From sequence record NC_041994.1: a stretch of DNA of 64,000 nt. The stretch is one strand, 5' to 3'. Every line of letters starts with the position of its first letter. The stretch's first letter is position 1. The position numbers and the translations under genes are program-made. This document shows, piece after piece, positions 1-64,000 of this stretch. The notes beneath the pieces were generated by a model, which did not search any database, had not been told where the DNA came from, and worked only from the letters and a program-made list of their open reading frames with translations.

Positions 1-1
1 G

Positions 2-3000
2 AAGTCCTTTGACGATCTACGAGACGGGGTTTATTCCGCTGACGGTAACATGCTGGTTGATCCAGAAGACATCGCCAAGCTGGTAAACCGTGATGGCTCT
101 AAGCACACCGCTGCTAAGCGTCGTGGCTTCCTGCGCAAACTCGGCAAGAAGATTCTCGGTGCTCCGATGACAGGTGCGAAAGCCCTCGGTCGGATGTGGT
201 GGAAAGGGACCAAGGCCTACTACAAAGGCATGGGCAACATGATTGCCAAGAAGTTTGGCAAGGGTGTTGACAAAGCCGACAAATACAACGAAGGATGGCT
301 CACCCCAACCGACGGTATCCTCGGTCAAATCCTCGGTGTGCTGGACAAGCGACTGCCGAAGGAAGAGGCTAAGGATGGTAGCTGGCAGAAGAAGCTTGAA
401 GAAGCGGAAGCCGCAGCGAAAGCCAAGAAGGAAGGGAAGGGTCAGGCGAAGAAAGACAAACAGATGGCCGGTGGTGGTTTGCTGGCGGGTCTGAAGAACC
501 TCTTCGGTAAAGGCAAGAAGGATGAGGAGGAAGAGGACTCTGGTACCAGCATCAATATCGACGGTGGTGGTGGCGGTGAAGAGGATGGTAAGAAGAAGCG
601 CAAAGGTAAGAAGAAACCACCGGGTAAAATGCGTCGTGGGTGGAATAAGCTTGCCAATACCCGAGTAGGTAAAGGCGTCGGTCGCTTCGGCGGCAATGCC
701 TTGATGCGTGGCGGTGGCACAGCTATGCGTGGCTTGGGTACCGCAGCCCGTTTGGGCGCTGGTGCGTTGATGGGTGGTGTAGAGCTCGGTGCGCTGGGTG
801 GTCTGGCCAGTGGTGCTGCTACCATGGCGGGTACAGGCCTGTCGATGGCAGGTGGTGCACTGGCTACGGCAGGTACTGCGTTGCTCGGTGCGTTGGCGTC
901 TCCTGTCGTACTGGGTGCGTTGGCCGTCGGTGCTGTGGCTGCTGGTGGTTATTGGCTGTGGAACCGTTCCAAGAAAGCGGGTGGTGAATTCCGCGATCTT
1001 CGGATGCTGCAATACGGTATTGACTCCACAGGTGATAAGCTCAAGATCCTGGAACTCGAAGCTTACCTCGAACCTTACACGACCAAGTCGAACGATCCTC
1101 AACTCAATATCAAATCTACCGATCCGAAGAAGATCTTCGAGATCCTGGACATCGATCCAAGCGAACCTGAAGAAGTAATTCGGATGGCGACCTGGATTGA
1201 CAAGCGCTTTAAGCCAGTGTACTGCACCTGGATGCGCGCAATGTTCAACCTCACGCCACATGGTACGCTTATCAACGAACTCGAAGATAAGCTGCCGGAC
1301 GAAGCCAAGTACGACTTCTTCACTTACGTGAAAGCCGTACCGACGCAAGTCTACGCTGAGATGGTCAACCCGCTTGATGAGGACCCACTGGAAGTCGATC
1401 CAGCCGACATCAACGAGATGGTCACTGAGCTCATCGACAAATACCGCGACAAAGCGAAGAAGAAGGACGAAGGCAAAACCGGCGATACCAAAACCGAAGG
1501 TGGTGTACAACCTAAAACCGCAGGTGGGGAAGATACCAAGGCGGTGAAGGAAGGCGAAGCCAAAGGGGAGATCAAAGGAGGTCTTTGGTCTGGGATCAAG
1601 GATGGACTGAAAAGTGTCATCCCGGGTCTGGGTATTGCGTCTGCTGTAGGTGGGTTGATCTCGAAAGCCAAGGAAGGTTGGCTGGGTGATCTCATGGGCA
1701 GTCTGTCCGGTGGTGCCAGCGTGCTGGCTTCTGCTGGATTGCTCGGTGGTCTGGTACTGACCAGTGCGGTGGCGATTGCCTCCGTATTTAAAGCCGACAA
1801 GCTGACCACACTGCAAGCAGTTCGTGTTCGCGCATACGGCAAGATGTCTCTGGACGAGAAAACCATCTCGGGCCTGTTTGAGTCTGAAGCCAAACTCTAC
1901 GAATGGATCAAGTTCACCTCGGATGGCCAAGCCTACTTCGACGGTAACTTGGACCTGCTCATCAACTCGATGGGTAAGATCTTCGGTGTTGACGTCACCG
2001 ATGCCAACTCTCGTAAAGCACAAGAATTCACTCGCTGGATTCTGCAACGTTTCGTTCCTGTCGCCCTGTCTTACTTTGCTGCCATCAAACAGCAGGGACA
2101 GTCAGTTACCCCTAACCGGGTAGAGTCGGCGTTTGCGGATGATGCGAAGCTCGCTGTGGCTAACGCAGTGATGACCGCTACCTACGAGCTGAATGGCGAG
2201 AAGATCAGTGTCTGGAAGGCGTTCACCTTCTTCAACAACGGCACAGCAGACTTGGGTGCTCTGAAGGCTTCGGCTGAGAAAGAGATCGCCACCCTTAAAG
2301 AGGCTGCTGAGAAAGCCAAGCTGGCTTCACCGGGTACTTCTGTTAAAGAGCAGGAGAACCAAGAGAAGTCTCAGCAAAAGACAACTGCTGAAAAGATCAT
2401 GGAAGGGGCCAAAGGTCTCGGCGGATCTATCAAGGACTCGATCTCTAGCTTCGCATCGGGGGTCGCTGACTCCGTTGGTGGTGCGGTTAGTAAGGTCAAG
2501 GACTTCTTCGGCATGGGTGGCGACGATAAGGCTAACGCCCCGGCGCCTGCCAACTCGGCATACAGCACCGCCTATACCCCAGGCGGCGCACTTGAACAGA
2601 AGGGTAGTTCGTACTCGACGTTCGCAGAAGGTAATGGTGGACAGTGGACATCGATCCCACTGCCGAAGTCTAAAACGCGGGAAGGTGCAATGCCTACCCT
2701 GCTTGCTGTGCAGGCAATGACCGGTGTTGATGCAGAGATCCTGGCGACGTTCGCGTCCATGGAATCGAACTTCGACTACTCGGTTAAAGCGAAGACGTCT
2801 TCGGCTACGGGTTGGTTCCAGTTCATCAACTCCACTTGGGATGGCATGATTTCCAAGTACGGTTCTAAGTACGGTATCCCACCGGACAACAAAGACCGTT
2901 ACCTGCGTACGGACCCTCGGATCAACGCCTTGATGGGGGCGGAGTTCATTAAGGGTAACTACAAGATCCTGGCTGCATCGTTGGGTCGTGCACCGACCGA

Positions 3001-3847
3001 CACGGATCTGTACTTCGCTCACTTCTTAGGCCCAGTCACGGCAGCGGGTTTCCTTAAACGCGACCGTAACGCGATTGCAGCCAGTCTGTACCCAACTCAG
3101 GCTGCTGCTAACCGCTCGATCTTCTACAAGCCTACCGGTCAGCCTCGTACGATCGGTGAAGTCTACGAGATCTTCGATGGCAAGGTTCGTAAACACCGTA
3201 AGGGTGGTGCAGGTAATGCGGTTGGTATCACACCTATCGACGGTGGCGCTGGTCAAGCTGCGGCGGATCAGAAAGCACAATCGGCGGGTATGACCGCAGA
3301 CATGAAACCTGTGGATCAAGGCGTCAACGGTGAGGTTGGGAAACATCAACCTCAGGGTAACCCGAATGATTCCTTGTCCATGGCTGCCGACAAGGCAGCA
3401 GCCCCAATGCGAGTGGGTGATCCAACACAAGGTGGTGGTACTGGCGCGCAAGGCGCTGGTGCGGCGGGAGGAGCAGGCGCAGCTACTACAGCAAGCGATG
3501 GCAGTTCTCCAACCGTTACGTCGGGCCAGCAATCGCCGGATCGACAAGCAGCACTGCAAGATGCGATGGTCAAAGCACAGGCGCAAGACCGTGCAGCCAC
3601 CGAACAGAACCAACAGCGTCAGCAACTGGCGCAGTCGAATCAACAGGTTCTCACTGATCAACTTACCACTCAGCAAGAGATGCGCGATCTCTTGAAGACA
3701 CTGGTCAAGAACATGGGTTCGCCCGTGGCTCCAGCACCAGCGGCTCCGGCGGCTCCAGCTTCGTCGGGTAATGATATGGGTAAAAATACAGCGCAGGCTG
3801 AACGGCGCGCGGGCAATGCCCCAACGCCAGTTTCATTCAAGCGATAG
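2..3847 (+). CDS. Large tail-associated lytic transglycosylase / tape-measure-like virion protein (phiKZ gp181-like), 5'-truncated by the window edge
   Basis: The frame is open from base 2 (KSFDDLRDGVYSADGN-MLVD...), so the true start is upstream. A C-terminal SLT domain at about 2700-3200 has the catalytic Glu in FASMESNF, followed by SSATGWFQF, DPRINALMGAE and LYFAHFLG. Long Gly/Ala- and Lys-rich tracts and hydrophobic segments are present. Confidence 0.85.
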   Translation, partial: KSFDDLRDGVYSADGNMLVDPEDIAKLVNRDGSKHTAAKRRGFLRKLGKKILGAPMTGAKALGRMWWKGTKAYYKGMGNMIAKKFGKGVDKADKYNEGWLTPTDGILGQILGVLDKRLPKEEAKDGSWQKKLEEAEAAAKAKKEGKGQAKKDKQMAGGGLLAGLKNLFGKGKKDEEEEDSGTSINIDGGGGGEEDGKKKRKGKKKPPGKMRRGWNKLANTRVGKGVGRFGGNALMRGGGTAMRGLGTAARLGAGALMGGVELGALGGLASGAATMAGTGLSMAGGALATAGTALLGALASPVVLGALAVGAVAAGGYWLWNRSKKAGGEFRDLRMLQYGIDSTGDKLKILELEAYLEPYTTKSNDPQLNIKSTDPKKIFEILDIDPSEPEEVIRMATWIDKRFKPVYCTWMRAMFNLTPHGTLINELEDKLPDEAKYDFFTYVKAVPTQVYAEMVNPLDEDPLEVDPADINEMVTELIDKYRDKAKKKDEGKTGDTKTEGGVQPKTAGGEDTKAVKEGEAKGEIKGGLWSGIKDGLKSVIPGLGIASAVGGLISKAKEGWLGDLMGSLSGGASVLASAGLLGGLVLTSAVAIASVFKADKLTTLQAVRVRAYGKMSLDEKTISGLFESEAKLYEWIKFTSDGQAYFDGNLDLLINSMGKIFGVDVTDANSRKAQEFTRWILQRFVPVALSYFAAIKQQGQSVTPNRVESAFADDAKLAVANAVMTATYELNGEKISVWKAFTFFNNGTADLGALKASAEKEIATLKEAAEKAKLASPGTSVKEQENQEKSQQKTTAEKIMEGAKGLGGSIKDSISSFASGVADSVGGAVSKVKDFFGMGGDDKANAPAPANSAYSTAYTPGGALEQKGSSYSTFAEGNGGQWTSIPLPKSKTREGAMPTLLAVQAMTGVDAEILATFASMESNFDYSVKAKTSSATGWFQFINSTWDGMISKYGSKYGIPPDNKDRYLRTDPRINALMGAEFIKGNYKILAASLGRAPTDTDLYFAHFLGPVTAAGFLKRDRNAIAASLYPTQAAANRSIFYKPTGQPRTIGEVYEIFDGKVRKHRKGGAGNAVGITPIDGGAGQAAADQKAQSAGMTADMKPVDQGVNGEVGKHQPQGNPNDSLSMAADKAAAPMRVGDPTQGGGTGAQGAGAAGGAGAATTASDGSSPTVTSGQQSPDRQAALQDAMVKAQAQDRAATEQNQQRQQLAQSNQQVLTDQLTTQQEMRDLLKTLVKNMGSPVAPAPAAPAAPASSGNDMGKNTAQAERRAGNAPTPVSFKR

Positions 3848-3852
3848 CATAA

Positions 3853-3884
3853 AGCCCTCCTCCAACCGGGGGAGGGTTCTTTTT
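3853..3884 (+). terminator. Intrinsic terminator
   Basis: AGCCCTCCTCC-aacc-GGGGGAGGGTT followed by CTTTTT, right after the stop codon. Confidence 0.75.
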
Positions 3885-3900
3885 CGTCCAGAGGTTTCCT

Positions 3901-5874
3901 ATGGCCGCAATCGATCGTGGTGGCATTTGGTTACGCCACGCATTCCTTGTCCCGACCGACAGCAGCGCCAAGTCGTACGGTAGTGGTACCAAACGTCGCA
4001 ACGCCACGTCGGCTGCTTTTAAATTCACGAACACTTCACTGGGTGGCAACTACGCCATCAACAACCCACCGCAATTCACCCGGTTCTGTGACATCCGTCA
4101 CCCCGGTCGTGGACGTACACGGGAGCAATCCAAGTACGGCATGGGTCGTTACTACAGTGAGGCGATCGACGATACCCGTGACGAGATTCATATCACGGTA
4201 GGGGTTCCACGCTTCTCTAGCTGGACCAGTTTCTTCGCCAACTTCTATGACCGTCACGCTGCTTTGCTGGCGAACACCGGTCGTACTACCGATGCCTGGT
4301 TTGAACTGGGTAACATCGGCGGGCATTTGGTAACACTCCCGTTCCAACCGATCATCATCGGGGTGACGGGCGTCAACCGGGTAATGAACTTCCTCTCGAA
4401 GTCTCAACCTTCGAAGTGGTATTACTTCAAACCGACCATGCATGCGTACTGGTCGGCGGTTAACACCATCGCCAACGAATTCGCAATTGGACTGGGGATC
4501 ATTCCTCGTGTCTTGTCTGGTGGTCAGGAAGAGATGGCTGATCCGGGTAACACCGTGACAGCGGCTGACCGCGAACGTTTCCACAAGATGTTCCCTGACC
4601 TGTTCCGTAAGGACGGTTCGATCGACATCATGGCATTGAGTCTGCGCACACAGCGTATGTCCAACGCCTCGCAAGACAACTTCCGCAAGTTGAATGCTGC
4701 CGCAACCAGTGTGGAGCAATTACGAGCAGAAGTAGAGAAGTACGCTCAAACAACGCCTACCGACCCGAACCCTGGGGTGGATGCGAGATCGTACTTCTTG
4801 GACTACATCAAGAACGAGAAGCCGCAGGGTGATTTAACGGCTAACGAATCCTTCTCCAGCTGGAGTGAGCTTTCCAACGTCTACAGCTTTATCCGAGCTG
4901 CACAGTACGACGGTAGCCAGTTCATCACACTGCGGGTGAACCATCAGGGTACCGTATCGGAATCCTTCAGCAACCAGACTGAACAAGTCGGGGTAGCCTC
5001 TCAACTGAACACCAAGGTTAAGGAAGGTCGTTCGGCCAGCTTTGACTTCATGGGTGGTAACATCACAGACGTGGTGGGTTCGGTGTTCCAAGGCATCAAG
5101 TCGGTAGCGGCTGGTGTACTGAACTCGGTGAACGCATCCGGTGTGGCAGTATTGACCGGTGCTGCGTTTGTTGACGTGCCTGAGATGTGGTCGGGTTCTT
5201 CGGCTAACCTCCCTACAGCTGAATACACGGTTCCGTTGCCTTGTGCGTACGGTAACGTGATGTCCCGCTTTATCAACATGTACGTACCGCTGGCGATGAT
5301 TATCCCTCTGGGATTGCCACTGTCGGCAGGTCGTTCGGCTTACACCTCTCCCTTCATCTGTCAGGTCTTCCAAAAAGGCCGTGTACAGAAGCAGCTTGCC
5401 ATCGTCGATACGATCACCATTACCCGCGGTACTGGTAATGTGGGTTTCAACGCCGAGAAGCACATGCTGGGTTGTGAAGTCTCGATTAGCTTCAAAGACC
5501 TTTCCAGTGTTATGCACATCCCGATCAAGGGTGGCTTTGCCGACGGTTCGTGGCTGGACACTGCGGTTAAAGGTACGGCTGTGTTAGTAGGTGAGACCGT
5601 TGGTGGCGACACCGGCGAGATGGTTGCACACATGGCCACTAACGGCGCAGTGTGGGACGAACAGAGCCTGTTTCAAGATTATGTTTCAACGTTGACATCG
5701 CAGTCATTTGCTGACACGTATTACGTGGGCAACCGGTTGAATCTGAATGTGACGCGTGCTATGCAGAGTTTCACCAACTGGCGTAGTCCGTCCAACTTCC
5801 TGTCGTGGGCACTCGACGGGGATATCGCGCGGTCGCTTTCCGCATTTGCACAAACCACTGACCGATTCCAATAA
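3901..5874 (+). CDS. Probable virion (tail/baseplate) structural protein, phiKZ gp182-like by synteny
   Basis: 657-aa ORF with phage-like codon usage directly after the gp181-like gene. Beta-rich C-terminal part ([11 protein letters not shown]...EVSISFKDL). The product call rests on recalled synteny. Confidence 0.55.
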
Positions 5875-5880
5875 CGGAGC

Positions 5881-6135
5881 ATGAAAATGAAACAAGCAGT
5901 CCTGAAGTTCCTCTTGCGACAGACCTTGAGTCTGGTTCTCGCTAACCGCCGTACCGCCACCTTGGCAGTCGGCCGTGCCGAAGCCAGCTATCAGGGTGGT
6001 GACAAGCCATTCGTACGCCGTGGCAATGTGTATCGCTTTATCAAAGAGAACGCACCTGCCGGCACCCCGAAGTATTTGCTGGACGTTGGCACCGAAGCTG
6101 CTCAAGCTTTGGACGAGCTGTCGCGCAGCAAATAA
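5881..6135 (+). CDS. Hypothetical protein (84 aa)
   Basis: GGAG Shine-Dalgarno (SD) just upstream; tightly follows the previous gene. Confidence 0.6.
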   Translation: MKMKQAVLKFLLRQTLSLVLANRRTATLAVGRAEASYQGGDKPFVRRGNVYRFIKENAPAGTPKYLLDVGTEAAQALDELSRSK

Positions 6136-6146
6136 ACACCCACGCG

Positions 6147-6189
6147 GCGAAGGGTATAGGGGCAACCCTGTACTCTTCGCTCTTATGCC
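6147..6189 (+). terminator. Hairpin-TATGCC gene-boundary element
   Basis: GCGAAGGGTATAGGG-gcaa-CCCTGTACTCTTCGC then TCTTATGCC. Confidence 0.6.
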
Positions 6190-6205
6190 TTAAAAGGAAT
6201 GTGAG

Positions 6206-6610
6206 ATGACTGAAGCAATGAAGTGGCTCGAACAGAATGGGCCTGAAACCGTGAAGCCTACCAAGCTGACGTGGGAACGTGGTCCGATCGATCCGGAGTC
6301 GGGTGTGTCGGCTATGTACATGGTCGAGGGGATGGATTACACCAACAATCCTTCGGCACAAGCCGGTATGCCCAACGAGTTATTGATCCTGTTCCAATCG
6401 GGTATCGTCCCGGAGAACGGCATCAATGGCGTAACGCCTGAGATCCTGCTGGAAATCCTGATTGACCGCTTTGAAGGTTATCAGTCCGGTAACTTTGCGT
6501 GTGAAGAAAATGACGCAGCGCTTACTGGTATGCGTGATGCACTGGCAGCGATCCAACGCCGCCGAGCAGAACGCGCAGAGCGTGGTGTGCTGAACACCAT
6601 GCAGAAGTGA
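6206..6610 (+). CDS. tad1: Tad1-family anti-defence sponge protein (Thoeris anti-defence 1-like)
   Basis: The C-terminal half (LFQSG...NGVTPEILLEILIDRFEGYQSGNFACEENDAAL...RRRAERAERGVLNTMQK) aligns by eye with the recalled Tad1 pattern FQxG...GV..DLLEI..DRL..FQ.G.F..REN..AL...EAL.W..RR..DR..R.V.GT. Confidence 0.75.
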   Translation: MTEAMKWLEQNGPETVKPTKLTWERGPIDPESGVSAMYMVEGMDYTNNPSAQAGMPNELLILFQSGIVPENGINGVTPEILLEILIDRFEGYQSGNFACEENDAALTGMRDALAAIQRRRAERAERGVLNTMQK

Positions 6611-6641
6611 TTGTGCCCTGCGATTCAAAAGAATCTTAGGA

Positions 6642-6650
6642 CTATATCAC
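6642..6650 (+). promoter_or_regulatory. CTATATCAC putative phage (early) promoter motif
   Basis: The same 9-mer recurs in intergenic DNA at 9064, 25726, 32185 and 55623. Confidence 0.55.
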
Positions 6651-7075
6651 GGACATGGTAATCAGCGGATTATCTAGCGGTAGGCTGTTTGAGGAAAAAC
6701 TAAACTTTATCCCGCACAGACGAAGCCCGGCGATCGATTCCAGAATCAAGGCCTAGAACCCGATCTCCTTCGAATAGCTTCCCGTTAGATAATTCGTTGG
6801 TGCTTTCCCAGAGGTGTGCAATGCTTGAAGAACTAACGGCGTCCAATGGCCGACGCTTCACATGGCTTGATCGAATCGCGCCAAGCAGGTCCTTAGAGGC
6901 GCTGCAATTTGCGATGGATCTGTCACCGTGGGCCTGGGGTGGTGAAAACACCATCCGTGATTCGTGGTATCTCAACCGTTGCATGCACAGCTGGTTCAAC
7001 GACGAACACGTTCCAGACATCAGCGAAGTGCTGATGGCTAAACCTATTCTACCAAACGACCTTGGAGTCGAACCT

Positions 7076-7507
7076 ATGTCCACCACAGAAAAGAATCCAA
7101 TCGCCAAGTCGATCGCTTACGCTGAGAAGCACGATCTCTTCGGCAAAATTACTCTGGCTGATAACGGCACCATCACCAGCAGCGACGATCTGGTCGAAAC
7201 CACCGCGGCGCTCGACGCCGGTCTGACCATGGACCAGGTGAAGAAGTTCCAGAAGTCCCTGGGCGAATTGATTCCGGCTGCGACCTACGTTGCTGGCCTG
7301 CGTGCTGAAGAAGGCTTCAAGGCAAACCCCGAGCTGACCGAAACCGGTTTCAGCTTCAACGTGGGTAGCCACCAGAAAGTCGCCGGCCTGTTCCACCGTG
7401 ACAACAAGGACCACACGGTCGTGGTAGTGGAAACCACTCACCGCTCCGCTGAGTTCCAGCGCGTTGTTACCCACATCAATGGCCTGTTCGACGACATCAA
7501 CAACTGA
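7076..7507 (+). CDS. Hypothetical protein ending in the FDDINN motif
   Basis: GGAG SD at 7064-7067 before ATG 7076, and strong codon bias from there. An alternative start at 6821 (GAGG SD) is possible. Confidence 0.75.
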   Translation: MSTTEKNPIAKSIAYAEKHDLFGKITLADNGTITSSDDLVETTAALDAGLTMDQVKKFQKSLGELIPAATYVAGLRAEEGFKANPELTETGFSFNVGSHQKVAGLFHRDNKDHTVVVVETTHRSAEFQRVVTHINGLFDDINN

Positions 7508-7524
7508 TCATCGACGGCCGCTGT

Positions 7525-7564
7525 GCATAGGGAAGCCTCCGGGCTTCCCTAGTTCTTATTTTTT
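7525..7564 (+). terminator. Intrinsic terminator
   Basis: GCATAGGGAAGCC-tccg-GGCTTCCCTA then TCTTATTTTTT. Confidence 0.7.
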
Positions 7565-7595
7565 ACAACAACCCCACTGCATAAAAGGGATACAC

Positions 7596-9044
7596 ATGTC
7601 TGAAGTTAAAATGGGTCACCTGGTAGTTCTCGAAGGTAACAACGGCGTAGGTAAAACTGCCCAGATGGAATTGCAAGCAGAGCGTCTGCGCGCTGCTGGC
7701 CGTGACGTCGTTATCGTTGCTGAACCGGGTGGTTCTGACCTGGGCGTGGCACTGCGCAAGATCCTGAAGGACCAGCGCGACATCAAACTGAACTACACCA
7801 CCGAACTGCTGCTGTTCGGCGCGCAGCGTGACGACATGTACCGCAAGGTCATCCGTCCTGCGCTGGATGCAGGCAAAGTGGTTCTGGCCGACCGTGGCTA
7901 CTTCTCCACCTACGCTTTCCAAGTGCACCCGCACGTGGAAGAGAACGGCATTGTGCTGCACGTGTTCAACGCCATGACCGGCATGAACATGCAACACCTG
8001 GGCAACGTTCCGCCGATCGTCATGAACATCGAAGTGCCAGAAGACGTTCGTCTGGCTCGTCTGGCTGCTGCCGGTGAACAGCGTGAAGAAGACGCGTTCG
8101 AAACCGATCGCTCTCCTGCGTACCTGGCCAAGGTTGCTGAAGGCTACAACATCCTGAAGCAACAACCGGGCGTGATGACCTTCGACGGTACCAAGGACAT
8201 CGACGAGCTGGCCGACCTGATCTTCGATCAAATCCAGGTCTGCATCAACCAGCGTGAGCAAGAAGCGCAGATCCTGGCTGAACAAACCGAAGAGCGTAAC
8301 CGTCTGCGTGCCGAAGCAGAAGAACGCGGTGAAGATCCAGACGCCGCTCAGCGCCTGGCTGCTGAAGAAGCTGCGAAGGCCAACGAGATCCAGGGCCTGA
8401 CGCTGGAAGAGATGGAAGATGAAATCAACAAGACCATCAACTTCCACGCTCAAGAACTGCTGGCTCGCATCGGTGGTGACTTCTCGCCGCACAAGGCTGA
8501 ATTCGATGCTCACGTTGTGACCCTGCGCAAGTGGGTTCGTTCGCACATCAACGAAGAGCGCGAGAAAGAAGTTCAGCTGACCGCTATGCAATCGCAACAG
8601 CGCGTTATGCAGATCTCCAGCAACATCGGCACCATGCTCGGCGGCTTCATGACTCTGATCAACATCGGCGAAATGGTCACCAAGCTGGAAGCAGACGGCC
8701 AAGTCCTGGACGTCGATCTGACCGCAGTCGAAGTACCGGTTGCTCCACCTGCTGACGAAGCGGGTGAGCAGGCTGAAGCCGCATTCGCTGAAGCAAGCGA
8801 TGCTGACGAAGCTCCAGCGTACGGCCGTGGCGAAACCCCAGTGCTGCAACACATCGACGAATCCGGCCATTACGCTGAAGGCCAAGCGCCGAAGGCAGAA
8901 GAAGCCGGTCTGGAAATGCGCGGCGGTGACACCGGCGGCGTACAGGTTGATGAAGCCAGCTTCAAGTCCGAAGTTGCTCCAGCGGCCGAAGCCAGCTACC
9001 CAGCCGAAGGTTCGCCTGCTGCGAGCGAAGCTAGCTCGCTGTAA
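7596..9044 (+). CDS. tmk: Thymidylate (dTMP) kinase with a long acidic C-terminal extension
   Basis: P-loop LEGNNGVGKT, AEPGGS, ELLLFGAQR, VLADRGYFSTYAFQ. AAGGGA SD before ATG 7596; the ORF-track start at 7464 runs through the terminator. Confidence 0.9.
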   Translation: MSEVKMGHLVVLEGNNGVGKTAQMELQAERLRAAGRDVVIVAEPGGSDLGVALRKILKDQRDIKLNYTTELLLFGAQRDDMYRKVIRPALDAGKVVLADRGYFSTYAFQVHPHVEENGIVLHVFNAMTGMNMQHLGNVPPIVMNIEVPEDVRLARLAAAGEQREEDAFETDRSPAYLAKVAEGYNILKQQPGVMTFDGTKDIDELADLIFDQIQVCINQREQEAQILAEQTEERNRLRAEAEERGEDPDAAQRLAAEEAAKANEIQGLTLEEMEDEINKTINFHAQELLARIGGDFSPHKAEFDAHVVTLRKWVRSHINEEREKEVQLTAMQSQQRVMQISSNIGTMLGGFMTLINIGEMVTKLEADGQVLDVDLTAVEVPVAPPADEAGEQAEAAFAEASDADEAPAYGRGETPVLQHIDESGHYAEGQAPKAEEAGLEMRGGDTGGVQVDEASFKSEVAPAAEASYPAEGSPAASEASSL

Positions 9045-9063
9045 AGTGAAAAAGAAGTAAGAT

Positions 9064-9133
9064 CTATATCACCATGCTGGTGGGTTGTACAACATTGGTG
9101 TCTCAATGTGTATAGCCACCCGTATGGTGATAT
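9064..9133 (+). promoter_or_regulatory. CTATATCAC motif embedded in a ~68-nt inverted repeat
   Basis: ATATCACCAT (9066-9075) pairs with ATGGTGATAT (9124-9133); inner GGTGG/CCACC and ACATTG/CAATGT pairs. Confidence 0.55.
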
Positions 9134-9155
9134 TATTAACTAGGAGCAAAGAAGA

Positions 9156-9737
9156 ATGAAATGGTTTTCGGCTGCACTGCTGTCGATGTTTATGTTCATG
9201 GCTGTGCCAGCGATGGCCTGCAACCTGCAAAACACCACGTTGCCTGACGACGTGAAAAAGGAGTTGGAGCTCAAATGTCTCCAGGCTCAGAAAGCAGCTG
9301 CGCAGAAGGCAGACGAAGTTGCCTCTACCAATCAGGTGGAGAAACTTTCCGCTTATGCCGGCATTGCCACTGAAGTTGCTAAGGCCGTTGGTCTGGCAGC
9401 CAAAGAGCTCGGTATTGCGGCTAACGAGTTCATCCTGACTCCAGCCGGTATCATCACCATGTTGTTCGTGGTGTTCAAAGTGTTCGGCAAACTACTGGCT
9501 ACTATTGTGGTAGCAGGTATCGTGAACATGATCGTCTGGCGTTTGATCCGCAAGATCTGGTACGTGGAAACCGACAAGACCATGGAAGTTAGCGGTTGGT
9601 TCGGTTGGGGCAAGAAAACCATTCCTGTACTGGAACGCACCACCTACAGCAAAGCTTCTGAAGGTCAAGTGTTCCTGACCATTGTGTTGGGCCTTATCGC
9701 GTTCGGTTCACTGGCTCTGATTCCGGTACTCAGCTAA
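9156..9737 (+). CDS. Membrane protein with N-terminal signal peptide
   Basis: Signal-like MKWFSAALLSMFMFMAVPAMA, then about three hydrophobic segments; AGGAG SD. Confidence 0.8.
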   Translation: MKWFSAALLSMFMFMAVPAMACNLQNTTLPDDVKKELELKCLQAQKAAAQKADEVASTNQVEKLSAYAGIATEVAKAVGLAAKELGIAANEFILTPAGIITMLFVVFKVFGKLLATIVVAGIVNMIVWRLIRKIWYVETDKTMEVSGWFGWGKKTIPVLERTTYSKASEGQVFLTIVLGLIAFGSLALIPVLS

Positions 9738-9836
9738 GTTATACTTGGCTGGTCTACCTATGTGGAAGTACCGCGCCTTGGTTCACTTACCTTTGGTTGG
9801 AAGCGAAAAAACGTACAAGGCGTAGTGAACACACCC

Positions 9837-9866
9837 ACCCAGCCTCCGGGCTGGGTTTTATGCTGT
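9837..9866 (+). terminator. Hairpin-TATGC gene-boundary element
   Basis: ACCCAGCC-tccg-GGCTGGGT then TTTATGCTGT. Confidence 0.6.
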
Positions 9867-9895
9867 CTTACTTCAAATCCTTTTAAGGAATTCTC

Positions 9896-10543
9896 ATGAC
9901 CAAGATCACCGTTGGTAACATCCGCCCTGACATGTACATGCAGCCGGGCACCAAAGCCGATTGCAGCGAAGACAAGTTGGTACCGCGTCGTAAGCTGGTC
10001 GATGTGGAGACCGTTAAAGCAGCCATTCAGGCAGCAGCAATGCCCAACGGCATGTTCTCGGCTTTGCACATCCAAGGTTACATCACCGAGTGGACTCCGG
10101 GCTGGCGTGGTACTGTGAGTCCTAAAGAGGACAGCAAGGTTAACGAAGTCTGGATCAACCAGTTCGAAGTCGTGACCAACACCAACGCCGGTGGTGAGTA
10201 CGCCCGTGTAGCGGTGCGTACTTCTCGTTCGGGTGCTGACCAGGTCTTCTTGCAACGCGTTGGTGTGAACCCAGAAGATCCATTCCGTCTGGCCACAGGC
10301 GATGGCTTCATGTCGGTGCTGCCGATCAGTGTGGAGCAAGAGCTGGAGTTCCAACCACGTCTGCGTCCGGTAGAGCGTACTGAAGCCATGGACATGGTGG
10401 AAGTGGTACTGCCGTTCCCAGGCATGGTGGCTGACGACTCCGGCAACACCACCTTTAAACTGCTGGTCCCTGCACAGGGCGATGCGCGCTTTGTCGACGT
10501 CATCGACATCGCTGAACTCAAACGTCGAGGTGAACTGCTTTGA
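9896..10543 (+). CDS. Hypothetical protein
   Basis: AAGGA SD, phage codon usage, 4-bp overlap with the next gene. Confidence 0.8.
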   Translation: MTKITVGNIRPDMYMQPGTKADCSEDKLVPRRKLVDVETVKAAIQAAAMPNGMFSALHIQGYITEWTPGWRGTVSPKEDSKVNEVWINQFEVVTNTNAGGEYARVAVRTSRSGADQVFLQRVGVNPEDPFRLATGDGFMSVLPISVEQELEFQPRLRPVERTEAMDMVEVVLPFPGMVADDSGNTTFKLLVPAQGDARFVDVIDIAELKRRGELL

Positions 10544-10977
10544 GTCAAGAATGGCCGGTAAACGCTCGCTACATCCCGATGAGCACGTTCAACAACCCCT
10601 ATGTCTACAAACGACCCATGCCTGCTGAATTAGCGGACAATCGGTTGTGGCAGTTGGCATACGGTGAATTCCGTGCTCCAAAATACATGGCCGTGATGCG
10701 TGACTACATCGACAACTTTGACTGGGATAATGTCAAGGAATCTGATGTGGCCATGGCACAGAAGCTGATGATCGTGTGGGTATTGATTCCACAGAACCGC
10801 ATGCTGGAATGGCCAACCATGGCACAGAAGCTTAACGAGTTTGCGATCCGTCTTCGCAAACTGTACAACGACTGGTACTACAAGTACCACAACGCCAGTA
10901 TCGATATGGTGTGGATCGTTAACGACGTCGAGTGGTATGCGCTGATTGAAGAACCATATGCACGTTTGCATCCCTGA
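10540..10977 (+). CDS. Hypothetical protein (Trp/Tyr-rich)
   Basis: Overlapping TTGA start/stop coupling; GAGGTG SD. Confidence 0.75.
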   Translation: MSQEWPVNARYIPMSTFNNPYVYKRPMPAELADNRLWQLAYGEFRAPKYMAVMRDYIDNFDWDNVKESDVAMAQKLMIVWVLIPQNRMLEWPTMAQKLNEFAIRLRKLYNDWYYKYHNASIDMVWIVNDVEWYALIEEPYARLHP

Positions 10978-10984
10978 GGTGTGT

Positions 10985-11155
10985 ATGGTTCCTCGATTCG
11001 ATCTGTCCAAGCTTCGTGAGCGTCAAACACCCGAGCAGTTAGCGGGTAACCGTCAAAAGTCGTTGGACATGGTTCAACGGTTCCAGACGGCACAAAAAGA
11101 ATTGGAGCGGGTATGCGCTGAAAAAGGCATCCCGGTTCCAATCATGGTCTGCTAG
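10985..11155 (+). CDS. Small hypothetical protein (56 aa)
   Basis: GAGGTG SD before ATG 10985. Confidence 0.6.
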   Translation: MVPRFDLSKLRERQTPEQLAGNRQKSLDMVQRFQTAQKELERVCAEKGIPVPIMVC

Positions 11156-11179
11156 GTAAAGTTCTACTGGCCAGGTCAT

Positions 11180-11530
11180 GATATAACAGAAGGAACGTCC
11201 CCTCAGTGCTTCGTTCCCTGTATTAACCCAGGTGTCCACCAACCGGACGCACTAGCCACGCCTGAGGTTTCTTAGCAACATCAACCGTTGGGTCTAAAGC
11301 AGTTAGTCTGTTAGCTGTGGAAGATACCGGGAGGCGCCGCGTCAACCCAAATGAGGGCAGTGCGAAACAAGACAGATACTTGTCAGCACCGCGAGCCCGA
11401 TAACGAAGCCGAAAGCGTACGTAGGCTCTTGGCCACTGGGGTAATCAGTGGATGCCGCTACTCTAGTTCTCTTAGGGTAATGGCACCTTGCCGCTAGCTT
11501 AGTTCCCCTTCGCTAGCGGCTCTTGTAGAA
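11180..11530 (+). ncRNA. Candidate structured non-coding RNA
   Basis: About 350 nt with no plus-strand ORF of 60 aa or more. Multiple hairpins, e.g. CCACTG/CAGTGG (11433-11451) and GCCGCTAGC/GCTAGCGGC (11490-11520). Flanked by a GATATAAC promoter-like site and a terminator-like hairpin. Confidence 0.35.
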
Positions 11531-11531
11531 A

Positions 11532-11567
11532 GCATAGCCCGCCCCGTATAGGGCGGGCTTATGCCGT
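11532..11567 (+). terminator. GCATA-hairpin-TATGCCGT element
   Basis: GCATA-GCCCGCCC-cgtata-GGGCGGGC-T-TATGCCGT. Confidence 0.65.
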
Positions 11568-11617
11568 CCCGCGCTGGTCCTTTATCTTTTGTACTTTGGA
11601 TGCTTGGGACCATCGCC

Positions 11618-12328
11618 ATGCTTGAACTATTAATGTCCGCCGGGAAAGCGGCCGAAGGAATACCTGAGGCAGATGTTATCTTCCTCTGGGACCCTACGGA
11701 AGCCAGGGACCTCATTGGTTCTGCTGCGACTATCACACTTATCGGGGCGACGTCCATTGACCCTGATTATCAAATCGACGGTGTTAACACCATGTTGTTC
11801 CCGGGCACTACGTCAGGAGCAACGATTACATTCGAAACACCGCTAGTGCTTAATGGTCTTGATTGGACAATTGAGTGGTCAGCTATTAATGCGGCGGCGG
11901 CATCTAGCTACGCCAATGAATTTGCCATGTACTCAGGTGTCACGGGTAACGGCATGTTAGCACGATGGGGTGATGCTGGGTTTGGTAACCGCTTGCAGTT
12001 TGGTAACAAGTTTGCAGCGGCTGCTGATTGCTTTAACATTGCATTGTCGAAGGCGGGTTCAGTAGGTCAACTGTCTCGATTCGCGTTAGTGTGTAAGAAC
12101 AGTGTGGTCAGTGTGTTCCGTAACGGGATTAAACAAAGTCTCGCTGTTGGGACAGGCGGTACTTATAACCAAGCCAGTTTTCCGGCAGGTACTGCATTGA
12201 CCGATCTGCGTGCTATTCGACTGGGGTGGTTGAGTTCATCTGTTCCTACAAACGCCAGTCGGCATGGTCGAATCCGTATTTCCAAGAATGCACTGTATAC
12301 TTCTAACTACACACCACAACCATTCTGA
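11618..12328 (+). CDS. Concanavalin A-like (LamG) domain protein, probable virion/receptor-binding accessory protein
   Basis: MLELLMS start, DWTIEW strand, FALVCKNSVVSVFRNG, and the terminal GRIRISKNALYTSNYTP typical of phage LamG modules. Confidence 0.65.
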   Translation: MLELLMSAGKAAEGIPEADVIFLWDPTEARDLIGSAATITLIGATSIDPDYQIDGVNTMLFPGTTSGATITFETPLVLNGLDWTIEWSAINAAAASSYANEFAMYSGVTGNGMLARWGDAGFGNRLQFGNKFAAAADCFNIALSKAGSVGQLSRFALVCKNSVVSVFRNGIKQSLAVGTGGTYNQASFPAGTALTDLRAIRLGWLSSSVPTNASRHGRIRISKNALYTSNYTPQPF

Positions 12329-12380
12329 ATAAAAAGAATACTTTATGTGTAATAGTATACGGAAGTAATTGCCGTAGTGT

Positions 12381-12466
12381 GGGTAGATACGGAAGCGGCT
12401 CAAACCGGTCAGACTGTAAATCTGATGTCTACGACTTCGCAGGTTCGAATCCTGCTCTGCCCACCA
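12381..12466 (+). tRNA. tRNA-Tyr (GTA)
   Basis: Acceptor GGGTAGA/TCTGCCC, anticodon arm TCAGA-CTGTAAA-TCTGA, long variable arm, GGTTCGAATCC, encoded CCA. Confidence 0.95.
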
Positions 12467-12469
12467 AAC

Positions 12470-12546
12470 GTCGATGTAGCTCAGATGGTTAGAGTACCGG
12501 CCTGTCACGCCGGGGGTCGAGGGTTCGAAACCCTTCATCGACGCCA
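12470..12546 (+). tRNA. tRNA-Asp (GTC)
   Basis: Acceptor GTCGATG/CATCGAC, anticodon arm CCGGC-CTGTCAC-GCCGG, GGTTCGAAACC, encoded CCA. Confidence 0.95.
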
Positions 12547-12758
12547 TATTCTTGTTTTATGCACAGTTCTCAAGCGAGTGGTGAGACGGTCGAAAGATTG
12601 CCTGGGTAACTCTAAAACCAGGACGGTGCGCCAGTCATCCCTAGTCCGGGTGAATGTGGTGGGTGGCTTCCTCCTTCGGGATAGCCAGAGCGGGCGCCTA
12701 CTCGGGAAACCGACCCTGCGCCGCCGATGGTAAGACGGTGGCACATTTCTTCCGCAAT
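12547..12758 (+). ncRNA. Candidate structured RNA inside the tRNA cluster
   Basis: GAAA and cUUCGg tetraloop hairpins and a long-range AATGTG/CACATT pairing; no credible ORF. Confidence 0.4.
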
Positions 12759-12834
12759 TCCAGCATATCTCAGTTGGTAGAGAACACGGCTGTTAACCGT
12801 GGTGTCCCTGGTTCGAGTCCAGGTGCTGGAGCCA
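12759..12834 (+). tRNA. tRNA-Asn (GTT)
   Basis: Acceptor TCCAGCA/TGCTGGA, anticodon arm CACGG-CTGTTAA-CCGTG, GGTTCGAGTCC, encoded CCA. Confidence 0.95.
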
Positions 12835-12839
12835 ATTCT

Positions 12840-12874
12840 AAACCGCAGGCTTCGGCTTGCGGTTTATTCTGTTT
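12840..12874 (+). terminator. Terminator-like hairpin after tRNA-Asn
   Basis: AAACCGCAGGC-ttcg-GCTTGCGGTTT then ATTCTGTTT. Confidence 0.6.
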
Positions 12875-12968
12875 GTCGGTCTAGTTCAAAGGTAGAACAC
12901 CACGCATCAACAGGCAAGCTGGCCGTTAGCGTGGAGATAGTGGGGCTCGTATCCCCCAACTGACGCCA
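12875..12968 (+). ncRNA. tRNA-like RNA lacking a canonical anticodon loop (pseudo-tRNA)
   Basis: Acceptor GTCGGT/ACTGAC plus GCCA end, D-arm TAGTTCAAAGGTAGAAC, stem CCACGC/GCGTGG enclosing 23 nt, and a T-arm with the variant loop CTCGTAT. Confidence 0.6.
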
Positions 12969-13037
12969 CATGGAGAAAGCGATGCCGATCTACGAAGAGG
13001 TAAGAGTTCGATTGTGACCTTAACAGGAGCAATCGAA

Positions 13038-13208
13038 ATGGCACGTTCAAGAAACAACGGTAAACGATGCGGGTTTGAATACTGGTCTCGTCGACCTAAC
13101 TGTAATGGTGCAGTTGGTAAGTTCGCTAAACGTATCATCCATGGTCAAGAGCGTATCATCGCAAAAGACTTGACGCGTGGGGAAGTAAACGCTTACTTCT
13201 CGGAGTGA
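13038..13208 (+). CDS. Small basic hypothetical protein (56 aa)
   Basis: AGGAG SD before ATG 13038; MARSRNNGKRCGFEYWSRRP pattern. Confidence 0.7.
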   Translation: MARSRNNGKRCGFEYWSRRPNCNGAVGKFAKRIIHGQERIIAKDLTRGEVNAYFSE

Positions 13209-13244
13209 GCATAGTGCCGGGGGAAACCCCGGCTCTTATTCCGT
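13209..13244 (+). terminator. GCATA-hairpin-TATTCCGT element
   Basis: GCATAG-tGCCGGGG-gaaa-CCCCGGC-tcTTATTCCGT. Confidence 0.6.
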
Positions 13245-13257
13245 CTGGAGCAAAATC

Positions 13258-13542
13258 ATGTTAACGCGAGTACTCGAAAAGGCAAAGGGCAAGATTAAGA
13301 CTCTGGCTGAAGACACGAGCCTTACCGATAAGGAGCGTTGCGCTAAGCTGCATGTGTATCTGACTCAGGTGCTGGATAATCCGCAGATCCGTATCCAGAC
13401 CGAAGCGTCGTGCAGTCAAGAAGGTCAGCATTACCACGTATTGTTTAAAGCACGTGAAGACATGGTTCCTCGGTTTCAAGCCGGTGAACAAGTTCGCTAC
13501 ATCTTTACCTACACCAAAGACGGCGAAGTCGTCCAGTCCTAA
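13258..13542 (+). CDS. Hypothetical protein
   Basis: GGAG SD; operon-like spacing. Confidence 0.75.
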   Translation: MLTRVLEKAKGKIKTLAEDTSLTDKERCAKLHVYLTQVLDNPQIRIQTEASCSQEGQHYHVLFKAREDMVPRFQAGEQVRYIFTYTKDGEVVQS

Positions 13543-13551
13543 GGAAGTCTC

Positions 13552-13905
13552 ATGTCTGAAAAACCTGATCCATCCGATATGTTTGTCCGCTTGAACTCGG
13601 TCACGCTTATGGAAACGCACAAGCGCGGTAAGCGTATCCGTCATCCACAGATCCGTAACGTCACGGGTATTAAAGTCGACCTGAGTGAGCCCGATGACAA
13701 GGGCACTGTGACCATCACAGGTGACGTGGTAGATCGTCAGTTCAGCGCCAAGCTCACGGGGCATGTCAATATCGCTGCCGGCACAATGACCATGACGGTC
13801 GTGGACGAACGCGTGTCCAGTTACCTGAAAAAGAAACGTTTCCGCGTAATGGGATACAGTCCGGAATTCCGTATTACCAACACCAAAAGAAAAGAGGAAC
13901 AATAA
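13552..13905 (+). CDS. Hypothetical protein (beta-rich)
   Basis: AAGGA SD; coupled to the next gene by TAATG. Confidence 0.75.
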   Translation: MSEKPDPSDMFVRLNSVTLMETHKRGKRIRHPQIRNVTGIKVDLSEPDDKGTVTITGDVVDRQFSAKLTGHVNIAAGTMTMTVVDERVSSYLKKKRFRVMGYSPEFRITNTKRKEEQ

Positions 13906-14462
13906 TGTCCTTCGAACAACGTCTGCAACAGAAGACACATGAACAACAACAGCAAATCATCCACGGTGAACAAGCCATTATCTTCAACGACATGATGGAA
14001 GACGAGCCAGAGCACCCGCTTTGGGGTATCGTCGCTCCCATGCAGTCTGAGCTGGCTCAGGACACCTACCGTGGTCAGCATGGCAACATACTGGTGGAGT
14101 TGAAGCAGAGTGCTACAGACGGTAGTATCGCTGTAGTCTGGAGCAATTGGGTTGGTGCTGAACAATATCCATTCCTGTCAGTACAGGCCACCCCACGTCC
14201 AGTTCCTCGCGCACACCGCATCGCCGAGGCATCAGACCTCGACGACGTCCTGGCTATGATCGAGGACATCAATAGCAACAACCCGAGCGCATCGGCTGTG
14301 CTGATCCGTATGGCATTCGAAGCATTTAAGCCACACCTGTTGACATGCATCGACGCTGACCCTGAAACCAACCACTACAAGGTACAGGCGTACGTACCGG
14401 ACCGTAGCTACATCCTGGATATCCAGTTGCAGTGCGATGTGATTCAGGCAGCATTGAAATGA
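13905..14462 (+). CDS. Hypothetical protein
   Basis: GAGGA SD; translational coupling. Confidence 0.75.
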   Translation: MSFEQRLQQKTHEQQQQIIHGEQAIIFNDMMEDEPEHPLWGIVAPMQSELAQDTYRGQHGNILVELKQSATDGSIAVVWSNWVGAEQYPFLSVQATPRPVPRAHRIAEASDLDDVLAMIEDINSNNPSASAVLIRMAFEAFKPHLLTCIDADPETNHYKVQAYVPDRSYILDIQLQCDVIQAALK

Positions 14463-14740
14463 ATCCAAAGTTCATCGAACTGATGGACGTGTTGATCGAG
14501 TCGAGTATCGGGATCTACTTGCTCAACCGTCAGACCACATTCAACCGGGTGATTCCGGTTGTTGATCTCGGTGTCGAACGCGTCACCGATAAACTGGTTG
14601 AAGAGTGCACCCTCTACGGCAATCGCATCGGTACACCGGTGCAGTACTGTGAGACCCTTCGGGGTTTCACCATGACGATTGATTTGATGGGTGTCACTCT
14701 CAATCTCAAACAAGCACGTAAACTCACTGGCACTTATTAA
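14459..14740 (+). CDS. Hypothetical protein
   Basis: ATGA overlap with the upstream stop. Confidence 0.7.
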   Translation: MNPKFIELMDVLIESSIGIYLLNRQTTFNRVIPVVDLGVERVTDKLVEECTLYGNRIGTPVQYCETLRGFTMTIDLMGVTLNLKQARKLTGTY

Positions 14741-14749
14741 GGAACCACC

Positions 14750-15250
14750 ATGTCACGACAAGCTACGATCCACGCGTCGATGGACGCTGTGATGCAAGCC
14801 TTTCTCGAAACCCCAGCTACCGCCGCACACATGAAAGAGTGTTACGGCAAGGCAGACTGGTTACGCGACTTCCGTACCGTGGGTTTCTTCATACCACGGC
14901 AAACCGGAGCCACGTCGTGGATGCTGAAGAAGATGCTGGCTGAGCCAGACTCCATGCTCTTCAGTAAGTTCCGAGAAAACTACATCGTAAATTTCGACGC
15001 TAACGGTGTATGTGATGTGATGCAACCTAAGCAGTCGATGTTGTCGGAGGCTGATCAGGCCAAGATCCGTGAACCGATCGATCTGTCCCTCTGGATCAAA
15101 CGCAAAGAGTATCGCGTTGAACCATTGAAACTGTTGATCTTCGATTTCTCCTCATCTATCTTCAACAACATCCGCATCAATAAGTTCCATGAATGGTTAG
15201 AGCGGTCTCCCGGTATTACGCACGACACCGTGATCATCCGCATTAACTAA
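14750..15250 (+). CDS. Hypothetical protein (possible degenerate P-loop-like fold)
   Basis: AAGGA SD. FFIPRQTGATSW and LLIFD resemble Walker A/B-like segments only weakly. Confidence 0.7.
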   Translation: MSRQATIHASMDAVMQAFLETPATAAHMKECYGKADWLRDFRTVGFFIPRQTGATSWMLKKMLAEPDSMLFSKFRENYIVNFDANGVCDVMQPKQSMLSEADQAKIREPIDLSLWIKRKEYRVEPLKLLIFDFSSSIFNNIRINKFHEWLERSPGITHDTVIIRIN

Positions 15251-15341
15251 ACTCACATCAGCACAATCATCATTCTGAAGCAAGACACCACGTCAGTAGC
15301 ATTCGCCATCATCGGGGTAGTAAGCGTTATTACCCATTCGG

Positions 15342-15415
15342 CGTCATGTAACTCAGTCAGGTAGAGTAAACGGCTTTTAACCGTTAGGTCGCAGGTTCAA
15401 ATCCTGCCATGACCG
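15342..15415 (+). tRNA. tRNA-Lys (TTT), CCA not encoded
   Basis: GTCATG/CATGAC acceptor with a 1:72 mismatch, D-arm AACTCAGTCAGGTAGAGT, anticodon arm AACGG-CTTTTAA-CCGTT, GGTTCAAATCC. Confidence 0.85.
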
Positions 15416-15424
15416 CTCTCTGAC

Positions 15425-15982
15425 ATGGTGAAAAGAATGAAGAATGAAGTTGCAGTACTGACACTCCCTGCCGTGAACCGCGTTATCCGTTCCATCGGGT
15501 TCGAAGACATCAAGGTAAAAATTGATGACGAAGAATCATGGGGGTGCGCAAACGGGGAAACACGGGAGGCGTTGGTGATTGTGCTGGAGTCAGGTTGGCG
15601 TGTGGTGCTGGTGGATCGGGCTGGGCAGTCCTGCTGCGAATCCCGTTACATGAGCACTGACGATGACCTGGATTCTCTTGTAGGTGAAACACTGGTTGGT
15701 ATCCGCCACGGCGGTGCTGATTCAAAGACTGGCCATTACTGCGGTATTGAGGATGGCGAAATCGGAGACGGTGAAGACGACGATGATAACGAACCCGAAG
15801 GCTGTTACTGCGACGGGGTTGTTGAAGTCGAGTTTGCGCTGATTCAGACTGACCGCGATTCTGCCACGATCGGTACTTACAACTCCCACAACGGTTACTA
15901 CGGTGGCCTGGACTTGGCGTTGGCGGTGTACGATCCTGACGGGAACAAAGTAGTCGACCACGTTTCATTCACAGGGGAATAA
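15425..15982 (+). CDS. Hypothetical protein with SCCE and HNGYYGG motifs
   Basis: 185-aa ORF with an acidic tract; motif pattern recalled from conserved phage hypotheticals. Confidence 0.75.
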   Translation: MVKRMKNEVAVLTLPAVNRVIRSIGFEDIKVKIDDEESWGCANGETREALVIVLESGWRVVLVDRAGQSCCESRYMSTDDDLDSLVGETLVGIRHGGADSKTGHYCGIEDGEIGDGEDDDDNEPEGCYCDGVVEVEFALIQTDRDSATIGTYNSHNGYYGGLDLALAVYDPDGNKVVDHVSFTGE

Positions 15983-16017
15983 GAGGGGGCCTTCGGGCCC
16001 TCTTCTTTTTATTCCGT
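15977..16017 (+). terminator. Hairpin-TATTCCGT terminator
   Basis: GAGGGGGCC-ttcg-GGCCCTCTTC then TTTTTATTCCGT. Confidence 0.7.
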
Positions 16018-16028
16018 TTGGAGGCTCT

Positions 16029-16775
16029 ATGACTATCCGTACAGACCACATGAACTACGCTCTGGAAGTGGAGACGCAGTTCAGCGAATTGGTAGGCGAC
16101 CTCAGCGAAGGTGTCTACAGTTGTAGCTACAACGACCACGACATTTTCTCAGCGGCGTTCAAAGGCTATCTGAACGAAAGCATCGAAACCACCTGTAGCT
16201 ACGAGCGTCAGCGCTGCATGGGGATGATTGAATCCCACATGCCGGAAGACAAGGACTACATGGCTGAAGTGATTCGCCGTGTGCGTTCTCTGCGTGGTTG
16301 GCCAGAAGGTTGGTATGCACCATTGACGCCTCTGGACAAACTTAACCACATGTACCGGGAGCTTTTGATTGACGAAGCACACCGTGACCTGCTGGAGCCT
16401 GAGACGTTGCCACAGGTACGACTGACGGGCTATCGGGTTACGTTCCCTGTTGTGGACGATCCGGTGTTGTCTGAACAGACGCACTACATCAACGTGGGTG
16501 AAGATCCTGAGATCACCTTCCGTCGTAACGGCATAGAAGGCCAGATGGCCACCTATACGAATGCCAGCATCAACGGCCTTGACGTTCACATCCAAGCGGT
16601 ATACGACCCGGCGGCTATGCGCATCCTGAGCAGTGAAGCCTGGATCGAGAAGAACCTTGGTGGTGACTGGGTTGTGGATGACAACGGCAAACGTAGCTTC
16701 AAATCTAACATCCAACGAACGCCTGTTCAGGTATTCGACTTTGTAGTGGGTATCACACCTGCGGGGGAAATATGA
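16029..16775 (+). CDS. Hypothetical protein
   Basis: GGAGG SD; 248 aa. Confidence 0.8.
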   Translation: MTIRTDHMNYALEVETQFSELVGDLSEGVYSCSYNDHDIFSAAFKGYLNESIETTCSYERQRCMGMIESHMPEDKDYMAEVIRRVRSLRGWPEGWYAPLTPLDKLNHMYRELLIDEAHRDLLEPETLPQVRLTGYRVTFPVVDDPVLSEQTHYINVGEDPEITFRRNGIEGQMATYTNASINGLDVHIQAVYDPAAMRILSSEAWIEKNLGGDWVVDDNGKRSFKSNIQRTPVQVFDFVVGITPAGEI

Positions 16776-17191
16776 GTAACTCTATTGCGTCACTGTCTGG
16801 TGTACAACTGGTCATGCCTGATGGCAGCCGTAACGATTTGAACTTCGGCAGTCCGGCCATGTTCAGTGACCGGGGTGATCACTTGACCCTCGGTATTGAG
16901 CTCGACCACATGGATTACACACTGCGCATCAGCATGCGGGTGGACAAGGCAGACGCCACAGTCGATCAGTCCTGTATCGGTAAGCATAAAGAGACAGGCG
17001 AAGAACGTCCGTTCAAGTTCATGCCGCGTTTCCAGGCAAACATCAATAACCTCAACCGTCGCGAACCACTTAGCATCGAACAGACCTTCGATACGCTGCG
17101 TGAACGACTGAAGCAGTATCCCGCATCAACCCTCTTCGGCAGCCAACCGACTGCACCGGCACCACACCCATCCAAACGGAAGTTCCCATGA
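16772..17191 (+). CDS. Hypothetical protein
   Basis: ATGA coupling. Confidence 0.75.
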   Translation: MSNSIASLSGVQLVMPDGSRNDLNFGSPAMFSDRGDHLTLGIELDHMDYTLRISMRVDKADATVDQSCIGKHKETGEERPFKFMPRFQANINNLNRREPLSIEQTFDTLRERLKQYPASTLFGSQPTAPAPHPSKRKFP

Positions 17192-17631
17192 GCAAGAAAG
17201 CTAAACTGAAAACATATCGCATCGAGTTCAAAGGCACCGACCTCGTACTCGAAGATGTTCGTCTGGTCAACATCCCGGTCAGCAATGCCACCCTGCCTTA
17301 CACCCGCATTGAGAAGCACCACTCGGGTGCCTGGATGCTGGTGCACCGTGCCGATGGTTTGTTCCAGGAGATCCCGGACGAAGGCATCAACATCAACATC
17401 AGTCGTCAGGGTGAGAATCGCTTCCTGTATATCGAAGATGACGAATGCAGCGGTATTGTTCGTCGTATCACCAAAGCCACGCGGGTGAACATAGGCCCGG
17501 AAGTCTTCCATCTGGACTGCATCGAGCGCCACACCAACCTGCGCAGTGATTGGCGTTTGACTCACAGCCCGAGCATGATCGCTGAAACGCCGGCCATCAA
17601 GTCGATCATGATCAAACCCATGGTGGTGTAA
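17188..17631 (+). CDS. Hypothetical protein
   Basis: ATGA coupling. Confidence 0.75.
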   Translation: MSKKAKLKTYRIEFKGTDLVLEDVRLVNIPVSNATLPYTRIEKHHSGAWMLVHRADGLFQEIPDEGININISRQGENRFLYIEDDECSGIVRRITKATRVNIGPEVFHLDCIERHTNLRSDWRLTHSPSMIAETPAIKSIMIKPMVV

Positions 17632-17632
17632 C

Positions 17633-18466
17633 ATGGAAGATATTCAGGCCCTAGCGTTGTTGCGGGGTATCGTTGCGGGTCTACAGGCTCAAGACGAAAC
17701 CCTGCTTTCGGTGTTTGCCACTCAGATAGACCACACCGATCAAGTCGTGAAGGTCTATCTGGAACCGGGTCAGTGGGCTTTCTACCGCCCTACTAAGGAC
17801 AGTAGAGAGCTGACGCTGATCTTCCACTCAGCTGAAGACCTACCGAATCTGTTCTATCGCATCACGGGCAAACACGCTGATGGGTACGAGCCTGTACATA
17901 TGACGGCCGACGAGCGTTACGTGGACAACAGCTTCAAGCCTAAGACCTACCACCGGCCTAACGCAGAGCCGGACTGGCTGGTGCAAGAGTACGTCACGGA
18001 ACGAGACCTTCGTGGTTTCTTACCGTGGGCGCAATGGACTGAGGAGGAACGCCATGACTTCCTCGATAAACGTTTCCCTGGAGGAGATCGCTACATGTCT
18101 GTCTCGATGACTGAAGTTGCAGCACTGCGCGCAGATGCTCAAGCACATCGCCAACTGTTGAAGGACCTCGAAGCACTCGGCTACGACAACTTCGAACAGG
18201 TCATTACCGTACTCAAGAACAACCGTGTGGGTGCGCTGGTTGAAAAGGAATACGACATCTGGATTGAAGGCTACGCCGCCACCGGTGAGCATTCGCCAGC
18301 GCGTTTCCTGGGTAAAGCCCGCGGGTACAACTTCCGCAGCGCCTGTATCGCCTACATCGACAGCTTGGATGAACACAAGCGTAAGGACTGGAACGAAGAC
18401 CGTACTGCGATCTGGGGCTGCCGCCTGTTCGACAATGAGGCCGCTGCTCGTAAGTCCTACGGCTGA
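17633..18466 (+). CDS. Hypothetical multi-domain protein; C-terminal conserved phage domain (IWxEGY...WGCRLFDNEAAARKSYG)
   Basis: 277-aa ORF in an operon; C-terminal motif recalled from phage hypotheticals. Confidence 0.8.
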   Translation: MEDIQALALLRGIVAGLQAQDETLLSVFATQIDHTDQVVKVYLEPGQWAFYRPTKDSRELTLIFHSAEDLPNLFYRITGKHADGYEPVHMTADERYVDNSFKPKTYHRPNAEPDWLVQEYVTERDLRGFLPWAQWTEEERHDFLDKRFPGGDRYMSVSMTEVAALRADAQAHRQLLKDLEALGYDNFEQVITVLKNNRVGALVEKEYDIWIEGYAATGEHSPARFLGKARGYNFRSACIAYIDSLDEHKRKDWNEDRTAIWGCRLFDNEAAARKSYG

Positions 18467-18584
18467 AAAGAACTACAGCCCTGTTCCTACTATGCGGGTA
18501 TAGCCTTAACCGACTTACCCGCTGCAAACGGATATTGACTATAGGACACCCGGGCAACCGGTTTATGTCCGTCAAGGAGAAATT

Positions 18585-18779
18585 ATGCGCCAACGTAATA
18601 TCGACGATGACCTTAACCACATTGAGGAACTTTGGGCTAAGTGCCGTAGTGTTGCCTCTGAAGCCTGCATACTTTGGGTAGCCCCTGAGGCAATCCCTCA
18701 GGACCAAAAACCAGGCGCATCGATTGAACTTCGACCTCACATCGTCGACTCCCCCGGCATACCGCACGGGAAACCCTGA
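18585..18779 (+). CDS. Small hypothetical protein
   Basis: AAGGAG SD before ATG; preceded by a GGACA-hairpin-TATGTCCGT element. Confidence 0.5.
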   Translation: MRQRNIDDDLNHIEELWAKCRSVASEACILWVAPEAIPQDQKPGASIELRPHIVDSPGIPHGKP

Positions 18780-19069
18780 CCTTACTGAGAGACCTATCAT
18801 GTCTAACGCACCCCAAGGACACTCGATGTTGAAGAAACATCGCGAAGCACGTTCCACCCGCCCATTGCAGTTCAGTGCTCGCTGGCAGAACGTGAAACTG
18901 GTTTTCCCCTCACAGGAGGCCAAAGTCCAGTAGTTCCTGTCTAGGGGAGGAAACAGCAGATGCCGCTCCTATCTGCTGTTTCTTTTTGACTCCACTTAAT
19001 TTGAGAACTATATTGTCTTCGTGAATTGAGAGCAATACCGCACTCGCCATCCTTTTAAGGAAGAAAACA

Positions 19070-19531
19070 ATGTACAACACAAAGGGCAATCAATGGGTCA
19101 TTCCGGAAATGGGCCTGCTGGACATTCCACCTCACCTGCTGCGCACCACTAAAGGTTGGGGTATTGTCACTGACGCTGATACATGGTGGCGTTGGGACGA
19201 TGTCGATCATGGCTACAACTACATGGAATCCTTGCGAGTAGCAGGTCCTTTCGCTGTCACCATTGGCAGCTTGGCATCTGAGGAAACGCGTGAGTGCATT
19301 AAACTGATGCATGAAAACCGCCTGACTCAAACAGGTGTGTTGGGGGTGTTCCACCGCTCGGGTTTGAAAGAAGCTTACCATGTCATCGTGGACGGTCAGA
19401 ACGTAAGGTTCCCGTACAACGATGGCAAAGGCTTTATGGCCGCCGTCAAGGCTGTCAGCAAGATCATGTCGGCCACCACCAAACACTTCATCGAACGTGT
19501 CGGTGTAGAAGCTAAGGTCAAACTACCCTAA
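19070..19531 (+). CDS. Hypothetical protein
   Basis: AAGGAA SD; followed by a hairpin-TATTCCGT element at 19534-19579. Confidence 0.75.
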   Translation: MYNTKGNQWVIPEMGLLDIPPHLLRTTKGWGIVTDADTWWRWDDVDHGYNYMESLRVAGPFAVTIGSLASEETRECIKLMHENRLTQTGVLGVFHRSGLKEAYHVIVDGQNVRFPYNDGKGFMAAVKAVSKIMSATTKHFIERVGVEAKVKLP

Positions 19532-19595
19532 ACGAATATACAACCCCTCCCAATCTAGGGAGGGGAATATTCCGTTTTTCTTTTAGGAGTAGGGT

Positions 19596-19772
19596 ATGGG
19601 TATCGTCGTCACACTGCGAGACATTATAGCATTGGGTCTTATCGGCCTATTACTGCTGTTCATCGTGTATCTTTACGCACAACACAAATATACCAACTGG
19701 CGTCTTAAGCGCCATGAACGTAAAGAAGCACGTCGTGTGCAACAGGCAATGGTTGATATCGCAAAAGAATAA
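19596..19772 (+). CDS. Small single-pass membrane protein (58 aa, below the ORF-track cutoff)
   Basis: AGGAG SD; MGIVVTLRDIIALGLIGLLLLFIVYLYA followed by a basic tail; hairpin-TATGCCGT at 19767-19812. Confidence 0.65.
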   Translation: MGIVVTLRDIIALGLIGLLLLFIVYLYAQHKYTNWRLKRHERKEARRVQQAMVDIAKE

Positions 19773-19859
19773 GTAGCAGCCCTTCGGGGCTGTTATGCCG
19801 TCTTTTATTTTTTACTGGAATCTCTTAGCTATGTATGAAAAACCTACTAAGGATTCCGC

Positions 19860-20291
19860 ATGAACTGCTTTATCGATTGTGAGTTCAATGGTGGCCATGG
19901 GGAATTGATCTCTATGGCGATCGTTAGCGAAGATGGTCAACGGGTCTTCTATGAAGTCGTTGAACACAAGCAGCCTACTGAGGAGTGGGTTGTAGAAAAC
20001 GTGATGCCTATTCTCAACAAGCCAGCTATCCCAATGGCTGCCTTTAAAGAGCGTCTGAAGAAGTTCCTCGACGCCTTCCCAAAACTCACATTGATCGCCG
20101 ACCATGCGGCTGATTTGTTCTACTTCACCCAAGTGATCATTGGGGCTGAAGGCTGGATGATGGTTGAGTACCAACTCGATCTTCGGGTAGATCCTGCGAT
20201 CTCTGCGAAAAAATCCACCCAGAAACACAATGCTCTAGAGGACGCTAAGGCGCTTCGCCTTTCCTGGCTTCAACACAACGGCTTCATCTGA
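19860..20291 (+). CDS. DEDDh 3'-5' exonuclease/exoribonuclease (Rv2179c-like)
   Basis: FIDCEF (Exo I), ADLFYF, HNALEDAKA (Exo III). Confidence 0.8.
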   Translation: MNCFIDCEFNGGHGELISMAIVSEDGQRVFYEVVEHKQPTEEWVVENVMPILNKPAIPMAAFKERLKKFLDAFPKLTLIADHAADLFYFTQVIIGAEGWMMVEYQLDLRVDPAISAKKSTQKHNALEDAKALRLSWLQHNGFI

Positions 20292-20316
20292 CCAACATAC
20301 ACAGGGAATAGTTTCC

Positions 20317-21048
20317 ATGTCCAAGCCCAACACCCAGTCCGCTCAGCGTAAACCAAAAAAACAAGCTGCACCAAAAGCAGCTGCTGAGATCATTGCTGAA
20401 AACCCAACCCGTCGCTCCCGTGCTGAACGCGCGATGGTTGTGTTGACCACCACCAGCTATCCACACTACCTGCTGGGTAACATCGTCCATGCCATGTTTG
20501 CCGGTGACGCTACCGAAAGCAAGAAGGCGCTGGACGTCGAGAACAAGTTCGGCTTGCTGGACTTCATCCGTGGCATCACCCTGAACGCTACGGGTGAGAA
20601 GCTGACCCTGGACATCGGCCATCTGCGCATCGATGCCGTCAGCACCCGTGTGGATAACCAACTGCTGCGTGAGCAGACCCAGATCCGCTTTGAAGGCAAT
20701 GCTCAGTCGCTGGTTAACCTGCGCGCTGATACCACGCTGGCCGGTAACCTGGTCGACATCTTCCACCGCAATCAAGTTCGTGGCATGACGCGGGTGCATG
20801 ACATCAACGCCAAGAACTGGAAGCTGGTCGAGAAGAAGATCACCCTCGGCAATAATAACGGTCTGGGTGGTCTGGGTCGTAGCGAGACTGTCTACGAGTT
20901 CACCAAAGAAGACGCCGTCAAGCTGCTGAACGATACCCTGGCATCCGACAACTTCGTCATGACCCTGGGTAGCGAAAGCATCGTCATCGCCGCTGACGAG
21001 CGCACGCTGGAAATCACCTACGTAATGCCAGCCAAAGGCAAAGCGTGA
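20317..21048 (+). CDS. Conserved hypothetical protein, strongly codon-biased (likely abundant)
   Basis: 243 aa with a basic N-terminal tail and strong C-ending codon bias. Confidence 0.8.
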   Translation: MSKPNTQSAQRKPKKQAAPKAAAEIIAENPTRRSRAERAMVVLTTTSYPHYLLGNIVHAMFAGDATESKKALDVENKFGLLDFIRGITLNATGEKLTLDIGHLRIDAVSTRVDNQLLREQTQIRFEGNAQSLVNLRADTTLAGNLVDIFHRNQVRGMTRVHDINAKNWKLVEKKITLGNNNGLGGLGRSETVYEFTKEDAVKLLNDTLASDNFVMTLGSESIVIAADERTLEITYVMPAKGKA

Positions 21049-21087
21049 CATAAAGCCCCTCCCCACCAGGGAGGGGTCTTATGCCGT
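21047..21087. terminator. Bidirectional hairpin between convergent genes
   Basis: GACATAA-AGCCCCTCCC-cacca-GGGAGGGGTC-TTATGCCGT. Confidence 0.7.
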
Positions 21088-21088
21088 G

Positions 21089-22870
21089 TTACAGCACCGA
21101 GATACTACCGTCCGTGTTCAGTCTCCAGCGTTTACCACCCGACTGCGTTTGGATCACACGAGGTGCTCCGAAGATCTGCTGGTTGGTTACACCTGGTACT
21201 TGTGCCCAGTTGCCACCCAAGTAACGATAGACACGGTTATTCGCCATGTCGAGGATCATGTCCTTGTTAGCAGCAGAACCCGAAGGAGGCACCGCCAAGG
21301 CAGCGTTGAGAGCCGCTGTGACGTCGTAGGCGTTGATTGTGACGTCCGTGAGTGGGACAACCCCAGCGAGGTAATCGCGCAGTACCTGGATGTTCTGAGC
21401 GCCACCCAGCTTATATGCTACTGGGTAGAATGGCTGGATCGCCGCAAATACTTTCTCGACTGCCCGTTGACGCAGTTCGGTCGGTACCAGTTTGTGCAAA
21501 GCCTGTGCAATCTTGGCTTTACCCGTCATCGGTTTGATCGGCGCAGACTTACGGTTGATGGTCATATTGCGACTATAGGTAAACGGTACGTCTACCGTGG
21601 CCTGGATCACATCACCGTTAACCACCGGCACACCCACACCCGCAAACCAAATCTGTTTGGTGCCATTGGTTTCGTCATAGTAGGTTTCCCCAACCTTGAC
21701 GCCACCTTTGTAGATAGACCCCTGCAACGTGCCCAGACCCGTACCCGACAAGTCGACCCGTGGTTTAGCTAGGTAATCCCAACCAATGTCGATCTGCGAG
21801 ATCTCGTTACCGTTGGCATCCTTAAACAGAATGATCTCACCGGTGTCGATGTTGTAGACGAAGCTGTAGGTGTAAATACTGCCGTCACTGGTCTTAACCA
21901 ACCAATGAATTTTGTTCGACGTTCCCACTGGGAATGTGATCGGACCGATAGTGCCCGGGGCTACCAGCGTTGTGGTAGTCACGATCACCTTGGACTCCGA
22001 ACCACCGGCGTTAATCGACTCCGAGTTGTCCATCCCCGCATACAGCGGATGGTCACCGTAGTTTGCACGCAAGAAGCCCACGTTAACCGGAGTACGGTCG
22101 TAGAGACCAGTGAAGTAAGCACCGAACTGCACGGCGATCTTGTTCACCGTCACGAAGAACTGACGGGAGACTTGTGGTGGTGGGTAAGCCGCACCGATGT
22201 TCGGGATGTCTGGACCATCGTCTGTGATCAGAATAATGCCACCACCGCTTGCACGGAAGGAGGTCATGTCTGTCACACAGTTGTTGGTGATTTTAGGGTC
22301 ACCACCACCGATAGCACCCATCACCAGAATACAGGCGTAGTTGGACATCTCAGACAACGTGGCGTTCAGGTAACCACCGTAGTCGCTGGTGTCCTTAAAG
22401 GTGGGTGTGAACCCAACCGACTGACACAGGTTGGTGAAGCTGGTAAAGAAACCGTTGGCCCCGACGTCCTTGACCGCGTAGTTGCTTGGAGCGGGTACGT
22501 CACCAAGGATGAGGATCTTCTTGTTCCCTGCCGCCACCTTCATGGGGTCTGCGGTCCAGTTGATCGCGTTGTACAGATACTTAAAGCTCGCCGAAAGAGA
22601 GGCGAACGGTGTACCAGGTGCAGGGGCTTGTGTGTTGTAGAATTTAGGGAAGCCCCCGTCATACACAACACGCCCTTTACCGTCTTGCGTCACCGCAATG
22701 AACGGGTTAGGTGGCACCAGTGTGTCGTAAGCGATGTATTCGGAAATCGAAGGGGGCAGACCGTTAAGGGAATACGCAACCCCCGTCACGCTGGGATCAA
22801 ACGACCAACTGACCGTGCGCTCCGAAACATAGTAGCCTCCCGGGAGGCTCGGTACTACTTTATCGGCCAT
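21089..22870 (-). CDS. Probable virion (tail-associated) protein, 593 aa
   Basis: Gly/Thr/Asn/aromatic-rich beta composition and a VTQDGKGRVVYDGGFPKFYN segment; on the minus strand, as late genes often are in phiKZ-like phages. Confidence 0.65.
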   Translation of the reverse strand: MADKVVPSLPGGYYVSERTVSWSFDPSVTGVAYSLNGLPPSISEYIAYDTLVPPNPFIAVTQDGKGRVVYDGGFPKFYNTQAPAPGTPFASLSASFKYLYNAINWTADPMKVAAGNKKILILGDVPAPSNYAVKDVGANGFFTSFTNLCQSVGFTPTFKDTSDYGGYLNATLSEMSNYACILVMGAIGGGDPKITNNCVTDMTSFRASGGGIILITDDGPDIPNIGAAYPPPQVSRQFFVTVNKIAVQFGAYFTGLYDRTPVNVGFLRANYGDHPLYAGMDNSESINAGGSESKVIVTTTTLVAPGTIGPITFPVGTSNKIHWLVKTSDGSIYTYSFVYNIDTGEIILFKDANGNEISQIDIGWDYLAKPRVDLSGTGLGTLQGSIYKGGVKVGETYYDETNGTKQIWFAGVGVPVVNGDVIQATVDVPFTYSRNMTINRKSAPIKPMTGKAKIAQALHKLVPTELRQRAVEKVFAAIQPFYPVAYKLGGAQNIQVLRDYLAGVVPLTDVTINAYDVTAALNAALAVPPSGSAANKDMILDMANNRVYRYLGGNWAQVPGVTNQQIFGAPRVIQTQSGGKRWRLNTDGSISVL

Positions 22871-22878
22871 GGTCTAAC

Positions 22879-23244
22879 TCACTTCTTCATGAACGGACGA
22901 TCCACACGGATCAGGACCGTAGCCGCGGTATCACGATACAGGCGTACCCGCACCGCACCTGCCGCTGTAATGCCGGCCACTACTGCGTCTTCAGCGTTGA
23001 TGTAATAGCCATTGGTATCCGAACCGGCCTGATCATCCAGAATCCAGGCTTGCACACGAGCCGACTTCAAGTCGTAGGTGGCGTGATCAGAGATCAAGGT
23101 TGTCAGGTTGTAGTCCTTGACACCGTTGGCAGCGATACTGACGGATTCAAAAACAACCGGCTTACCGCCGGCTTTGGCCACACGAGTGAGCGACGTCAAC
23201 AAGGTAGCGAACTTGGCAACGAATGCTGCGGATTTAACAGACAT
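22879..23244 (-). CDS. Small probable virion protein
   Basis: GAGG SD on the minus strand; co-oriented with the 593-aa gene. Confidence 0.65.
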   Translation of the reverse strand: MSVKSAAFVAKFATLLTSLTRVAKAGGKPVVFESVSIAANGVKDYNLTTLISDHATYDLKSARVQAWILDDQAGSDTNGYYINAEDAVVAGITAAGAVRVRLYRDTAATVLIRVDRPFMKK

Positions 23245-23258
23245 GAGAAACCTCAGTT

Positions 23259-23286
23259 AAAAATGAAAAGGGGCCCGCAGGCCCCA
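23259..23286 (-). terminator. Intrinsic terminator after the helicase (minus strand)
   Basis: GGGGCC/GGCCCC stem followed on the minus strand by TTTTCATTTTT. Confidence 0.6.
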
Positions 23287-23289
23287 TGA

Positions 23290-25488
23290 TCACCAGCCCA
23301 TGAAGGTGGTGGATTGAGTGGTTTCTTTAGGCAGGTCGGTGGTGACGTCAATGTCAGCACGCTCGAAGTACGAGTTGACCGCTTGGTTGAACGAGAGGAT
23401 GTCGTCGTAACCGCCTTGGTTGGCCATCTTGACTTCGAACTCTTCCAGCGACTCGGTGATCGCAAATGGAGACTTGATCCCCATGATCGCTTCCACCTGC
23501 TCCATCGACCACGCCAGGATCTCTGTAGACCGTGTGGAGATGTTCGGTTTGTCGCCTGTGTCCAAGAACGCCTGGTAGACCGTGGTCTGGGTGTCAGCAC
23601 CGATACGGTGAATCCGGGAGATCGCCTGTTCCTGAATGTAAGCACGGAACGGAGCGTTGACCATGATCATCGTGTCAGCCATCACCAGCGGTACAGCCGT
23701 CGACAGCGAGTTGTAAGTGGCGATCAGCGGGTTAAGCTTCTCTTCCTTCTCAAAGCGCCCTACGATGGACGCCAACTCGTTGTTGGTCTTGCCGTAGACC
23801 AGCAGAGGATTCAGGCCAGCCTTGTTGCAGACATCACCGGCTTGGGTCAGTGCTTCGACGAAGCTGGTAAACACCAGCGTCTTCTTCTCGGTGGTATCGC
23901 AGATACCCTTGAAGTCGAGGAACTTCACCATCTCTACGTGGCACTCGATCCGCTTACGGCCCAGCACACGACCCAGGCATTCACCTTGGATCTTAAGCTT
24001 GGTGTACTTGATGATCGACTTGACGTCACGGAACTGTTTGATCATCTCCTTAGGCAGGGACGGTTCGATGTACTTCTTCTCGTAGAAGTTGGTGTACGCA
24101 ATCTCTTCCCCGATGAAACGTGGGTCCGGCGTGGCGATAACTGTCTTCAACGTTTCGCGGTACTTCTTGTATTCCATCTTCTGCGCAGCAGCACGAATGG
24201 TGTCTTCGTGCAGCACCAGACATTTCTCCCAGAAACGCTCGTCGTCCTTACGTCGCTTCTTGTAGAACTCAACCCGTTCCTGAATGAAGGCTTCCATCAC
24301 CTTACGAATCGCTTCGAGGGTGTAGAGATCGCCCGTAGGCATCTTCACAGGCAGACGCTTCATGATCGGCTTGTCCAGCTTCAGAGCAGACTTCTCGATC
24401 TTGTGCGAGATCATCCCCATGCGGTTCTTGAGGATGTCCAGGCCTTTGTTGCCGTCCTTACCGAAGATCTTCTTGTAACGGTCCTGTACTTGTTCAGTGA
24501 ACAGGTCGTCCAATACGGTCAACAGTGGAATCAGCTCAGCACCCATCGCTTTAACCGGCGTACCGGACGCTGGGATGATGTTCTTGCAACCGGTGGTTTT
24601 GCACAGGTCGATGAACAGCTGAGTACGTTGGGACTTGATCTCGTTGAGGTTGTGGGATTCGTCGAGGATGATCAGCATGTTGTTGCCGAAGACCTGACGA
24701 CTCTTCACCATCTGCAAGAGCTTGTCGAGCGATTCGTAGTGACAGATCACGATACGCTCTTTGTTGTACGGTTTGCCCGAGTCACTGGTCCAGAAGGTTT
24801 GTTCCTTCTTGTACTCCTCGGTGACTGTCTTCGCCCAAACGCGCTGTACGGCGTTCTTAGGACAGATCACAATGACGCAGTCAGCTTCGATACCTTCGGC
24901 GACATACAGCGACGCCATGGTCTTACCAGAGCCTGCTGCACCGGCAAGCAGGTAACCATTCAGGCCGTATTGATCGACCTTATAGTTGTAGGCCTCAAGG
25001 AAGCCCAACTGGTGTTCAAGAGGTTGCTTGTGGAAGCGTTTGAAGTTGTCGTAGTTCAGACGACCCTTAGGCTTTTCCTCAGTCTCTAGCGTGTTCTTCA
25101 GCCAGGTACGTTCGTAGAGGGCATCACGGATGTTCTTGAGCACCCGCACCGACACACCCGACCGTGACTCAATGAGCTGGTCCAGCATGTAAACGATGTC
25201 GAGGGCAAAGAACTTGTAGAAGCTGAAGCCATGTCGACCGAACTGGTTGAACATGTGCATGGCGATCTTGGATGTCTTCCAGATCCGACCCATGTCCCGT
25301 TGCATTACGTCGGCGGGGATGCCTTCAACGATAATGTCGGTGTTGGTCTCTTTGATGTTGATCGCACCAAAGGCACGACGGAACCCCGCGAAGAGTTCAA
25401 CACTGGGAACCTCGATCTGGAAAGTCGGGTCGAAGTAACACTCCCGACTGACCTGCGGTTCCGAATACATCTGTAGTTGCTGCTGCAT
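23290..25488 (-). CDS. Superfamily 2 (SNF2/DEAH-like) helicase
   Basis: Motif I LAGAAGSGKT, motif II ILDESH, motif III SGTP, motif VI EQAISRIHRIG. Confidence 0.9.
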   Translation of the reverse strand: MQQQLQMYSEPQVSRECYFDPTFQIEVPSVELFAGFRRAFGAINIKETNTDIIVEGIPADVMQRDMGRIWKTSKIAMHMFNQFGRHGFSFYKFFALDIVYMLDQLIESRSGVSVRVLKNIRDALYERTWLKNTLETEEKPKGRLNYDNFKRFHKQPLEHQLGFLEAYNYKVDQYGLNGYLLAGAAGSGKTMASLYVAEGIEADCVIVICPKNAVQRVWAKTVTEEYKKEQTFWTSDSGKPYNKERIVICHYESLDKLLQMVKSRQVFGNNMLIILDESHNLNEIKSQRTQLFIDLCKTTGCKNIIPASGTPVKAMGAELIPLLTVLDDLFTEQVQDRYKKIFGKDGNKGLDILKNRMGMISHKIEKSALKLDKPIMKRLPVKMPTGDLYTLEAIRKVMEAFIQERVEFYKKRRKDDERFWEKCLVLHEDTIRAAAQKMEYKKYRETLKTVIATPDPRFIGEEIAYTNFYEKKYIEPSLPKEMIKQFRDVKSIIKYTKLKIQGECLGRVLGRKRIECHVEMVKFLDFKGICDTTEKKTLVFTSFVEALTQAGDVCNKAGLNPLLVYGKTNNELASIVGRFEKEEKLNPLIATYNSLSTAVPLVMADTMIMVNAPFRAYIQEQAISRIHRIGADTQTTVYQAFLDTGDKPNISTRSTEILAWSMEQVEAIMGIKSPFAITESLEEFEVKMANQGGYDDILSFNQAVNSYFERADIDVTTDLPKETTQSTTFMGW

Positions 25489-25725
25489 GGGGGCACCCGA
25501 GGCTTAAGGTGGTTAGACTATAAAATTAGCTTCTTTTCGCTCCCATGTATTGTATGTGCAAGGCTACGACAGTAGCCAGTCAGGAGGTGATCCAGTTCTC
25601 GCGGTTGTTTTAGACCCCGAGCTGCTAATGGCAACGCTGAGAAGCAATCGTCGGGCAGCTCACAGGTACCTTGCACAACGCCCCTCCTCGTGAGGGGCAC
25701 TTATGCCGCCTATGACTTTTAAAGC

Positions 25726-25734
25726 CTATATCAC
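25726..25734 (+). promoter_or_regulatory. CTATATCAC putative promoter
   Basis: Recurrent motif at the head of a plus-strand gene block. Confidence 0.55.
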
Positions 25735-25798
25735 AAGGGTGAACATCTACTTGGTACCCTTAGGTTATATGGGGGACTGTCTGCACATAGGAGGCGTT

Positions 25799-26233
25799 AT
25801 GCTCACCCAGCAAATTATGAATTGGATTCTCCGTGATCGGGGTTTATCCACCCGTCCTAAGCGCGGTGAGATCCGCAAGATTGCTAACGTCAATATCGCA
25901 GCACCCATCAACATGATCGCGGCGATGGCTGAAGGTAAGGAGATCATCCTCTGGCACACGTCTACCGGTAGTGAGTACATCGGTTATAAGCTGTTGGCTA
26001 ATAACGACGACGGTACTGATGTTGCTTTCGGCATCCCTGGGTTTAATCCAGACCCCCTCAAAAAACTGCACGGTGTCTCACAGTTTCACTTCATCGAATG
26101 CGACGGGGTTATCGCCCCAGCGTTAGACGTATGGCCGATGACGGCGGTGTACTGGTTGGCCTTCGGTGACGTAGGGCATTATCGGGTCGAGGTACAGTTA
26201 GTCAGAAAGGATAAGGACGAATGCAAGGGATAG
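25799..26233 (+). CDS. Hypothetical protein
   Basis: GGAGG SD before ATG 25799. Confidence 0.7.
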   Translation: MLTQQIMNWILRDRGLSTRPKRGEIRKIANVNIAAPINMIAAMAEGKEIILWHTSTGSEYIGYKLLANNDDGTDVAFGIPGFNPDPLKKLHGVSQFHFIECDGVIAPALDVWPMTAVYWLAFGDVGHYRVEVQLVRKDKDECKG

Positions 26234-26910
26234 AATTCTTCGATCTACCAGGACCATGGGCGGGCATCGGCAGCCGTGAGGCACCGATGCCTGTTCTGGT
26301 TCTTATGGCCCGCTACGCCCGTACGGTTTACGAGCTGGGGTTGGGTCCGCTGTACAGCGGTGATGCCATCGGTTCTGACTTCGCGGTTTGGGTTGGTGCG
26401 GTGTTGTCTGGTGGTCCTAACTTCTCTCGCAACAAACCCAAGATCTTCCTGTCCCGCAATGGTTACCAGAACCGCTGGCACGACAGTAACTTGGGATTCA
26501 TCAACGTCAAGGCCTATGGTCGTGAGCGGTGGGAGGAAGCCAACCAGATTGCACTGGAAGCCCGTAAAGGTTTCTGGGGTCTGGGTAAGGGTGGTATTGA
26601 GCTCGTCACCCGCAACGCCTTTCAGTTACTGGATGAAGACTTAAAACACCCAGTGGCTAAATGTTTGTATTGGGGTATCCCACAAGGCAAGACTGAGAAA
26701 GTCAAAGGGGGTACAAACGTTGGCCTCCAGATCGCCATTCGGTTTGGTATCCCTAGGATGAATTTGTACTATGAAGAAAACCAGAGGCTCCTCGAAGCAT
26801 GGCTGGCGGAAAAAGAAAGCAAAGTCCCCTACCCCAGCCCTTACGAAAACATCACCCTCGAAGGAATCATCGACTCCCGTCGTAACGATTACCCGTTCCC
26901 AGGCTTCTGA
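26221..26910 (+). CDS. SLOG-superfamily (DprA/Smf-like) nucleotide-binding protein
   Basis: WAGIGSREAP, YSGDAIGSD, RNAFQLL, GGTNVGLQIA match the phage DprA-like/SLOG motif order. Confidence 0.7.
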   Translation: MQGIEFFDLPGPWAGIGSREAPMPVLVLMARYARTVYELGLGPLYSGDAIGSDFAVWVGAVLSGGPNFSRNKPKIFLSRNGYQNRWHDSNLGFINVKAYGRERWEEANQIALEARKGFWGLGKGGIELVTRNAFQLLDEDLKHPVAKCLYWGIPQGKTEKVKGGTNVGLQIAIRFGIPRMNLYYEENQRLLEAWLAEKESKVPYPSPYENITLEGIIDSRRNDYPFPGF

Positions 26911-26926
26911 GGCGACGGCGCTGGAC

Positions 26927-27112
26927 ATGTTGTTTGTTCGGGACAATCTGGTTAATTCCATTGAACCGGATCAAACCTACTCGGCGGCGGAAGTGATCAA
27001 CTACGTGGACCAAGGCATCGAAGGCGTGCTCAAGGTGGTAGAGCAGCAATGCGAACCATGGTCACTCACCATCGACATCTGCCAAGCCTATTTCGACAAA
27101 ATCAATAACTGA
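26927..27112 (+). CDS. Small protein, minimal INN-module family member (61 aa)
   Basis: GAGG upstream of ATG 26927; ends QAYFDKINN. Confidence 0.65.
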   Translation: MLFVRDNLVNSIEPDQTYSAAEVINYVDQGIEGVLKVVEQQCEPWSLTIDICQAYFDKINN

Positions 27113-27120
27113 GTGCGGAT

Positions 27121-27591
27121 ATGCAAAAGATCCCTAATCTCTCGGCGAGTCTCTTCGCCAAGAGTTTCAGCAGCGGTATTGAAAAGAATGTACGTGAGTC
27201 GCTGAAGCGTTGCTACTCGATGTACGAAGCGTTGGACTTAGAAGCCCTCGTGCACAAGGCCACCACGCCACGCGAACATAAGCCATTGCCCAACGGCATG
27301 GCTCCAGTGTTGGTGGTGTTGGCTATCCGTGACGCCATGGTGCCGACGGTACGTAAGTTCCTCGATCGTGCGGTGCAGATGCATGGCTTGGGTAAGCAGG
27401 GTCCATTGGACATCACCACGGCAGCGCCGATGGTTACTGAGCTCTGCAAAGAAGCGGGTTACGAGGTACGCTTCGTCGAGATCCCGATCCACTTCCACAT
27501 GCACGAAGTGATCTGCGAAATCCAAAAGACCCGGGTGATTGCCGGGGTGATGGTCAGCGAGGTGGGTGATGCTACCGGTCCAGCGCTTTAA
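27121..27591 (+). CDS. Hypothetical protein
   Basis: 156-aa ORF in an operon. Confidence 0.75.
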   Translation: MQKIPNLSASLFAKSFSSGIEKNVRESLKRCYSMYEALDLEALVHKATTPREHKPLPNGMAPVLVVLAIRDAMVPTVRKFLDRAVQMHGLGKQGPLDITTAAPMVTELCKEAGYEVRFVEIPIHFHMHEVICEIQKTRVIAGVMVSEVGDATGPAL

Positions 27592-27595
27592 AGCC

Positions 27596-28111
27596 ATGCA
27601 GGGACAAAAGCGAGAACAACGCTTAGCGCAGTTGGCCGCCTATTGCCCTAATGCGACGATCATGAAGTTGGCTGATCTCGTAAGACGAGGCACCACCGGT
27701 ACTCGGGTGTGCCAATACCCTGACCGCACACGACCAGCTTTGTTCTATTTCACTGAAGACACCGAACCGGGTGAAGCACTCCTGCACCTGTTGCGTGAGT
27801 TCAACGTACAGAACGGACACGGGGCAATCAGTGAATCCAACTACATGGAGCACGTCACTCGGTTCTTCGAAACCTTTACGGCACTAGGCTGGGAAATCTA
27901 CTATGGTGGATGCTACGAAGCGCTGGGTATCCATGAACAGGTTTTAAAACACGAACTGGACCGTGGCCGCGTTGTTGGCATTGCATGGTCGGTATTAGAG
28001 GAAGACGGTGATGTCCACAGTAGCTATCGAACACCGCTTGAAAGAAACGATTGCAACCCCGACGGATCTGCTGAAGGCACTGTCGGTCGATCACCCCTAC
28101 TACCACAGTAG
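27596..28111 (+). CDS. Hypothetical protein
   Basis: Follows the upstream stop by 4 nt; the 3' end overlaps the next gene by about 100 nt. Confidence 0.6.
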   Translation: MQGQKREQRLAQLAAYCPNATIMKLADLVRRGTTGTRVCQYPDRTRPALFYFTEDTEPGEALLHLLREFNVQNGHGAISESNYMEHVTRFFETFTALGWEIYYGGCYEALGIHEQVLKHELDRGRVVGIAWSVLEEDGDVHSSYRTPLERNDCNPDGSAEGTVGRSPLLPQ

Positions 28112-28712
28112 CCAGTACGAGGAAACCTACCGGTCGCTGCCAGAGTTTCTCGATGCGTGGAAGGACTACGACATCGACCTCAACCGGATTATCCGCTGGG
28201 ATATCAAAGAGGTGAAGGAAGACTTCCCTAAACCGGAGGATATGGAAGAACGTGACTACGAACAATTCGGTCCATGGGGCACTCAATACGCTATGCTGCA
28301 CTTCGTAGCGCCGCGTAAGGGCCACACGTTCACGAACCGTATCCTGAACCTGAAATCGGGTGATATCCCACGTTTGTTTACGCTGCTCAAGAAACATTGG
28401 GACCACACGCAGATGCTCTGGGACCCACTGCCCAACATTGAGTACATCCCACCCTCTACGCCGCGTAGCCGTTTCGTGTCGAAGGTACGTGCCATTACTG
28501 ACATGTACACCATCGTCCCGTCTGGTGATCCTGAACACATCCGTAATAAAAGCAACGAGCGTGTGGTCGGTGCTGTGCGTGACGTGCTGGGGTTGATTGA
28601 TGACAGCTATATACTGCTGGAACAACCAGAGCACGACGACGTACCACTGGACCCGGGCTTGAACATCGCGGGGGAATTAGCCAAGACTTACTTTGATGAG
28701 ATCAACTCATGA
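28011..28712 (+). CDS. Two-domain protein: DHPYY-type phage domain plus C-terminal INN module
   Basis: GAGG SD. N-terminal DHPYY...DLNRIIRWD...APRKG; C-terminal VLGLIDDSYILL...[16 protein letters not shown]. Confidence 0.8.
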   Translation: MSTVAIEHRLKETIATPTDLLKALSVDHPYYHSSQYEETYRSLPEFLDAWKDYDIDLNRIIRWDIKEVKEDFPKPEDMEERDYEQFGPWGTQYAMLHFVAPRKGHTFTNRILNLKSGDIPRLFTLLKKHWDHTQMLWDPLPNIEYIPPSTPRSRFVSKVRAITDMYTIVPSGDPEHIRNKSNERVVGAVRDVLGLIDDSYILLEQPEHDDVPLDPGLNIAGELAKTYFDEINS

Positions 28713-29626
28713 AGGAGTTCGGACAGATAGATACGTTGGCGCTGTATAAGCGCCTTCGCCACCGTGAACCTAAAAACTACCGACTGGATCGAATACTCAT
28801 GTCAGGCATCAATGAATCGGATGATGTGAAGGAACCCAAAGTAGAGGAGCTGGGTCAACGTGGCTTCGCTGCCCTGCGTCGCAACATCTTACCCGGCACC
28901 CGTGCATTGCTGCGTATCTCGGACAAACCGCTTGACCTCAGTAAACTCAATCCGAGCTATCTTGAACAACTCAAACCAGAGCCCGTTGTAAAACCGACGG
29001 CTTCTATGGTCATGCTGACAATCGAACTGTTGTCACGCTTGGCGACAGAGATGGGTGATGTCGCTCACTCTGAAGAAGGCTACACGGACTTCGATGGGTT
29101 TGCGTTTGCGGCTATCTACGTGGACCGTGTGATCAAGGAACAGTTCGCAGGTGAGCTACCGTCGCCGATGCACATGGAGCTGCTGAGCCGGATGCATCTG
29201 GACCCACTGCACAAAAACATGGCGGACCGCGATTATCTAATCGAACCGGGTCGGTTGAATACCACTGACCGGGTGTTGGGTCTGGTGCGTGACTTCATTT
29301 CCTTTACCTTGGACCGCCACTGGCCAGACGAACATCTGGAGAAGCTGGCCAAGATGAAGGAAGTGGACAAGCAGCTCCACTACATCGTCGCTCCATGGCT
29401 GCGCCATCGCCGTAACACCGATCAACGCATCGTGCATGTACCGAAACCACACGGTCTGTATCACGATGGTTGGTTGTATCAGAAATTGTTAGACGCCCAA
29501 CAGCCCCAAGATCGGGACTTCTTCAACGTGTGGACAACCGAAGACAGCAACCGACTTATTCCGCGTGACGTACTCGAACGCGCTGTCGACCCATCACTAC
29601 CCCCTTTTAAGAAGGACGATGTATGA
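28709..29626 (+). CDS. Hypothetical protein
   Basis: ATGA coupling; 305 aa. Confidence 0.8.
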
Positions 29627-30366
29627 GCATCATGAACGACCGCTGGATCATTACCCAGTGCGAACCACCCACCCACGTGGTGAACGTCCACACGCCCGGT
29701 CGTCCTGACGAACTCGCTTGGGCTGGACTGACTCACGAACCAGAACATCTTGCTCGTCTCGTCAAGAACTTCCATGCGCATTTGGTGACAGACGAGATCC
29801 TCCAGCGGGATCTCGAATGGCGTCCGATGATCGAACCTTTTGTGCGTGAATGCGTGCGTGAGGTTGAAGACTCCAAGGTCATCTCCTACGGTGTTTCCAG
29901 CTTCGGCTATGACGTGCGTCTGGCTGCGGAGTTCAAGATCTTCACTAACGCTAACGGTGGTGTGATCGATCCGAAGCGCTTGGACGAGTCGGCGGTGTTG
30001 ATCGATGGGATCGTGCGCACTGACGAGTGGGGTGACCGCTACGTCATGCTGCCACCGAACAGCTACTTACTCGGTCGCACCATGGAATACTTCATTATTC
30101 CACGGGACATCATGGTGGTCTGCCTCGGCAAGTCGACCTACGCCCGCTCTGGCGCGATCGTCAACGTGACGCCTATCGAAGCTGAGTTCGAAGGCAACGT
30201 GGTGATTGAGATTTCCAACTCGACCACCCTACCGATGAAGATCTACGTCGGTGAAGGTGTGTCGCAATTCTTGTTCCTCCAAGGTAACGAGCCATGTATG
30301 GTCTCCTATAAAGACCGTGGCGGGAAGTACCAAGGCCAAACAGGGATCACCCACGCAAAGGTGTGA
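29623..30366 (+). CDS. dcd: dCTP deaminase with an N-terminal insertion
   Basis: [60 protein letters not shown]. Confidence 0.92.
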
Positions 30367-30367
30367 C

Positions 30368-30718
30368 ATGTCAGAAGAAACCATCCGGCTGCAAAATCTT
30401 CGTGAAATCTGTCATTACGTCATTCTCCGTGACTTAAAGATGGGTGAAGATCTTCGCGATCGGGTGGTGGCGTTGAATGAGACTCTGAAGCGGACCTATC
30501 CAGTGGATACCCGCTTCGGTTTTATGTTGTCTAACGACCACAGTCTGATCAACATCACCCCCGAACAGATTCGCCCGGCCAGCGAACAGATGTACTTCCA
30601 CTGTTTCCGTATGGGCCCAGACAACATCATCACTGAAGAAGTGGTGGCGTTCTGGTTGGTCGACTTTAGACTGGGTGTCATCGATGACCAGTCAGCCAAC
30701 ATTTATACACTCCAGTAA
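30368..30718 (+). CDS. Hypothetical protein
   Basis: AGGTG SD; ATG 1 nt after the dcd stop. Confidence 0.7.
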   Translation: MSEETIRLQNLREICHYVILRDLKMGEDLRDRVVALNETLKRTYPVDTRFGFMLSNDHSLINITPEQIRPASEQMYFHCFRMGPDNIITEEVVAFWLVDFRLGVIDDQSANIYTLQ

Positions 30719-30724
30719 GGGATT

Positions 30725-31738
30725 ATGATGCGGCACGAATTTTCTGTGCTTTACCACCGTGGTTGTAATGACGGTATTGCTGCCGCGTGGGCAGCGCGTG
30801 AGCGTTTAGGCTCCGGTACAACTTACAGGCCGTATCAGTACGGTGATGCTGTTCCCGATGGCTTGGTCGGTAAGCATTTGATCCTTGTGGATCTGTCTAT
30901 GCCGGCAGACCTGATCAAAGAACTCTTGCGCAGTGGCGTGTTGTCGGTGTTGGTGATCGACCATCATAAGACCGCCATCAAACACCTCGCCGCGGCTAAA
31001 GCCGTACCGTGCCACACCTTCGACCAGTACCTGGCATTGTTGGATGCTGGGAACCTCGTCCACATCAAGGTGTTCAAGTCATTCAGCTTGAACCACTGTG
31101 GTGCGGTGTTGACGTGGGCATTCTTCAACAACCACGACTGGCAACTCCCAGAAGAACTCTGGCGTCCACTGATGCCTAAGGTCCTCACCTACATGGAAGA
31201 CTACGACCTGTGGAAGCGTAAGCTGCCATACGTCGATGAAGTCAATGCCTGGCTGATCAACGGTAACCAAAAGATGGAAAACGTCGCCAAGATCATTCTA
31301 CCCAATGGCGATATTCACCCTGAAGTACTGAATGTCGGTATCGCGCTAATCAACTACGATCGCAAGATTGCCAAGTCGGTAATCCGCGAGTACACCCGTG
31401 AAGTCATCCTCGACGATGGTAAGCGGATGGCTCTGATCAACGCACCGCATCACCTGCGTAACATGATCGGTGACATGCTGGCTGAGCAGTACGACATGGT
31501 GGCCTGTTTCACCGTACGTCGTGAGAAGGTCATCTACAGCCTGCGATCGGGTGGTCGTTATGACGCCACGGTATTCTCCGAGGCATATGGCGGTGGCGGA
31601 CATGCCGACGCAGCTGCATTCACCACACTGACGATGGGTTTGCCTGCCATCGCTACCCAAATGCCTTTCCACAAACTGACGCTACGGCGTCGTCTGCGCA
31701 ATGCGTGGACAGCCCTCACCGCACGGAGTTCATTGTAA
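30725..31738 (+). CDS. DHH/DHHA1-family phosphoesterase (oligoribonuclease NrnB-like)
   Basis: YHRGCNDG, ILVDLS, VIDHHKT, HCGAVLTW, MEDYDLW, SLRS, YGGGGHADAAAF. Confidence 0.85.
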   Translation: MMRHEFSVLYHRGCNDGIAAAWAARERLGSGTTYRPYQYGDAVPDGLVGKHLILVDLSMPADLIKELLRSGVLSVLVIDHHKTAIKHLAAAKAVPCHTFDQYLALLDAGNLVHIKVFKSFSLNHCGAVLTWAFFNNHDWQLPEELWRPLMPKVLTYMEDYDLWKRKLPYVDEVNAWLINGNQKMENVAKIILPNGDIHPEVLNVGIALINYDRKIAKSVIREYTREVILDDGKRMALINAPHHLRNMIGDMLAEQYDMVACFTVRREKVIYSLRSGGRYDATVFSEAYGGGGHADAAAFTTLTMGLPAIATQMPFHKLTLRRRLRNAWTALTARSSL

Positions 31739-32130
31739 TGGCCGAACGTTTCGAAGGACACGGACATGAGCCTATCGCTCGATTGATCGCAGGCAATTTG
31801 TACACGACCAAAACCGAACCCCTGAAGTGGGCCGGTGAAAAGGGCGGTGGTATGTGGGTACCGATTCGTGAGGCGATCTTCCATCCGTTTCAGTGGGCGG
31901 GATGGTTGGTGTATCGCATCACGTATTACCAGCGCTTTCCAGCTGTGATCGAGGAGCGTTGGCTTCGTCTTGGTTGGAACGAAGTTATGCGTATCCCACG
32001 TACCGATGGCGATGGTTACCATCTAGTACCTCGTCGCCCTGAAGGTGAGAAGAGCTACTGGGGCCGCTTCAAGCACGCCTGGGCCGTGTTTCGTGGCAAA
32101 GCTGACGTTGTGTACTGGATGGGCCAGTAA
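31738..32130 (+). CDS. Hypothetical protein
   Basis: TAATG coupling; conserved-looking C-terminus RFKHAWAVFRGKAD. Confidence 0.75.
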   Translation: MAERFEGHGHEPIARLIAGNLYTTKTEPLKWAGEKGGGMWVPIREAIFHPFQWAGWLVYRITYYQRFPAVIEERWLRLGWNEVMRIPRTDGDGYHLVPRRPEGEKSYWGRFKHAWAVFRGKADVVYWMGQ

Positions 32131-32170
32131 CGGCATAGGGAGCCCCGTAGGGCTCCCGTGTTTATTCCCT
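32131..32170 (+). terminator. CGGCATA-hairpin-TATTCC element
   Basis: CGGCATA-GGGAGCCC-cgta-GGGCTCCC-gtgtTTATTCC. Confidence 0.65.
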
Positions 32171-32184
32171 AAAGAAACTGAGGC

Positions 32185-32193
32185 CTATATCAC
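32185..32193 (+). promoter_or_regulatory. CTATATCAC putative promoter
   Basis: AAACTGAGGCCTATATCAC; near-identical context at 39164-39181. Confidence 0.55.
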
Positions 32194-32270
32194 CAGAGTG
32201 CATTAATAGAAACACCTATGCCGTACGTGACGTAGTCACAAACTCCATCTACTATCAAAAGGATACACCC

Positions 32271-32672
32271 ATGCCACAAATCAAAGGCGATTCCATCTAC
32301 CTCGACATCGACGGTGAAGCCAACGTACGTCTGGACCTGTTCCCTCGTGACCAACCCCTGGACATCGATCTGATCATCACCGGTACTCAGATCACCGACA
32401 ACGAAGACGACAGCACCGACATGGTGAATGCGTACTTCCGTGCCAGCAAACAACAACCCGACGGCTCGTGGAAGGAAATGCGCGGTAACGATTTCTCCTA
32501 CGCCTTCCAGCGTCAGGCCCAACCACAACTCGACGCCCTTGGCCAGGAACACTCCGGTCCGTGGCTGTGCAATCAACACCACGATTACAAGTACACCCAC
32601 ATCCCGCTGCATCTGCCGCGTGAACTGAACAAAGACATCTTCAAGAACCCACTGGGTAAGAAAGACGTCTAA
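32271..32672 (+). CDS. Hypothetical protein
   Basis: AAGGA SD; strong codon bias. Confidence 0.8.
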   Translation: MPQIKGDSIYLDIDGEANVRLDLFPRDQPLDIDLIITGTQITDNEDDSTDMVNAYFRASKQQPDGSWKEMRGNDFSYAFQRQAQPQLDALGQEHSGPWLCNQHHDYKYTHIPLHLPRELNKDIFKNPLGKKDV

Positions 32673-32718
32673 CGCAAAAGGGTGAGGGGTACGCCCCTCA
32701 CCTACCTAAGGAGTTGGT

Positions 32719-33495
32719 ATGTCTTGGCTTAACTGGTTGGGTCGCAGTGGTTTGCCTGTCGTTTCTTTTCAGGATCAATGTCGAACCATCCTGAAGAAGG
32801 GTGGGTTGCCTTGTTTTTCTGTTCGTTGGACTAAGAACCAGCTGGATGATTATTTCGTTGTTCAGTTTGTTAATGACGATGGGTCCTACAACGGGGCTAC
32901 CCTAAGCGACCTTCGCTCACCGGGTGTAGGCCAATGCGTCCTTCGTGAAGAATACGTGGATCGCATGGGGCTTGTGGATATCGATTCTGTCCTAACGAAA
33001 AACGGGTCAGACTCGCAGCTTTTGTGGGCCAACATCCACACGCTCGCCCAGAAGTTACCCTACGACGTGAAGGTGTGCGTACTCACCTTGGCTGACGGTC
33101 AACCGGTTTGGGTTAAGGGTGCGTTCAATATCAATGACGCTGGGTTTAGCGCTGAGTGTGTCTACGATCACCCGAACAGCACCAGTGGTGTAAAAGCTGT
33201 TTTCATCAGCTGGGAACTCATCCCTTATTACGTCGGGACGTTCCACTACCAATACACCGAGGAGCGCATTGAGGACTTCACGTACCACGGTTGGATGGGT
33301 AATCGTGTTACCGAAGAAGCCAAAGACAAGCACACCCAAGGCATCCTCGATACGATCCGCCACAACCTGGATTTGGAACTTACCAAACCCACCTTGCTAC
33401 AACGGCTAGAAAAGAATCTTGAAAACCGCAAGCTGCTGGATAAAGAGCTTGCTGAACTTATCCAACTGATGAAGAAACCAAATGTACACGAGTAA
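32719..33495 (+). CDS. Hypothetical protein
   Basis: AAGGAG SD; C-terminal coiled coil. Confidence 0.75.
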   Translation: MSWLNWLGRSGLPVVSFQDQCRTILKKGGLPCFSVRWTKNQLDDYFVVQFVNDDGSYNGATLSDLRSPGVGQCVLREEYVDRMGLVDIDSVLTKNGSDSQLLWANIHTLAQKLPYDVKVCVLTLADGQPVWVKGAFNINDAGFSAECVYDHPNSTSGVKAVFISWELIPYYVGTFHYQYTEERIEDFTYHGWMGNRVTEEAKDKHTQGILDTIRHNLDLELTKPTLLQRLEKNLENRKLLDKELAELIQLMKKPNVHE

Positions 33496-33979
33496 CGTCG
33501 ACATCTGGATTGGTTTGCTGTTAGTTGCTAACAGTCCAAACCGGGTTGTGAAGAAAACCGTACTGGCGTTGATGACGAACGCGCACCCCTACACCAAACG
33601 TGGCATCCTCACACGAATCCTTAATGCCCGTATGATGGGCAAGGAGATCGTCAACGCAGCTAACGGACTGGATGACGCCGATGAAGAGATCCGCAGCTTT
33701 GTCCATGACGGTTACGATGGCTTTGCTCAGATCGTCTACGGCGGTAAGCCTGAGTTCTTTCCCTTCCGTGTGAGCGTTAGCAGCATTGAAGACGAGACCT
33801 GGGCTTACGCCAACGAGAACATCATCCGTCTGACCATCGCTGACATCGTCATGCGTAAACTGGAAGTCCCTAAGCTGACGGCGCGGGTGTTCTTGTTCAG
33901 TGAAGGCGGTTGGTCTGGTAAGCACGAGGACGTCACCGTGATCGATGAACAGTTCGGGAAGAAGCCCAAGATAGACTAA
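33482..33979 (+). CDS. Hypothetical protein
   Basis: Overlaps the upstream stop; 165 aa. Confidence 0.75.
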   Translation: MYTSNVDIWIGLLLVANSPNRVVKKTVLALMTNAHPYTKRGILTRILNARMMGKEIVNAANGLDDADEEIRSFVHDGYDGFAQIVYGGKPEFFPFRVSVSSIEDETWAYANENIIRLTIADIVMRKLEVPKLTARVFLFSEGGWSGKHEDVTVIDEQFGKKPKID

Positions 33980-34033
33980 GATTTTTACTGTATTGGAGTA
34001 TTGTTTGTTATCCCTCCAATAAGGTAAGTCCTG

Positions 34034-34777
34034 ATGTCGCACCGTGAGCATATCCTGGCTATCAAAGCCCAACCACTGGCCGCACTGGCTGTCTTCAACA
34101 ACGCTGGCTTTACCCCAGCCACTGACGCGATCAGCAATGTGCTGTTCACTCAGTTCCACGAACACACCGAAACCATCTGGCGTGACACCGCGGAATTCTG
34201 GCCTGAGCAAAACGGTAAGCCGGTTGATCCGTTGAGCCACCAGCCAAGTCACCGTCAGGTCCTGCCATATGCACTGCTTACCCGTCGTGTTGATGGCGTG
34301 AAACAGACCAGCGTTTACCAGCGCGTCAAGGGTATCGGCGAAGAGCGTCTGCTCAAAGGTCACTCGATCGGTTGGGGTGGTCACCTCGCTGGTAAGGGCA
34401 TTCAGTACGACGAGCACGAGGGCATCGACACGTGGCCTTCGATCCTGGCTGGCCTGAAAGCTGAGATGGCTCAGGAATGCGGCGTGAACACTGATGACGC
34501 TGGCGTGACCGTGAAACTGCTGGGTTACATCCACAGCTACGCTTCGCCGGTTGATGCGCTGCACCTGTCAGTGGTGCTGGAAGTGGAAGTGCCGGCCGAC
34601 TACCCGGTATCGGTTACCGAGAAAGGCCTGAACTTCAAAGGCTGGTACACCGAAGAGCAGTTGTTCGCACTGTGGCAAGAACTGAAGTCGACTGACGTCA
34701 AGTTCGAAAGCTGGTCGAACTTCATCTTCGAAGCTTCGCTCAAAGGTCACCAAGGCGATGTAGGCACCCAGGCTTAA
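34034..34777 (+). CDS. Nudix-family phosphoesterase
   Basis: HRQVLPY, YQRVKGIGEERL, SIGWGGH, AEMAQECGV (variant Nudix box), VDALHL. Confidence 0.8.
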   Translation: MSHREHILAIKAQPLAALAVFNNAGFTPATDAISNVLFTQFHEHTETIWRDTAEFWPEQNGKPVDPLSHQPSHRQVLPYALLTRRVDGVKQTSVYQRVKGIGEERLLKGHSIGWGGHLAGKGIQYDEHEGIDTWPSILAGLKAEMAQECGVNTDDAGVTVKLLGYIHSYASPVDALHLSVVLEVEVPADYPVSVTEKGLNFKGWYTEEQLFALWQELKSTDVKFESWSNFIFEASLKGHQGDVGTQA

Positions 34778-34784
34778 TCGTTTT

Positions 34785-34815
34785 ATGGAACGGGGGCAAC
34801 CCCGTTCTATTCCGT
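34785..34815 (+). terminator. Hairpin-TATTCCGT element
   Basis: GAACGGGG-gcaa-CCCCGTTC-TATTCCGT. Confidence 0.6.
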
Positions 34816-34852
34816 ATCTACAGAAAACTCAAACGTAAGGAATCCTCGCACC

Positions 34853-35284
34853 ATGGATCATAAAGCGTACAACCGTAAGCTGGTCGAGCATTTGTTCAAC
34901 CTGCTCGAAACAGCACAGGGAGATCGCTGGTACATTCACTACGACCTGAACTTCATGGAAGAGAAGCAAGGGTTGGAACGCTACATGCAGCCCGATGGTG
35001 CGTTGGTTCTTAACTTCCATCCGGTGGCTTGCCGTAACTTCCACATCGGCGATGAGTTCACCACCTGCAACATGTCGCTGGATGGTTCCAAGCAACACCT
35101 GATCCTGCCACACAACTGCATCCGCGGTATCGTGTTGGAACTGGAGGAAGGTACTGTGCTGGTACCCGCCACACCGATCATGGCAGTAATGATGACCCCA
35201 CCTGCACCACCGGCGGATCTGATCGACGAGCCGGCTGTCCCCGAAACCCCGGACAACGTAGTTTCGTTGTTCCCTAAACACTAA
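34853..35284 (+). CDS. SspB-like (ClpXP adaptor) protein
   Basis: GALVLNFHPVACRNFHIGDE...SLDGSKQHLILP...GI core, then a Pro/acidic linker and a short terminal NVVSLF motif, matching SspB architecture. Confidence 0.65.
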   Translation: MDHKAYNRKLVEHLFNLLETAQGDRWYIHYDLNFMEEKQGLERYMQPDGALVLNFHPVACRNFHIGDEFTTCNMSLDGSKQHLILPHNCIRGIVLELEEGTVLVPATPIMAVMMTPPAPPADLIDEPAVPETPDNVVSLFPKH

Positions 35285-35301
35285 CCAACAGAGAGTAAAG
35301 C

Positions 35302-36870
35302 ATGCGTCAGTATCTTGACTTCCTCCGCTACATCCTCGAAACCGGTGAAGAAAAGGATGACCGTACCGGCGTGGGTACGATCTCCAAGTTCGGCTATCAA
35401 ATGCGTTTCGACGTATCGGGCTTCAAGGCGCCGTGGGTAACCACCAAGTTCTCCCACCCGAAGAGCATCGTCAGTGAATTGCTGGACCTGCTGATTGCAG
35501 GCACCGACGAGATCGACGGTATGGCCGCCGAGAACGTGACCATCTGGGACGAGTGGGTTAAAGACAAGACTCGCGTCTACGTCGACCTGAACGTGGCTGA
35601 GCGTATGGGTCGCGTCAAGAAAGCTGCGACCCAGGCGGCGTTCGATGCATTCCGTGACACTCTGTATTCGGCGGAAGAAGTAGAAGGCTGGGAATACATG
35701 CCTGCCTCCAACCGCTGGCGTGCCCCGAACGTCGACGCAACCCTGCATGCGTGGATTGACGAACATACCAAGGTTCCTCGCCGTAAGCTGGTCAAGGGTA
35801 GCCTGGGTCCTGTGTACGGCGTACAGTGGCGTCAATGGCCTGTGCTGCGTGAGACCCGTGCGTTGTCCCATCGTTCGGCTGCGCGCTTCGTAGAAGCTGT
35901 GGGCAAGCTCGACGAGCTGCGTGCACGCTTCGAAAACGAGTTCATGCTGGACGAGTGGCTGATGAAGGCCAAAGCATCCGTATTGCTCGACACCGAAGTA
36001 CCGGCTGATGCCGTGGTGGCACAGTGGCTGAACGAACACGGCTACGTATTGACCGAACAGGTTACTGTGAAGTCGATCGACCAGCTCGCTCGTGCGGTAG
36101 AGAAACTGAAGAACGATCCGAACAGCCGCAGCATTATGGTGTCGGCGTGGAACCCGGCGGATCTGGCAGACATGGCGTTGGAGCCATGCCACAGCTTCTT
36201 CCAGCTGTACAGCAACAACCTCAACAAGCAACAACTGGTCGGCGTGATCCTGCGCAGCCCATTGCTGCGTGTGGCCAAGCAAGTCCTGCCGCTGGAGTAC
36301 AACCCAGAAGAAACGTTCGTGCGTTACACCGAGAACGTCATGGCACGCAACGAAGACGGTACGCTGCAAACTATTCGCGACAGCAAGTTCGGTCCGCTGC
36401 GTGTAGTGGTTGAGCATCAGATCGGCGACGTGGTCATGGATCACGAAGGCAAGGCGATGGTCGTCGATACTGACGAAGAAGCTTTGATGCGTCTGGACGT
36501 AGCAGAACTGCGTGAATTCGCCGAGAAGTACGAACTGCCAACCCGTGGTCTGAGCCTGCAAATGTATCAGCGTTCGGCTGACGCATTCCTGGGTGTGCCG
36601 TTCAACATCTCCAGCTATTCGTTGCTGACCAAGCTGCTGGCACAGGTCGTGAACTTCGAACCACTGGAGTTCATCTGGACTGGCGGTGATTGCCACATCT
36701 ACAAGAACCACATCGAACAAGTCCGTGAGCAGTTGACCCGTAAGCCGAAACCTGGCCCGGCGGTGTTCATCAGCAACGACGTGACCGACATCGATCAGTT
36801 CAAAGCCAGTGACATCACGCTGGTGGATTACGAGTACCACCCGCACATCGCGGGTAAAGTAGCCGTTTGA
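35302..36870 (+). CDS. thyA: Thymidylate synthase (ThyA) with three large in-frame insertions
   Basis: DRTGVGT, TIWDEW, LGPVYGVQWR, NSRSIMVSAWNP, MALEPCH, YQRSAD, GVPFNISSY, GDCHIYKNH, YHPHIAGKVAV. Confidence 0.93.
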   Translation: MRQYLDFLRYILETGEEKDDRTGVGTISKFGYQMRFDVSGFKAPWVTTKFSHPKSIVSELLDLLIAGTDEIDGMAAENVTIWDEWVKDKTRVYVDLNVAERMGRVKKAATQAAFDAFRDTLYSAEEVEGWEYMPASNRWRAPNVDATLHAWIDEHTKVPRRKLVKGSLGPVYGVQWRQWPVLRETRALSHRSAARFVEAVGKLDELRARFENEFMLDEWLMKAKASVLLDTEVPADAVVAQWLNEHGYVLTEQVTVKSIDQLARAVEKLKNDPNSRSIMVSAWNPADLADMALEPCHSFFQLYSNNLNKQQLVGVILRSPLLRVAKQVLPLEYNPEETFVRYTENVMARNEDGTLQTIRDSKFGPLRVVVEHQIGDVVMDHEGKAMVVDTDEEALMRLDVAELREFAEKYELPTRGLSLQMYQRSADAFLGVPFNISSYSLLTKLLAQVVNFEPLEFIWTGGDCHIYKNHIEQVREQLTRKPKPGPAVFISNDVTDIDQFKASDITLVDYEYHPHIAGKVAV

Positions 36871-36875
36871 CGGTA

Positions 36876-36913
36876 AGACGCTAGGGGGTGTCCCCTAGCG
36901 TCTATTTTTATTT
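36876..36913 (+). terminator. Intrinsic terminator
   Basis: AGACGCTAGGGG-gtgt-CCCCTAGCGTCT then ATTTTTATTT. Confidence 0.75.
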
Positions 36914-36925
36914 CGTGGGGTCTTT

Positions 36926-37384
36926 ATGCGCAGTGTTACCTTTCTTGCTCAGATCGACGCTACGGCGCTCACAACACCCCACTACGTTATCAGCATCAGC
37001 GATAAAGAAGACGTTCGGTTTAGTTGTGAACATTTCGATGTAATGCGCTTGAAGTTTGAGGACATCGAACAGCACTGCGCTGGGCAAGAACTGTTCTCGG
37101 TACAGCATGCCCGTGCTGTGTTGAAGTGGGCTAAGCGAGTGCCCGATGGAGCAGCCGTGGTGGTGCATTGTCAGGCTGGGGTTTCTCGGTCTGCGGCTAT
37201 TGCAAAGTTCATGAACGACCATCTTGGGTATCTGCTGTTATTGGACAAACCCTGTTACGGCAAGCTGGACAAATACAACGGGCATGTTTATGGCCTGTTG
37301 CGTTTGCTTGACTCTGACCGTAGTGCCTTGGCGATGATGCTTGAAGAAGAGCAAGATCGCCAGTCTGTCTTAGTTAAATGGTGA
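36926..37384 (+). CDS. Protein-tyrosine/dual-specificity phosphatase (CX5R family)
   Basis: VVVHCQAGVSRSAAIA active-site loop; upstream VISISD and LKFEDI. Confidence 0.85.
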   Translation: MRSVTFLAQIDATALTTPHYVISISDKEDVRFSCEHFDVMRLKFEDIEQHCAGQELFSVQHARAVLKWAKRVPDGAAVVVHCQAGVSRSAAIAKFMNDHLGYLLLLDKPCYGKLDKYNGHVYGLLRLLDSDRSALAMMLEEEQDRQSVLVKW

Positions 37385-37388
37385 CGAC

Positions 37389-37709
37389 ATGAATCTTTCT
37401 ATTCAGTTACCCGACCCTCTGCGTATTGCCAAAGAAGGTCTGTTAGAAGAAGTCATGGCATCAGCGACCTACAACGCTGACTGGGCCATGGAAAAGATGG
37501 AGCTCAGCAATGAGACCCGGGAGCTGGTGCACTATGCTGCACGCCATGTGGCGGCGGGTGTGCTGGACATCATCGACGGGGGTACTGACCAAGGTCGTTA
37601 CCTACTGCTACCTATGTCGGTGGTCACGAACCTGACTGAGCATACGCCGAATCTGGCGGGTGAGTTGTCAGAAGCACTTCAAGACCTTTATGAGGGGATC
37701 AACAATTGA
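37389..37709 (+). CDS. INN-module paralog 1 (tandem array)
   Basis: LPDPL...VLDIIDG...YLLLP...PNLAGEL...LYEGINN. Confidence 0.8.
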   Translation: MNLSIQLPDPLRIAKEGLLEEVMASATYNADWAMEKMELSNETRELVHYAARHVAAGVLDIIDGGTDQGRYLLLPMSVVTNLTEHTPNLAGELSEALQDLYEGINN

Positions 37710-38041
37710 ACGCTTTTCGACTGAACATTCCTGATCCATTGGCCGATGAGCGCCGTGTGTTGGGTAATGCGTTTTCTGACGTTTACAAGTCTGTCATGTA
37801 CGACATGAACGAACGTTATCCCGGTGAGGACTACGTCGATGTGGTGCGTGACTGTGTAGAAACCGCCATGACCGAAACACTGCGAGTCTTCGACGGACGT
37901 GCCGGGTTCGGTGAAGGTAACAGTACGTACCTGGTCCTGCCGATGGACATGGTCGAACCACTGCGTGACGATGACGTCCCGACTTTGGCTGGTTCGTTAG
38001 CCAGCACACTGCTTCGTGATTTCAGTCGCATCAACAGCTGA
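37706..38041 (+). CDS. INN-module paralog 2 (tandem array)
   Basis: TTG start overlapping the previous stop; IPDPL...LRVFDG...YLVLP...PTLAGSL...FSRINS. Confidence 0.8.
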   Translation: MNAFRLNIPDPLADERRVLGNAFSDVYKSVMYDMNERYPGEDYVDVVRDCVETAMTETLRVFDGRAGFGEGNSTYLVLPMDMVEPLRDDDVPTLAGSLASTLLRDFSRINS

Positions 38042-38048
38042 GGTGGAT

Positions 38049-38369
38049 ATGCATTTAGAATTGATTCTGCCTGATCCGGTAGAAGAAGCCCGCAAGACGT
38101 TCCTTGGCGATATCGTCAACATGCGTGAAGCGGCTATTCTTCTGTACGCCACTAACCGTGATGATCCTTTCATCGGTCCTGTAGCCAACGCTGTCAACTA
38201 CGTCACCGGCCAGTTCTTCGAGTACCTCGATGGTGGTGAGTTGCACAATGCGGGTTACACCGTGTTGCCGAACCAGATGATCCGTCGGGGCACTGAAGGT
38301 GTCCTGCCGAACATCGCAGGGGATCTGCGTAGCACCTATGATTCCCTGTTCGAGGACATCAACGACTGA
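38049..38369 (+). CDS. INN-module paralog 3 (tandem array)
   Basis: GAGGTG SD; LPDPV...FEYLDG...YTVLP...PNIAGDL...LFEDIND. Confidence 0.8.
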   Translation: MHLELILPDPVEEARKTFLGDIVNMREAAILLYATNRDDPFIGPVANAVNYVTGQFFEYLDGGELHNAGYTVLPNQMIRRGTEGVLPNIAGDLRSTYDSLFEDIND

Positions 38370-38377
38370 GGTGTGTC

Positions 38378-38788
38378 ATGAAAGCCGATAAAGAGTCACC
38401 CTTGGGGCAAGCACTCAACCGTGCCGCCACCGAGGCGCTGGAAGGCCGTCCCGATGTACTACACCAACCACGTGTGGATTTTATCGAGAAGGTCTTAGAC
38501 GCTCGCGACGACGCCTATGAAGACTTCGCGTGTGTGATGCCGCCTGAGTTCCACGAACCAGTCCATAAGGCGATCACATCGGCTGTGGTAAAGACGTTGG
38601 GTGTTTTGGACGACGGTTACGTGTTATTGCCAAGTATTGACCGCCTGGTAGAATCGGAGGCCGCGTATCTGGTCGTCCCGATCCGACCACACACGGAGGG
38701 TCCTCGGGCGATAGACACCAAGACGTTCAATGTCGCTGGCGATCTGGCAGTGATCTTCTCCACGATCTACGATGACGTCAATAACTGA
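38378..38788 (+). CDS. INN-module paralog 4 (tandem array)
   Basis: GAGGTG SD; TLGVLDDGYVLLP...NVAGDL...IYDDVNN. Confidence 0.8.
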   Translation: MKADKESPLGQALNRAATEALEGRPDVLHQPRVDFIEKVLDARDDAYEDFACVMPPEFHEPVHKAITSAVVKTLGVLDDGYVLLPSIDRLVESEAAYLVVPIRPHTEGPRAIDTKTFNVAGDLAVIFSTIYDDVNN

Positions 38789-38795
38789 GGTGAGT

Positions 38796-39116
38796 ATGGA
38801 CGTAAAGATCGAAGTTCCAGATCCCATACAGCGGGAGCGTCAATTCCTCCTGATGCAAATCTGGGACGTCCGTAACGATGTTCTGGATTTGGTCGGTCCA
38901 AACTTCGAAGACAACCAGGCAACATTTGTCGTGGAAGCAATTGACAAAACCATCGATGGGGTGTTGGGAATACTCGACGGTGTGGATCATCAACCCAAAG
39001 ACTACGTGCTCCTACCGCGCCACTTCTTCAAAGCTGACGAACGACTGCCTAACATGAATGGTAACCTCGCCGAAACCTTCGAAAAGATGTTCTTGACCAT
39101 CAACGAAGACGACTGA
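38796..39116 (+). CDS. INN-module paralog 5 (tandem array)
   Basis: GAGGTG SD; VPDPI...VLGILDG...YVLLP...PNMNGNL...FLTINEDD. Confidence 0.8.
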   Translation: MDVKIEVPDPIQRERQFLLMQIWDVRNDVLDLVGPNFEDNQATFVVEAIDKTIDGVLGILDGVDHQPKDYVLLPRHFFKADERLPNMNGNLAETFEKMFLTINEDD

Positions 39117-39157
39117 CATAGACCTGCCCTACGGGGCAGGCCCTATGCTTTTTATTT
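39115..39157 (+). terminator. GACATA-hairpin-TATGC element closing the array
   Basis: GACATAG-ACCTGCCC-tacg-GGGCAGG-ccCTATGC then TTTTTATTT. Confidence 0.7.
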
Positions 39158-39172
39158 AACTCAAACTGAGGT

Positions 39173-39181
39173 TTATATCAT
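39173..39181 (+). promoter_or_regulatory. TTATATCAT putative promoter (variant)
   Basis: AAACTGAGGTTTATATCAT matches the 32176-32193 context. Confidence 0.5.
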
Positions 39182-39228
39182 TCCTGCGTAGTACCTAACT
39201 ATTAACCAAACAACCAGGGAGTTACTCC

Positions 39229-39831
39229 ATGATCGTTTCAGAGTTACGAGATCGTCTCATCGGTAAGCTCAGTCATGCTTACAAGGTGAATGATCGTGCT
39301 CACCAGATCGGGCATTTTAATGCCGTTGATGTGTGTGGGAATGAAATCAACAATCGCCTGCAATTGGGTTATGACCCGAAGTTGATTATGTTGGTGGCTT
39401 ACACCCATGACTTGTTTGCATGGTCTCGGGTGAACCATCACATCTTGAGCTCTCAGTTTGTGCTCACCAGTGACATCACTCACTTCACTGAACTGGATGC
39501 TAAAGATCGCATCTTGGTGGCAGCGGGTTGTATGGAACATCGTGCTTCACGCAAGGAAGGTTTCTCTTCTGAGTTTGCGAAGCTGATGAACTGTGCAGAT
39601 CGTGAACTACCGGGTGATGTGTCAGCGATGTTGGAGCGTGCTATTCAATATCGACTATCCGATGAATGCATGGAAGATGAAGCGTACTCACGGCAGAAGG
39701 TGTATCCTGCTGCGGTAGCACACATCAAAGAGAAATTCGGTACAGGTGGCTATGCCAGCTATCCGGATCTCTACCTCCAGTGCTTTGAGCGTGAGCTCAA
39801 TCAGCAACGTGAAGACATCAAAAACCTGTAA
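39229..39831 (+). CDS. HD-domain phosphohydrolase
   Basis: AHQIGH...AYTHDLF...EHRAS...CADR. Confidence 0.8.
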   Translation: MIVSELRDRLIGKLSHAYKVNDRAHQIGHFNAVDVCGNEINNRLQLGYDPKLIMLVAYTHDLFAWSRVNHHILSSQFVLTSDITHFTELDAKDRILVAAGCMEHRASRKEGFSSEFAKLMNCADRELPGDVSAMLERAIQYRLSDECMEDEAYSRQKVYPAAVAHIKEKFGTGGYASYPDLYLQCFERELNQQREDIKNL

Positions 39832-39841
39832 GGGGAACATC

Positions 39842-40069
39842 ATGAACAATGGTATTCAAAGTGCTTTCGAAAACGCCATGGCTGAGTCCCTCGGCTTTGT
39901 ATCGGTCCAGGCAGTGCTCGATGCTGTCCCGCCAGATAAACAGTTGACTGGTAACCCCACCCAACAAGATCGCATTAACCATGCATTCGCCATTGCATTC
40001 GGGTTCGACAGCACCCAGGACATGGTGGATGCACAAGGCATGCGTGGTCGCAAGGGACTGTCAGCATAA
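39842..40069 (+). CDS. Small hypothetical protein
   Basis: AAGGGG SD before ATG 39842. Confidence 0.65.
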   Translation: MNNGIQSAFENAMAESLGFVSVQAVLDAVPPDKQLTGNPTQQDRINHAFAIAFGFDSTQDMVDAQGMRGRKGLSA

Positions 40070-40359
40070 TGCTGTCGGTCCGATTAGATGATGAATCGGA
40101 TTCGTACCTGAGGAAGTTGGCGACGCAGGAAGACCGCACCGTCAACAACCTCATCAAGCGAATCATCAAGGATTACGCCAGCCGTAATCCACTCGACGCA
40201 GATGCGCCTCAAATGCACATGCTTCGAGATTCCAAAGCACACAAATGGCGTTTGGTCGCCGAGGGTATCGATTTGGGTATTCTCACACTGGATGCTAATG
40301 GCGGCTTAGTATTGTCGCTGGACATCAACCAACTCAAACAGGATAGCCCATGTCCGTAA
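40069..40359 (+). CDS. Ribbon-helix-helix (Arc/CopG/MetJ-like) DNA-binding protein
   Basis: LSVRLDDE (strand), LRKLATQEDRTVNNLIKRIIKDY (two helices). Confidence 0.7.
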   Translation: MLSVRLDDESDSYLRKLATQEDRTVNNLIKRIIKDYASRNPLDADAPQMHMLRDSKAHKWRLVAEGIDLGILTLDANGGLVLSLDINQLKQDSPCP

Positions 40360-40745
40360 CATTCGTGGCCTACAGCAAGAAGCGTCAATTCGATGAAACC
40401 AACATCATGGAACTGTTGTGCTACATCCCGTTCTGCGATAATAAAAAGTTCACTGGTTTTGCTGGCGTGGTACCGCTTAAAGACTTCGAAGGGTGGTTTG
40501 CCACAGCGTACACGTTCAACGATCAAACTCACCACAGTGACGATCTGTATGCTGTCTTCGAGGTCGATGCTGTAAATGAGTGTACTGACGCTGTTCGAAA
40601 ACTACGCGAACAGGCCGGTGTGGATGTCGCCGACGCATACGAGACCGCCATTGGCGCCACTTTCGTATACACCAATGGGGCGGGCCCCCTGCGTACCGCA
40701 TTCGCCGAAACACAACGCAGCAGTCTCAAAGGGGTTCCACAATGA
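40350..40745 (+). CDS. Hypothetical protein
   Basis: Overlapping operon gene. Confidence 0.7.
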   Translation: MSVTFVAYSKKRQFDETNIMELLCYIPFCDNKKFTGFAGVVPLKDFEGWFATAYTFNDQTHHSDDLYAVFEVDAVNECTDAVRKLREQAGVDVADAYETAIGATFVYTNGAGPLRTAFAETQRSSLKGVPQ

Positions 40746-41107
40746 GTGCCTACACTTACACCAGCGTACAACTGATGGCTGAGTCCGATGAAGCCGGTCT
40801 GCTTGAGATCCTGGCCCTCGCGGACAGTCTCGGTCTTCAACACACTGGGGTTATCCATCTTCCTCATAACGGTAATCGCTTCGCGGTCATTATGCCGTCG
40901 GGCAGTAAAGCCCATTGGCCTGATGAAGCGGTGCACCTGACCAACACCAAGCGGATCATTGACGCGGTGGAGGCGTACAACGTCAAAGAAGGTGGTGCCT
41001 TCATCAAAGCCCTCCAGACTACCGTGATGGAGAACGAAGGCGCGGGTGATCGCTACTTCAACCGTATCGACGCGTTCGTCGGTAACACCGACTACGTGGA
41101 GGAATAA
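40742..41107 (+). CDS. Hypothetical protein
   Basis: ATGA coupling. Confidence 0.75.
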   Translation: MSAYTYTSVQLMAESDEAGLLEILALADSLGLQHTGVIHLPHNGNRFAVIMPSGSKAHWPDEAVHLTNTKRIIDAVEAYNVKEGGAFIKALQTTVMENEGAGDRYFNRIDAFVGNTDYVEE

Positions 41108-41109
41108 CC

Positions 41110-41757
41110 ATGATGCATCCATTCAAGCACCGCGGCATTAGCCGTGACGTGCAAGGCATCATCAACCAACTCAAGGACACACTCGGTAATGTGATTGGGT
41201 TAGTGTCTGGAGCGGACACCATGGCCCATGCCGTTGATGAAGACGGCATCCTGAGCGTGTTCTGGAAAGGGCTACTCAGCTTCAAGATCGACATGGCTCG
41301 CAACTGGTCGCCGGAGTTCACCGGTAGCCTGATGCGCATCGAGATCGGTACCATTGTCGAGTGGTACGCACGCGATCTGGAAAAACCAATGGAGTTGGAC
41401 GAAGGGACAAATTGGTTCCTGAAGTTCGAAAGCTTCTACGGCATCCATCGTCGTGTATTCCGTAAACTGGGTCCTGAATACGACAAGATCGAAAAGGCGT
41501 TCGAGGACGAACTGTCGGCTAACGGCGAAACAGTCTGGCCTGTGATCGTCCATATCCTCAAGGCCCGTAACTGGATCTTAGAGAACCACCATTACGAGCT
41601 CGAAAAGATCGACGACATCACCTACCGCATCACCGGTGTAGACCCGAAATTACCGACGGGGTATTACACGGTCGAGTTCCGTTTCCGCGGCGTGATTGAA
41701 GACGCCATGCTCAAGGCATGTCTGGACGAGCCTGAAGGCAAAGACCTACCTGAGTGA
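41110..41757 (+). CDS. Hypothetical protein
   Basis: GGAGG SD; 215 aa. Confidence 0.8.
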   Translation: MMHPFKHRGISRDVQGIINQLKDTLGNVIGLVSGADTMAHAVDEDGILSVFWKGLLSFKIDMARNWSPEFTGSLMRIEIGTIVEWYARDLEKPMELDEGTNWFLKFESFYGIHRRVFRKLGPEYDKIEKAFEDELSANGETVWPVIVHILKARNWILENHHYELEKIDDITYRITGVDPKLPTGYYTVEFRFRGVIEDAMLKACLDEPEGKDLPE

Positions 41758-41834
41758 GTTATCTGTGTGGCTACCCGTTGGGGTAGTCGCATATACCCGG
41801 GGCTTAGGCCCCACCCTAGCTGAGGCTAACTGTA

Positions 41835-42656
41835 ATGAAATCGATGTCAGGCTGCTCGATGTTTGAACGTTTGAAAACCGCCATTGCTAAAGTAAAGGCG
41901 GACAACAAGAAATGGTTCCCGTATCTACTGGTACCCATGATCGAAGAACCCACGGTTGGTGATGCTGAGCACCATGGCTGGAGCAATCGTCAGGCCGGGA
42001 TGATCAGCATCCGTAACAACTATTCATGGCATGGCGAGGTTACCATCGCCCTGCTTGACAATATCCGGCCGGATACACGTAAGGCGTTAGATGCGCGCGG
42101 GCCAACCAGTATCGCCAAGATCAACAGTGAGCAGAAGTATCGCGGGCAGTTCCTCAAACCCTACGCGAATGGAAGCTTCAGCGGTTCTGAAGCAGCACGC
42201 CAGATTATGGGTGCGCTAGCTGAACAACTGGAGACCGAAGGTTGGACGGTATCGCATTGGCATGCTGATGCAGGACCGGCGTCGACACCGGATCGACGGG
42301 TGTCGTTGATGCTGTACAACTACGATCTCAACACGTTGGCCACAATCTACTGCAACATCATTGCGGCAGAATGGCAGGACCCTGAGTTGGCGCCCTTCCG
42401 TATTAAGGGTACCTTCTATAAGTCCATCAAGAATCATACCTACAAACCCCACACTGTCGAAGAGCTTCGGTTGTTCTTCGGTGAGGTGTTACCGAGTGTC
42501 AGTTATAGCTCAGCAGCTGCGTTCCACAACAAGTACGCCGAGCTAACAGCACAAGGGTGGACCGTCCATGCGTTTACCAGCGATGGTCGTTTCTACAAGC
42601 TGTTCATGGTCGATGCACACAAAGACCGTGTGAAGATCCTGTTCCACAAGATGTGA
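41835..42656 (+). CDS. Hypothetical protein
   Basis: GAGG SD; 273 aa; followed by a CGGCATA-hairpin element at 42657-42700. Confidence 0.75.
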   Translation: MKSMSGCSMFERLKTAIAKVKADNKKWFPYLLVPMIEEPTVGDAEHHGWSNRQAGMISIRNNYSWHGEVTIALLDNIRPDTRKALDARGPTSIAKINSEQKYRGQFLKPYANGSFSGSEAARQIMGALAEQLETEGWTVSHWHADAGPASTPDRRVSLMLYNYDLNTLATIYCNIIAAEWQDPELAPFRIKGTFYKSIKNHTYKPHTVEELRLFFGEVLPSVSYSSAAAFHNKYAELTAQGWTVHAFTSDGRFYKLFMVDAHKDRVKILFHKM

Positions 42657-42713
42657 CGGCATAAAGGCGGGGGCTTCGGCCCTCGCTCTTATTCTTTTTT
42701 GTTTGGAGAATGC

Positions 42714-43244
42714 ATGAATATCATCGAGGCGTTTAAACGCTGTCCACCGGGCTACTCCATCAAAGACCGTCGTTCCGGTTGGAATGAGTACCACGTTCAA
42801 TACGGTCGTAATGAAAAGGGTGAGCTGTATTGGACCGCCGGTATGACGGTGGGTGGGATACTGAACCCTACCGACGTCACCGTAGCGCGCTACAAAGGCG
42901 ATGACTACGAAGTCTACATGTGGGGTCAACGTGAGCCTGCAACGATCCTACCGACGTTTGAGCAGGCCTACGCAGAGATTGCCAAGAACTCTGTAGAGAC
43001 CCATGGCAAGAACCTTGTGGGCAAGATCCACAGTACGGTTACTGAGCGCATGAATGCCAGCATCGCCAGTGGCGTCGATCCCGTGGTAGCAAAAGATCTG
43101 GTAATGGGGACTACCCGAGACATCTTGGGTATTCTGGACACGAAGGCTGAGGTCAATCATGTCTATCGGATCGCTCGAAACAAGTACAACGCCCCCAATA
43201 TGGCGGGTGGGTTGTTGGCCATGTTTGACGAGATAAATGGCTGA
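42714..43244 (+). CDS. Tad2/DUF2829-like N-terminal domain fused to a C-terminal INN module
   Basis: GGAG SD. N-terminus MNIIEAFK...RRSGWN...NPTD...DDYEVY; C-terminus ILGILD...PNMAGGLLAMFDEING. Confidence 0.7.
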   Translation: MNIIEAFKRCPPGYSIKDRRSGWNEYHVQYGRNEKGELYWTAGMTVGGILNPTDVTVARYKGDDYEVYMWGQREPATILPTFEQAYAEIAKNSVETHGKNLVGKIHSTVTERMNASIASGVDPVVAKDLVMGTTRDILGILDTKAEVNHVYRIARNKYNAPNMAGGLLAMFDEING

Positions 43245-43262
43245 TTCCAGTATTCCCTAGAC

Positions 43263-43289
43263 CTATATAACGGGCTTGAGTAACCCCGT
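43263..43289 (+). promoter_or_regulatory. CTATATAAC promoter-like motif with an overlapping hairpin
   Basis: CTATATAAC then a TAACGGG/CCCGTTA inverted repeat. Confidence 0.4.
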
Positions 43290-43327
43290 TAAACGGACAC
43301 CTTTAAGGCATCCCTAAGGACTAAGTC

Positions 43328-44545
43328 ATGAACCTACCGCAACCAACACACGACGCTAACGGCGAGCGTATCCCTTATTCATCCCTTCCTAAAAACGAAC
43401 CTACCGGTCGGGGTATGATCAACCCAGCACATCTGGTCATGTTGGAAAAGACGGGCGAAGACCACACTCAACGCGAAAGCCCTATCCGTGCGTTCGGTGA
43501 ATCAGAATCCCGGCAGAGCATCAGCCGTATGAACGTCGATCGACTGTTCGAGCAGTATGCCCAATCTACACTGGGTGCTGGTGAAGGCGTGCTCACCCGT
43601 CTGAATGACCTCGGACGTCCTGAGTTCGTCAAGCTGGGTCAGATTGAGCAGGTTATCATGGGTCGTGGTGATAAGTCCATGGTTTACCCTAAGGAGCCCC
43701 TGAAGAACGCCGAGTACTTCAATCGCAAGATGGAGCTCACCGCACACAATGCGGACTTCGACGGCAATGCACTGAGTGGTCCACCTCCTGAACCGGAACG
43801 CAATATTCCACGGTTCATCTTCGAGCACAACACGATCCTTTACCGCGACCTGGCTGATCTCACAGTCAAGGTACGGTTGCCGTATAAGGAGTGTTTGTTT
43901 GTCCAGCAGCTTTATGCTGACCTGCCTGAACCGACTGCCCCGAAGACGATGCAGGAACACTGGATTGCCGAGAACAATCCTAAACCACAATGGCCTAACA
44001 CCTACGAGATCTACGCACTGGAACTCTCGGAAACCAAGATCTTCTTTGTGTTCGATCTGTACGGTGAGAAGATCAGTGTGCAGGTCAATCGGTTCCGCAG
44101 CAAGGCTAACCCTGAGCATTGCGAATACCGTGCGTATCTGGTGGAAGGTCCTGATAAGCAACTACCCGCTGATCACGAACACCAAGCAAACTTCAAAGAT
44201 CCAGCCTTCCGCACCGTAGCGCCTGTACTTGCATTCTTGGAAGGTATGTCGCAGGGTGTTTATACACTGGAGCGAGAAGGTGTTCAAGTACCGCCGAGCA
44301 TGGTGCCACCTCCTGCGAAGGAAGGTATCGAGTTCAAGGTACGCAGTCTGATCCCGAATCAACCGGTGAAAGAATCGGTTTGTTTGGGTGGTACGCATGC
44401 TTCGCCTCGCGAGCACCATCGTCGTGGTTACTGGCGTCGCAGTGCTAGCGGTAAGAAAGTGTGGATCGGTCCTGTTGTGGTTAACAAAGGCAAGACCGAA
44501 GGGAAGATCATCAAAGATTATCAAATTGTGGACCCTACGAAATGA
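43328..44545 (+). CDS. Hypothetical multi-domain protein with an internal NADFDGN motif and a C-terminal basic SPREHHRRGYWR motif
   Basis: AAGGA SD; 405 aa. Confidence 0.8.
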   Translation: MNLPQPTHDANGERIPYSSLPKNEPTGRGMINPAHLVMLEKTGEDHTQRESPIRAFGESESRQSISRMNVDRLFEQYAQSTLGAGEGVLTRLNDLGRPEFVKLGQIEQVIMGRGDKSMVYPKEPLKNAEYFNRKMELTAHNADFDGNALSGPPPEPERNIPRFIFEHNTILYRDLADLTVKVRLPYKECLFVQQLYADLPEPTAPKTMQEHWIAENNPKPQWPNTYEIYALELSETKIFFVFDLYGEKISVQVNRFRSKANPEHCEYRAYLVEGPDKQLPADHEHQANFKDPAFRTVAPVLAFLEGMSQGVYTLEREGVQVPPSMVPPPAKEGIEFKVRSLIPNQPVKESVCLGGTHASPREHHRRGYWRRSASGKKVWIGPVVVNKGKTEGKIIKDYQIVDPTK

Positions 44546-45333
44546 TCTCTAAACGTTTACCTCAACCTTACGTTGCACCTAAACCAGCCTGCCGGGCTTT
44601 CATCGACTTTGAGTTCAACGGTAAAGGCGGTCGCGTACTGTCGGCGGCTATCGTTACCGAAAGCGGGGCAGAGTGGTACGAGGTCATGGACTACACCGAT
44701 ATTGACGTCGTGCCATGGGTGGCTGAGAACTGCCTTCCTAATCTGGGTAAGGAGCCGATCTCGGCTGCTGCGTTCCAGGCTTCGTTCGAGGAGTTCATCA
44801 ATCAGTTTGGGTACATCGAGTTCATGTACAACGCCCACGCTGATCGTCGTTATCTCGACGAGTTGCTGCTCAACATGCCGCAACAGCCATTGCATCGCTG
44901 TGTTCGCGATGGCTTCTTGTCGGCGCGTTCTTCACTGATTCCTCACAATGCCTTGGCTGATGCCCGGGCTATTGTGGCTCAGGTTTGTGGTAGCGCTGAG
45001 TTTCGTGATGAACTCCCAGTCGGTCCAACCGAGCGGGACATGTTCAAAGCGATGTGGGCTAAGGGTTATCGTTTCGATGCCCGTGATGTCCGACTCACGC
45101 TGACTAAGGTCGAGCAGCACGACGGTAAGCCTTATGGTCACCGTGCTCAACTTGAAATCGCAGCATTCGAACAAGGCCTGAGCATCATGGATCTGATCCA
45201 TCGTGATCCAACGGCGGTGTTCTGCACTGGCGTCGTCGAGATCACCCCGATCCACAATCGCAGTAATGCATCAGCTATACCGATGCATGGTGTGACCACG
45301 CTTCCCATCTACTTCTACATCCGTAAGGACTGA
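44542..45333 (+). CDS. DEDDh 3'-5' exonuclease (paralog of 19860) with an extra C-terminal domain
   Basis: FIDFEF, ADRRYL, HNALADARA. Confidence 0.8.
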   Translation: MISKRLPQPYVAPKPACRAFIDFEFNGKGGRVLSAAIVTESGAEWYEVMDYTDIDVVPWVAENCLPNLGKEPISAAAFQASFEEFINQFGYIEFMYNAHADRRYLDELLLNMPQQPLHRCVRDGFLSARSSLIPHNALADARAIVAQVCGSAEFRDELPVGPTERDMFKAMWAKGYRFDARDVRLTLTKVEQHDGKPYGHRAQLEIAAFEQGLSIMDLIHRDPTAVFCTGVVEITPIHNRSNASAIPMHGVTTLPIYFYIRKD

Positions 45334-45335
45334 AC

Positions 45336-45905
45336 ATGATTCACTCGTATGGTAAACCGGTAGGCCCTGTCGTATTTCCTGAATTCAAGGGCACGCAGAT
45401 CCACATGCGCCCTATCGAAATGGGGAAAGATATTCCTGAGCACTATGTTCCGATCGTTTCGGCGATGCTACGTGGTGCTGCTCCGGTGATCGAGCGTCTA
45501 CATGGTGGTCGCGCGGCAGCGCAGTGGTTCCTGACCATTGACGAACGCGATATCCCGGCTGGTCAATGTCATCGTCGGGGTGGGGTGCATTACGACGGGG
45601 TGTATCTGTACACCCAAGACAAAGACCCACGCTGGAACACCATGTCTGATCTGCGGGCGATGGCACGTGGTGGTATCGTGTTGGCGGCCAGTGCTGTGGG
45701 TGGTCGTTGCTGGAACGGTACGCTGTACGGTGAAGCAGGTCCTGGGGGTGACTGCGAACACCTGCGCGATCAGCTTAAAGAATTGACCGAGTTCGATTTG
45801 GAACCGAACGTGATCTATACGGGCAATGCGATGTTCCTCCATGAGTCGATACCGGTGGTCGAAGACACCCGTCGTCAGCTCGTTCGTTTGACTTACACTC
45901 TCTAA
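45336..45905 (+). CDS. Putative 2OG-Fe(II) oxygenase-like protein
   Basis: HRRGGVHYDG (HxD), later FLHES and RQLVRL, in the order expected for a double-stranded beta-helix oxygenase. Confidence 0.55.
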   Translation: MIHSYGKPVGPVVFPEFKGTQIHMRPIEMGKDIPEHYVPIVSAMLRGAAPVIERLHGGRAAAQWFLTIDERDIPAGQCHRRGGVHYDGVYLYTQDKDPRWNTMSDLRAMARGGIVLAASAVGGRCWNGTLYGEAGPGGDCEHLRDQLKELTEFDLEPNVIYTGNAMFLHESIPVVEDTRRQLVRLTYTL

Positions 45906-45913
45906 GGAAAGCC

Positions 45914-46414
45914 ATGAAATACGTTTTGGGTGCTGTGTTTTCGGTGTTGATCGGTTTGGCATCGTCAGTGGACTTCACGTACGCTGCGGTATCAATCAGT
46001 CCGGCTCGGGTGAGCATCCCAGTACGGGTGTCTACACCTAGTGCTCGGGTTTCTACCCCGACTCCTTCAGTGCGTTCTTCTACGCCGCGGGTATCGACCA
46101 CATCGAACAGTACCAACATGCTGCCGATGTACATGCTGTTGCCGGTGATCGCAGCCAGTAGCAGTGCATCACACGCATCGACTGAAGCCGACACGGTTGA
46201 GGTGGCCACACCAATGCTGACGGTGTGTACTACTGAACAATACGTCAAGGCACAACAGTGGCAAGAAGATTGTCGTCAGGTTAAAGACATTCCTTACCAC
46301 ATGTGTCCGATCCTGTCGTACTTCCGTCAGTGCAAGGAAGCCACGCCAGATGACGTGAAAGGTCTGTTGCCTGCTAAGGCTAACTACCGCCACGTCTATA
46401 TAAAGCCGAACTGA
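45914..46414 (+). CDS. Exported/membrane protein with Ser/Thr/Pro repeats and a Cys-containing C-terminal domain
   Basis: Signal-like N-terminus, (RVS[T/I]P)n repeats, a second hydrophobic segment, four Cys. Confidence 0.7.
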   Translation: MKYVLGAVFSVLIGLASSVDFTYAAVSISPARVSIPVRVSTPSARVSTPTPSVRSSTPRVSTTSNSTNMLPMYMLLPVIAASSSASHASTEADTVEVATPMLTVCTTEQYVKAQQWQEDCRQVKDIPYHMCPILSYFRQCKEATPDDVKGLLPAKANYRHVYIKPN

Positions 46415-46458
46415 TTCAAGGGGCCTTCGGGCCCCGTTTCTGCCATCTGGAGCATGAC

Positions 46459-46875
46459 ATGAAGTTGGAAGAACTTTTGGCCAAGGGTATTCGTACCCAA
46501 GACAGTGGACAGTTTCTACGCAGTGCCGGTATGGGTATAGGTGAGGATACCTTTGAGATCTTGCGTGCTTACGCCCTGTACTCACGATGCGAACGCATGG
46601 TGTGGGTTGCAGGGAGTTTGATCCGTACACGACTGCTCAATCGGGAATACCTCGGGACACCCAAAGAGTTCAAGCGCACTCAAAACACAGACCCTCGTAT
46701 CTTCGGACAGATCCGCTATGCTGATGTTTACTGCTTCGGTGATTCGAAGCTGTACAACAAAGACACGCTGATCGCCGTCACGCTGGACAAAGAAGACAAC
46801 GTGATCGAGTACTGTGGTGTGCGCATTGACACCGACCGAGAAGAATCATGCCGCATGAAGTCAGCGACAAAGTAG
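46459..46875 (+). CDS. Hypothetical protein
   Basis: GGAG SD. Confidence 0.7.
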   Translation: MKLEELLAKGIRTQDSGQFLRSAGMGIGEDTFEILRAYALYSRCERMVWVAGSLIRTRLLNREYLGTPKEFKRTQNTDPRIFGQIRYADVYCFGDSKLYNKDTLIAVTLDKEDNVIEYCGVRIDTDREESCRMKSATK

Positions 46876-47246
46876 ATTACAGTTTCGTTTACCACAATGT
46901 CGAAGGTGTGGATATGCCTGGGCGTATCGACATCATCGAACGGTTCGGGGTCTGTATGGACAACGACTGGAAACGTATCCCTGAAGGCCGAGCCGATGGG
47001 TACTTTGGGTTGTGGCATAACGACGCGATGATTGGTGTGTGGTACTTCACCATCGTCGACGGGTTGGTTGGACCTAAGCGGGCACACTTGTTGGATTGGC
47101 CTGCGCTGTTCAAGGACTTGCAACAAACGCTCGCTGCTTATATGCCGCCTGACTATTACCTAGACGGCTGTCGGGTGCGGGCCGGTTGTGCACCACACCT
47201 GACGCAATTCCAACCCGGATCTACTTCAACTATCATTTTGTTCTGA
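46848..47246 (+). CDS. Hypothetical protein
   Basis: Overlapping operon gene; exact start uncertain. Confidence 0.6.
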   Translation: MPHEVSDKVDYSFVYHNVEGVDMPGRIDIIERFGVCMDNDWKRIPEGRADGYFGLWHNDAMIGVWYFTIVDGLVGPKRAHLLDWPALFKDLQQTLAAYMPPDYYLDGCRVRAGCAPHLTQFQPGSTSTIILF

Positions 47247-47253
47247 GGTTTAC

Positions 47254-47607
47254 ATGGACCCATCATTGCGCAGTCACCTGTTAGTAGAACTGCTGGCACA
47301 TCGTCGCAATATGGACGATTACATTCCCCCTGACGAACACAAGAAGATGATCGCCAAGGCTGAAGCCGATCCAGTGAAGCACCACACTGTTGGTGTATAC
47401 AAGAACGGCGACTACAAGCAGAACTGCGTACCGGGTTCTGAACTCGAACAACACGTCAAGTACAACACCGAGGCCCGTTGGGGTCGTGGTTTGTTCGTTG
47501 ACGGTAAGTGCGTCCACAAAGGCTACCTCACCGATGAGGAAGTCGCTGAGTGGGAAGCCAAAATCAAAGACTGGCCAATGCCAGCGATCCGTTATCCACG
47601 ACACTAG
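47254..47607 (+). CDS. Hypothetical protein
   Basis: GAGG SD; C-terminal RWGRGLFVDGKCVHKGY motif recalled from phage hypotheticals. Confidence 0.75.
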   Translation: MDPSLRSHLLVELLAHRRNMDDYIPPDEHKKMIAKAEADPVKHHTVGVYKNGDYKQNCVPGSELEQHVKYNTEARWGRGLFVDGKCVHKGYLTDEEVAEWEAKIKDWPMPAIRYPRH

Positions 47608-47616
47608 GAGTTCGGC

Positions 47617-48111
47617 ATGTGTTTTAAGCAACGTTATCTTGTTGACGCTGTTGACGAGCCGGATGTCACCCAGAAGTTTCAGTTGTTTCGATCCGATGGT
47701 CCTTTGGGTAAAGGCCCTTCTGCGCGAGACCGGATTGATATCGTGATCAGTGTGTGGCTCAACCACCAACTGGTTACTAAAGTTCTGGAGATTGCCGACA
47801 CCTTATCGAAACGCAAGTGGGTGGTTGGCGAACATTACCCAGTAGTGCCCGAGCGCGGTGTGTTGTTTGCATCACCCGCGGTCAAGCATTTATTCCCGAA
47901 GTTTGTTGCGCATGACGAGGTGATGTTCCTCACGCCTGACGTCCGTATGGATGGCAAGATCATCATGTTGCAATTGTCCGACTTCAGCTATCTACAAATG
48001 GTCAGTGTTAGCTACCGCGAGACTACCGAGTGTTACATCGAAGCCGAGGTCCGACTCAAGTTCGGACTTAAAGCCGATCGCAGTACATTTCACACCTACA
48101 AACATCCCTGA
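47617..48111 (+). CDS. Hypothetical protein
   Basis: AGGAG SD. Confidence 0.7.
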   Translation: MCFKQRYLVDAVDEPDVTQKFQLFRSDGPLGKGPSARDRIDIVISVWLNHQLVTKVLEIADTLSKRKWVVGEHYPVVPERGVLFASPAVKHLFPKFVAHDEVMFLTPDVRMDGKIIMLQLSDFSYLQMVSVSYRETTECYIEAEVRLKFGLKADRSTFHTYKHP

Positions 48112-48118
48112 GGTGATT

Positions 48119-48808
48119 ATGACAAACGAACTGAAAGCTACCCCAGGTCAGTTGGCTGAACTGAAACTGTTGGTGCCGGGCATTGAACGTCGCATCAATG
48201 AGTTCCAGATGGATACGCTTGCCTGCAACATGGACTTCATCATGTTCCGTGATGTCGATGTGCGTGCGTTCCTTGCGCATTCGGTCAAGGCTGCTCGCGC
48301 TACCGAACACGATCTGGTCGACGTGGTGCGTAAGATCAACTTCGCACGCCTGGGTCCGATTATGGAAGCCCAGAAGTTTGCAGCGATCGAGCAAAACGGT
48401 TACGCCGTACAACCCATCATCGCTGGTGATAAACCAGCGTATGCGTACACCATCGGTTTGACGGGGTTGGTTGGGTTTGAGCTGTTTGCACATGCTGGCG
48501 GTGACGTCGGTATTCTTACCCATGTCGTACACCACTACGCAGAACTGGCCCAGCGACACGAACACATCGAGCATGAACGTAACGACGTAGCCGCGATGCG
48601 TAACCGTCCTAGACAGGGTGTCCGTACACTGGCTGTGCCGGTGGAGCCGATGGTGGCCAAGCAGGACATCCTCAAGCAAACCTTCGGTGAAGAGCCGAAG
48701 CGGGTATATCAAATCCTCATTGCCGACTCAGACAACCGTCTACCCGGCGAATCTGGCTACGACAGTACCAACTGGCCGCAGCCGCGTCTCCCACGTCCAC
48801 TAGGTTAA
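48119..48808 (+). CDS. DUF4262-like protein
   Basis: GAGGTG SD; GYAVQPI...AYAYTIGL...ELF...QILIADSDNRLP. Confidence 0.65.
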   Translation: MTNELKATPGQLAELKLLVPGIERRINEFQMDTLACNMDFIMFRDVDVRAFLAHSVKAARATEHDLVDVVRKINFARLGPIMEAQKFAAIEQNGYAVQPIIAGDKPAYAYTIGLTGLVGFELFAHAGGDVGILTHVVHHYAELAQRHEHIEHERNDVAAMRNRPRQGVRTLAVPVEPMVAKQDILKQTFGEEPKRVYQILIADSDNRLPGESGYDSTNWPQPRLPRPLG

Positions 48809-48816
48809 GGACTCTC

Positions 48817-49335
48817 ATGCCGATCTTCGAAGAAGCAAAAGAGAAATACGAAAGCAATGCGCTCGATACCCTGAGCGTGCTGTACTGGCGTGGTGCGCTG
48901 GACTCCGGGAGCATTCCCAGCAAAGCGGGTTTGGCCACCTTGATCGAAGATAACCTAGCACAGACCGACTGGGATCATGAGAAGGCCCACAGCCTGACTG
49001 AACTCGGTAAGCTGTTTGCCAAGCAGTACTTCGAGGCGAAGGCAGCGTTGGTCTCTGAAGTGGCTGATCGTTCTTCGATCACGATCAACGATGTATTCGC
49101 TCTGATGGCGTCGACTGCTGCGCGCTGGATGACCGAGGACATCAAGTCCGATGAATTCCGCGACAAGTGTGGCGACACACTGGAATTCGAATGTGTCGAG
49201 ATTGAAAACAACCCGGCCTATACCCGCAAGGTTTACCGTGCTGTGAGCAAGATCGATGGTTTGACACCACAGTTGACGCTGCTGGTTGGTGATCGTACCA
49301 CCGACGTCCTCGGCAAGCTCGTCTACGTAGCCTGA
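48817..49335 (+). CDS. Hypothetical protein
   Basis: AAGGA SD; strong codon bias. Confidence 0.75.
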   Translation: MPIFEEAKEKYESNALDTLSVLYWRGALDSGSIPSKAGLATLIEDNLAQTDWDHEKAHSLTELGKLFAKQYFEAKAALVSEVADRSSITINDVFALMASTAARWMTEDIKSDEFRDKCGDTLEFECVEIENNPAYTRKVYRAVSKIDGLTPQLTLLVGDRTTDVLGKLVYVA

Positions 49336-49337
49336 CC

Positions 49338-49544
49338 ATGTTGTACGAGGTCGAGGAGAACCGTGAGTATTTGTCACCTTCTGGCCTAACGTTTAAGGTC
49401 CTGTTCCGTGCTAAGCATGGGCAGGACTGTTCCTACCCCCAGGTAGTGTATACCAATCTTACACCCACGCATGATCGCCCCGCTGGGGAAATATGGGTGA
49501 TTAGCGAAAGCCTCTTCCTAAAGCAATTCCGAGAAAAAGAATGA
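49338..49544 (+). CDS. DUF1653-like small SH3-type protein
   Basis: Y...G..F.V...AKH...VVY......WV..E..F..F pattern. Confidence 0.6.
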   Translation: MLYEVEENREYLSPSGLTFKVLFRAKHGQDCSYPQVVYTNLTPTHDRPAGEIWVISESLFLKQFREKE

Positions 49545-49822
49545 ACAAGCTGTATCTGCTGATCGCTGTAATGTGTGCCTCTGTGGTTGCTCAAGCTACC
49601 GAGGTTGTTGGAAGCGTCGAGGCTGAAGTGGTTACCGCTTCTTGTGCTGAACCTAAAGCCGGTCTGGGTTCGTTCTGGAAGAAGTCGTCTTACGAGTGCC
49701 GACTGTGGATCGAAAGTGAATACGGTCAGCAGCACATCAACATCAAACTGGATCATCCGGTGAAGCGTGGCGACAAGCTGACGCTGGTACAAACCAGCGA
49801 TAACGAATACACCGTGATGTAA
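49541..49822 (+). CDS. Small exported protein (signal peptide, OB-like beta domain)
   Basis: MNKLYLLIAVMCASVVAQA signal, Cys pair, C-terminal VKRGDKLTL. Confidence 0.7.
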   Translation: MNKLYLLIAVMCASVVAQATEVVGSVEAEVVTASCAEPKAGLGSFWKKSSYECRLWIESEYGQQHINIKLDHPVKRGDKLTLVQTSDNEYTVM

Positions 49823-49831
49823 GGAGGCCCT

Positions 49832-50293
49832 GTGGCTATTCATATTACTGTTGTAGGGTTTGGCCGTGAACCTGATCTCTCGGTCAAGGCGCGGTTGGAG
49901 TACTGTGGTTTCCTTGAGGCCTCAGAAGGGAAAATTATCAATGGCAACTGTGAATTCTACAACGTCAAGACGCAGTACCCTGACGCGGTAGAGCTGGTTC
50001 ACATCGTCGTGCAGGATGAGAAGATCGACTGTCGCGACATGGCGTTGGTCTTCGATATGCCTTTCGATGGCCTTACCCAGGATACCCCAGAAGCAACAGC
50101 ACGGGCTGAGCTGATGGGTCTGATCTTGGCTGAAACCGCAGGGCGTTGTGGTGCACTGGAATTGGTTCGTGAAGTCGAAGGCCTGTTCGAGACACCCGAT
50201 GGTCTGATGGCCTACGTGTTCAAGAATGTTTCGTCTGCAATCGAAGACGACATTGCCAATGGCGTGCGCCGGCAGATCCGCGAAATCAACTGA
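49832..50293 (+). CDS. Hypothetical protein with a degenerate INN-type terminus
   Basis: GGAGG SD before GTG; ends DIANGVRRQIREIN. Confidence 0.75.
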   Translation: MAIHITVVGFGREPDLSVKARLEYCGFLEASEGKIINGNCEFYNVKTQYPDAVELVHIVVQDEKIDCRDMALVFDMPFDGLTQDTPEATARAELMGLILAETAGRCGALELVREVEGLFETPDGLMAYVFKNVSSAIEDDIANGVRRQIREIN

Positions 50294-50294
50294 C

Positions 50295-50330
50295 GACATA
50301 CTGGCGAGGGGGCAACCCCTCGCTATGCCC
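50295..50330 (+). terminator. GACATA-hairpin-TATGCC element
   Basis: GACATA-ctg-GCGAGGGG-gcaa-CCCCTCGC-TATGCCC. Confidence 0.6.
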
Positions 50331-50341
50331 GGGAGGCATAA

Positions 50342-50779
50342 ATGGAACGTTCACAACACTACATTGAAAAACCCACGCGTGAAATGATCTTGGACGCTGT
50401 TCGTTTCCGCTTAGAAAAGATTACCAAGGAATCCAGTCTCGGTGAGGTCATTCTTCAGTCCGAGAGTGAGTTCAACGCTTACCTCGCCATCGTGGTACCG
50501 GTGGCCTGTCCTGCGTGCCTCTACGATGTAAACGCACCGCTGGAAGGCGACTGGGCAGCCGCTACCCGGGACGAGCTCATGATTAACCTCCCGGCGTCAT
50601 GGATGGAATACGACACCCGTCTGACAGTCGAGATCATTGATCTGATTCTTGAAATTGGGGTAGGTGACAACTACCGTTTCATGAAGTCGACCTCCGGCAA
50701 TGAAGAACCTATCTACTGGATCACCAGCGCACGGATGATCTGCTTTTTCCACTCGTCTAAAAAGGTAGAAGCTGCATGA
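50342..50779 (+). CDS. Hypothetical protein
   Basis: GGAGG SD. Confidence 0.75.
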   Translation: MERSQHYIEKPTREMILDAVRFRLEKITKESSLGEVILQSESEFNAYLAIVVPVACPACLYDVNAPLEGDWAAATRDELMINLPASWMEYDTRLTVEIIDLILEIGVGDNYRFMKSTSGNEEPIYWITSARMICFFHSSKKVEAA

Positions 50780-51006
50780 AATTCATTCTCCTCGTCAGCA
50801 CGCTGGTACTGGCTGACAACGATGGTCAAGCGGCGGCTGAATCCAGCTCCGTGTTCGGCAGTAAAGATGCCTGTGCTACCGCTGTTGAAATCCGCACGGG
50901 GCGTACCATGAACGCCATCAAGGACGGACTGCGTCTGGAGATCCCGTTCAAAGGCCGCTATGGTAGCGGCGCCACTGTCTTCGTCTGCTCACCCTACGGC
51001 GAATAA
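50776..51006 (+). CDS. Small exported protein with one Cys pair
   Basis: Hydrophobic N-terminus; F.SKDAC...VCSP pattern. Confidence 0.65.
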   Translation: MKFILLVSTLVLADNDGQAAAESSSVFGSKDACATAVEIRTGRTMNAIKDGLRLEIPFKGRYGSGATVFVCSPYGE

Positions 51007-51029
51007 CCCAGTCCTTTAAGGAATTAATC

Positions 51030-51719
51030 ATGCTGCAATTGTTGGCTAACGAAATCGCGCAATACAACGACACTCACAACGTCAATAAGTTGGCTCCGTA
51101 CCACAACAGCACTCACATGGGTATTGCCTACGTGATTGCCAAGGAACTCTGGGCCATCGAGAAGAACGACCCGAACTACGTCATGTCGGCGCCTGAGGAA
51201 GTCCTGGAAGTCATGCTGATGTTGGGTGTGTTGTTCCATGACGTGAACCACTCAGGCGGTATCCTGACCGATCGGGAAAACATCCTCTGGGCAATCAAAG
51301 AACTCAAGCAGTTCTGCCTGGTGCATTCTCAAGTCATCAACGGCGTATTCGCAAAGAAGCACCCCACTTGGGTGGCACCCGCTATGTGGTCGGCAGTGGG
51401 TATCATCGACTGCACGGAGTTCCCGTTCGTCAAACACCCGGCTACCAAGCTCGAATGCATCATGCGTGATGCAGACGTGTTGTACACAGCCTACGTCGGT
51501 GACCCGAAACTGGTAATGGAAGATCTGCGTACTGAGATCTCTACTGCCCGTAAGTACAACGTCACCTACGAAGAAATGGTCATCGGTCAGTCGGCCTTCA
51601 TGAAAGGCATCACGATGTACACCAAAGCAGGGCAAGCCATGTGGGACCGTCTGGCCCAGCCGTACATGGACAAGCTGTGTGCTTACGCTTTGGAACACGC
51701 TGACGCTATCCCCGCCTAA
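51030..51719 (+). CDS. HD-superfamily phosphohydrolase with PDEase-like motifs
   Basis: PYHNSTH...FHDVNHSG...EN...T...RDAD. Confidence 0.8.
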   Translation: MLQLLANEIAQYNDTHNVNKLAPYHNSTHMGIAYVIAKELWAIEKNDPNYVMSAPEEVLEVMLMLGVLFHDVNHSGGILTDRENILWAIKELKQFCLVHSQVINGVFAKKHPTWVAPAMWSAVGIIDCTEFPFVKHPATKLECIMRDADVLYTAYVGDPKLVMEDLRTEISTARKYNVTYEEMVIGQSAFMKGITMYTKAGQAMWDRLAQPYMDKLCAYALEHADAIPA

Positions 51720-51730
51720 CGGAGACAATC

Positions 51731-52411
51731 ATGTCCGTAATCTCATTTACTAAGTTCATCGATGAGCGAAATGCTGAAACGAGTAATGAGGTGCGCAAGT
51801 ACCTTAAGCACTTCGGGGTATCGCTGGCCAAATACACCAAGAGCCCGAAGTGTAAAGTACATGATTCGTTGTGTGCGGTAGTAGCCGGTTGGGATCTCTG
51901 GGTTAATCTGGAAGTCTTGACCGACTACTGGTTGGTTTCAGCAATGCCAGCGTTCAAAACAGAGGACGGGAATATTCAGCTGAACTTCTTGTCGGGTTTT
52001 GGTGAGCCGGTAAACGGGGAATACCCACCTGCACTACAGATCGAGATCGAACACATCACTGATGGTCGTGGTGATCCGTTAATCGACAGTGCTCGCACTT
52101 TCGAACTGGCCTTGCGTGAACACAAACCCGGTGTGTTGGTTGTATCGGTGTTGGCCATTGCTGTAATGCGGTATGCTAACCGAGACATGGGTCACATGTA
52201 CCGGATGCACACCGTCGACAACGACCAGATTACCCTGGTCACTGAAAGCCCCACTGAACGGATGACCTTCCGTTTGGACATTGAACTCACCCGGAAAGCT
52301 TTACAGAAGCTTAAACTTGACTGCGAGCGCCAGGATCGCAGAGACGGTGTTTTGCCAGACCCTGAGGCCTGGACCGTCTTCGAAGACCAACGTTTAGATA
52401 AAGAGGATTGA
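51731..52411 (+). CDS. Hypothetical protein
   Basis: GGAG SD. Confidence 0.75.
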   Translation: MSVISFTKFIDERNAETSNEVRKYLKHFGVSLAKYTKSPKCKVHDSLCAVVAGWDLWVNLEVLTDYWLVSAMPAFKTEDGNIQLNFLSGFGEPVNGEYPPALQIEIEHITDGRGDPLIDSARTFELALREHKPGVLVVSVLAIAVMRYANRDMGHMYRMHTVDNDQITLVTESPTERMTFRLDIELTRKALQKLKLDCERQDRRDGVLPDPEAWTVFEDQRLDKED

Positions 52412-52414
52412 CCT

Positions 52415-53113
52415 ATGACTCGCCACATCGCCTACCGTTTGAGTTGCACCTGCCCTATCTACAACCGTTCGATGATCCCCCGCGATATTCTTGAGAGCAT
52501 GGGCAAGATTGGGTTTGGCTCCAATCCGGACGATCAGTTTCTCCACGTGGCCGCGACGAGTACCTTCTGGACACTGTCGACTGAACCGAAAGAAGTCTTC
52601 GACGATGCCGTACAACATCTCATCGCCAAGCAGCAAGAAGCTAGGCGTGAAGAAGCTGAACGCATGGAACATGTGTTCGAGGAATACCGCACTACCCGTA
52701 AGTTTGACTGGGACCCGGCTGAGTTTGATTTTGTCGGGATGGACGTGACGGTCGACACTGAAGCGTATCTGCGCTATCTCAATGTGCATCTGAACGAGGC
52801 CGCGTCAAACCACCGCAGCATGGTTGAACATATCCAGTTGGAAGCGATTGAGGTATTGCCGGAAGCGGACAGCAAACTGCTGGATCGCGCAGTGCGGTTC
52901 ATCAAGAACGCCGATCAGTATCGCATGGAGATTCGTGCACTTCAGAATCCGAAGGTGGTAATGGATGTGCAACGTAATTTGGCCAATGTGGCTGAATACG
53001 CCAAGCAGCGTTTAGCCTTCTACCGAATGGACTCTGAGCAGTTCGTGGATGTGATGGGTAAGGCGCTGTTCGATCTGGAACATTACTTCCCGGCCGACTT
53101 CGACGGCATGTGA
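52415..53113 (+). CDS. Hypothetical protein
   Basis: GAGG SD; followed by a GACATA-hairpin-TATGAC element at 53114-53155. Confidence 0.75.
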   Translation: MTRHIAYRLSCTCPIYNRSMIPRDILESMGKIGFGSNPDDQFLHVAATSTFWTLSTEPKEVFDDAVQHLIAKQQEARREEAERMEHVFEEYRTTRKFDWDPAEFDFVGMDVTVDTEAYLRYLNVHLNEAASNHRSMVEHIQLEAIEVLPEADSKLLDRAVRFIKNADQYRMEIRALQNPKVVMDVQRNLANVAEYAKQRLAFYRMDSEQFVDVMGKALFDLEHYFPADFDGM

Positions 53114-53169
53114 CGACATAAGGTCAACGGGATATCCCGTTGACCCATTTATGACCTGTGGGGTTTATC

Positions 53170-53703
53170 ATGGCTAAGAAAAACGTACACGAATTTGTTT
53201 ATCTGCTCTCCGTGTGGGAGAAGCTGTTCGCCAAGATGGTGCACTACCCAGCGTGGGACCCGGAAGACATGGCGCGTGCTTTGGCGATGTGGGCGTTCTA
53301 CTATAACGACAACGGTACTGAGGCCAGCCTCGACTATAACCGTTACATCCAGGCCTTGGCTGACATTGCCCCCGGCGCTGAGCAATACTTCATTGAGTAC
53401 ATTCGCGGCGACGAGTGGACTCGGTGGGATGCAACATGGTGCGGTATGCATGTTGAATTCCAGATGAATCACCTGCGTAACATCAACCACTTGATGGACC
53501 TGATCGAAAAGACCCATCGACCAATGGCGTCGCCTCGTGATCTGATGCAGTTGTTCACTGGGGTATCCCGACTCTTCGTTGAGATCAAGGATGTTGAAGT
53601 CGAGCAGTTCGACAACTTCTCCAAAGAACTCATGAAGCGCGATCACGTTACTCACCCTGAAGCCGACTGGGCTTGGTCCGAGGAGAAACCAAATGCGTCG
53701 TAA
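53170..53703 (+). CDS. Hypothetical protein
   Basis: Helical, Trp/Met-rich ORF; start 53158 or 53170. Confidence 0.7.
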   Translation: MAKKNVHEFVYLLSVWEKLFAKMVHYPAWDPEDMARALAMWAFYYNDNGTEASLDYNRYIQALADIAPGAEQYFIEYIRGDEWTRWDATWCGMHVEFQMNHLRNINHLMDLIEKTHRPMASPRDLMQLFTGVSRLFVEIKDVEVEQFDNFSKELMKRDHVTHPEADWAWSEEKPNAS

Positions 53704-54340
53704 ACTCAACATCGGGTTACTGCTCGGCCTGACTGCCACCAAGTGGTCGGATGGGGTAGCTGATTTCTTTGCGATGGCCACCGCCAATGGTCACGAAGTT
53801 ACCATGCTGGATGAGGACCTGTCGTTCTATGCCCGGGCTGACTTTCATGCGATCATCACCCCTGGTAACAGCTACGGTCACATGACAGGTGGTTTGGATC
53901 AGGCGGTCGTGGATCTGGTAGGTGACTGGGTAGAGCCGTTGGTGCGTGACACCATCCAGAACGATTACTGTGGGGAGCTGAACGTCGGGTCTGCGTTTAT
54001 CGCAACTAACCTGAAATCCAAGTTCCCTCATGTGGTCTATGCACCGACTATGCGCTCGCCGACACACTTGCCTCGCGGTTCGGACGTACCGTACACGGCG
54101 ATGTTGGCTGCACTGCAAGCGATTCATCGTTGGAACGATCGCAATCCGGATCAGCCGATAACCAACATACTCATGCCGTTGTTCGGTGTGGGTACGGGCA
54201 TGATCCCCATTCCAACGGCACTGCGTCAACAAGCACGGGCGTTGGCTCGTTACAGCAATGACAAACCGATTGAGCATTTGTTCAAAGACGGCAAAAACAC
54301 GGACCAGCATCTCACTGAGACCTGGCCCCGTCGTTTCTGA
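53693..54340 (+). CDS. Macro domain protein (ADP-ribose binding / ADP-ribosylhydrolase)
   Basis: AIITPGNSYGHMTGGLDQAV, VGSA, VVYAPTMRSP, MPLFGVGTG. Confidence 0.85.
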   Translation: MRRKLNIGLLLGLTATKWSDGVADFFAMATANGHEVTMLDEDLSFYARADFHAIITPGNSYGHMTGGLDQAVVDLVGDWVEPLVRDTIQNDYCGELNVGSAFIATNLKSKFPHVVYAPTMRSPTHLPRGSDVPYTAMLAALQAIHRWNDRNPDQPITNILMPLFGVGTGMIPIPTALRQQARALARYSNDKPIEHLFKDGKNTDQHLTETWPRRF

Positions 54341-55006
54341 TTACCAACGCATGGCCGGTGAACTGTGTAAGTTCACCGGTGTGCGTGCGTCATTGCCAAT
54401 CACCAACTTGTTAATCGCTTTGTACGCCACCACGCCTGAGGTTGGATAAGCCATCAAGTGTGGAACGTTAGAAGCGTAGCGGTGTTTACCGTCTGCGAAG
54501 TCGGGTCTTGCAGCAGCGGTGAGATAGTTCTCTTCTGTCTTGCCTTTGTTCAACAGGATCTGGCTTCGCAGAGCCGGTATGCCGCGTCCCAGTTCACCCC
54601 ACTTCTTTTGGAGTGCGTTGATCTGGCTGATGTAACGACTGAGGATTGCCGGGTCATCGGATTCCCAGTTATTGTCCTTGGAGAACTTATCCAAGAACAC
54701 AGTACGACGTAACGACTCCACCACACGGTAGAGGACATCGTCACCTAAGGCTTCGACATCGACCACGTATTCAAACAACTGGCTCCCCGGATACCAGACT
54801 GCGTGATCAGCACCGAAGATCTGTCCGAGTGTCTTGGACGGGATTGGATCAAAGAAGAAAGAGATGTGATCGACGTAAGCACCTTCATCATGAAACTTCT
54901 TGGCATGGGCTTCAGCCTTACGGATTTCATCGGCAGTAGCCACACCCGATGCACGTCGTGTTTTCAATGCATCGAATTGCTTCGCGGCGTAATGGTAGAG
55001 TTGCAT
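54341..55006 (-). CDS. Conserved jumbo-phage hypothetical protein
   Basis: Lone minus-strand ORF whose stop abuts the macro gene stop; GAG upstream; YVDHISFFFDPIP and YASNVPHLMAYP segments look conserved. Confidence 0.75.
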   Translation of the reverse strand: MQLYHYAAKQFDALKTRRASGVATADEIRKAEAHAKKFHDEGAYVDHISFFFDPIPSKTLGQIFGADHAVWYPGSQLFEYVVDVEALGDDVLYRVVESLRRTVFLDKFSKDNNWESDDPAILSRYISQINALQKKWGELGRGIPALRSQILLNKGKTEENYLTAAARPDFADGKHRYASNVPHLMAYPTSGVVAYKAINKLVIGNDARTPVNLHSSPAMRW

Positions 55007-55062
55007 GATTCGCGCTCTTAGTTAAACAGCATATACGATTTATCAATACCTAAGGACAACCC

Positions 55063-55614
55063 ATGAAAAACCTACTTCGGTACTTACCTGATAACCCTGC
55101 TAAGTGGCTTTACAGTCTGTTCCGTCGGCACTACACCTTCCTCCTGCTACAGGAGCTGATGGCTGCACAATACCCCGGCATTCAGATGGTCTTCAAAGGC
55201 GGTGTGGGTACACAGCTCGTAGTGGGCTATAGCGATACACACATGTTCTTCATTATCAACGGTAACTTGTTGACGTACGCATCCCGTAAGCAGCTCATCA
55301 ACTTTACGTTTGCTGAGTACTTCGAGTACAAGGAAAAGAAAGCCAAGTGGGTTGCCAGTGTTGACGGTCAGAAGATCCTGCGAGGCGTGGTGGCTCTGCT
55401 GGAGTCCAATCCCTATCACCAATTCGTCGTCAAGTTAAAGGGACGGAACCCGGTAGTACTGGACGGCAACAAGGTCAAGGACTTTACGTGGCTGTATTTG
55501 CTGCAATGTAAGCAGCATCTGTACATGTTGTTGTTCTGGGACTTCACCCGCTGCCATGCGTTCCTGCCTCACGAAATGGTCATCCAACACAACGCAGTAC
55601 CGCAACCGAGTTAA
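55063..55614 (+). CDS. Hypothetical protein
   Basis: AAGGA SD. Confidence 0.75.
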   Translation: MKNLLRYLPDNPAKWLYSLFRRHYTFLLLQELMAAQYPGIQMVFKGGVGTQLVVGYSDTHMFFIINGNLLTYASRKQLINFTFAEYFEYKEKKAKWVASVDGQKILRGVVALLESNPYHQFVVKLKGRNPVVLDGNKVKDFTWLYLLQCKQHLYMLLFWDFTRCHAFLPHEMVIQHNAVPQPS

Positions 55615-55622
55615 TTACAAAG

Positions 55623-55631
55623 CTATATCAC
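55623..55631 (+). promoter_or_regulatory. CTATATCAC putative promoter
   Basis: Recurrent motif upstream of 55669. Confidence 0.55.
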
Positions 55632-55668
55632 CCCTATGAATAACCTGTATTAACAAGGAGTTTATGCA

Positions 55669-56340
55669 ATGAAACGCTTTAGCCTTCTTTTGTTGGCCGC
55701 TGTTTCTCTGTTTGGCGCAGCTGCCCATGCGGAGGTAACGTTCTACGATCGCCCGGCGTTCATGGCTGAGGATATGCCACGGGTGATCAAGTGTCAGCGA
55801 CAATCTACTCACTACGGTAACTGTCTGGGCGGCTATATGGCTCCGGCATCTATGGTGGTGAATGTCAGTCGACCGGACGGTACGGATCGTCACACGCGGA
55901 CCATCAATCCGTTAGTGACGGTGTTCTGTGATCAGAACGTGTGTAAGGAATCAACGACAGCGCAAGTCGTGGGTCGGTTCCCTACGCAGAACCGGGTACG
56001 TTGGACCATGATTGAGGGTTACTACCTCTACCGTGATCCAGTCGAAGGCGACTTGGCGTATAAGCGGGGTTGGGGTCCTCAAGCGGATCAATACCCGCCG
56101 TACCAGATCGCTACCGAACCGGTGCAGCACATGTCGACGTTGGTGGACTACTCCGGTACCTACCAGGTCTATTGCCAAGCGCAAGATGACCTCTGTGATT
56201 TCAACGGCCGTAAGGTCAACCGGGCTGACCTGCCCAAACTGATGCCGAAGAAAACCAGTGAATGGTGTGATCAATTCTTCTGCTATAAAAACGAGTACGG
56301 TGAGGGTGTCGTTGGTTTGAACCCTGACGGTCTCTTATAA
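55669..56340 (+). CDS. Exported, Cys-rich protein
   Basis: Signal peptide MKRFSLLLLAAVSLFGAAAHA; eight Cys in the mature part; AAGGAG SD. Confidence 0.8.
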   Translation: MKRFSLLLLAAVSLFGAAAHAEVTFYDRPAFMAEDMPRVIKCQRQSTHYGNCLGGYMAPASMVVNVSRPDGTDRHTRTINPLVTVFCDQNVCKESTTAQVVGRFPTQNRVRWTMIEGYYLYRDPVEGDLAYKRGWGPQADQYPPYQIATEPVQHMSTLVDYSGTYQVYCQAQDDLCDFNGRKVNRADLPKLMPKKTSEWCDQFFCYKNEYGEGVVGLNPDGLL

Positions 56341-56376
56341 CACACGAGGGGTTTCCCCTCTGCCTTTGAGGTAAAA

Positions 56377-56670
56377 ATGGAAGCCCTGTGCACGCTGTTT
56401 ACTATCTACTTCTTTTATCGTTCCTACGCCGTCTACGGCTTCCTGACTGGGCCATTGGCCGATGCAAATATCCAGATACTGACCGAGCGATTTATCACTG
56501 GCCCTCGGGCTGGTTTTATTAGCTGCTTTGACGGTTCGTTACGGGGTATCACCATCGGCTGGGTATCCACGCTAGGTTATCCTCTTCTCACTACGGCCGT
56601 TATCCTTCATACCTGCGTAACCGCTGCTGGCATTACAACTGCCATCCAGCGGCATTGGGCTAAGTTGTAA
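56377..56670 (+). CDS. Small membrane protein
   Basis: GAGGT SD; hydrophobic N- and C-terminal segments. Confidence 0.6.
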   Translation: MEALCTLFTIYFFYRSYAVYGFLTGPLADANIQILTERFITGPRAGFISCFDGSLRGITIGWVSTLGYPLLTTAVILHTCVTAAGITTAIQRHWAKL

Positions 56671-56742
56671 AGAAATACGTTAGGTGTCGATGGTTTGCGG
56701 TAGTGGCATGTCGCCAACGCCGCCGACAAGGATGCCACCCCA

Positions 56743-57006
56743 ATGCTCAGTTCCCTCGTGTTACTGCTGTCATTGTCGGTGCAGCATCAATGCAGTCCCC
56801 CACCGTGCTACGACCAGCCTCGCCTGCAAACGGAATCTCATCGTTGGGCAATAGCTCCACGTGGGATTACGACGCCGCCACGCCGCTACAATCCGTTTTC
56901 CAAACGGGTGCGTATCTGGCCGCGTTGTTCCGTGATCGCTAGGACTGGTCCCGGTGTTCCTCGCCTGTTAGGCCGTCAGCCCGCGCTTAAGGTGCGCGTA
57001 AGCTAA
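56743..57006 (+). CDS. Doubtful ORF with a signal-like N-terminus
   Basis: AAGGA upstream but atypical Arg/Pro-rich composition. Confidence 0.3.
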   Translation: MLSSLVLLLSLSVQHQCSPPPCYDQPRLQTESHRWAIAPRGITTPPRRYNPFSKRVRIWPRCSVIARTGPGVPRLLGRQPALKVRVS

Positions 57007-57036
57007 CGAACCCTGACTGGCATTCGAGGAGCATTT

Positions 57037-57312
57037 ATGTACTCCGTTGGGATTCTTCTGCGTTGGTCGCTGCCTGACATTTGTCGCGCCTCCATCTGGC
57101 ATCTATTGCAGATGAGCCGCTGCTCCAGTTCACATTGGCCGCTACTCCATCGCGCTGCAAACCCCGCCGCAGGTGTTGAGATTACTTTCTATCGCCACGA
57201 TCAACCAGCAGCCCACAGGATACACTCGGCGAAGGGCCGGGTCAGTACCCATAGAGCTGCCGGAGACGATAAAGGTGTCTCGCCTGCGCCAGGTGGTGAC
57301 GTTGTAAAATAG
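57037..57312 (+). CDS. Doubtful ORF
   Basis: GAGGAG SD but atypical composition. Confidence 0.35.
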   Translation: MYSVGILLRWSLPDICRASIWHLLQMSRCSSSHWPLLHRAANPAAGVEITFYRHDQPAAHRIHSAKGRVSTHRAAGDDKGVSPAPGGDVVK

Positions 57313-57324
57313 CATCACCACCAA

Positions 57325-57367
57325 GTAAAGGACCCGCCTGGGTCCTTTATGCCACCTTTTATGCCGT
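57325..57367 (+). terminator. Hairpin with tandem TTTATGCC motifs
   Basis: TAAAGGACCC-gcct-GGGTCCTTTA-TGCC...TTTTATGCCGT. Confidence 0.55.
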
Positions 57368-57390
57368 CTCGCTTATCAGGAGTGAGTTGA

Positions 57391-58248
57391 ATGCCCCCGT
57401 CCATCAAGCGTTTCTTTACCGGTCTGAGTGACTACGTGCAGAAGGATCTGCTGTCCCTACTGCGCAGCAATGAGCACACTGTACCGACCACGAACACCGT
57501 GCCTCAAGCTGATGCATTGCTCAGCCATACCCAGGCGTTCTTCCCGGCATACGAACCTACGCCGGAAGATGATCTGATTGTCCGTAACCTCATAGAGAAT
57601 GTTTCAGCTGACCCACTGAACGTCCTCGTCGGTACCATCTACACGTTTGACAAGCACTACATGTTCTCGCAAGTCCCAGAGACACTGATCAGTGGTGATC
57701 GGCTGTCGAAGGAACTCACGGCGCGCATTAATACCTACAGCGACAAAGACCTGCGTGACTTGCTGTTGCGCAACATGTGGGGTGATGATCGCAGTGAGTT
57801 GGTACTGCGTTTCCCATGGCTCAGCACCCGCGGTAAGCTGACACCGTACAGTCGATTGATTGCTGCCGGTGAAACACCTGAGAACGCCAAGGTGTGGTTG
57901 GGCACCATCAACGGTCTTCGCGATCTGATGGCCCGCGTGTACATCGCTGCAAACGCTCACGGTGAGTTGCTCGTCTGGGCTAACGATTACGACCGGGCGC
58001 GTTACTACTCCCGGTTCCGCAAAGACAACCTGTTCAGTGGTGTGGCCCTACCGCCTGCGCTGTACGCCGAAGTGGATAAACTGGCCGATGTGATTGATGG
58101 CCGTGGATTCAAAAAGGCGTTAGTGCTCGGCAAGTCGGATTACTCCATTGTTCGACGCGCACTGGAAAACGGGGACTGCATGTACACTGTACACCGTCAT
58201 GACACCCCGATGATCAGCTTCTTCTTCGCCAACAAGCAGGCCTCTTAA
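57391..58248 (+). CDS. Hypothetical protein
   Basis: AGGAG SD; 285 aa. Confidence 0.8.
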   Translation: MPPSIKRFFTGLSDYVQKDLLSLLRSNEHTVPTTNTVPQADALLSHTQAFFPAYEPTPEDDLIVRNLIENVSADPLNVLVGTIYTFDKHYMFSQVPETLISGDRLSKELTARINTYSDKDLRDLLLRNMWGDDRSELVLRFPWLSTRGKLTPYSRLIAAGETPENAKVWLGTINGLRDLMARVYIAANAHGELLVWANDYDRARYYSRFRKDNLFSGVALPPALYAEVDKLADVIDGRGFKKALVLGKSDYSIVRRALENGDCMYTVHRHDTPMISFFFANKQAS

Positions 58249-58281
58249 GGCCTGCGTCTATTCCCTCCAAGGAGTTACACC

Positions 58282-58791
58282 ATGCAACAGCAAGCCAACC
58301 CAAACAACGCCGCATTCACCATCCGTACCACACGTCTGTCGGATCTGGTTAACGGGATGATCGTCGACAAACGCCGCCTGGGTATTCACCCAGACCGCAT
58401 CATTGATGCACTGACCCACGCCGAGCAAATCGAGGTGGCCGTTGCCATCAAAGAAACCGGTGAGTACATGGTGGTCATGGGCGCTGTTCCGTTGACCGAT
58501 GCACAGCAGGTTGAGCAAAGCTACAACGACAACAATCCAGGTCGCCCACTGGGTGCCCACTTCCAACCGCAGTTCTTGAACATGAATGGCGCCATGGGCT
58601 ACAACATCAGCCTGGCGATCTTCCCGGGCGTCGGTGCTGAAGGTGTGGTGATCTCGCTGAACGCTATGCAGTACCAGGGTGTTCAACAGCTGGGTGAAAC
58701 CGGTCTGGTCAACGTTATGCTGGACGTGATCAGTGGCGGCGAAGTCAACCGTGAAGTCGGCTTCAGCAACACCTACCGCGGTCGTAAGTAA
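58282..58791 (+). CDS. Hypothetical protein (strong codon bias)
   Basis: AAGGAG SD; followed by a terminator. Confidence 0.8.
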   Translation: MQQQANPNNAAFTIRTTRLSDLVNGMIVDKRRLGIHPDRIIDALTHAEQIEVAVAIKETGEYMVVMGAVPLTDAQQVEQSYNDNNPGRPLGAHFQPQFLNMNGAMGYNISLAIFPGVGAEGVVISLNAMQYQGVQQLGETGLVNVMLDVISGGEVNREVGFSNTYRGRK

Positions 58792-58796
58792 TTAAG

Positions 58797-58840
58797 AGTG
58801 GAGGGCCTTCGGGCCCTCACCTCTTTTTCTTTTATGCCGT
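58797..58840 (+). terminator. Terminator with TTTATGCCGT tail
   Basis: GTGGAGGGCC-ttcg-GGCCCTCAC then CTCTTTTTCTTTTATGCCGT. Confidence 0.7.
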
Positions 58841-58972
58841 CTGCAAGGATCTACTGGGGTGATCGTTATACAGAGCTAATGCAGCAATAGGAGCAGCGAC
58901 GTCTACCCGCGTGGTGACCGTCTATGCCGGCCTGTGCTGTGTCTTGTAGAAGTAAGTACCTTGGAGGGTTAC

Positions 58973-59272
58973 ATGGATATCAGAAAGGCTCAGACGTCGA
59001 TTGAAGAGCTTAACGAGGTCATGGAGATGGTATCCGACAGTTTCTATACTGTCGTTTCCTTTAACCGCGATAAAGCGATCGGTGGGTTAGTGCAACCGGG
59101 TATGTCTACCGATCAAGAGAAGGTTATTGCCAATGCCGTTAATGCAGGAGTACGGGCTACGCTTAACAGCATTGAAGAACTCGATGGGGAGATACGGTTT
59201 AAGACAAGAGGGTGTACTGCCATTTTGTCAGGTGATCTCTGTCGAGGTATGTTTGAGGAAATAAATACATAG
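58973..59272 (+). CDS. INN-module family protein
   Basis: GGAGG SD before ATG 58973; ends AILSGDLCRGMFEEINT. Confidence 0.7.
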   Translation: MDIRKAQTSIEELNEVMEMVSDSFYTVVSFNRDKAIGGLVQPGMSTDQEKVIANAVNAGVRATLNSIEELDGEIRFKTRGCTAILSGDLCRGMFEEINT

Positions 59273-59644
59273 CCCTTTTATTGAGAGGGGGAACCTAGCC
59301 GTAAGGCGACGGAGGGGGAGAGATATGTCGTGTGAGGGATTTTAACAAAATCCCGAATATGCCTTGCTCTTTGCTCTATAGGCAGGGTGGGGTTGGGGAC
59401 CCACCCTGCACCTACAATGCCGACGAAAAGCCAAAGCGTAGTCTTGGCTTTTTAACAAACAACAGTGAGTGGGTAGGGCACCCACTCACATCCTTTATTC
59501 TTTTATAGCGATAGCTTTAGCCACGGAATGGCATAAGAGAGACCCCAAAGGTCTCTCGGGAATATGCCGTCTTTTTAACGATTCGAAGGGTTTACAGAAC
59601 TACATCATGCCGGTGAACCTAACCACCCTTTAAGGGAGATTCAT
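59273..59644. repeat. Non-coding cluster of six inverted repeats
   Basis: Stems at 59298-59307, 59336-59354, 59382-59409, 59426-59452, 59465-59489 and 59537-59557. Confidence 0.7.
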
Positions 59645-59905
59645 ATGACCCGCATCATCTACAAGTTCACTAACCTGCGTCAGACCACAGGCACTGTGGG
59701 TGAAGTCACGAGTGTGATTGTTGTCGCTGAATCCCAAGGCGATGCCATCATGATGGCTGAAGAAGCCTGCTCGGACAAAGACGTGGACTTCGGTAACCCG
59801 CGTTGCTTTGAGATCACCGAACTGGGTGCAGCAGCACCGGGTGTGGTAGAGGGCGTGCACAGCGCTGACTACTGCTGGGAACTGATCTCGTTCGAATTCG
59901 TGTAA
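59645..59905 (+). CDS. Small hypothetical protein
   Basis: AAGGGAG SD. Confidence 0.75.
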   Translation: MTRIIYKFTNLRQTTGTVGEVTSVIVVAESQGDAIMMAEEACSDKDVDFGNPRCFEITELGAAAPGVVEGVHSADYCWELISFEFV

Positions 59906-59939
59906 CCTTTCCTCATCTACTAATATCAAGGATTCCGCC

Positions 59940-60842
59940 ATGCAATTTGCAAACCTGAATATCGCTGATCTGCGTTGGGCTATGGGCGCTGTACGCGGTA
60001 ACGAAGAGATCCTGACTCAATACGTATTGGCTGGTCTGCTTAACGTTCACCTGCGCAGTGTGCCTATGTCGATTGTGCATCGTGAACAGCGTGAGTTGAA
60101 GTACACCTACCCGATCCTGCGCTTTGATGTTTACCCGGACGTACGTAAGCCATCCATGGGACGTGAGTACACCCACTGGATGGTTGCACCTGTTATCGAC
60201 CAGCCAAGCGTCAAGCAGGAACGCATTGTGATCCACAATCGTGAATCCGATACGCTGTCAGTCGTGCTCAACATCGGTTACACCGAGCCACCTAAAGTGG
60301 AAGAGCCGCCGGTAGAAGAACGTCAGGATAGCCGTCGTGATACCTACGGCGAACGAAGCCACTTCTTCAAGTCGAACAATATCGACATGAGTTGGGGCAC
60401 TACATGGACTGAAGTGGCGCGTATGCAGGTGGAGCTCATGCGTCTGTGGGCTGAAGCGTTCCCGGGTCAATCCTATCGCACAGCGCGGTTCCAGGAAGGG
60501 GCTGTCGTGATCGCGAGTCGTGACCTGCGTTGCGAACAATGGCCACAGGTACCGATGTATCGTGTTGTGGCGCAAGTGCAGCCATTCATCAACGATGGTC
60601 GTGGTTCAGGTGATACCGGGTTGGTAGATACCATCATCCAGCCGCTGGGTCACATGTTTGGCGGTTCGCCGTCCTACGTACACAGCGGCAACCTGTTGAC
60701 CCTCAACCAGTACGAAGCGCGTCTGGTTGAACCAGCCTCGTCTGTGTTCAATGGTCCGCGTGGTGACTACGAACCTTCCAGCTTCATCGTGGAAGAAGTC
60801 ATCAAGAAGGTCCCTGACTCCGTACGCGAACTGTTCCGCTGA
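59940..60842 (+). CDS. Hypothetical protein, paralog of 60880
   Basis: AAGGA SD; shares YVLAxLLN, WxEAFP, YRVVxQ, DTxIQPL with the next gene. Confidence 0.8.
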   Translation: MQFANLNIADLRWAMGAVRGNEEILTQYVLAGLLNVHLRSVPMSIVHREQRELKYTYPILRFDVYPDVRKPSMGREYTHWMVAPVIDQPSVKQERIVIHNRESDTLSVVLNIGYTEPPKVEEPPVEERQDSRRDTYGERSHFFKSNNIDMSWGTTWTEVARMQVELMRLWAEAFPGQSYRTARFQEGAVVIASRDLRCEQWPQVPMYRVVAQVQPFINDGRGSGDTGLVDTIIQPLGHMFGGSPSYVHSGNLLTLNQYEARLVEPASSVFNGPRGDYEPSSFIVEEVIKKVPDSVRELFR

Positions 60843-60879
60843 TTGCTCCTCACCTCACTTTTTAAAGCAAGGACTAACC

Positions 60880-61710
60880 ATGCAAAATACATTGTTTACC
60901 GCTGAAGACATCCGTTCGACCTTGGGTCGTGTTAACGAGCCTGAAGTACTGTTCGCCTATGTGCTGGCAGCATTGCTCAATGACCGACTGAAGATGTCGG
61001 AGATGCATCTGGAGCACAAGCCTTCACGTAACGCTGAACCGGTCTCCTATGCGATTGTGCGCTTCGGTGTCGAGCGTCAGAAGGAAAGCCTCCCACCACA
61101 CACCCGGCCGGGCTTTAAACTGACGGCATACGTGGACGAACCAAACCTCGGGTACGAGTTTCACCCGGTCAACCAGAACCCAGCACGGACTTCGCCGGGC
61201 ACGCTGTATATGTCGAACATCGGGTTTAAGGTCGATGCTCAGCATAATACGCATAGCTGGTGGTCACTGGCAGTCAACGAACACGATTGGTTAGAAGTGC
61301 TGGGGTTGTTTGCGAGCCTGCAAGCAGATTGGGCAGAAGCGTTCCCGGCGCTTGACCTGTCTACTCGGGTATTCGAACCAGGACAAGTGGTTTACTGGAG
61401 CCGTAGCACCAACTCCGATATGTTCCCAACTATCCAACAGTACCGCGTGGTGACACAATCAGAACTGCGGCCTATTGGCATGCATAATGAAGCCGTGGAT
61501 ACGTTGATCCAACCACTGGCCGTGCTGTTCGGAAACAGTAACCAAGTCATCCCTGTGCACAGCCGTGCGTTGATGACCGAAGGTGAATTCCTCAAAAGCA
61601 TGGCCCTTAGTCCGAGTGGTTTTGCGGGTCCACAGCGGCACGAAGCTACACCGTGGTTCGAAAAAGAGGTCATTGCTAAAATGACCCCCGATCTGATCCG
61701 CGCCTACTAA
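60880..61710 (+). CDS. Hypothetical protein, paralog of 59940
   Basis: AAGGA SD before ATG 60880. Confidence 0.8.
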   Translation: MQNTLFTAEDIRSTLGRVNEPEVLFAYVLAALLNDRLKMSEMHLEHKPSRNAEPVSYAIVRFGVERQKESLPPHTRPGFKLTAYVDEPNLGYEFHPVNQNPARTSPGTLYMSNIGFKVDAQHNTHSWWSLAVNEHDWLEVLGLFASLQADWAEAFPALDLSTRVFEPGQVVYWSRSTNSDMFPTIQQYRVVTQSELRPIGMHNEAVDTLIQPLAVLFGNSNQVIPVHSRALMTEGEFLKSMALSPSGFAGPQRHEATPWFEKEVIAKMTPDLIRAY

Positions 61711-61719
61711 GGAGCGATT

Positions 61720-62001
61720 ATGTTTCTGTATCGGATCTACGACAACACCCGGGAGTATAGCTTCCGGGGTGGTATTCGTGCGGCGATCATTGCAGCTGAA
61801 TCGGAAGAGGAAGCACGTAATGTGGTTATCGAGGACGACAAGCACGGTGAGCATGTTCAACTGAACACGCCGGACTATACGTCTGAACTGCTCGGCTTTT
61901 GCTCCACTGTTAAAGCAGGGGTGGTCTTGGTTGATTATGACTACGACTACCTCGAAGTGACTTACGACTGGCACAAAGAGTGCCCCACTGACAACGACTG
62001 A
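61720..62001 (+). CDS. Small hypothetical protein
   Basis: AAGGAG SD; IIAAESEEEAR resembles VVAESQGDA of 59645. Confidence 0.75.
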   Translation: MFLYRIYDNTREYSFRGGIRAAIIAAESEEEARNVVIEDDKHGEHVQLNTPDYTSELLGFCSTVKAGVVLVDYDYDYLEVTYDWHKECPTDND

Positions 62002-62045
62002 TGCTAGACATCTAAGGCAAGCCAACTTCATACAGAGAGCGTCCC

Positions 62046-62918
62046 ATGCCACATACTTCTCGTTTTGGTAGTGCGACATTGAATCAAGAACACTTCGACA
62101 GTCCGCAACTGGGGGACGGATGGCAGGAGCAATTCTGTTATCACTTCATCGTTGTGGATGTGTTGAACAACGGCAACATCGTTATCGTTCCTGTTCATCG
62201 CGAGGGGCAGGGTCAGGTGGCTCAGTACGACAAAGCGTACGAGATCACCAAAACCCAGTTCCATGACGAGGTGTATTACCGTCACGGTTTCATGCGTAAC
62301 ACTTTCCTGTTGGATGTTGTACCAGGTCATCGCGAGATTGCCGCAGCCTGGAAGGAGCAATACCAAGGACAGTACTTGGCGGTGACCCAACCCGTTGCGA
62401 ATCCCGTTGTAGTGTGTGGGTTTCGTGGCGTGGGAAAGTCTCAGGTGACAAACCTGTGCCATGGCGAGAAGAAAGCATTGGACGTTTCCACTGGTGGTGA
62501 TATCGACTACTACGTGCAACTGGTGACCAAACCACCCGCGGGATTGGACATCTTGTTGTTGCCCGCAGATCCGATTGTGATGGCTGCATTAACACACTCG
62601 GGTGTTCGGTATCACATGGTGTATCCTCACGCTAGTTTGTGCAGTGCGTATTTGCACCGCATACACCGGCGTGGGGCTACGGCCGCTGATGTGCATCGCT
62701 TTAAAGCAGGATGGGTTGACGCCGTGCATGACTGTCATTACCAACCTGGCTGCGTGCATTGGCAACTTCACGACAAACAATACCTAGTCGATGTGCTGCC
62801 CAAGATTATCCACATGGAACACTTAGATGACCATGTGTGGGACGCACTCGAAAAGAAGGTGCTTCGTTTGGTTAAACCAGTTGAACTGGAAAAACCGACG
62901 TTGACCGCAACGGTATGA
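62046..62918 (+). CDS. Two-domain protein with a C-terminal P-loop (NMP-kinase-like) domain
   Basis: VVVCGFRGVGKS Walker A, then GVRYHMVYP and RIHRRG as in phage kinase-like P-loop proteins. Confidence 0.65.
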   Translation: MPHTSRFGSATLNQEHFDSPQLGDGWQEQFCYHFIVVDVLNNGNIVIVPVHREGQGQVAQYDKAYEITKTQFHDEVYYRHGFMRNTFLLDVVPGHREIAAAWKEQYQGQYLAVTQPVANPVVVCGFRGVGKSQVTNLCHGEKKALDVSTGGDIDYYVQLVTKPPAGLDILLLPADPIVMAALTHSGVRYHMVYPHASLCSAYLHRIHRRGATAADVHRFKAGWVDAVHDCHYQPGCVHWQLHDKQYLVDVLPKIIHMEHLDDHVWDALEKKVLRLVKPVELEKPTLTATV

Positions 62919-62949
62919 GCTAACCCCTCTTTGCAAGGAACCAAAGAAA

Positions 62950-63336
62950 ATGGCAACTTTTCAAGTCACCTCGCGTGACCGCAAACACCACAGCGCCTCG
63001 GCTTCCGTGCGGGAATTCCAGAGCCGTGATCGTACACAACGCGACCCGTCGGCACACCCTGTTCAAGTGCGCGACTTCGAAGCCATCCGTACCCAGCGTG
63101 GTTCGATGGCAGAACCAGCGGCCCCTAGCCACCCGGTAACACAGGAGCCGATCGAGTACAAAGAGGTTCAGCTCAACAAACGTTACGTGTCCAAACGGGT
63201 TGGCAAAACGATCATTGCCTATCCTGTGGATGTAAAGAAAGGCAAGGTCATCTTGAAACGTGACCTCGAAGCGAAGGATAGCTACACCGAATCCCGAGCT
63301 GTCTTCGACAAGTACTTCGTGCTTGACGAGGTGTAA
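62950..63336 (+). CDS. Hypothetical protein (disordered N-terminus with VREFQ/VRDFE repeat, SH3-like C-terminus)
   Basis: AAGGA SD. Confidence 0.75.
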   Translation: MATFQVTSRDRKHHSASASVREFQSRDRTQRDPSAHPVQVRDFEAIRTQRGSMAEPAAPSHPVTQEPIEYKEVQLNKRYVSKRVGKTIIAYPVDVKKGKVILKRDLEAKDSYTESRAVFDKYFVLDEV

Positions 63337-63339
63337 TGG

Positions 63340-63600
63340 GTGAGATTGGTTAAGTCGTGCCGCCTCCTTAGAAAGAGGCTACTTAACCGTTGGCAATACT
63401 GGCGCCTGCTGACTGAGGTTGAAAAAGCAGGCGGTGCTGTTGTCAACAAGGTAGCCACCTGCACACAGTGTACCCCCGAAACGATGTGCTGCCCGGGTCA
63501 TCACTGCGAACACTCAACCGCCATGCAACAGTACACATGGCGGTTGCGTTTGCTGGATAACGAATACTGGCGGATTAAATTATCTGGAGCTAACCCATGA
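63340..63600 (+). CDS. Small Cys-rich hypothetical protein
   Basis: GAGGTG SD; CxxC...CCxxxxC cluster. Confidence 0.6.
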   Translation: MRLVKSCRLLRKRLLNRWQYWRLLTEVEKAGGAVVNKVATCTQCTPETMCCPGHHCEHSTAMQQYTWRLRLLDNEYWRIKLSGANP

Positions 63601-63989
63601 ACGATGATGATGTTGTAACCATCGACCCCGAATTGGAAATGGAAGATCGCGAAGAAGAGGATGAGGACGACACGCCCGTGGCGGTCCAACGCATCCAAGA
63701 CCTTCAGCGTGAGTTCATCCACTCTGTGCAAATGGTGATGGAACCTTTGGTCGTGGCCAACCCTGAACACCGGGGTTCGATCGAGGCCACAGCCGAAGGC
63801 ATCCTGCAAGTGATTGAAGGCAACGGCAGCGACGAGGGCTACGTTCTCGTTAAACGTGACGATGCCAATTTCGCCATGGTCCCTTGCGTGAAGGAAGTCT
63901 ACGAAGAACACCTGCGTGATTTCGTGGATGCCACCGGTCTGGACATCTCCGTAGGTCTCACCTCGATGTTCGACGACGTCAATAACTGA
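63597..63989 (+). CDS. INN-module family protein with an acidic N-terminus
   Basis: GGAG SD; ILQVIEG...YVLV...DISVGLTSMFDDVNN; followed by the start of a CGGCATA element. Confidence 0.8.
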   Translation: MNDDDVVTIDPELEMEDREEEDEDDTPVAVQRIQDLQREFIHSVQMVMEPLVVANPEHRGSIEATAEGILQVIEGNGSDEGYVLVKRDDANFAMVPCVKEVYEEHLRDFVDATGLDISVGLTSMFDDVNN

Positions 63990-64000
63990 CGGCATACGGC

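Follow-up and report, generated by a model that had tools for sequence, protein, structure and literature searches.

The ligand sites of Tad1 sponge proteins have been defined by crystal structures and mutagenesis (Li et al. preprint). In CbTad1, which comes from a Clostridium botulinum prophage (PDB 7UAV, 7UAW, 8SMD and 8KBE-8KBH), gcADPR and cyclic dinucleotides bind a single pocket that involves F82, N92, R109 and R113, over which a C-terminal segment with L119 closes as a lid. The central pocket of the Tad1 hexamer is the binding site of cyclic trinucleotides, where R90 and T97 of CbTad1 hold the ligand. Substitutions at this site are found in 6% of Tad1 homologs, and the spectra of cyclic dinucleotides also vary between homologs (Li et al. 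preprint). The cyclic-trinucleotide site represents a second activity of Tad1 and is not a criterion for membership in the family. Acb2 (anti-CBASS 2) has in common with Tad1 the sponge mechanism, a helical hairpin, and the Pfam entry PF24729, and Tad1 differs from Acb2 by an additional N-terminal beta-sheet.

Among jumbo phages, the relevant protein is gp184 of phiKZ. In the phiKZ capsid paper, it is one of the minor capsid proteins and belongs to the inner vertex-binding complex; the head protease gp175 cleaves it, and the capsid-bound piece modelled there consists mainly of beta-strands. According to a later preprint, gp184 has its N-terminus wedged into the capsid, its C-terminus becomes free and is injected, and the protein is not needed for growth of phiKZ. 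Injection has been demonstrated by western blot. In a review and a preprint that cite Li et al. (Nature 2024), gp184 is called a Tad1 that blocks CBASS and Thoeris, and it is presented there as the only jumbo-phage anti-defence protein described so far. Its counterpart in phage 201phi2-1, gp280, has been detected in virions by mass spectrometry.

Here, we consider the gene NOXIFER_200 of Pseudomonas phage Noxifer, whose host is P. fluorescens SBW25. The window is a stretch of 64,000 nucleotides (sequence record NC_041994.1) with a sequence identical to that of the Noxifer record MF063068, and its base 1 corresponds to base 186001 of that record. An earlier note, made from the sequence alone, had proposed that positions 6206-6610 encode a Tad1-like sponge of immune signals in a nucleus-forming phage. 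Noxifervirus is placed taxonomically in the Chimalliviridae and the Noxifer genome has an annotated PhuZ gene, so the description as nucleus-forming is reasonable. The GenBank product name of NOXIFER_200 is ‘hypothetical protein’. Taken as a whole, the gene is best explained as encoding a Tad1-family sponge, which would sequester the signal of type I Thoeris as well as, probably, some CBASS cyclic dinucleotides, and we put the probability of this reading at about 0.85. The features of the locus are collected in Table 1.

Table 1. Features of the NOXIFER_200 locus, in window positions.
Feature	Positions	Strand	Description	Basis
NOXIFER_198	3901..5874	+	phiKZ gp182 counterpart	PHROG 3181; weaker match to virion structural protein family
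NOXIFER_199	5887..6135	+	82-aa protein conserved in Noxifer-like phages	
RNA hairpin	6150..6177	+	12 bp, GNRA-type tetraloop; between NOXIFER_199 and NOXIFER_200	alignment, fold
Shine-Dalgarno-like AGGA	6195..6198	+	7 nt 5' of the NOXIFER_200 ATG	sequence
NOXIFER_200, Tad1-family gene	6206..6610	+	ATG start, 134 aa + stop	ORF listing, GenBank CDS, Tad1 homology
N-terminal peptide, aa 1-14	6206..6247	+	MTEAMKWLEQNGPE; helix predicted at aa 3-11	AF2, alignment, comparison of N-termini
Antiparallel beta-sheet region, aa 21-63	6266..6394	+	strands 22-25, 37-41, 58-63	AF2 model, conservation
Two-helix hairpin (Acb2/Tad1 hairpin), aa 78-125	6437..6580	+		AF2 model, alignment, dN/dS
C-terminal ‘lid’ segment, aa 126-134	6581..6607	+	RGVLNTMQK	alignment to CbTad1

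Membership in the Tad1 family

The proposal that NOXIFER_200 is a Tad1 is supported by sequence, predicted fold, the Pfam family of its relatives, and the conservation of pocket residues. The translation includes LFQSG, NGVTPEILLEILIDRFEGYQSGNFACEEN, ALAAI and RRRAERAERGVLNT, which are the peptide stretches quoted in the earlier note. When this translation was compared with the PDB using phmmer, the best match was phiKZ gp184 (8y6v chain I, E 8.8e-25), followed by CbTad1 chains 7uav, 8kbe, 8kbg and 8kbh (E ~2e-9, best 1.7e-9) and CmTad1 (8kbb, E 1.3e-8). Beyond gp184, the PDB sequence matches were to Tad1 entries only. Of 1.84 billion cluster representatives searched, 2,997 matched at E<=0.001. 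Given these numbers and the PDB E-values, the similarity to Tad1 is far beyond chance. CbTad1 is ~31% identical to NOXIFER_200. The founding member of the family, SBSphiJ7 Tad1 from a Bacillus phage, is set apart by description only, as it is encoded in a small genome and, unlike NOXIFER_200, has no link to a virion module. Bacillus phages account for 86 of the 167 records matched by NOXIFER_200 in tblastn.

Structure comparison leads to the same family. An AlphaFold2 model of the single chain, built with a 74-sequence alignment as input, has a pLDDT of 92 and a pTM of 0.81. From the N-terminus it comprises a short helix, three beta-strands and then a long hairpin of two helices (78-94 and 100-125), and the beta-sheet region closes with F63-Q64-x-G66, which is nearly invariant in relatives. 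The best 20 Foldseek matches of the model in the PDB are all Tad1 (E 8e-9 to 5e-6, TM 0.55-0.75), and the next match has an E of 0.65. The fold is shared with CbTad1 at a TM of about 0.7 (E 8e-9), and fold and hairpin are shared with CmTad1 (PDB 8KBB-8KBD; fold E 1.6e-7). Among the predicted viral structures of BFVD, the best match is a 230-aa protein, the same length as phiKZ gp184 (43% identity, TMq 0.82, rmsd 1.3 A); after it come proteins described as ‘Acb2/Tad1 hairpin domain-containing’.

Assignment to the Pfam family PF24729 (Acb2_Tad1_hairpin) rests on precomputed annotations of relatives that share 55-92% identity with NOXIFER_200. Pfam and NCBIfam scans of NOXIFER_200, its relatives and gp184 gave no match, and a Pfam-A hmmscan of the relatives annotated with PF24729 was empty even at E<=10. 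The negative Pfam result for NOXIFER_200 is therefore uninformative, as the same Pfam-A copy also fails to match the annotated relatives. Matches in PHROGs were confined to families 2428, 23843 and 22140, all of ‘unknown function’.

The alignment to CbTad1 bears out the family motifs that the earlier note had named. The FQ.G.F...EN motif reads YQSGNFACEEN, and the R-x-x-x-R-x-x-R segment is represented by R119, R123 and R126. The deviations it had pointed out, ALAAI for ALxW and YQ for FQ, are real. The N-terminal extension is also present, but it adds no more than some 11-12 residues to the length of CbTad1, and these form a helix.

A six-frame search of the whole record, carried out piece by piece, revealed no second copy of Tad1, and NOXIFER_200 is the sole Tad1 gene of Noxifer. 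Its short form is recurrent. Eight metagenomic relatives have 134-136 aa, three contigs that carry such relatives have the same gene neighbourhood, and in a domain tree the Noxifer-like short forms fall into one clade, with the long-form phiKZ clade as its sister. Consequently, the short form in Noxifer is no accident. About half of the 159 Tad1-domain relatives compared exceed 150 aa, with a maximum of 442 aa. In many of these proteins, but not in all, the extra length lies in an N-terminal extension. In one relative of 198 aa that has a Tad1 domain (P0014), the alignment shows that some 50 N-terminal residues are strongly hydrophobic and resemble a transmembrane segment.

Correspondence to phiKZ gp184 and possible packaging

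NOXIFER_200 is an ortholog of phiKZ gp184, the already published jumbo-phage Tad1, which is also its closest solved relative (BLASTP, 44% identity, E 6e-31, Noxifer residues 12-131 against gp184 residues 106-226). The two proteins come from phages of the same family, the Chimalliviridae. Both read CEEN, not C/S-R-E-N, at the cyclic-trinucleotide site, both have an ALxW motif without its Trp, and both carry an N-terminal x-W-L peptide. As in phiKZ, the gene follows counterparts of gp181-gp183 and precedes a thymidylate kinase gene. The gene order around NOXIFER_200 matches that of phiKZ from gp181, gp182, gp183 and gp184 to gp188 (thymidylate kinase), and also that of 201phi2-1 from gp276 through gp280 to gp287. 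The gene sits in the late virion module of the gp181-gp184 type, as gp184 does. The genes upstream include counterparts of gp181 (tail lysin) and gp182, and the placement after virion genes described in the earlier note is correct. As the counterpart of a published protein, NOXIFER_200 can be annotated soundly as Tad1, and it does not represent a new kind of system.

The most obvious difference is length. NOXIFER_200 has 134 aa, compared with 230 aa in gp184 and 199 aa in 201phi2-1 gp280. In the alignment it lacks gp184 residues ~14-105, which comprise an acidic linker (~95 residues together with the wedge) and a Trp-rich beta-hairpin, and the SLE-13 protease motif of gp184 is also absent. The lid reads RGVLNT rather than QGTEGT, and T107, at which the Thr of Tad1 is kept, is Asn in gp184. 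NOXIFER_199 was considered as a separate gene for the missing N-terminal part and was rejected, since it resembles neither gp183 nor the N-terminal region of gp184.

Some neighbouring genes deserve comment. NOXIFER_197 (window positions 1-3847, + strand; ~2,300 aa) is annotated as ‘tail fiber protein’. Its ortholog on a related contig has a faint match to an SLT domain. On the basis of this match, its size and the gene order, NOXIFER_197 is the counterpart of the phiKZ tail-associated lysin gp181 and of the 201phi2-1 cell-puncturing device gp276, and the ‘tail fiber’ label is probably wrong. Downstream, NOXIFER_202 (7596-9044, + strand) encodes a thymidylate kinase of 482 aa, compared with 352 aa in phiKZ gp188. 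It has a Glu/Ala-rich C-terminal extension of more than 200 residues that gp188 lacks, and a sub-threshold Pfam match to Gad1 (E 0.026) that is probably compositional. A cluster of tRNA genes (Tyr, Asp, Asn) is annotated at ~12381-12834 (+ strand), about 6 kb downstream of NOXIFER_200.

NOXIFER_200 is preceded by an RNA hairpin with a folding energy of -18.9 kcal/mol (z -4.0), which lies ~28 nt 5' of its start. The hairpin is also present in two Noxifer-like contigs (L004 and L012), where base changes leave the pairing intact. A role as a terminator, a processing element or an RNA-stability element that parts NOXIFER_200 from the upstream virion genes is possible. A scan of the + strand for sigma-70 promoters and intrinsic terminators, which is not built for phiKZ-type promoters, found nothing relevant. 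The intergenic sequence that flanks the hairpin also looks well conserved given the divergence of the genomes.

The x-W-L peptide is the part of the N-terminus that short and long forms have in common. Noxifer Tad1 starts with MTEAMKWLEQ, and in the alignment the short-form relatives have x-W-L-E. gp184 starts with MSKPNLEWLASLE, and 201phi2-1 gp280 contains ...GLTWAKGLE. Overall, an ‘x-W-L-E’ peptide is conserved in every short-form relative, and also in the long forms gp184, gp280, P0020 and P0028. A comparable feature is found in the inner-body or ejected proteins of phiKZ. gp93, gp94, gp95 and gp97 start with a peptide of 11-13 residues that ends in S-L-E, as does gp184 (loci L006, phiKZ 80000-112000, and L002:5686-5724), and gp93 is reported to be cut at SLE-13. 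The inner-body homologs of Noxifer, NOXIFER_93, 94 and 96, start with ...VSLE-14, ...VSQE-14 and ...KYLDQRSRVSNE-18, with S-x-E at 14-18; the N-terminus of the third of these reads ...KYLDQ...SNE-18. The peptide of gp93, gp94, gp95, gp97, gp184 and the Noxifer homologs could represent a common propeptide or a signal for head targeting. Judged by its sequence, the peptide of NOXIFER_200 suggests that the short Noxifer Tad1 retains a prohead-targeting peptide.

It is therefore conceivable that NOXIFER_200 is pre-packaged, with its N-terminal peptide sending it into the prohead together with the inner-body and ejection proteins, and that it is then injected as gp184 is. If it entered the cell with the DNA, the sponge would be present before expression of any phage gene. 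This possibility draws on the retention of the peptide across short and long Tad1 forms, on the S-L-E-ending peptides of phiKZ and the cut in gp93, on the similar start of the Noxifer inner-body homologs, and on the G-P-E-14 with which the NOXIFER_200 peptide ends. It also accords with the location of the gene in the late virion module, and with the injection of gp184 and the presence of gp280 in virions. Several observations weigh against it. The acidic linker and the beta-hairpin that make up the capsid wedge of gp184 are missing. GPE, as an instance of an S/A/G-x-E cleavage motif, is not a conserved motif in relatives P0001-P0008. A loose N-terminal ‘ejection-protein’ motif, written as a regular expression, matches about 2-3% of Noxifer ORFs by chance, too many of them unrelated for the motif to be more than a hint. 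Lastly, the conserved RNA hairpin parts NOXIFER_200 from the upstream virion genes. On balance, we regard pre-packaging as a tentative proposal, with somewhat less than an even chance of being correct. A more specific version is unlikely, though worth stating: the Noxifer-like Tad1 would have been stripped of the capsid wedge as well as of the pocket for cyclic trinucleotides, and the short N-terminal peptide alone would load it as a free ‘internal protein’.

Two other Noxifer proteins have an N-terminal motif of the same kind, basic-aromatic-aliphatic-acidic, as NOXIFER_200. These are NOXIFER_33 (record positions 28193-28570, - strand; MSSRWLDQ...) and the putative virion protein NOXIFER_133 (123639-124532, - strand; MSIKLKWVDR...).

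Ligand pockets, selection and alternative functions

Residues of CbTad1 were mapped onto NOXIFER_200 by HMMER alignment, and the numbering was checked against the residues named by Li et al. In the pocket for gcADPR and cyclic dinucleotides, F82, N92, R109 and R113 correspond to Y92, N102, R119 and R123, all borne by the hairpin, so that three residues are identical and the aromatic one is Tyr. Among 164 aligned relatives, the aromatic column is Phe in 138 and Tyr in 20, and the Asn and the two Arg are found in 161, 162 and 158, respectively. L119 of the lid corresponds to L129; only 14 of the 164 relatives have Leu in this column. At the cyclic-trinucleotide site, T97 is kept as T107, whereas R90, which in CbTad1 also makes a hexamer contact, has become E100. 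Arg occupies this column in only 16 of the 164 relatives, and within the Noxifer clade it is E, P, A or S. W105 of CbTad1 is Ala.

In comparison with an ortholog of 75% identity, dN/dS is 0.18 overall and 0.077 in the hairpin (aa 77-134). NOXIFER_200 is thus under strong purifying selection. Together with the columns in relatives, this indicates that the residues of the gcADPR/cyclic-dinucleotide pocket are kept and under selection, whereas the cyclic-trinucleotide site is not. Judging from the sequence, the functionally most telling deviation is the replacement of R90 by Glu100, which the earlier note had missed. Comparison with CmTad1 adds to this. Its T95 is kept in NOXIFER_200, but the residues of the hexamer and cyclic-trinucleotide set have diverged, with R88, K96, Q98, E99, M102, W103 and K106 at the hexamer interface replaced by E, G, R, D, A, A and R. 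Both the oligomer and its pockets could thus be different. The Glu in place of R90, the drift of this position within the clade, and the interface changes make a narrower ligand range likely.

The mechanism that best fits these observations is that of a sponge. NOXIFER_200 would oligomerise, and the type I Thoeris signal 1''-3' gcADPR (= 3'cADPR) would be sequestered in a pocket at the dimer interface, where some CBASS cyclic dinucleotides would probably be held as well. With the signal sequestered, the host effector would never be activated. Such a protein would protect the phage from abortive infection triggered by signalling, against which a nucleus that shields the DNA gives no cover. Binding of cyclic trinucleotides in the central hexamer pocket has probably been lost or changed, as the phosphate-binding Arg is Glu100 and the position drifts in the clade. 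Two features sit less easily with a sponge of the established kind, namely Tyr rather than Phe at the aromatic pocket position, and the changes at the hexamer interface.

These same features could be taken to mean that the fold has been kept but that another ligand is bound instead of gcADPR, such as another cADPR isomer, His-ADPR, N7-cADPR or 2',3'-c-di-AMP. The pocket would then have been retuned by the Tyr-for-Phe replacement, the CbTad1-like lid Leu, which is a minority residue, and the altered interface. There is precedent for shifts of specificity in sponge families, since 3'cADPR is a ligand of certain Acb2 homologs, and cUMP or N7-cADPR of certain Tad2 homologs, and Tad1 homologs themselves differ in their cyclic-dinucleotide spectra. 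However, the four core pocket residues show the same conservation as in Tad1 proteins with demonstrated gcADPR binding. Inhibition of type I Thoeris and CBASS was seen with the diverse Tad1 homologs assayed to date, and no new ligand classes were reported for Tad1. We consider this reading improbable.

Less probable by far is a purely structural role, in which NOXIFER_200 would be a minor capsid protein and not a sponge. Its best PDB sequence match is a protein in a capsid structure (8y6v), and gp184 is part of the phiKZ inner vertex-binding complex. Yet it is the N-terminus of gp184 that lies in the capsid, its capsid-bound part being mainly beta-strands, and the C-terminal part is released. 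NOXIFER_200 lacks the capsid-bound part, 8y6v is absent among the fold matches listed, the invariant residues form a ligand pocket and not a capsid interface, and gp184 is itself dispensable for growth. The structural reading was rejected on these grounds. Membership in Acb2 is scarcely credible and was also rejected: PF24729 does unite the helical hairpins of both families, but the PDB sequence matches are Tad1 only, the 50 PDB fold matches listed include 20 Tad1 chains and no Acb2 chain, and the N-terminal beta-sheet aligns with that of Tad1 (126 of 134 columns).

Implications for chimallivirus counter-defence

As an ortholog of a published jumbo-phage Tad1, NOXIFER_200 is of lower novelty than it would otherwise be, and it leaves the known picture of how Tad1 works unchanged. 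Nevertheless, a ‘hypothetical protein’ of Noxifer and of uncultured Noxifer-like jumbo phages becomes a well-supported predicted anti-Thoeris/anti-CBASS sponge. Moreover, Tad1 at one position in the genome is common to at least three chimallivirus lineages, those of phiKZ, 201phi2-1 and Noxifer.

The short form in Noxifer and the capsid-anchored form in phiKZ offer a natural comparison for asking whether it makes a difference to counter-defence that a sponge is packaged beforehand and injected. The same comparison could reveal the residues behind the cyclic-trinucleotide activity of Tad1. If the short N-terminal peptide alone does load Noxifer Tad1 into the head, it would constitute a minimal head-targeting signal for the ejected proteins of chimalliviruses, and an immune sponge would not need a structural role in the capsid in order to be delivered in advance.

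Follow-up and report, generated by a model that had tools for sequence, protein, structure and literature searches.

A C-terminal module of Pseudomonas phage Noxifer and its terminal tail, a possible docking element also found in the phiKZ gp186 family

Why do dispersed genes of a single phage genome end in nearly the same few residues? The window analysed here, a stretch of 64,000 nucleotides, corresponds to positions 186001-250000 of the genome of Pseudomonas phage Noxifer (Chimalliviridae; MF063068.1), a nucleus-forming jumbo phage in which gp50 is the chimallin (match to PF25677 at 2e-184) and the annotated gene gp31 encodes PhuZ. A sequence-only reading of the window had described about 13 open reading frames (ORFs) with a common ending and proposed that it might be an addressing or docking tag. 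These ORFs are Noxifer gp201, gp216, gp234, gp236, gp249-253, gp261, gp274, gp290 and gp297.

Gene set

The C-termini quoted in that reading were all present at their ORFs, and the common tail was found in 10 of the 13. gp253 was retained as a member with an extension, while gp274 (ORF at 49832) and gp216 (ORF at 14750) were rejected as chance look-alikes: neither is linked by profile, and the orthologues of gp274 end differently. The genes considered further are listed below.

gp201, 6821..7507, plus strand: 228 aa, tail only and no module, homologue of phiKZ gp186
gp234, 26927..27112, plus strand: 61 aa, shortened stand-alone module with the pre-strand helix and the terminal helix
gp236, 28011..28712, plus strand: 233 aa, N-terminal domain followed by the module (about 28449-28712)
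gp249, 37389..37709, plus strand: 106 aa, stand-alone module that opens the tandem array
gp250, 37706..38041, plus strand: 111 aa, stand-alone module in the array, non-acidic at -5/-4
gp251, 38049..38369, plus strand: 106 aa, stand-alone module in the array, the protein chosen for modelling
gp252, 38378..38788, plus strand: 136 aa, stand-alone module with an insertion, in the array
gp253, 38796..39116, plus strand: 106 aa, stand-alone module in the array, tail followed by three acidic residues
gp261, 42714..43244, plus strand: 176 aa, unrelated N-terminal region and module (about 42969-43244)
gp290, 58973..59272, plus strand: 99 aa, divergent stand-alone module
gp297, 63597..63989, plus strand: 130 aa, acidic N-terminal stretch and module (about 63687-63989)
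gp307, genome positions 256002-256271, beyond the window: additional module member from the genome-wide profile search

Homology, architecture and distribution of the module

Eleven Noxifer genes (gp234, gp236, gp249-253, gp261, gp290, gp297 and gp307) encode one homologous, previously undescribed module. It comprises about 65-105 aa, with three predicted helices and a conserved Tyr-x-[Val/Leu]-Leu-Pro segment, and it always lies at the extreme C-terminus, either alone or joined to one of at least six different N-terminal regions; proteins of 203, 217, 233, 253 and 506 aa carry it behind differing N-terminal parts. The pattern of 60-80 aa that had been noticed ahead of the ending is real, as the core alignment (gp251 numbering) shows no variation at D61, Y70, L73, G91, L93 and N105 and almost none at P74, N88 and A90.

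The five array proteins, gp249-253, were linked to one another by all-against-all phmmer and by hhalign (96-98%, also without the last 8 aa). gp253 is a true member of the module family despite its extended tail, and the acidic three-residue extension is also present in its orthologue P0003. The hhalign comparison of gp236 with gp252 gave 95% (92% without the last 8 aa); gp236 matched the broad profile with an E-value of 1e-18, but its own C-terminal part is among the seeds of that profile. After removal of the last 8 aa from both the profile and the targets, the three highest-ranking non-seeds in the set of about 2000 genome ORFs were gp261 (E 5e-6 full, 8e-4 trimmed; hhalign 93.8%), gp297 (E 1e-3 full, 4e-3 trimmed; hhalign 91.2% full, 80.5% trimmed) and gp290, which was third-best in the full and the trimmed search and reached 90.2% in hhalign. 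Once these three proteins had been added to the profile, gp307 and gp234 came next. The latter, absent from the seeds of the wide profile, outranked every other non-seed in a set of 2011 ORFs (E 0.009) and came second after the cut of the last 8 aa (E 0.31). All five proteins found in this way bear the trimmed-off tail, and because the profile link survives the loss of the last eight residues, the homology of the module is independent of the tail.

The profile searches and hhalign thus recovered a dispersed family whose module stands by itself, forms a tandem array or is attached to unrelated N-terminal regions, as the sequence-only reading had maintained. That reading had staked the family on profile linkage of its dispersed members and on conservation of the terminal residues in orthologues, and both were found for 11 proteins. 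The N-terminal domain of gp236 also occurs in KVP40-like Vibrio phages, where the tblastn matches span aa 21-140 only. The N-terminal aa 13-84 of gp261 have a counterpart in an Alcaligenes phage; the label 'Tad2-like' given to this region found no support in Pfam or PHROG.

The module is lineage-specific to Noxifer-like chimalliviruses and has been duplicated to 11 copies in Noxifer. Only 23 representative clusters contain it among 1.84 billion proteins, and the traced clusters all come from metagenome contigs, the largest of which are Noxifer-sized; a gp186 homologue is present on every large module-bearing contig. An additional module subfamily of 240-253 aa was seen in relatives only. No Pfam family covers the module. 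gp249, gp251 and gp252 match phrog_18616 end to end, and gp236 matches phrog_7880; these families of unknown function do not join the array to gp236, gp261, gp290, gp297, gp234 and gp307 and are silent on the tail.

The C-terminal tail

The tail signature consists of an aromatic residue at -6, acidic residues at -5/-4, Ile/Val at -3, Asn at -2 and one small polar residue before the stop. An aromatic -6, Ile/Val -3 and Asn -2 followed by one residue occur in 10 of the 96 annotated CDS of the window, against 0.04 expected by chance per 96 genes from the window's own composition (Poisson P about 4e-21), and the pattern is absent from all of the approximately 1,700 unannotated ORFs of the whole Noxifer genome. 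Across 12 subfamilies, the column shares are F 0.83 and Y 0.17 at -6, D/E 0.67 at -5, D/E 0.65 at -4, I 0.78 and V 0.22 at -3, and N 0.99 at -2. The acidic pair is retained among subfamilies that are otherwise below 25% identical; since its two positions are not among the hydrophobic ones of the helix register, it presumably faces the solvent. The codons of the tail vary synonymously, so that selection acts on the protein and not on the DNA.

The tail is retained in the orthologues of gp236 and, in the identical type, of gp250, in several distinct orthologues of gp252 (a set of 8 sequences including gp252), in four orthologues of gp290 and in 17/17 distinct orthologue sequences of gp297. The stop stands exactly one residue past the Asn/Ser in 122 of 128 orthologue sequences (80/84 for the module and 42/44 for the gp186 family). 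Four module sequences continue for 2-5 residues past the tail; a free carboxylate at exactly +1 is therefore not obligatory. Moreover, the Asn is replaced by Asp in two remote members and by Ser in half of the gp186 family, and conservation over the last 8 columns only slightly exceeds that of the other columns inside each orthologue set.

gp201 and the phiKZ gp186 family

According to tblastn and annotation notes, gp201 is a homologue of phiKZ gp186, 201phi2-1 gp283 and PhiPA3 gp222 (phrog_16459), although no named phiKZ-like family had been recognised from the sequence. The family is described only through the knock-down phenotype in phiKZ, where gp186 is an early and important gene (10.1101/2024.07.31.605949; PMC12571901) and its knock-down strongly reduces both plaques and chimallin levels (PMC12571901). 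gp201 resembles the family in sequence (30-44% identity over the C-terminal 134 aa), in the neighbouring thymidylate kinase gene, which adjoins the gp186-family gene in PhiPA3 and PA1C (where the neighbour gene is shown), and in the tail. It differs by an extra N-terminal helical domain of about 70-90 aa, specific to the Noxifer-clade members. For the ORF that had been started at 7076, the start at 6821, which yields the 228-aa gp201, is more likely, since it is the one given in GenBank and orthologues of 226-230 aa align over the full length of gp201.

Among 44 distinct gp186-family sequences, 42 retain the tail, also in phages without any module. The hhalign match between gp201 and the module (14.5%) was confined to the last 10 columns and fell to 0.2% after trimming, in agreement with the earlier view that this ORF keeps only the terminal element; for the remaining ten tail or module proteins of the window, hhalign and profile comparison found no gp186-family membership. 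Trained on module sequences alone, a matrix of 14 C-terminal columns placed gp201 at the top of the 2001 other Noxifer ORFs with 14.1 bits (z 5.6), the runner-up reaching 3.4; in 101 kb of a phiKZ-species genome it likewise placed the gp186 homologue at the top of 782 ORFs (13.0, against 5.9 for the runner-up). Besides that homologue, no second tail-bearing protein was found in about 100 kb of the phiKZ-species genome; the tail is not a general chimallivirus tag.

Structure predictions

The AF2 model of gp251 (pLDDT 68, pTM 0.60) contains helices at 12-33, 42-60 and 93-105, while pLDDT drops below 50 in the conserved middle segment and over the last three residues. Such low values are often seen in segments that become ordered only upon binding. 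The Foldseek search with gp251 returned Noxifer paralogues only; a 99-aa Noxifer protein in BFVD, probably gp290 (on a length match only), gave a TM of 0.52 and an E-value of 3.0, which is not significant.

In the AF2 model of gp201, residues 95-228 are alpha/beta and end in a helix at 210-227 that is fairly confident (pLDDT about 75-83). The secondary structures of the two models differ; gp201 is modelled in another fold than the module, yet with the same terminal helix in the same register. This helix is amphipathic, with the same hydrophobic register over the last 14 residues in the module and the gp186 family, and the hydrophobic tail residues at -10, -7, -6 and -3 extend its hydrophobic stripe.

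Discussion

The best reading of the terminal helix is, tentatively, a shared docking element, to which we give a probability of roughly 45%. The occurrence of the tail on an unrelated protein of the gp186 family points to a shared docking site, short of proof. We favour docking because the tail is common to this non-homologous family, because the presumably solvent-facing acidic pair survives deep divergence and because the end point of the chain is fixed (122/128). The tail-independent homology of the module, its constant position at the extreme C-terminus behind varied N-terminal parts, the two segments of gp251 with pLDDT below 50, the gp186 homologue accompanying the module on every large contig and the early and important role of phiKZ gp186 argue in the same direction.

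The main rival, which we consider rather unlikely, is a structural helix end: Phe/Ile would pack in the core, Asn, a common helix C-cap, would cap the last amphipathic helix, and the end would be fixed by descent. The likeness to gp186 would then reflect an old shared sub-domain or a convergent stable helix end, with no common partner. Such a role is possible because the tail continues the register of an amphipathic helix that is confident in the gp201 model, which at the same time weakens the docking reading, as do the unexceptional conservation of the tail inside orthologue sets and the tolerated extensions of 2-5 residues. Docking is further weakened by the Asp/Ser replacements and by the lack of other tail proteins in the phiKZ-species genome (about 100 kb). 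However, the acidic pair lies outside the hydrophobic register and is kept in divergent paralogues and in another predicted fold, and Asn reaches 0.99 at -2 although Gly, Ser and Asp are also helix-capping. Moreover, the genome holds a single non-module tail protein, whose score exceeds that of every other ORF by a wide margin, and gp251 is without confident packing in its last three residues. It is improbable that the tail helices bind one another in mixed oligomers formed by bundling or swapping, for example with gp201 as the hub. The amphipathic register common to both families, the co-occurrence of module and gp186 homologue on every large contig and the low confidence of the gp251 monomer model around conserved segments would suit such oligomers, but the gp186-family tail persists in phages entirely without the module and must therefore have a role without module partners.

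A degradation or adaptor signal for timed removal, perhaps via the SspB-like gp246, is very unlikely. gp246 is encoded two genes upstream of the array, a placement kept in relatives; its likeness to SspB (Pfam E 0.013; phrog_8945 3.4e-5) is seconded by a profile of its orthologues, whose ten best PDB sequence matches are all SspB in the same register, and an SspB-like ClpXP adaptor has been described in chimallivirus RAY (PMC10299810). The tail, however, is predicted to be helical and within a domain rather than a loose peptide, it ends in small polar residues, and gene neighbourhood is the sole link between it and gp246. Least credible is a role as an address, either to the phage nucleus (by import or shell attachment) or to the capsid for packaging, the destinations named in the sequence-only reading. 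Noxifer forms a nucleus, and a terminal motif on varied cargo resembles an expected address; against this, the C-termini of chimallin and PhuZ are unlike the tail, and no gene of the family is annotated as a virion protein. In phiKZ, chimallin levels already fall when gp186 is knocked down (PMC12571901), so that gp186 acts before or at nucleus formation. [quoted passage not shown] The earlier observation is thus partly confirmed and its interpretation partly supported: an addressing or docking tag is compatible with the data, whereas the named destinations are without support.

Known docking tips offer a comparison for the docking reading. The C-terminal tip of SSB, the HbYX motif of proteasome activators and the ClpX-binding tail of SspB are conserved free C-terminal residues, partly acidic and partly hydrophobic, by which different bodies bind one site through flexible linkers, with a hydrophobic or aromatic end or a penultimate Tyr. 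The Noxifer tail follows the same docking idea; unlike them, it closes a predicted helix, has Asn at -2 and finishes on a small polar residue. The module genes also resemble the lineage-specific small-gene expansions of jumbo phages in their tandem copies, fast divergence, small size, lack of known function and nucleotide-metabolism gene neighbourhood, but the Noxifer copies keep a sharp terminal element in common with another predicted fold.

If the docking reading holds, the terminal helices of the gp186-type protein and of the module proteins would bind one common site on a phage or host partner, jointly or in competition, and each module protein would bring a different N-terminal 'cargo' to it. 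In that case, the module family would have arisen by clade-specific expansion of clients, and gp186 would use their site throughout the Pseudomonas chimalliviruses.

Tail-bearing genes of phage Noxifer

The genome of Pseudomonas phage Noxifer (278 kb; host P. fluorescens SBW25; genus Noxifervirus, family Chimalliviridae) encodes the chimallin gp50 (PF25677, E 2e-184), gp31, which is annotated as PhuZ, and split RNA polymerases, and Noxifer is thus a nucleus-forming jumbo phage. The window is an exact match to positions 186001-250000 of the Noxifer record MF063068.1. All C-termini quoted in the sequence-only reading of the window are present in the sequence, and the genes concerned (gp201, gp216, gp234, gp236, gp249-253, gp261, gp274, gp290 and gp297) are all labelled 'hypothetical protein' in GenBank. 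The shared end, referred to below as the tail, consists of the last six residues: aromatic at -6, acidic at -5 and -4, Ile or Val at -3, Asn at -2 and a small polar residue at -1.

Ends of this type, defined for the count by an aromatic residue at -6, Ile/Val at -3 and Asn as the last residue but one, were present in 10 of the 96 annotated CDS of the window, while 0.04 were expected from the window composition (P ~ 4e-21). The six-frame scan of the whole Noxifer genome, covering 2011 ORFs of at least 40 aa, added only one real gene with the tail, gp307 (genome positions 256002-256271, outside the window), and found no tail-type end in spurious ORFs. These counts and the genome-wide scan rule out chance as the origin of the shared ends. 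The codons beneath the tail differ synonymously between members; the constraint therefore acts on the protein, and a DNA-level cause is ruled out.

The stop codon is TGA in nine of the ten tail-bearing genes of the window, compared with 49% of all window CDS. In gp234, gp250, gp251 and gp252, the stop is directly followed by GGTG and, 8-10 bases later, by a start codon, so that it may belong to the ribosome-binding site of the next gene. Two ORFs of the window that are unannotated in GenBank, 27566-28111 (181 aa) and 63340-63600 (86 aa), are probably missed genes; clear orthologues of both occupy the corresponding positions of related contigs (E 1e-104 and 1e-34, respectively).

Homology and membership of the C-terminal module

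Pairwise phmmer comparisons linked only gp249-253 with one another and gp236 with gp252. The profile built from diverse members and searched against the 2011 Noxifer ORFs additionally retrieved gp261 (E 5e-6), gp297 (E 1e-3) and gp290 (E 0.05). When the last eight residues were cut from both the profile and the targets, the same three proteins were still the top non-seed matches (8e-4, 4e-3 and 0.38), and the profile-profile comparison gave 94%, 91% and 90%, respectively. A wider profile, built without gp234 and gp307, ranked exactly those two next, with or without the tail. Independently of the tail, gp236, gp249-253, gp261 and gp297 are similar over the succession of helix, turn, Tyr..Leu-Pro and terminal helix, while gp290, gp234 and gp307 are linked in the tail-independent profile search by rank only. 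The orthologue sets of three members were shallow, with one sequence each for gp261 and gp253 and none for gp234.

No profile link to the module was obtained in any comparison for gp201, gp274 or gp216. Based on the profile results, the module therefore has 11 members in Noxifer, and gp201 has the tail in common with them, not the module. The dispersed family proposed from the sequence alone is in this way upheld as one homologous module, also without its last eight residues, and so is the suggestion that the ORF at 7076 (gp201) keeps only the terminal motif. The ORFs at 49832 (gp274) and 14750 (gp216), which had been counted among the candidates, were dropped for want of a profile link; the orthologues of gp274 also end differently.

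Searches of all members against Pfam identified no domain, the sequence search of the PDB returned no match, and the search for related loci with single proteins matched only Noxifer itself. The module includes phrog_18616. In a large protein collection, 34 relatives of the array proteins and gp297 were found, recorded on contigs from <1 kb to 284 kb, the largest of which are Noxifer-sized (267-284 kb), and the tail is kept in 34/34. The exhaustive HMMER scan of the core alignment against 1.84 billion representative proteins yielded only 23 matches at E up to 1e-3, which makes this a narrow family; three of the 23, long proteins of repetitive sequence, are probably spurious. For all ten matches whose origin was looked up, the source is metagenomic.

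Anatomy and arrangement of the module

The invariant positions of the core alignment are D61, Y70, L73, G91, L93 and N105 (gp251 numbering), and P8, D9, R15, A48, L57, P74, N88 and A90 are nearly so. The AlphaFold2 model of gp251, calculated on this alignment, is of moderate quality (pLDDT 68, pTM 0.60) and predicts helices at residues 12-33, 42-60 and 93-105, with low confidence in the conserved segment 61-92 and in the last three residues. A Foldseek search of the model against the PDB gave nothing significant, and in BFVD the Noxifer paralogues were the only matches.

The module closes its protein at the extreme C-terminus in every case, and no internal copies were found. It is arranged as follows:

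gp249-253 (tandem array), gp290, gp307 and the shortened gp234: module alone
gp236: module after a domain in common with KVP40-like Vibrio phages
gp261: module after an N-terminal region also present in an Alcaligenes phage
gp297: module after an acidic stretch
relatives: module as the last part of proteins with 203, 217, 253 and 506 aa

Occurrence alone, in a tandem array and fused to unrelated N-terminal parts was thus seen as first described. The label 'Tad2-like' given to the N-terminus of gp261 was not borne out, as this region has no match in Pfam at E up to 1 (Tad2 / DUF2829) or among the PHROGs at E up to 0.1; its only outside relative is the hypothetical protein of the Alcaligenes phage.

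Conservation of the tail

Weighted over 12 subfamilies, position -6 is F (0.83) or Y (0.17), -5 is D or E (0.67), -4 is D or E (0.65), -3 is I (0.78) or V (0.22) and -2 is N (0.99), while the last residue is S, N, T, D or G. The end point is fixed as well: the stop lies one residue past the Asn in 80 of the 84 distinct module sequences, so that the terminal residues are indeed kept in orthologues, and 2-5 extra residues follow in the other four. Within each orthologue set, the last eight columns are barely more conserved than the remainder. The striking feature is the retention of the tail across subfamilies that are otherwise unrecognisable as related.

gp201 and the gp186 family

The tail-bearing protein without the module lies near the start of the window:

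6821-7507, + strand: gp201, homologue of phiKZ gp186, 201phi2-1 gp283 and PhiPA3 gp222

gp201 matched phrog_16459 (1.9e-32) and, in tblastn (1e-27 to 8e-11), PA1C, PhiPA3, 201phi2-1, Phabio and phages of the phiKZ species; Psa21 is also among the phages with relatives. Its similarity to the phiKZ gp186 family is significant over the whole domain of 134-140 aa, and the annotation notes of the relatives mention similarity to phiKZ gp186 and 201phi2-1 gp283. gp201 is adjoined by a thymidylate kinase (gp202), as are its counterparts in PhiPA3 and PA1C, where the neighbour is shown.

Within this family, 42 of 44 distinct sequences end one residue past Ile/Val-Asn or Ile/Val-Ser. In the AlphaFold2 model of gp201 (pLDDT 78), a disordered linker joins a clade-specific helical N-terminal domain to an alpha/beta domain that ends in a helix at residues 210-227; Foldseek found no significant PDB match. 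According to the models, the order of secondary-structure elements differs between gp201 and the module. Over their last 14 residues, the two families share the same hydrophobic register (-14, -10, -7, -6 and -3) and the same acidic pair.

The 14-column terminal matrix, trained on module proteins alone, ranked gp201 first among the 2001 other Noxifer ORFs (z 5.6). Applied to 101 kb of a phiKZ-species genome (782 ORFs), the same matrix gave its top score to the gp186 homologue. As no other tail-bearing ORF was found in these 101 of 277 kb, the tail appears specific to the module and gp186 families, and its use as a general chimallivirus tag is unsupported. A gp186 homologue is also present on all four module-carrying contigs of Noxifer size (267-284 kb); with the exception of Noxifer, the cultured phages that have it are without the module.

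In phiKZ, gp186 is described as transcribed early, and its antisense knock-down cut plaque counts strongly (10.1101/2024.07.31.605949), and this non-core, uncharacterised gene was scored '+++' for the reduction of both plaques and chimallin level (PMC12571901). Its identity with JADA, the activator of Avs5, is ruled out, JADA being phiKZ gp124.

Other genes in Noxifer and its relatives

gp246 (window 34853-35284) is an SspB-like protein (Pfam SspB E 0.013, below the cut-off; phrog_8945 'SspB-like', 3.4e-5) encoded upstream of both thymidylate synthase and the module array, a position kept in relatives. When its orthologues were compared as a profile with the sequences of the PDB, SspB accounted for all of the ten best matches, in the same register (E ~0.05). 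gp248 (window 36926-37384), directly before the array, resembles dual-specificity phosphatases (Pfam DSPc 9e-7, below the cut-off; phrog_5614). Its homologue on the more distant 5.9-kb metagenome contig L029 (4952-5419, E 9e-35) adjoins two module-bearing genes, and a counterpart is missing from this place in the related contigs L013 and L014. A few kb downstream of gp307, outside the window, gp315 (Noxifer genome 259584-260924; contig L007 10584-11924) encodes a Bcs1-like AAA ATPase (BCS1_N 3.7e-12 and AAA 2.5e-18, both above the Pfam cut-offs) that is conserved in relatives.

Similar tails of another kind, Trp-Pro-x-Pro followed by an Arg-rich stretch, were found in gp268 (window 47254-47607) and gp270 (48119-48808), which may form a second small family with a common C-terminal element; DUF4262 is found in gp270 orthologues. 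Further paralogue pairs are gp292/gp293 (window 59940-61710; phmmer 2e-23) and gp227 (19860-20291, annotated as a putative exonuclease)/gp263 (44542-45333; phmmer 6e-18). A protein of 347-353 aa on contigs L010 (14620-15663) and L011 (11570-12631), with a weak precomputed Pfam match to AcrVA2-like, probably corresponds to gp262 (window 43328-44545), judging from its position and length; Noxifer gp262 itself gave no Pfam match at E up to 0.1. In L013 (2833-3552), a GIY-YIG / I-TevI-like homing endonuclease gene directly follows the dCTP deaminase gene; it is missing from that place in Noxifer and L014. Four annotated tRNA genes (Tyr, Asp, Asn and Lys) lie amid small hypothetical genes at window positions 12381-12834 and 15342-15415.

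Comparison with known C-terminal systems and interpretation

The acidic tip of SSB-type proteins follows an OB-fold body and a flexible linker and ends in a hydrophobic or aromatic residue. The Noxifer proteins differ from it in that the members have no Pfam domain, the tail is predicted to be helical and the chain closes with Ser, Asn, Thr, Asp or Gly. The HbYX motif of proteasome/AAA docking has Tyr as the penultimate residue after a hydrophobic one, whereas Asn occupies the penultimate place here (0.99, subfamily-weighted). ClpXP degrons and SspB clients present an exposed, unstructured C-terminal peptide that is read by adaptor and unfoldase; the Noxifer tail is predicted to be helical, with low confidence in the last three residues of gp251, and the SspB-like gp246 is encoded nearby. 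The inner body proteins that phiKZ-like phages package in the head occur in virions and lose an N-terminal propeptide to the prohead protease; the Noxifer motif is C-terminal. Mimicry of the C-terminal segments of PhuZ or chimallin is ruled out, as the Noxifer PhuZ and chimallin ends are unlike the tail.

The best-supported reading, to which we give a probability of roughly 0.45, sees in the terminal helix a docking element common to the gp186-type protein and the module proteins; a common binding site is, we infer, the reason why two families share the tail. In the Noxifer clade, the module family would then place different N-terminal domains ahead of the docking helix. The main rival, which we consider rather doubtful, holds that the tail is structural only, the well-packed and capped end of an amphipathic helix. 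It is favoured by the hydrophobic tail residues, which extend the helix stripe, by the terminal helix as a confident element of the gp201 model and by the tolerance of short extensions past the tail. The stronger form of the docking reading, a true carboxy-terminal signal in which the site of gp186, conserved in Pseudomonas chimalliviruses, is exploited by an adaptor-like family of the Noxifer clade, appears unlikely to us; at least six different N-terminal domains would be delivered to this site or would compete for it.

Mutual association of the tail-bearing proteins and a degradation or adaptor signal are lesser rivals, the latter suggested solely by gp246, the SspB-like gene that precedes the array by two genes; phage RAY has a similar adaptor (PMC10299810). 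That the tail addresses proteins to the nucleus or the capsid, one of the options first proposed, is unlikely in the light of the import literature and the gp186 phenotype. Nuclear import is reported to be governed by surface residues of the folded cargo, with no terminal signal sequence (reviewed in PMC12908238); cargo of the PicA/Imp1 pathway would be expected to reach the inside of the phage nucleus in dependence on PicA and on such residues. No gene of the family is annotated as a virion protein.

Few genes of nucleus-forming jumbo phages have a known function, and little has been described of how, early in infection, phage proteins meet their partners. Eleven orphan Noxifer genes are now tied into one family with sharp module boundaries, and one short terminal element connects the module to the gp186 family, whose phiKZ representative is among the few uncharacterised genes of that phage whose knock-down strongly lowers both plaques and chimallin levels. 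Should the tail prove purely structural, a clean new domain family and an annotation put right would still stand as the outcome. If it is a docking element, its partner would give a role to a dozen proteins at once and show the target of gp186; with a true docking signal, nucleus-forming phages would have their first described linear signal for sorting or docking, and this would offer a handle on the role of gp186.
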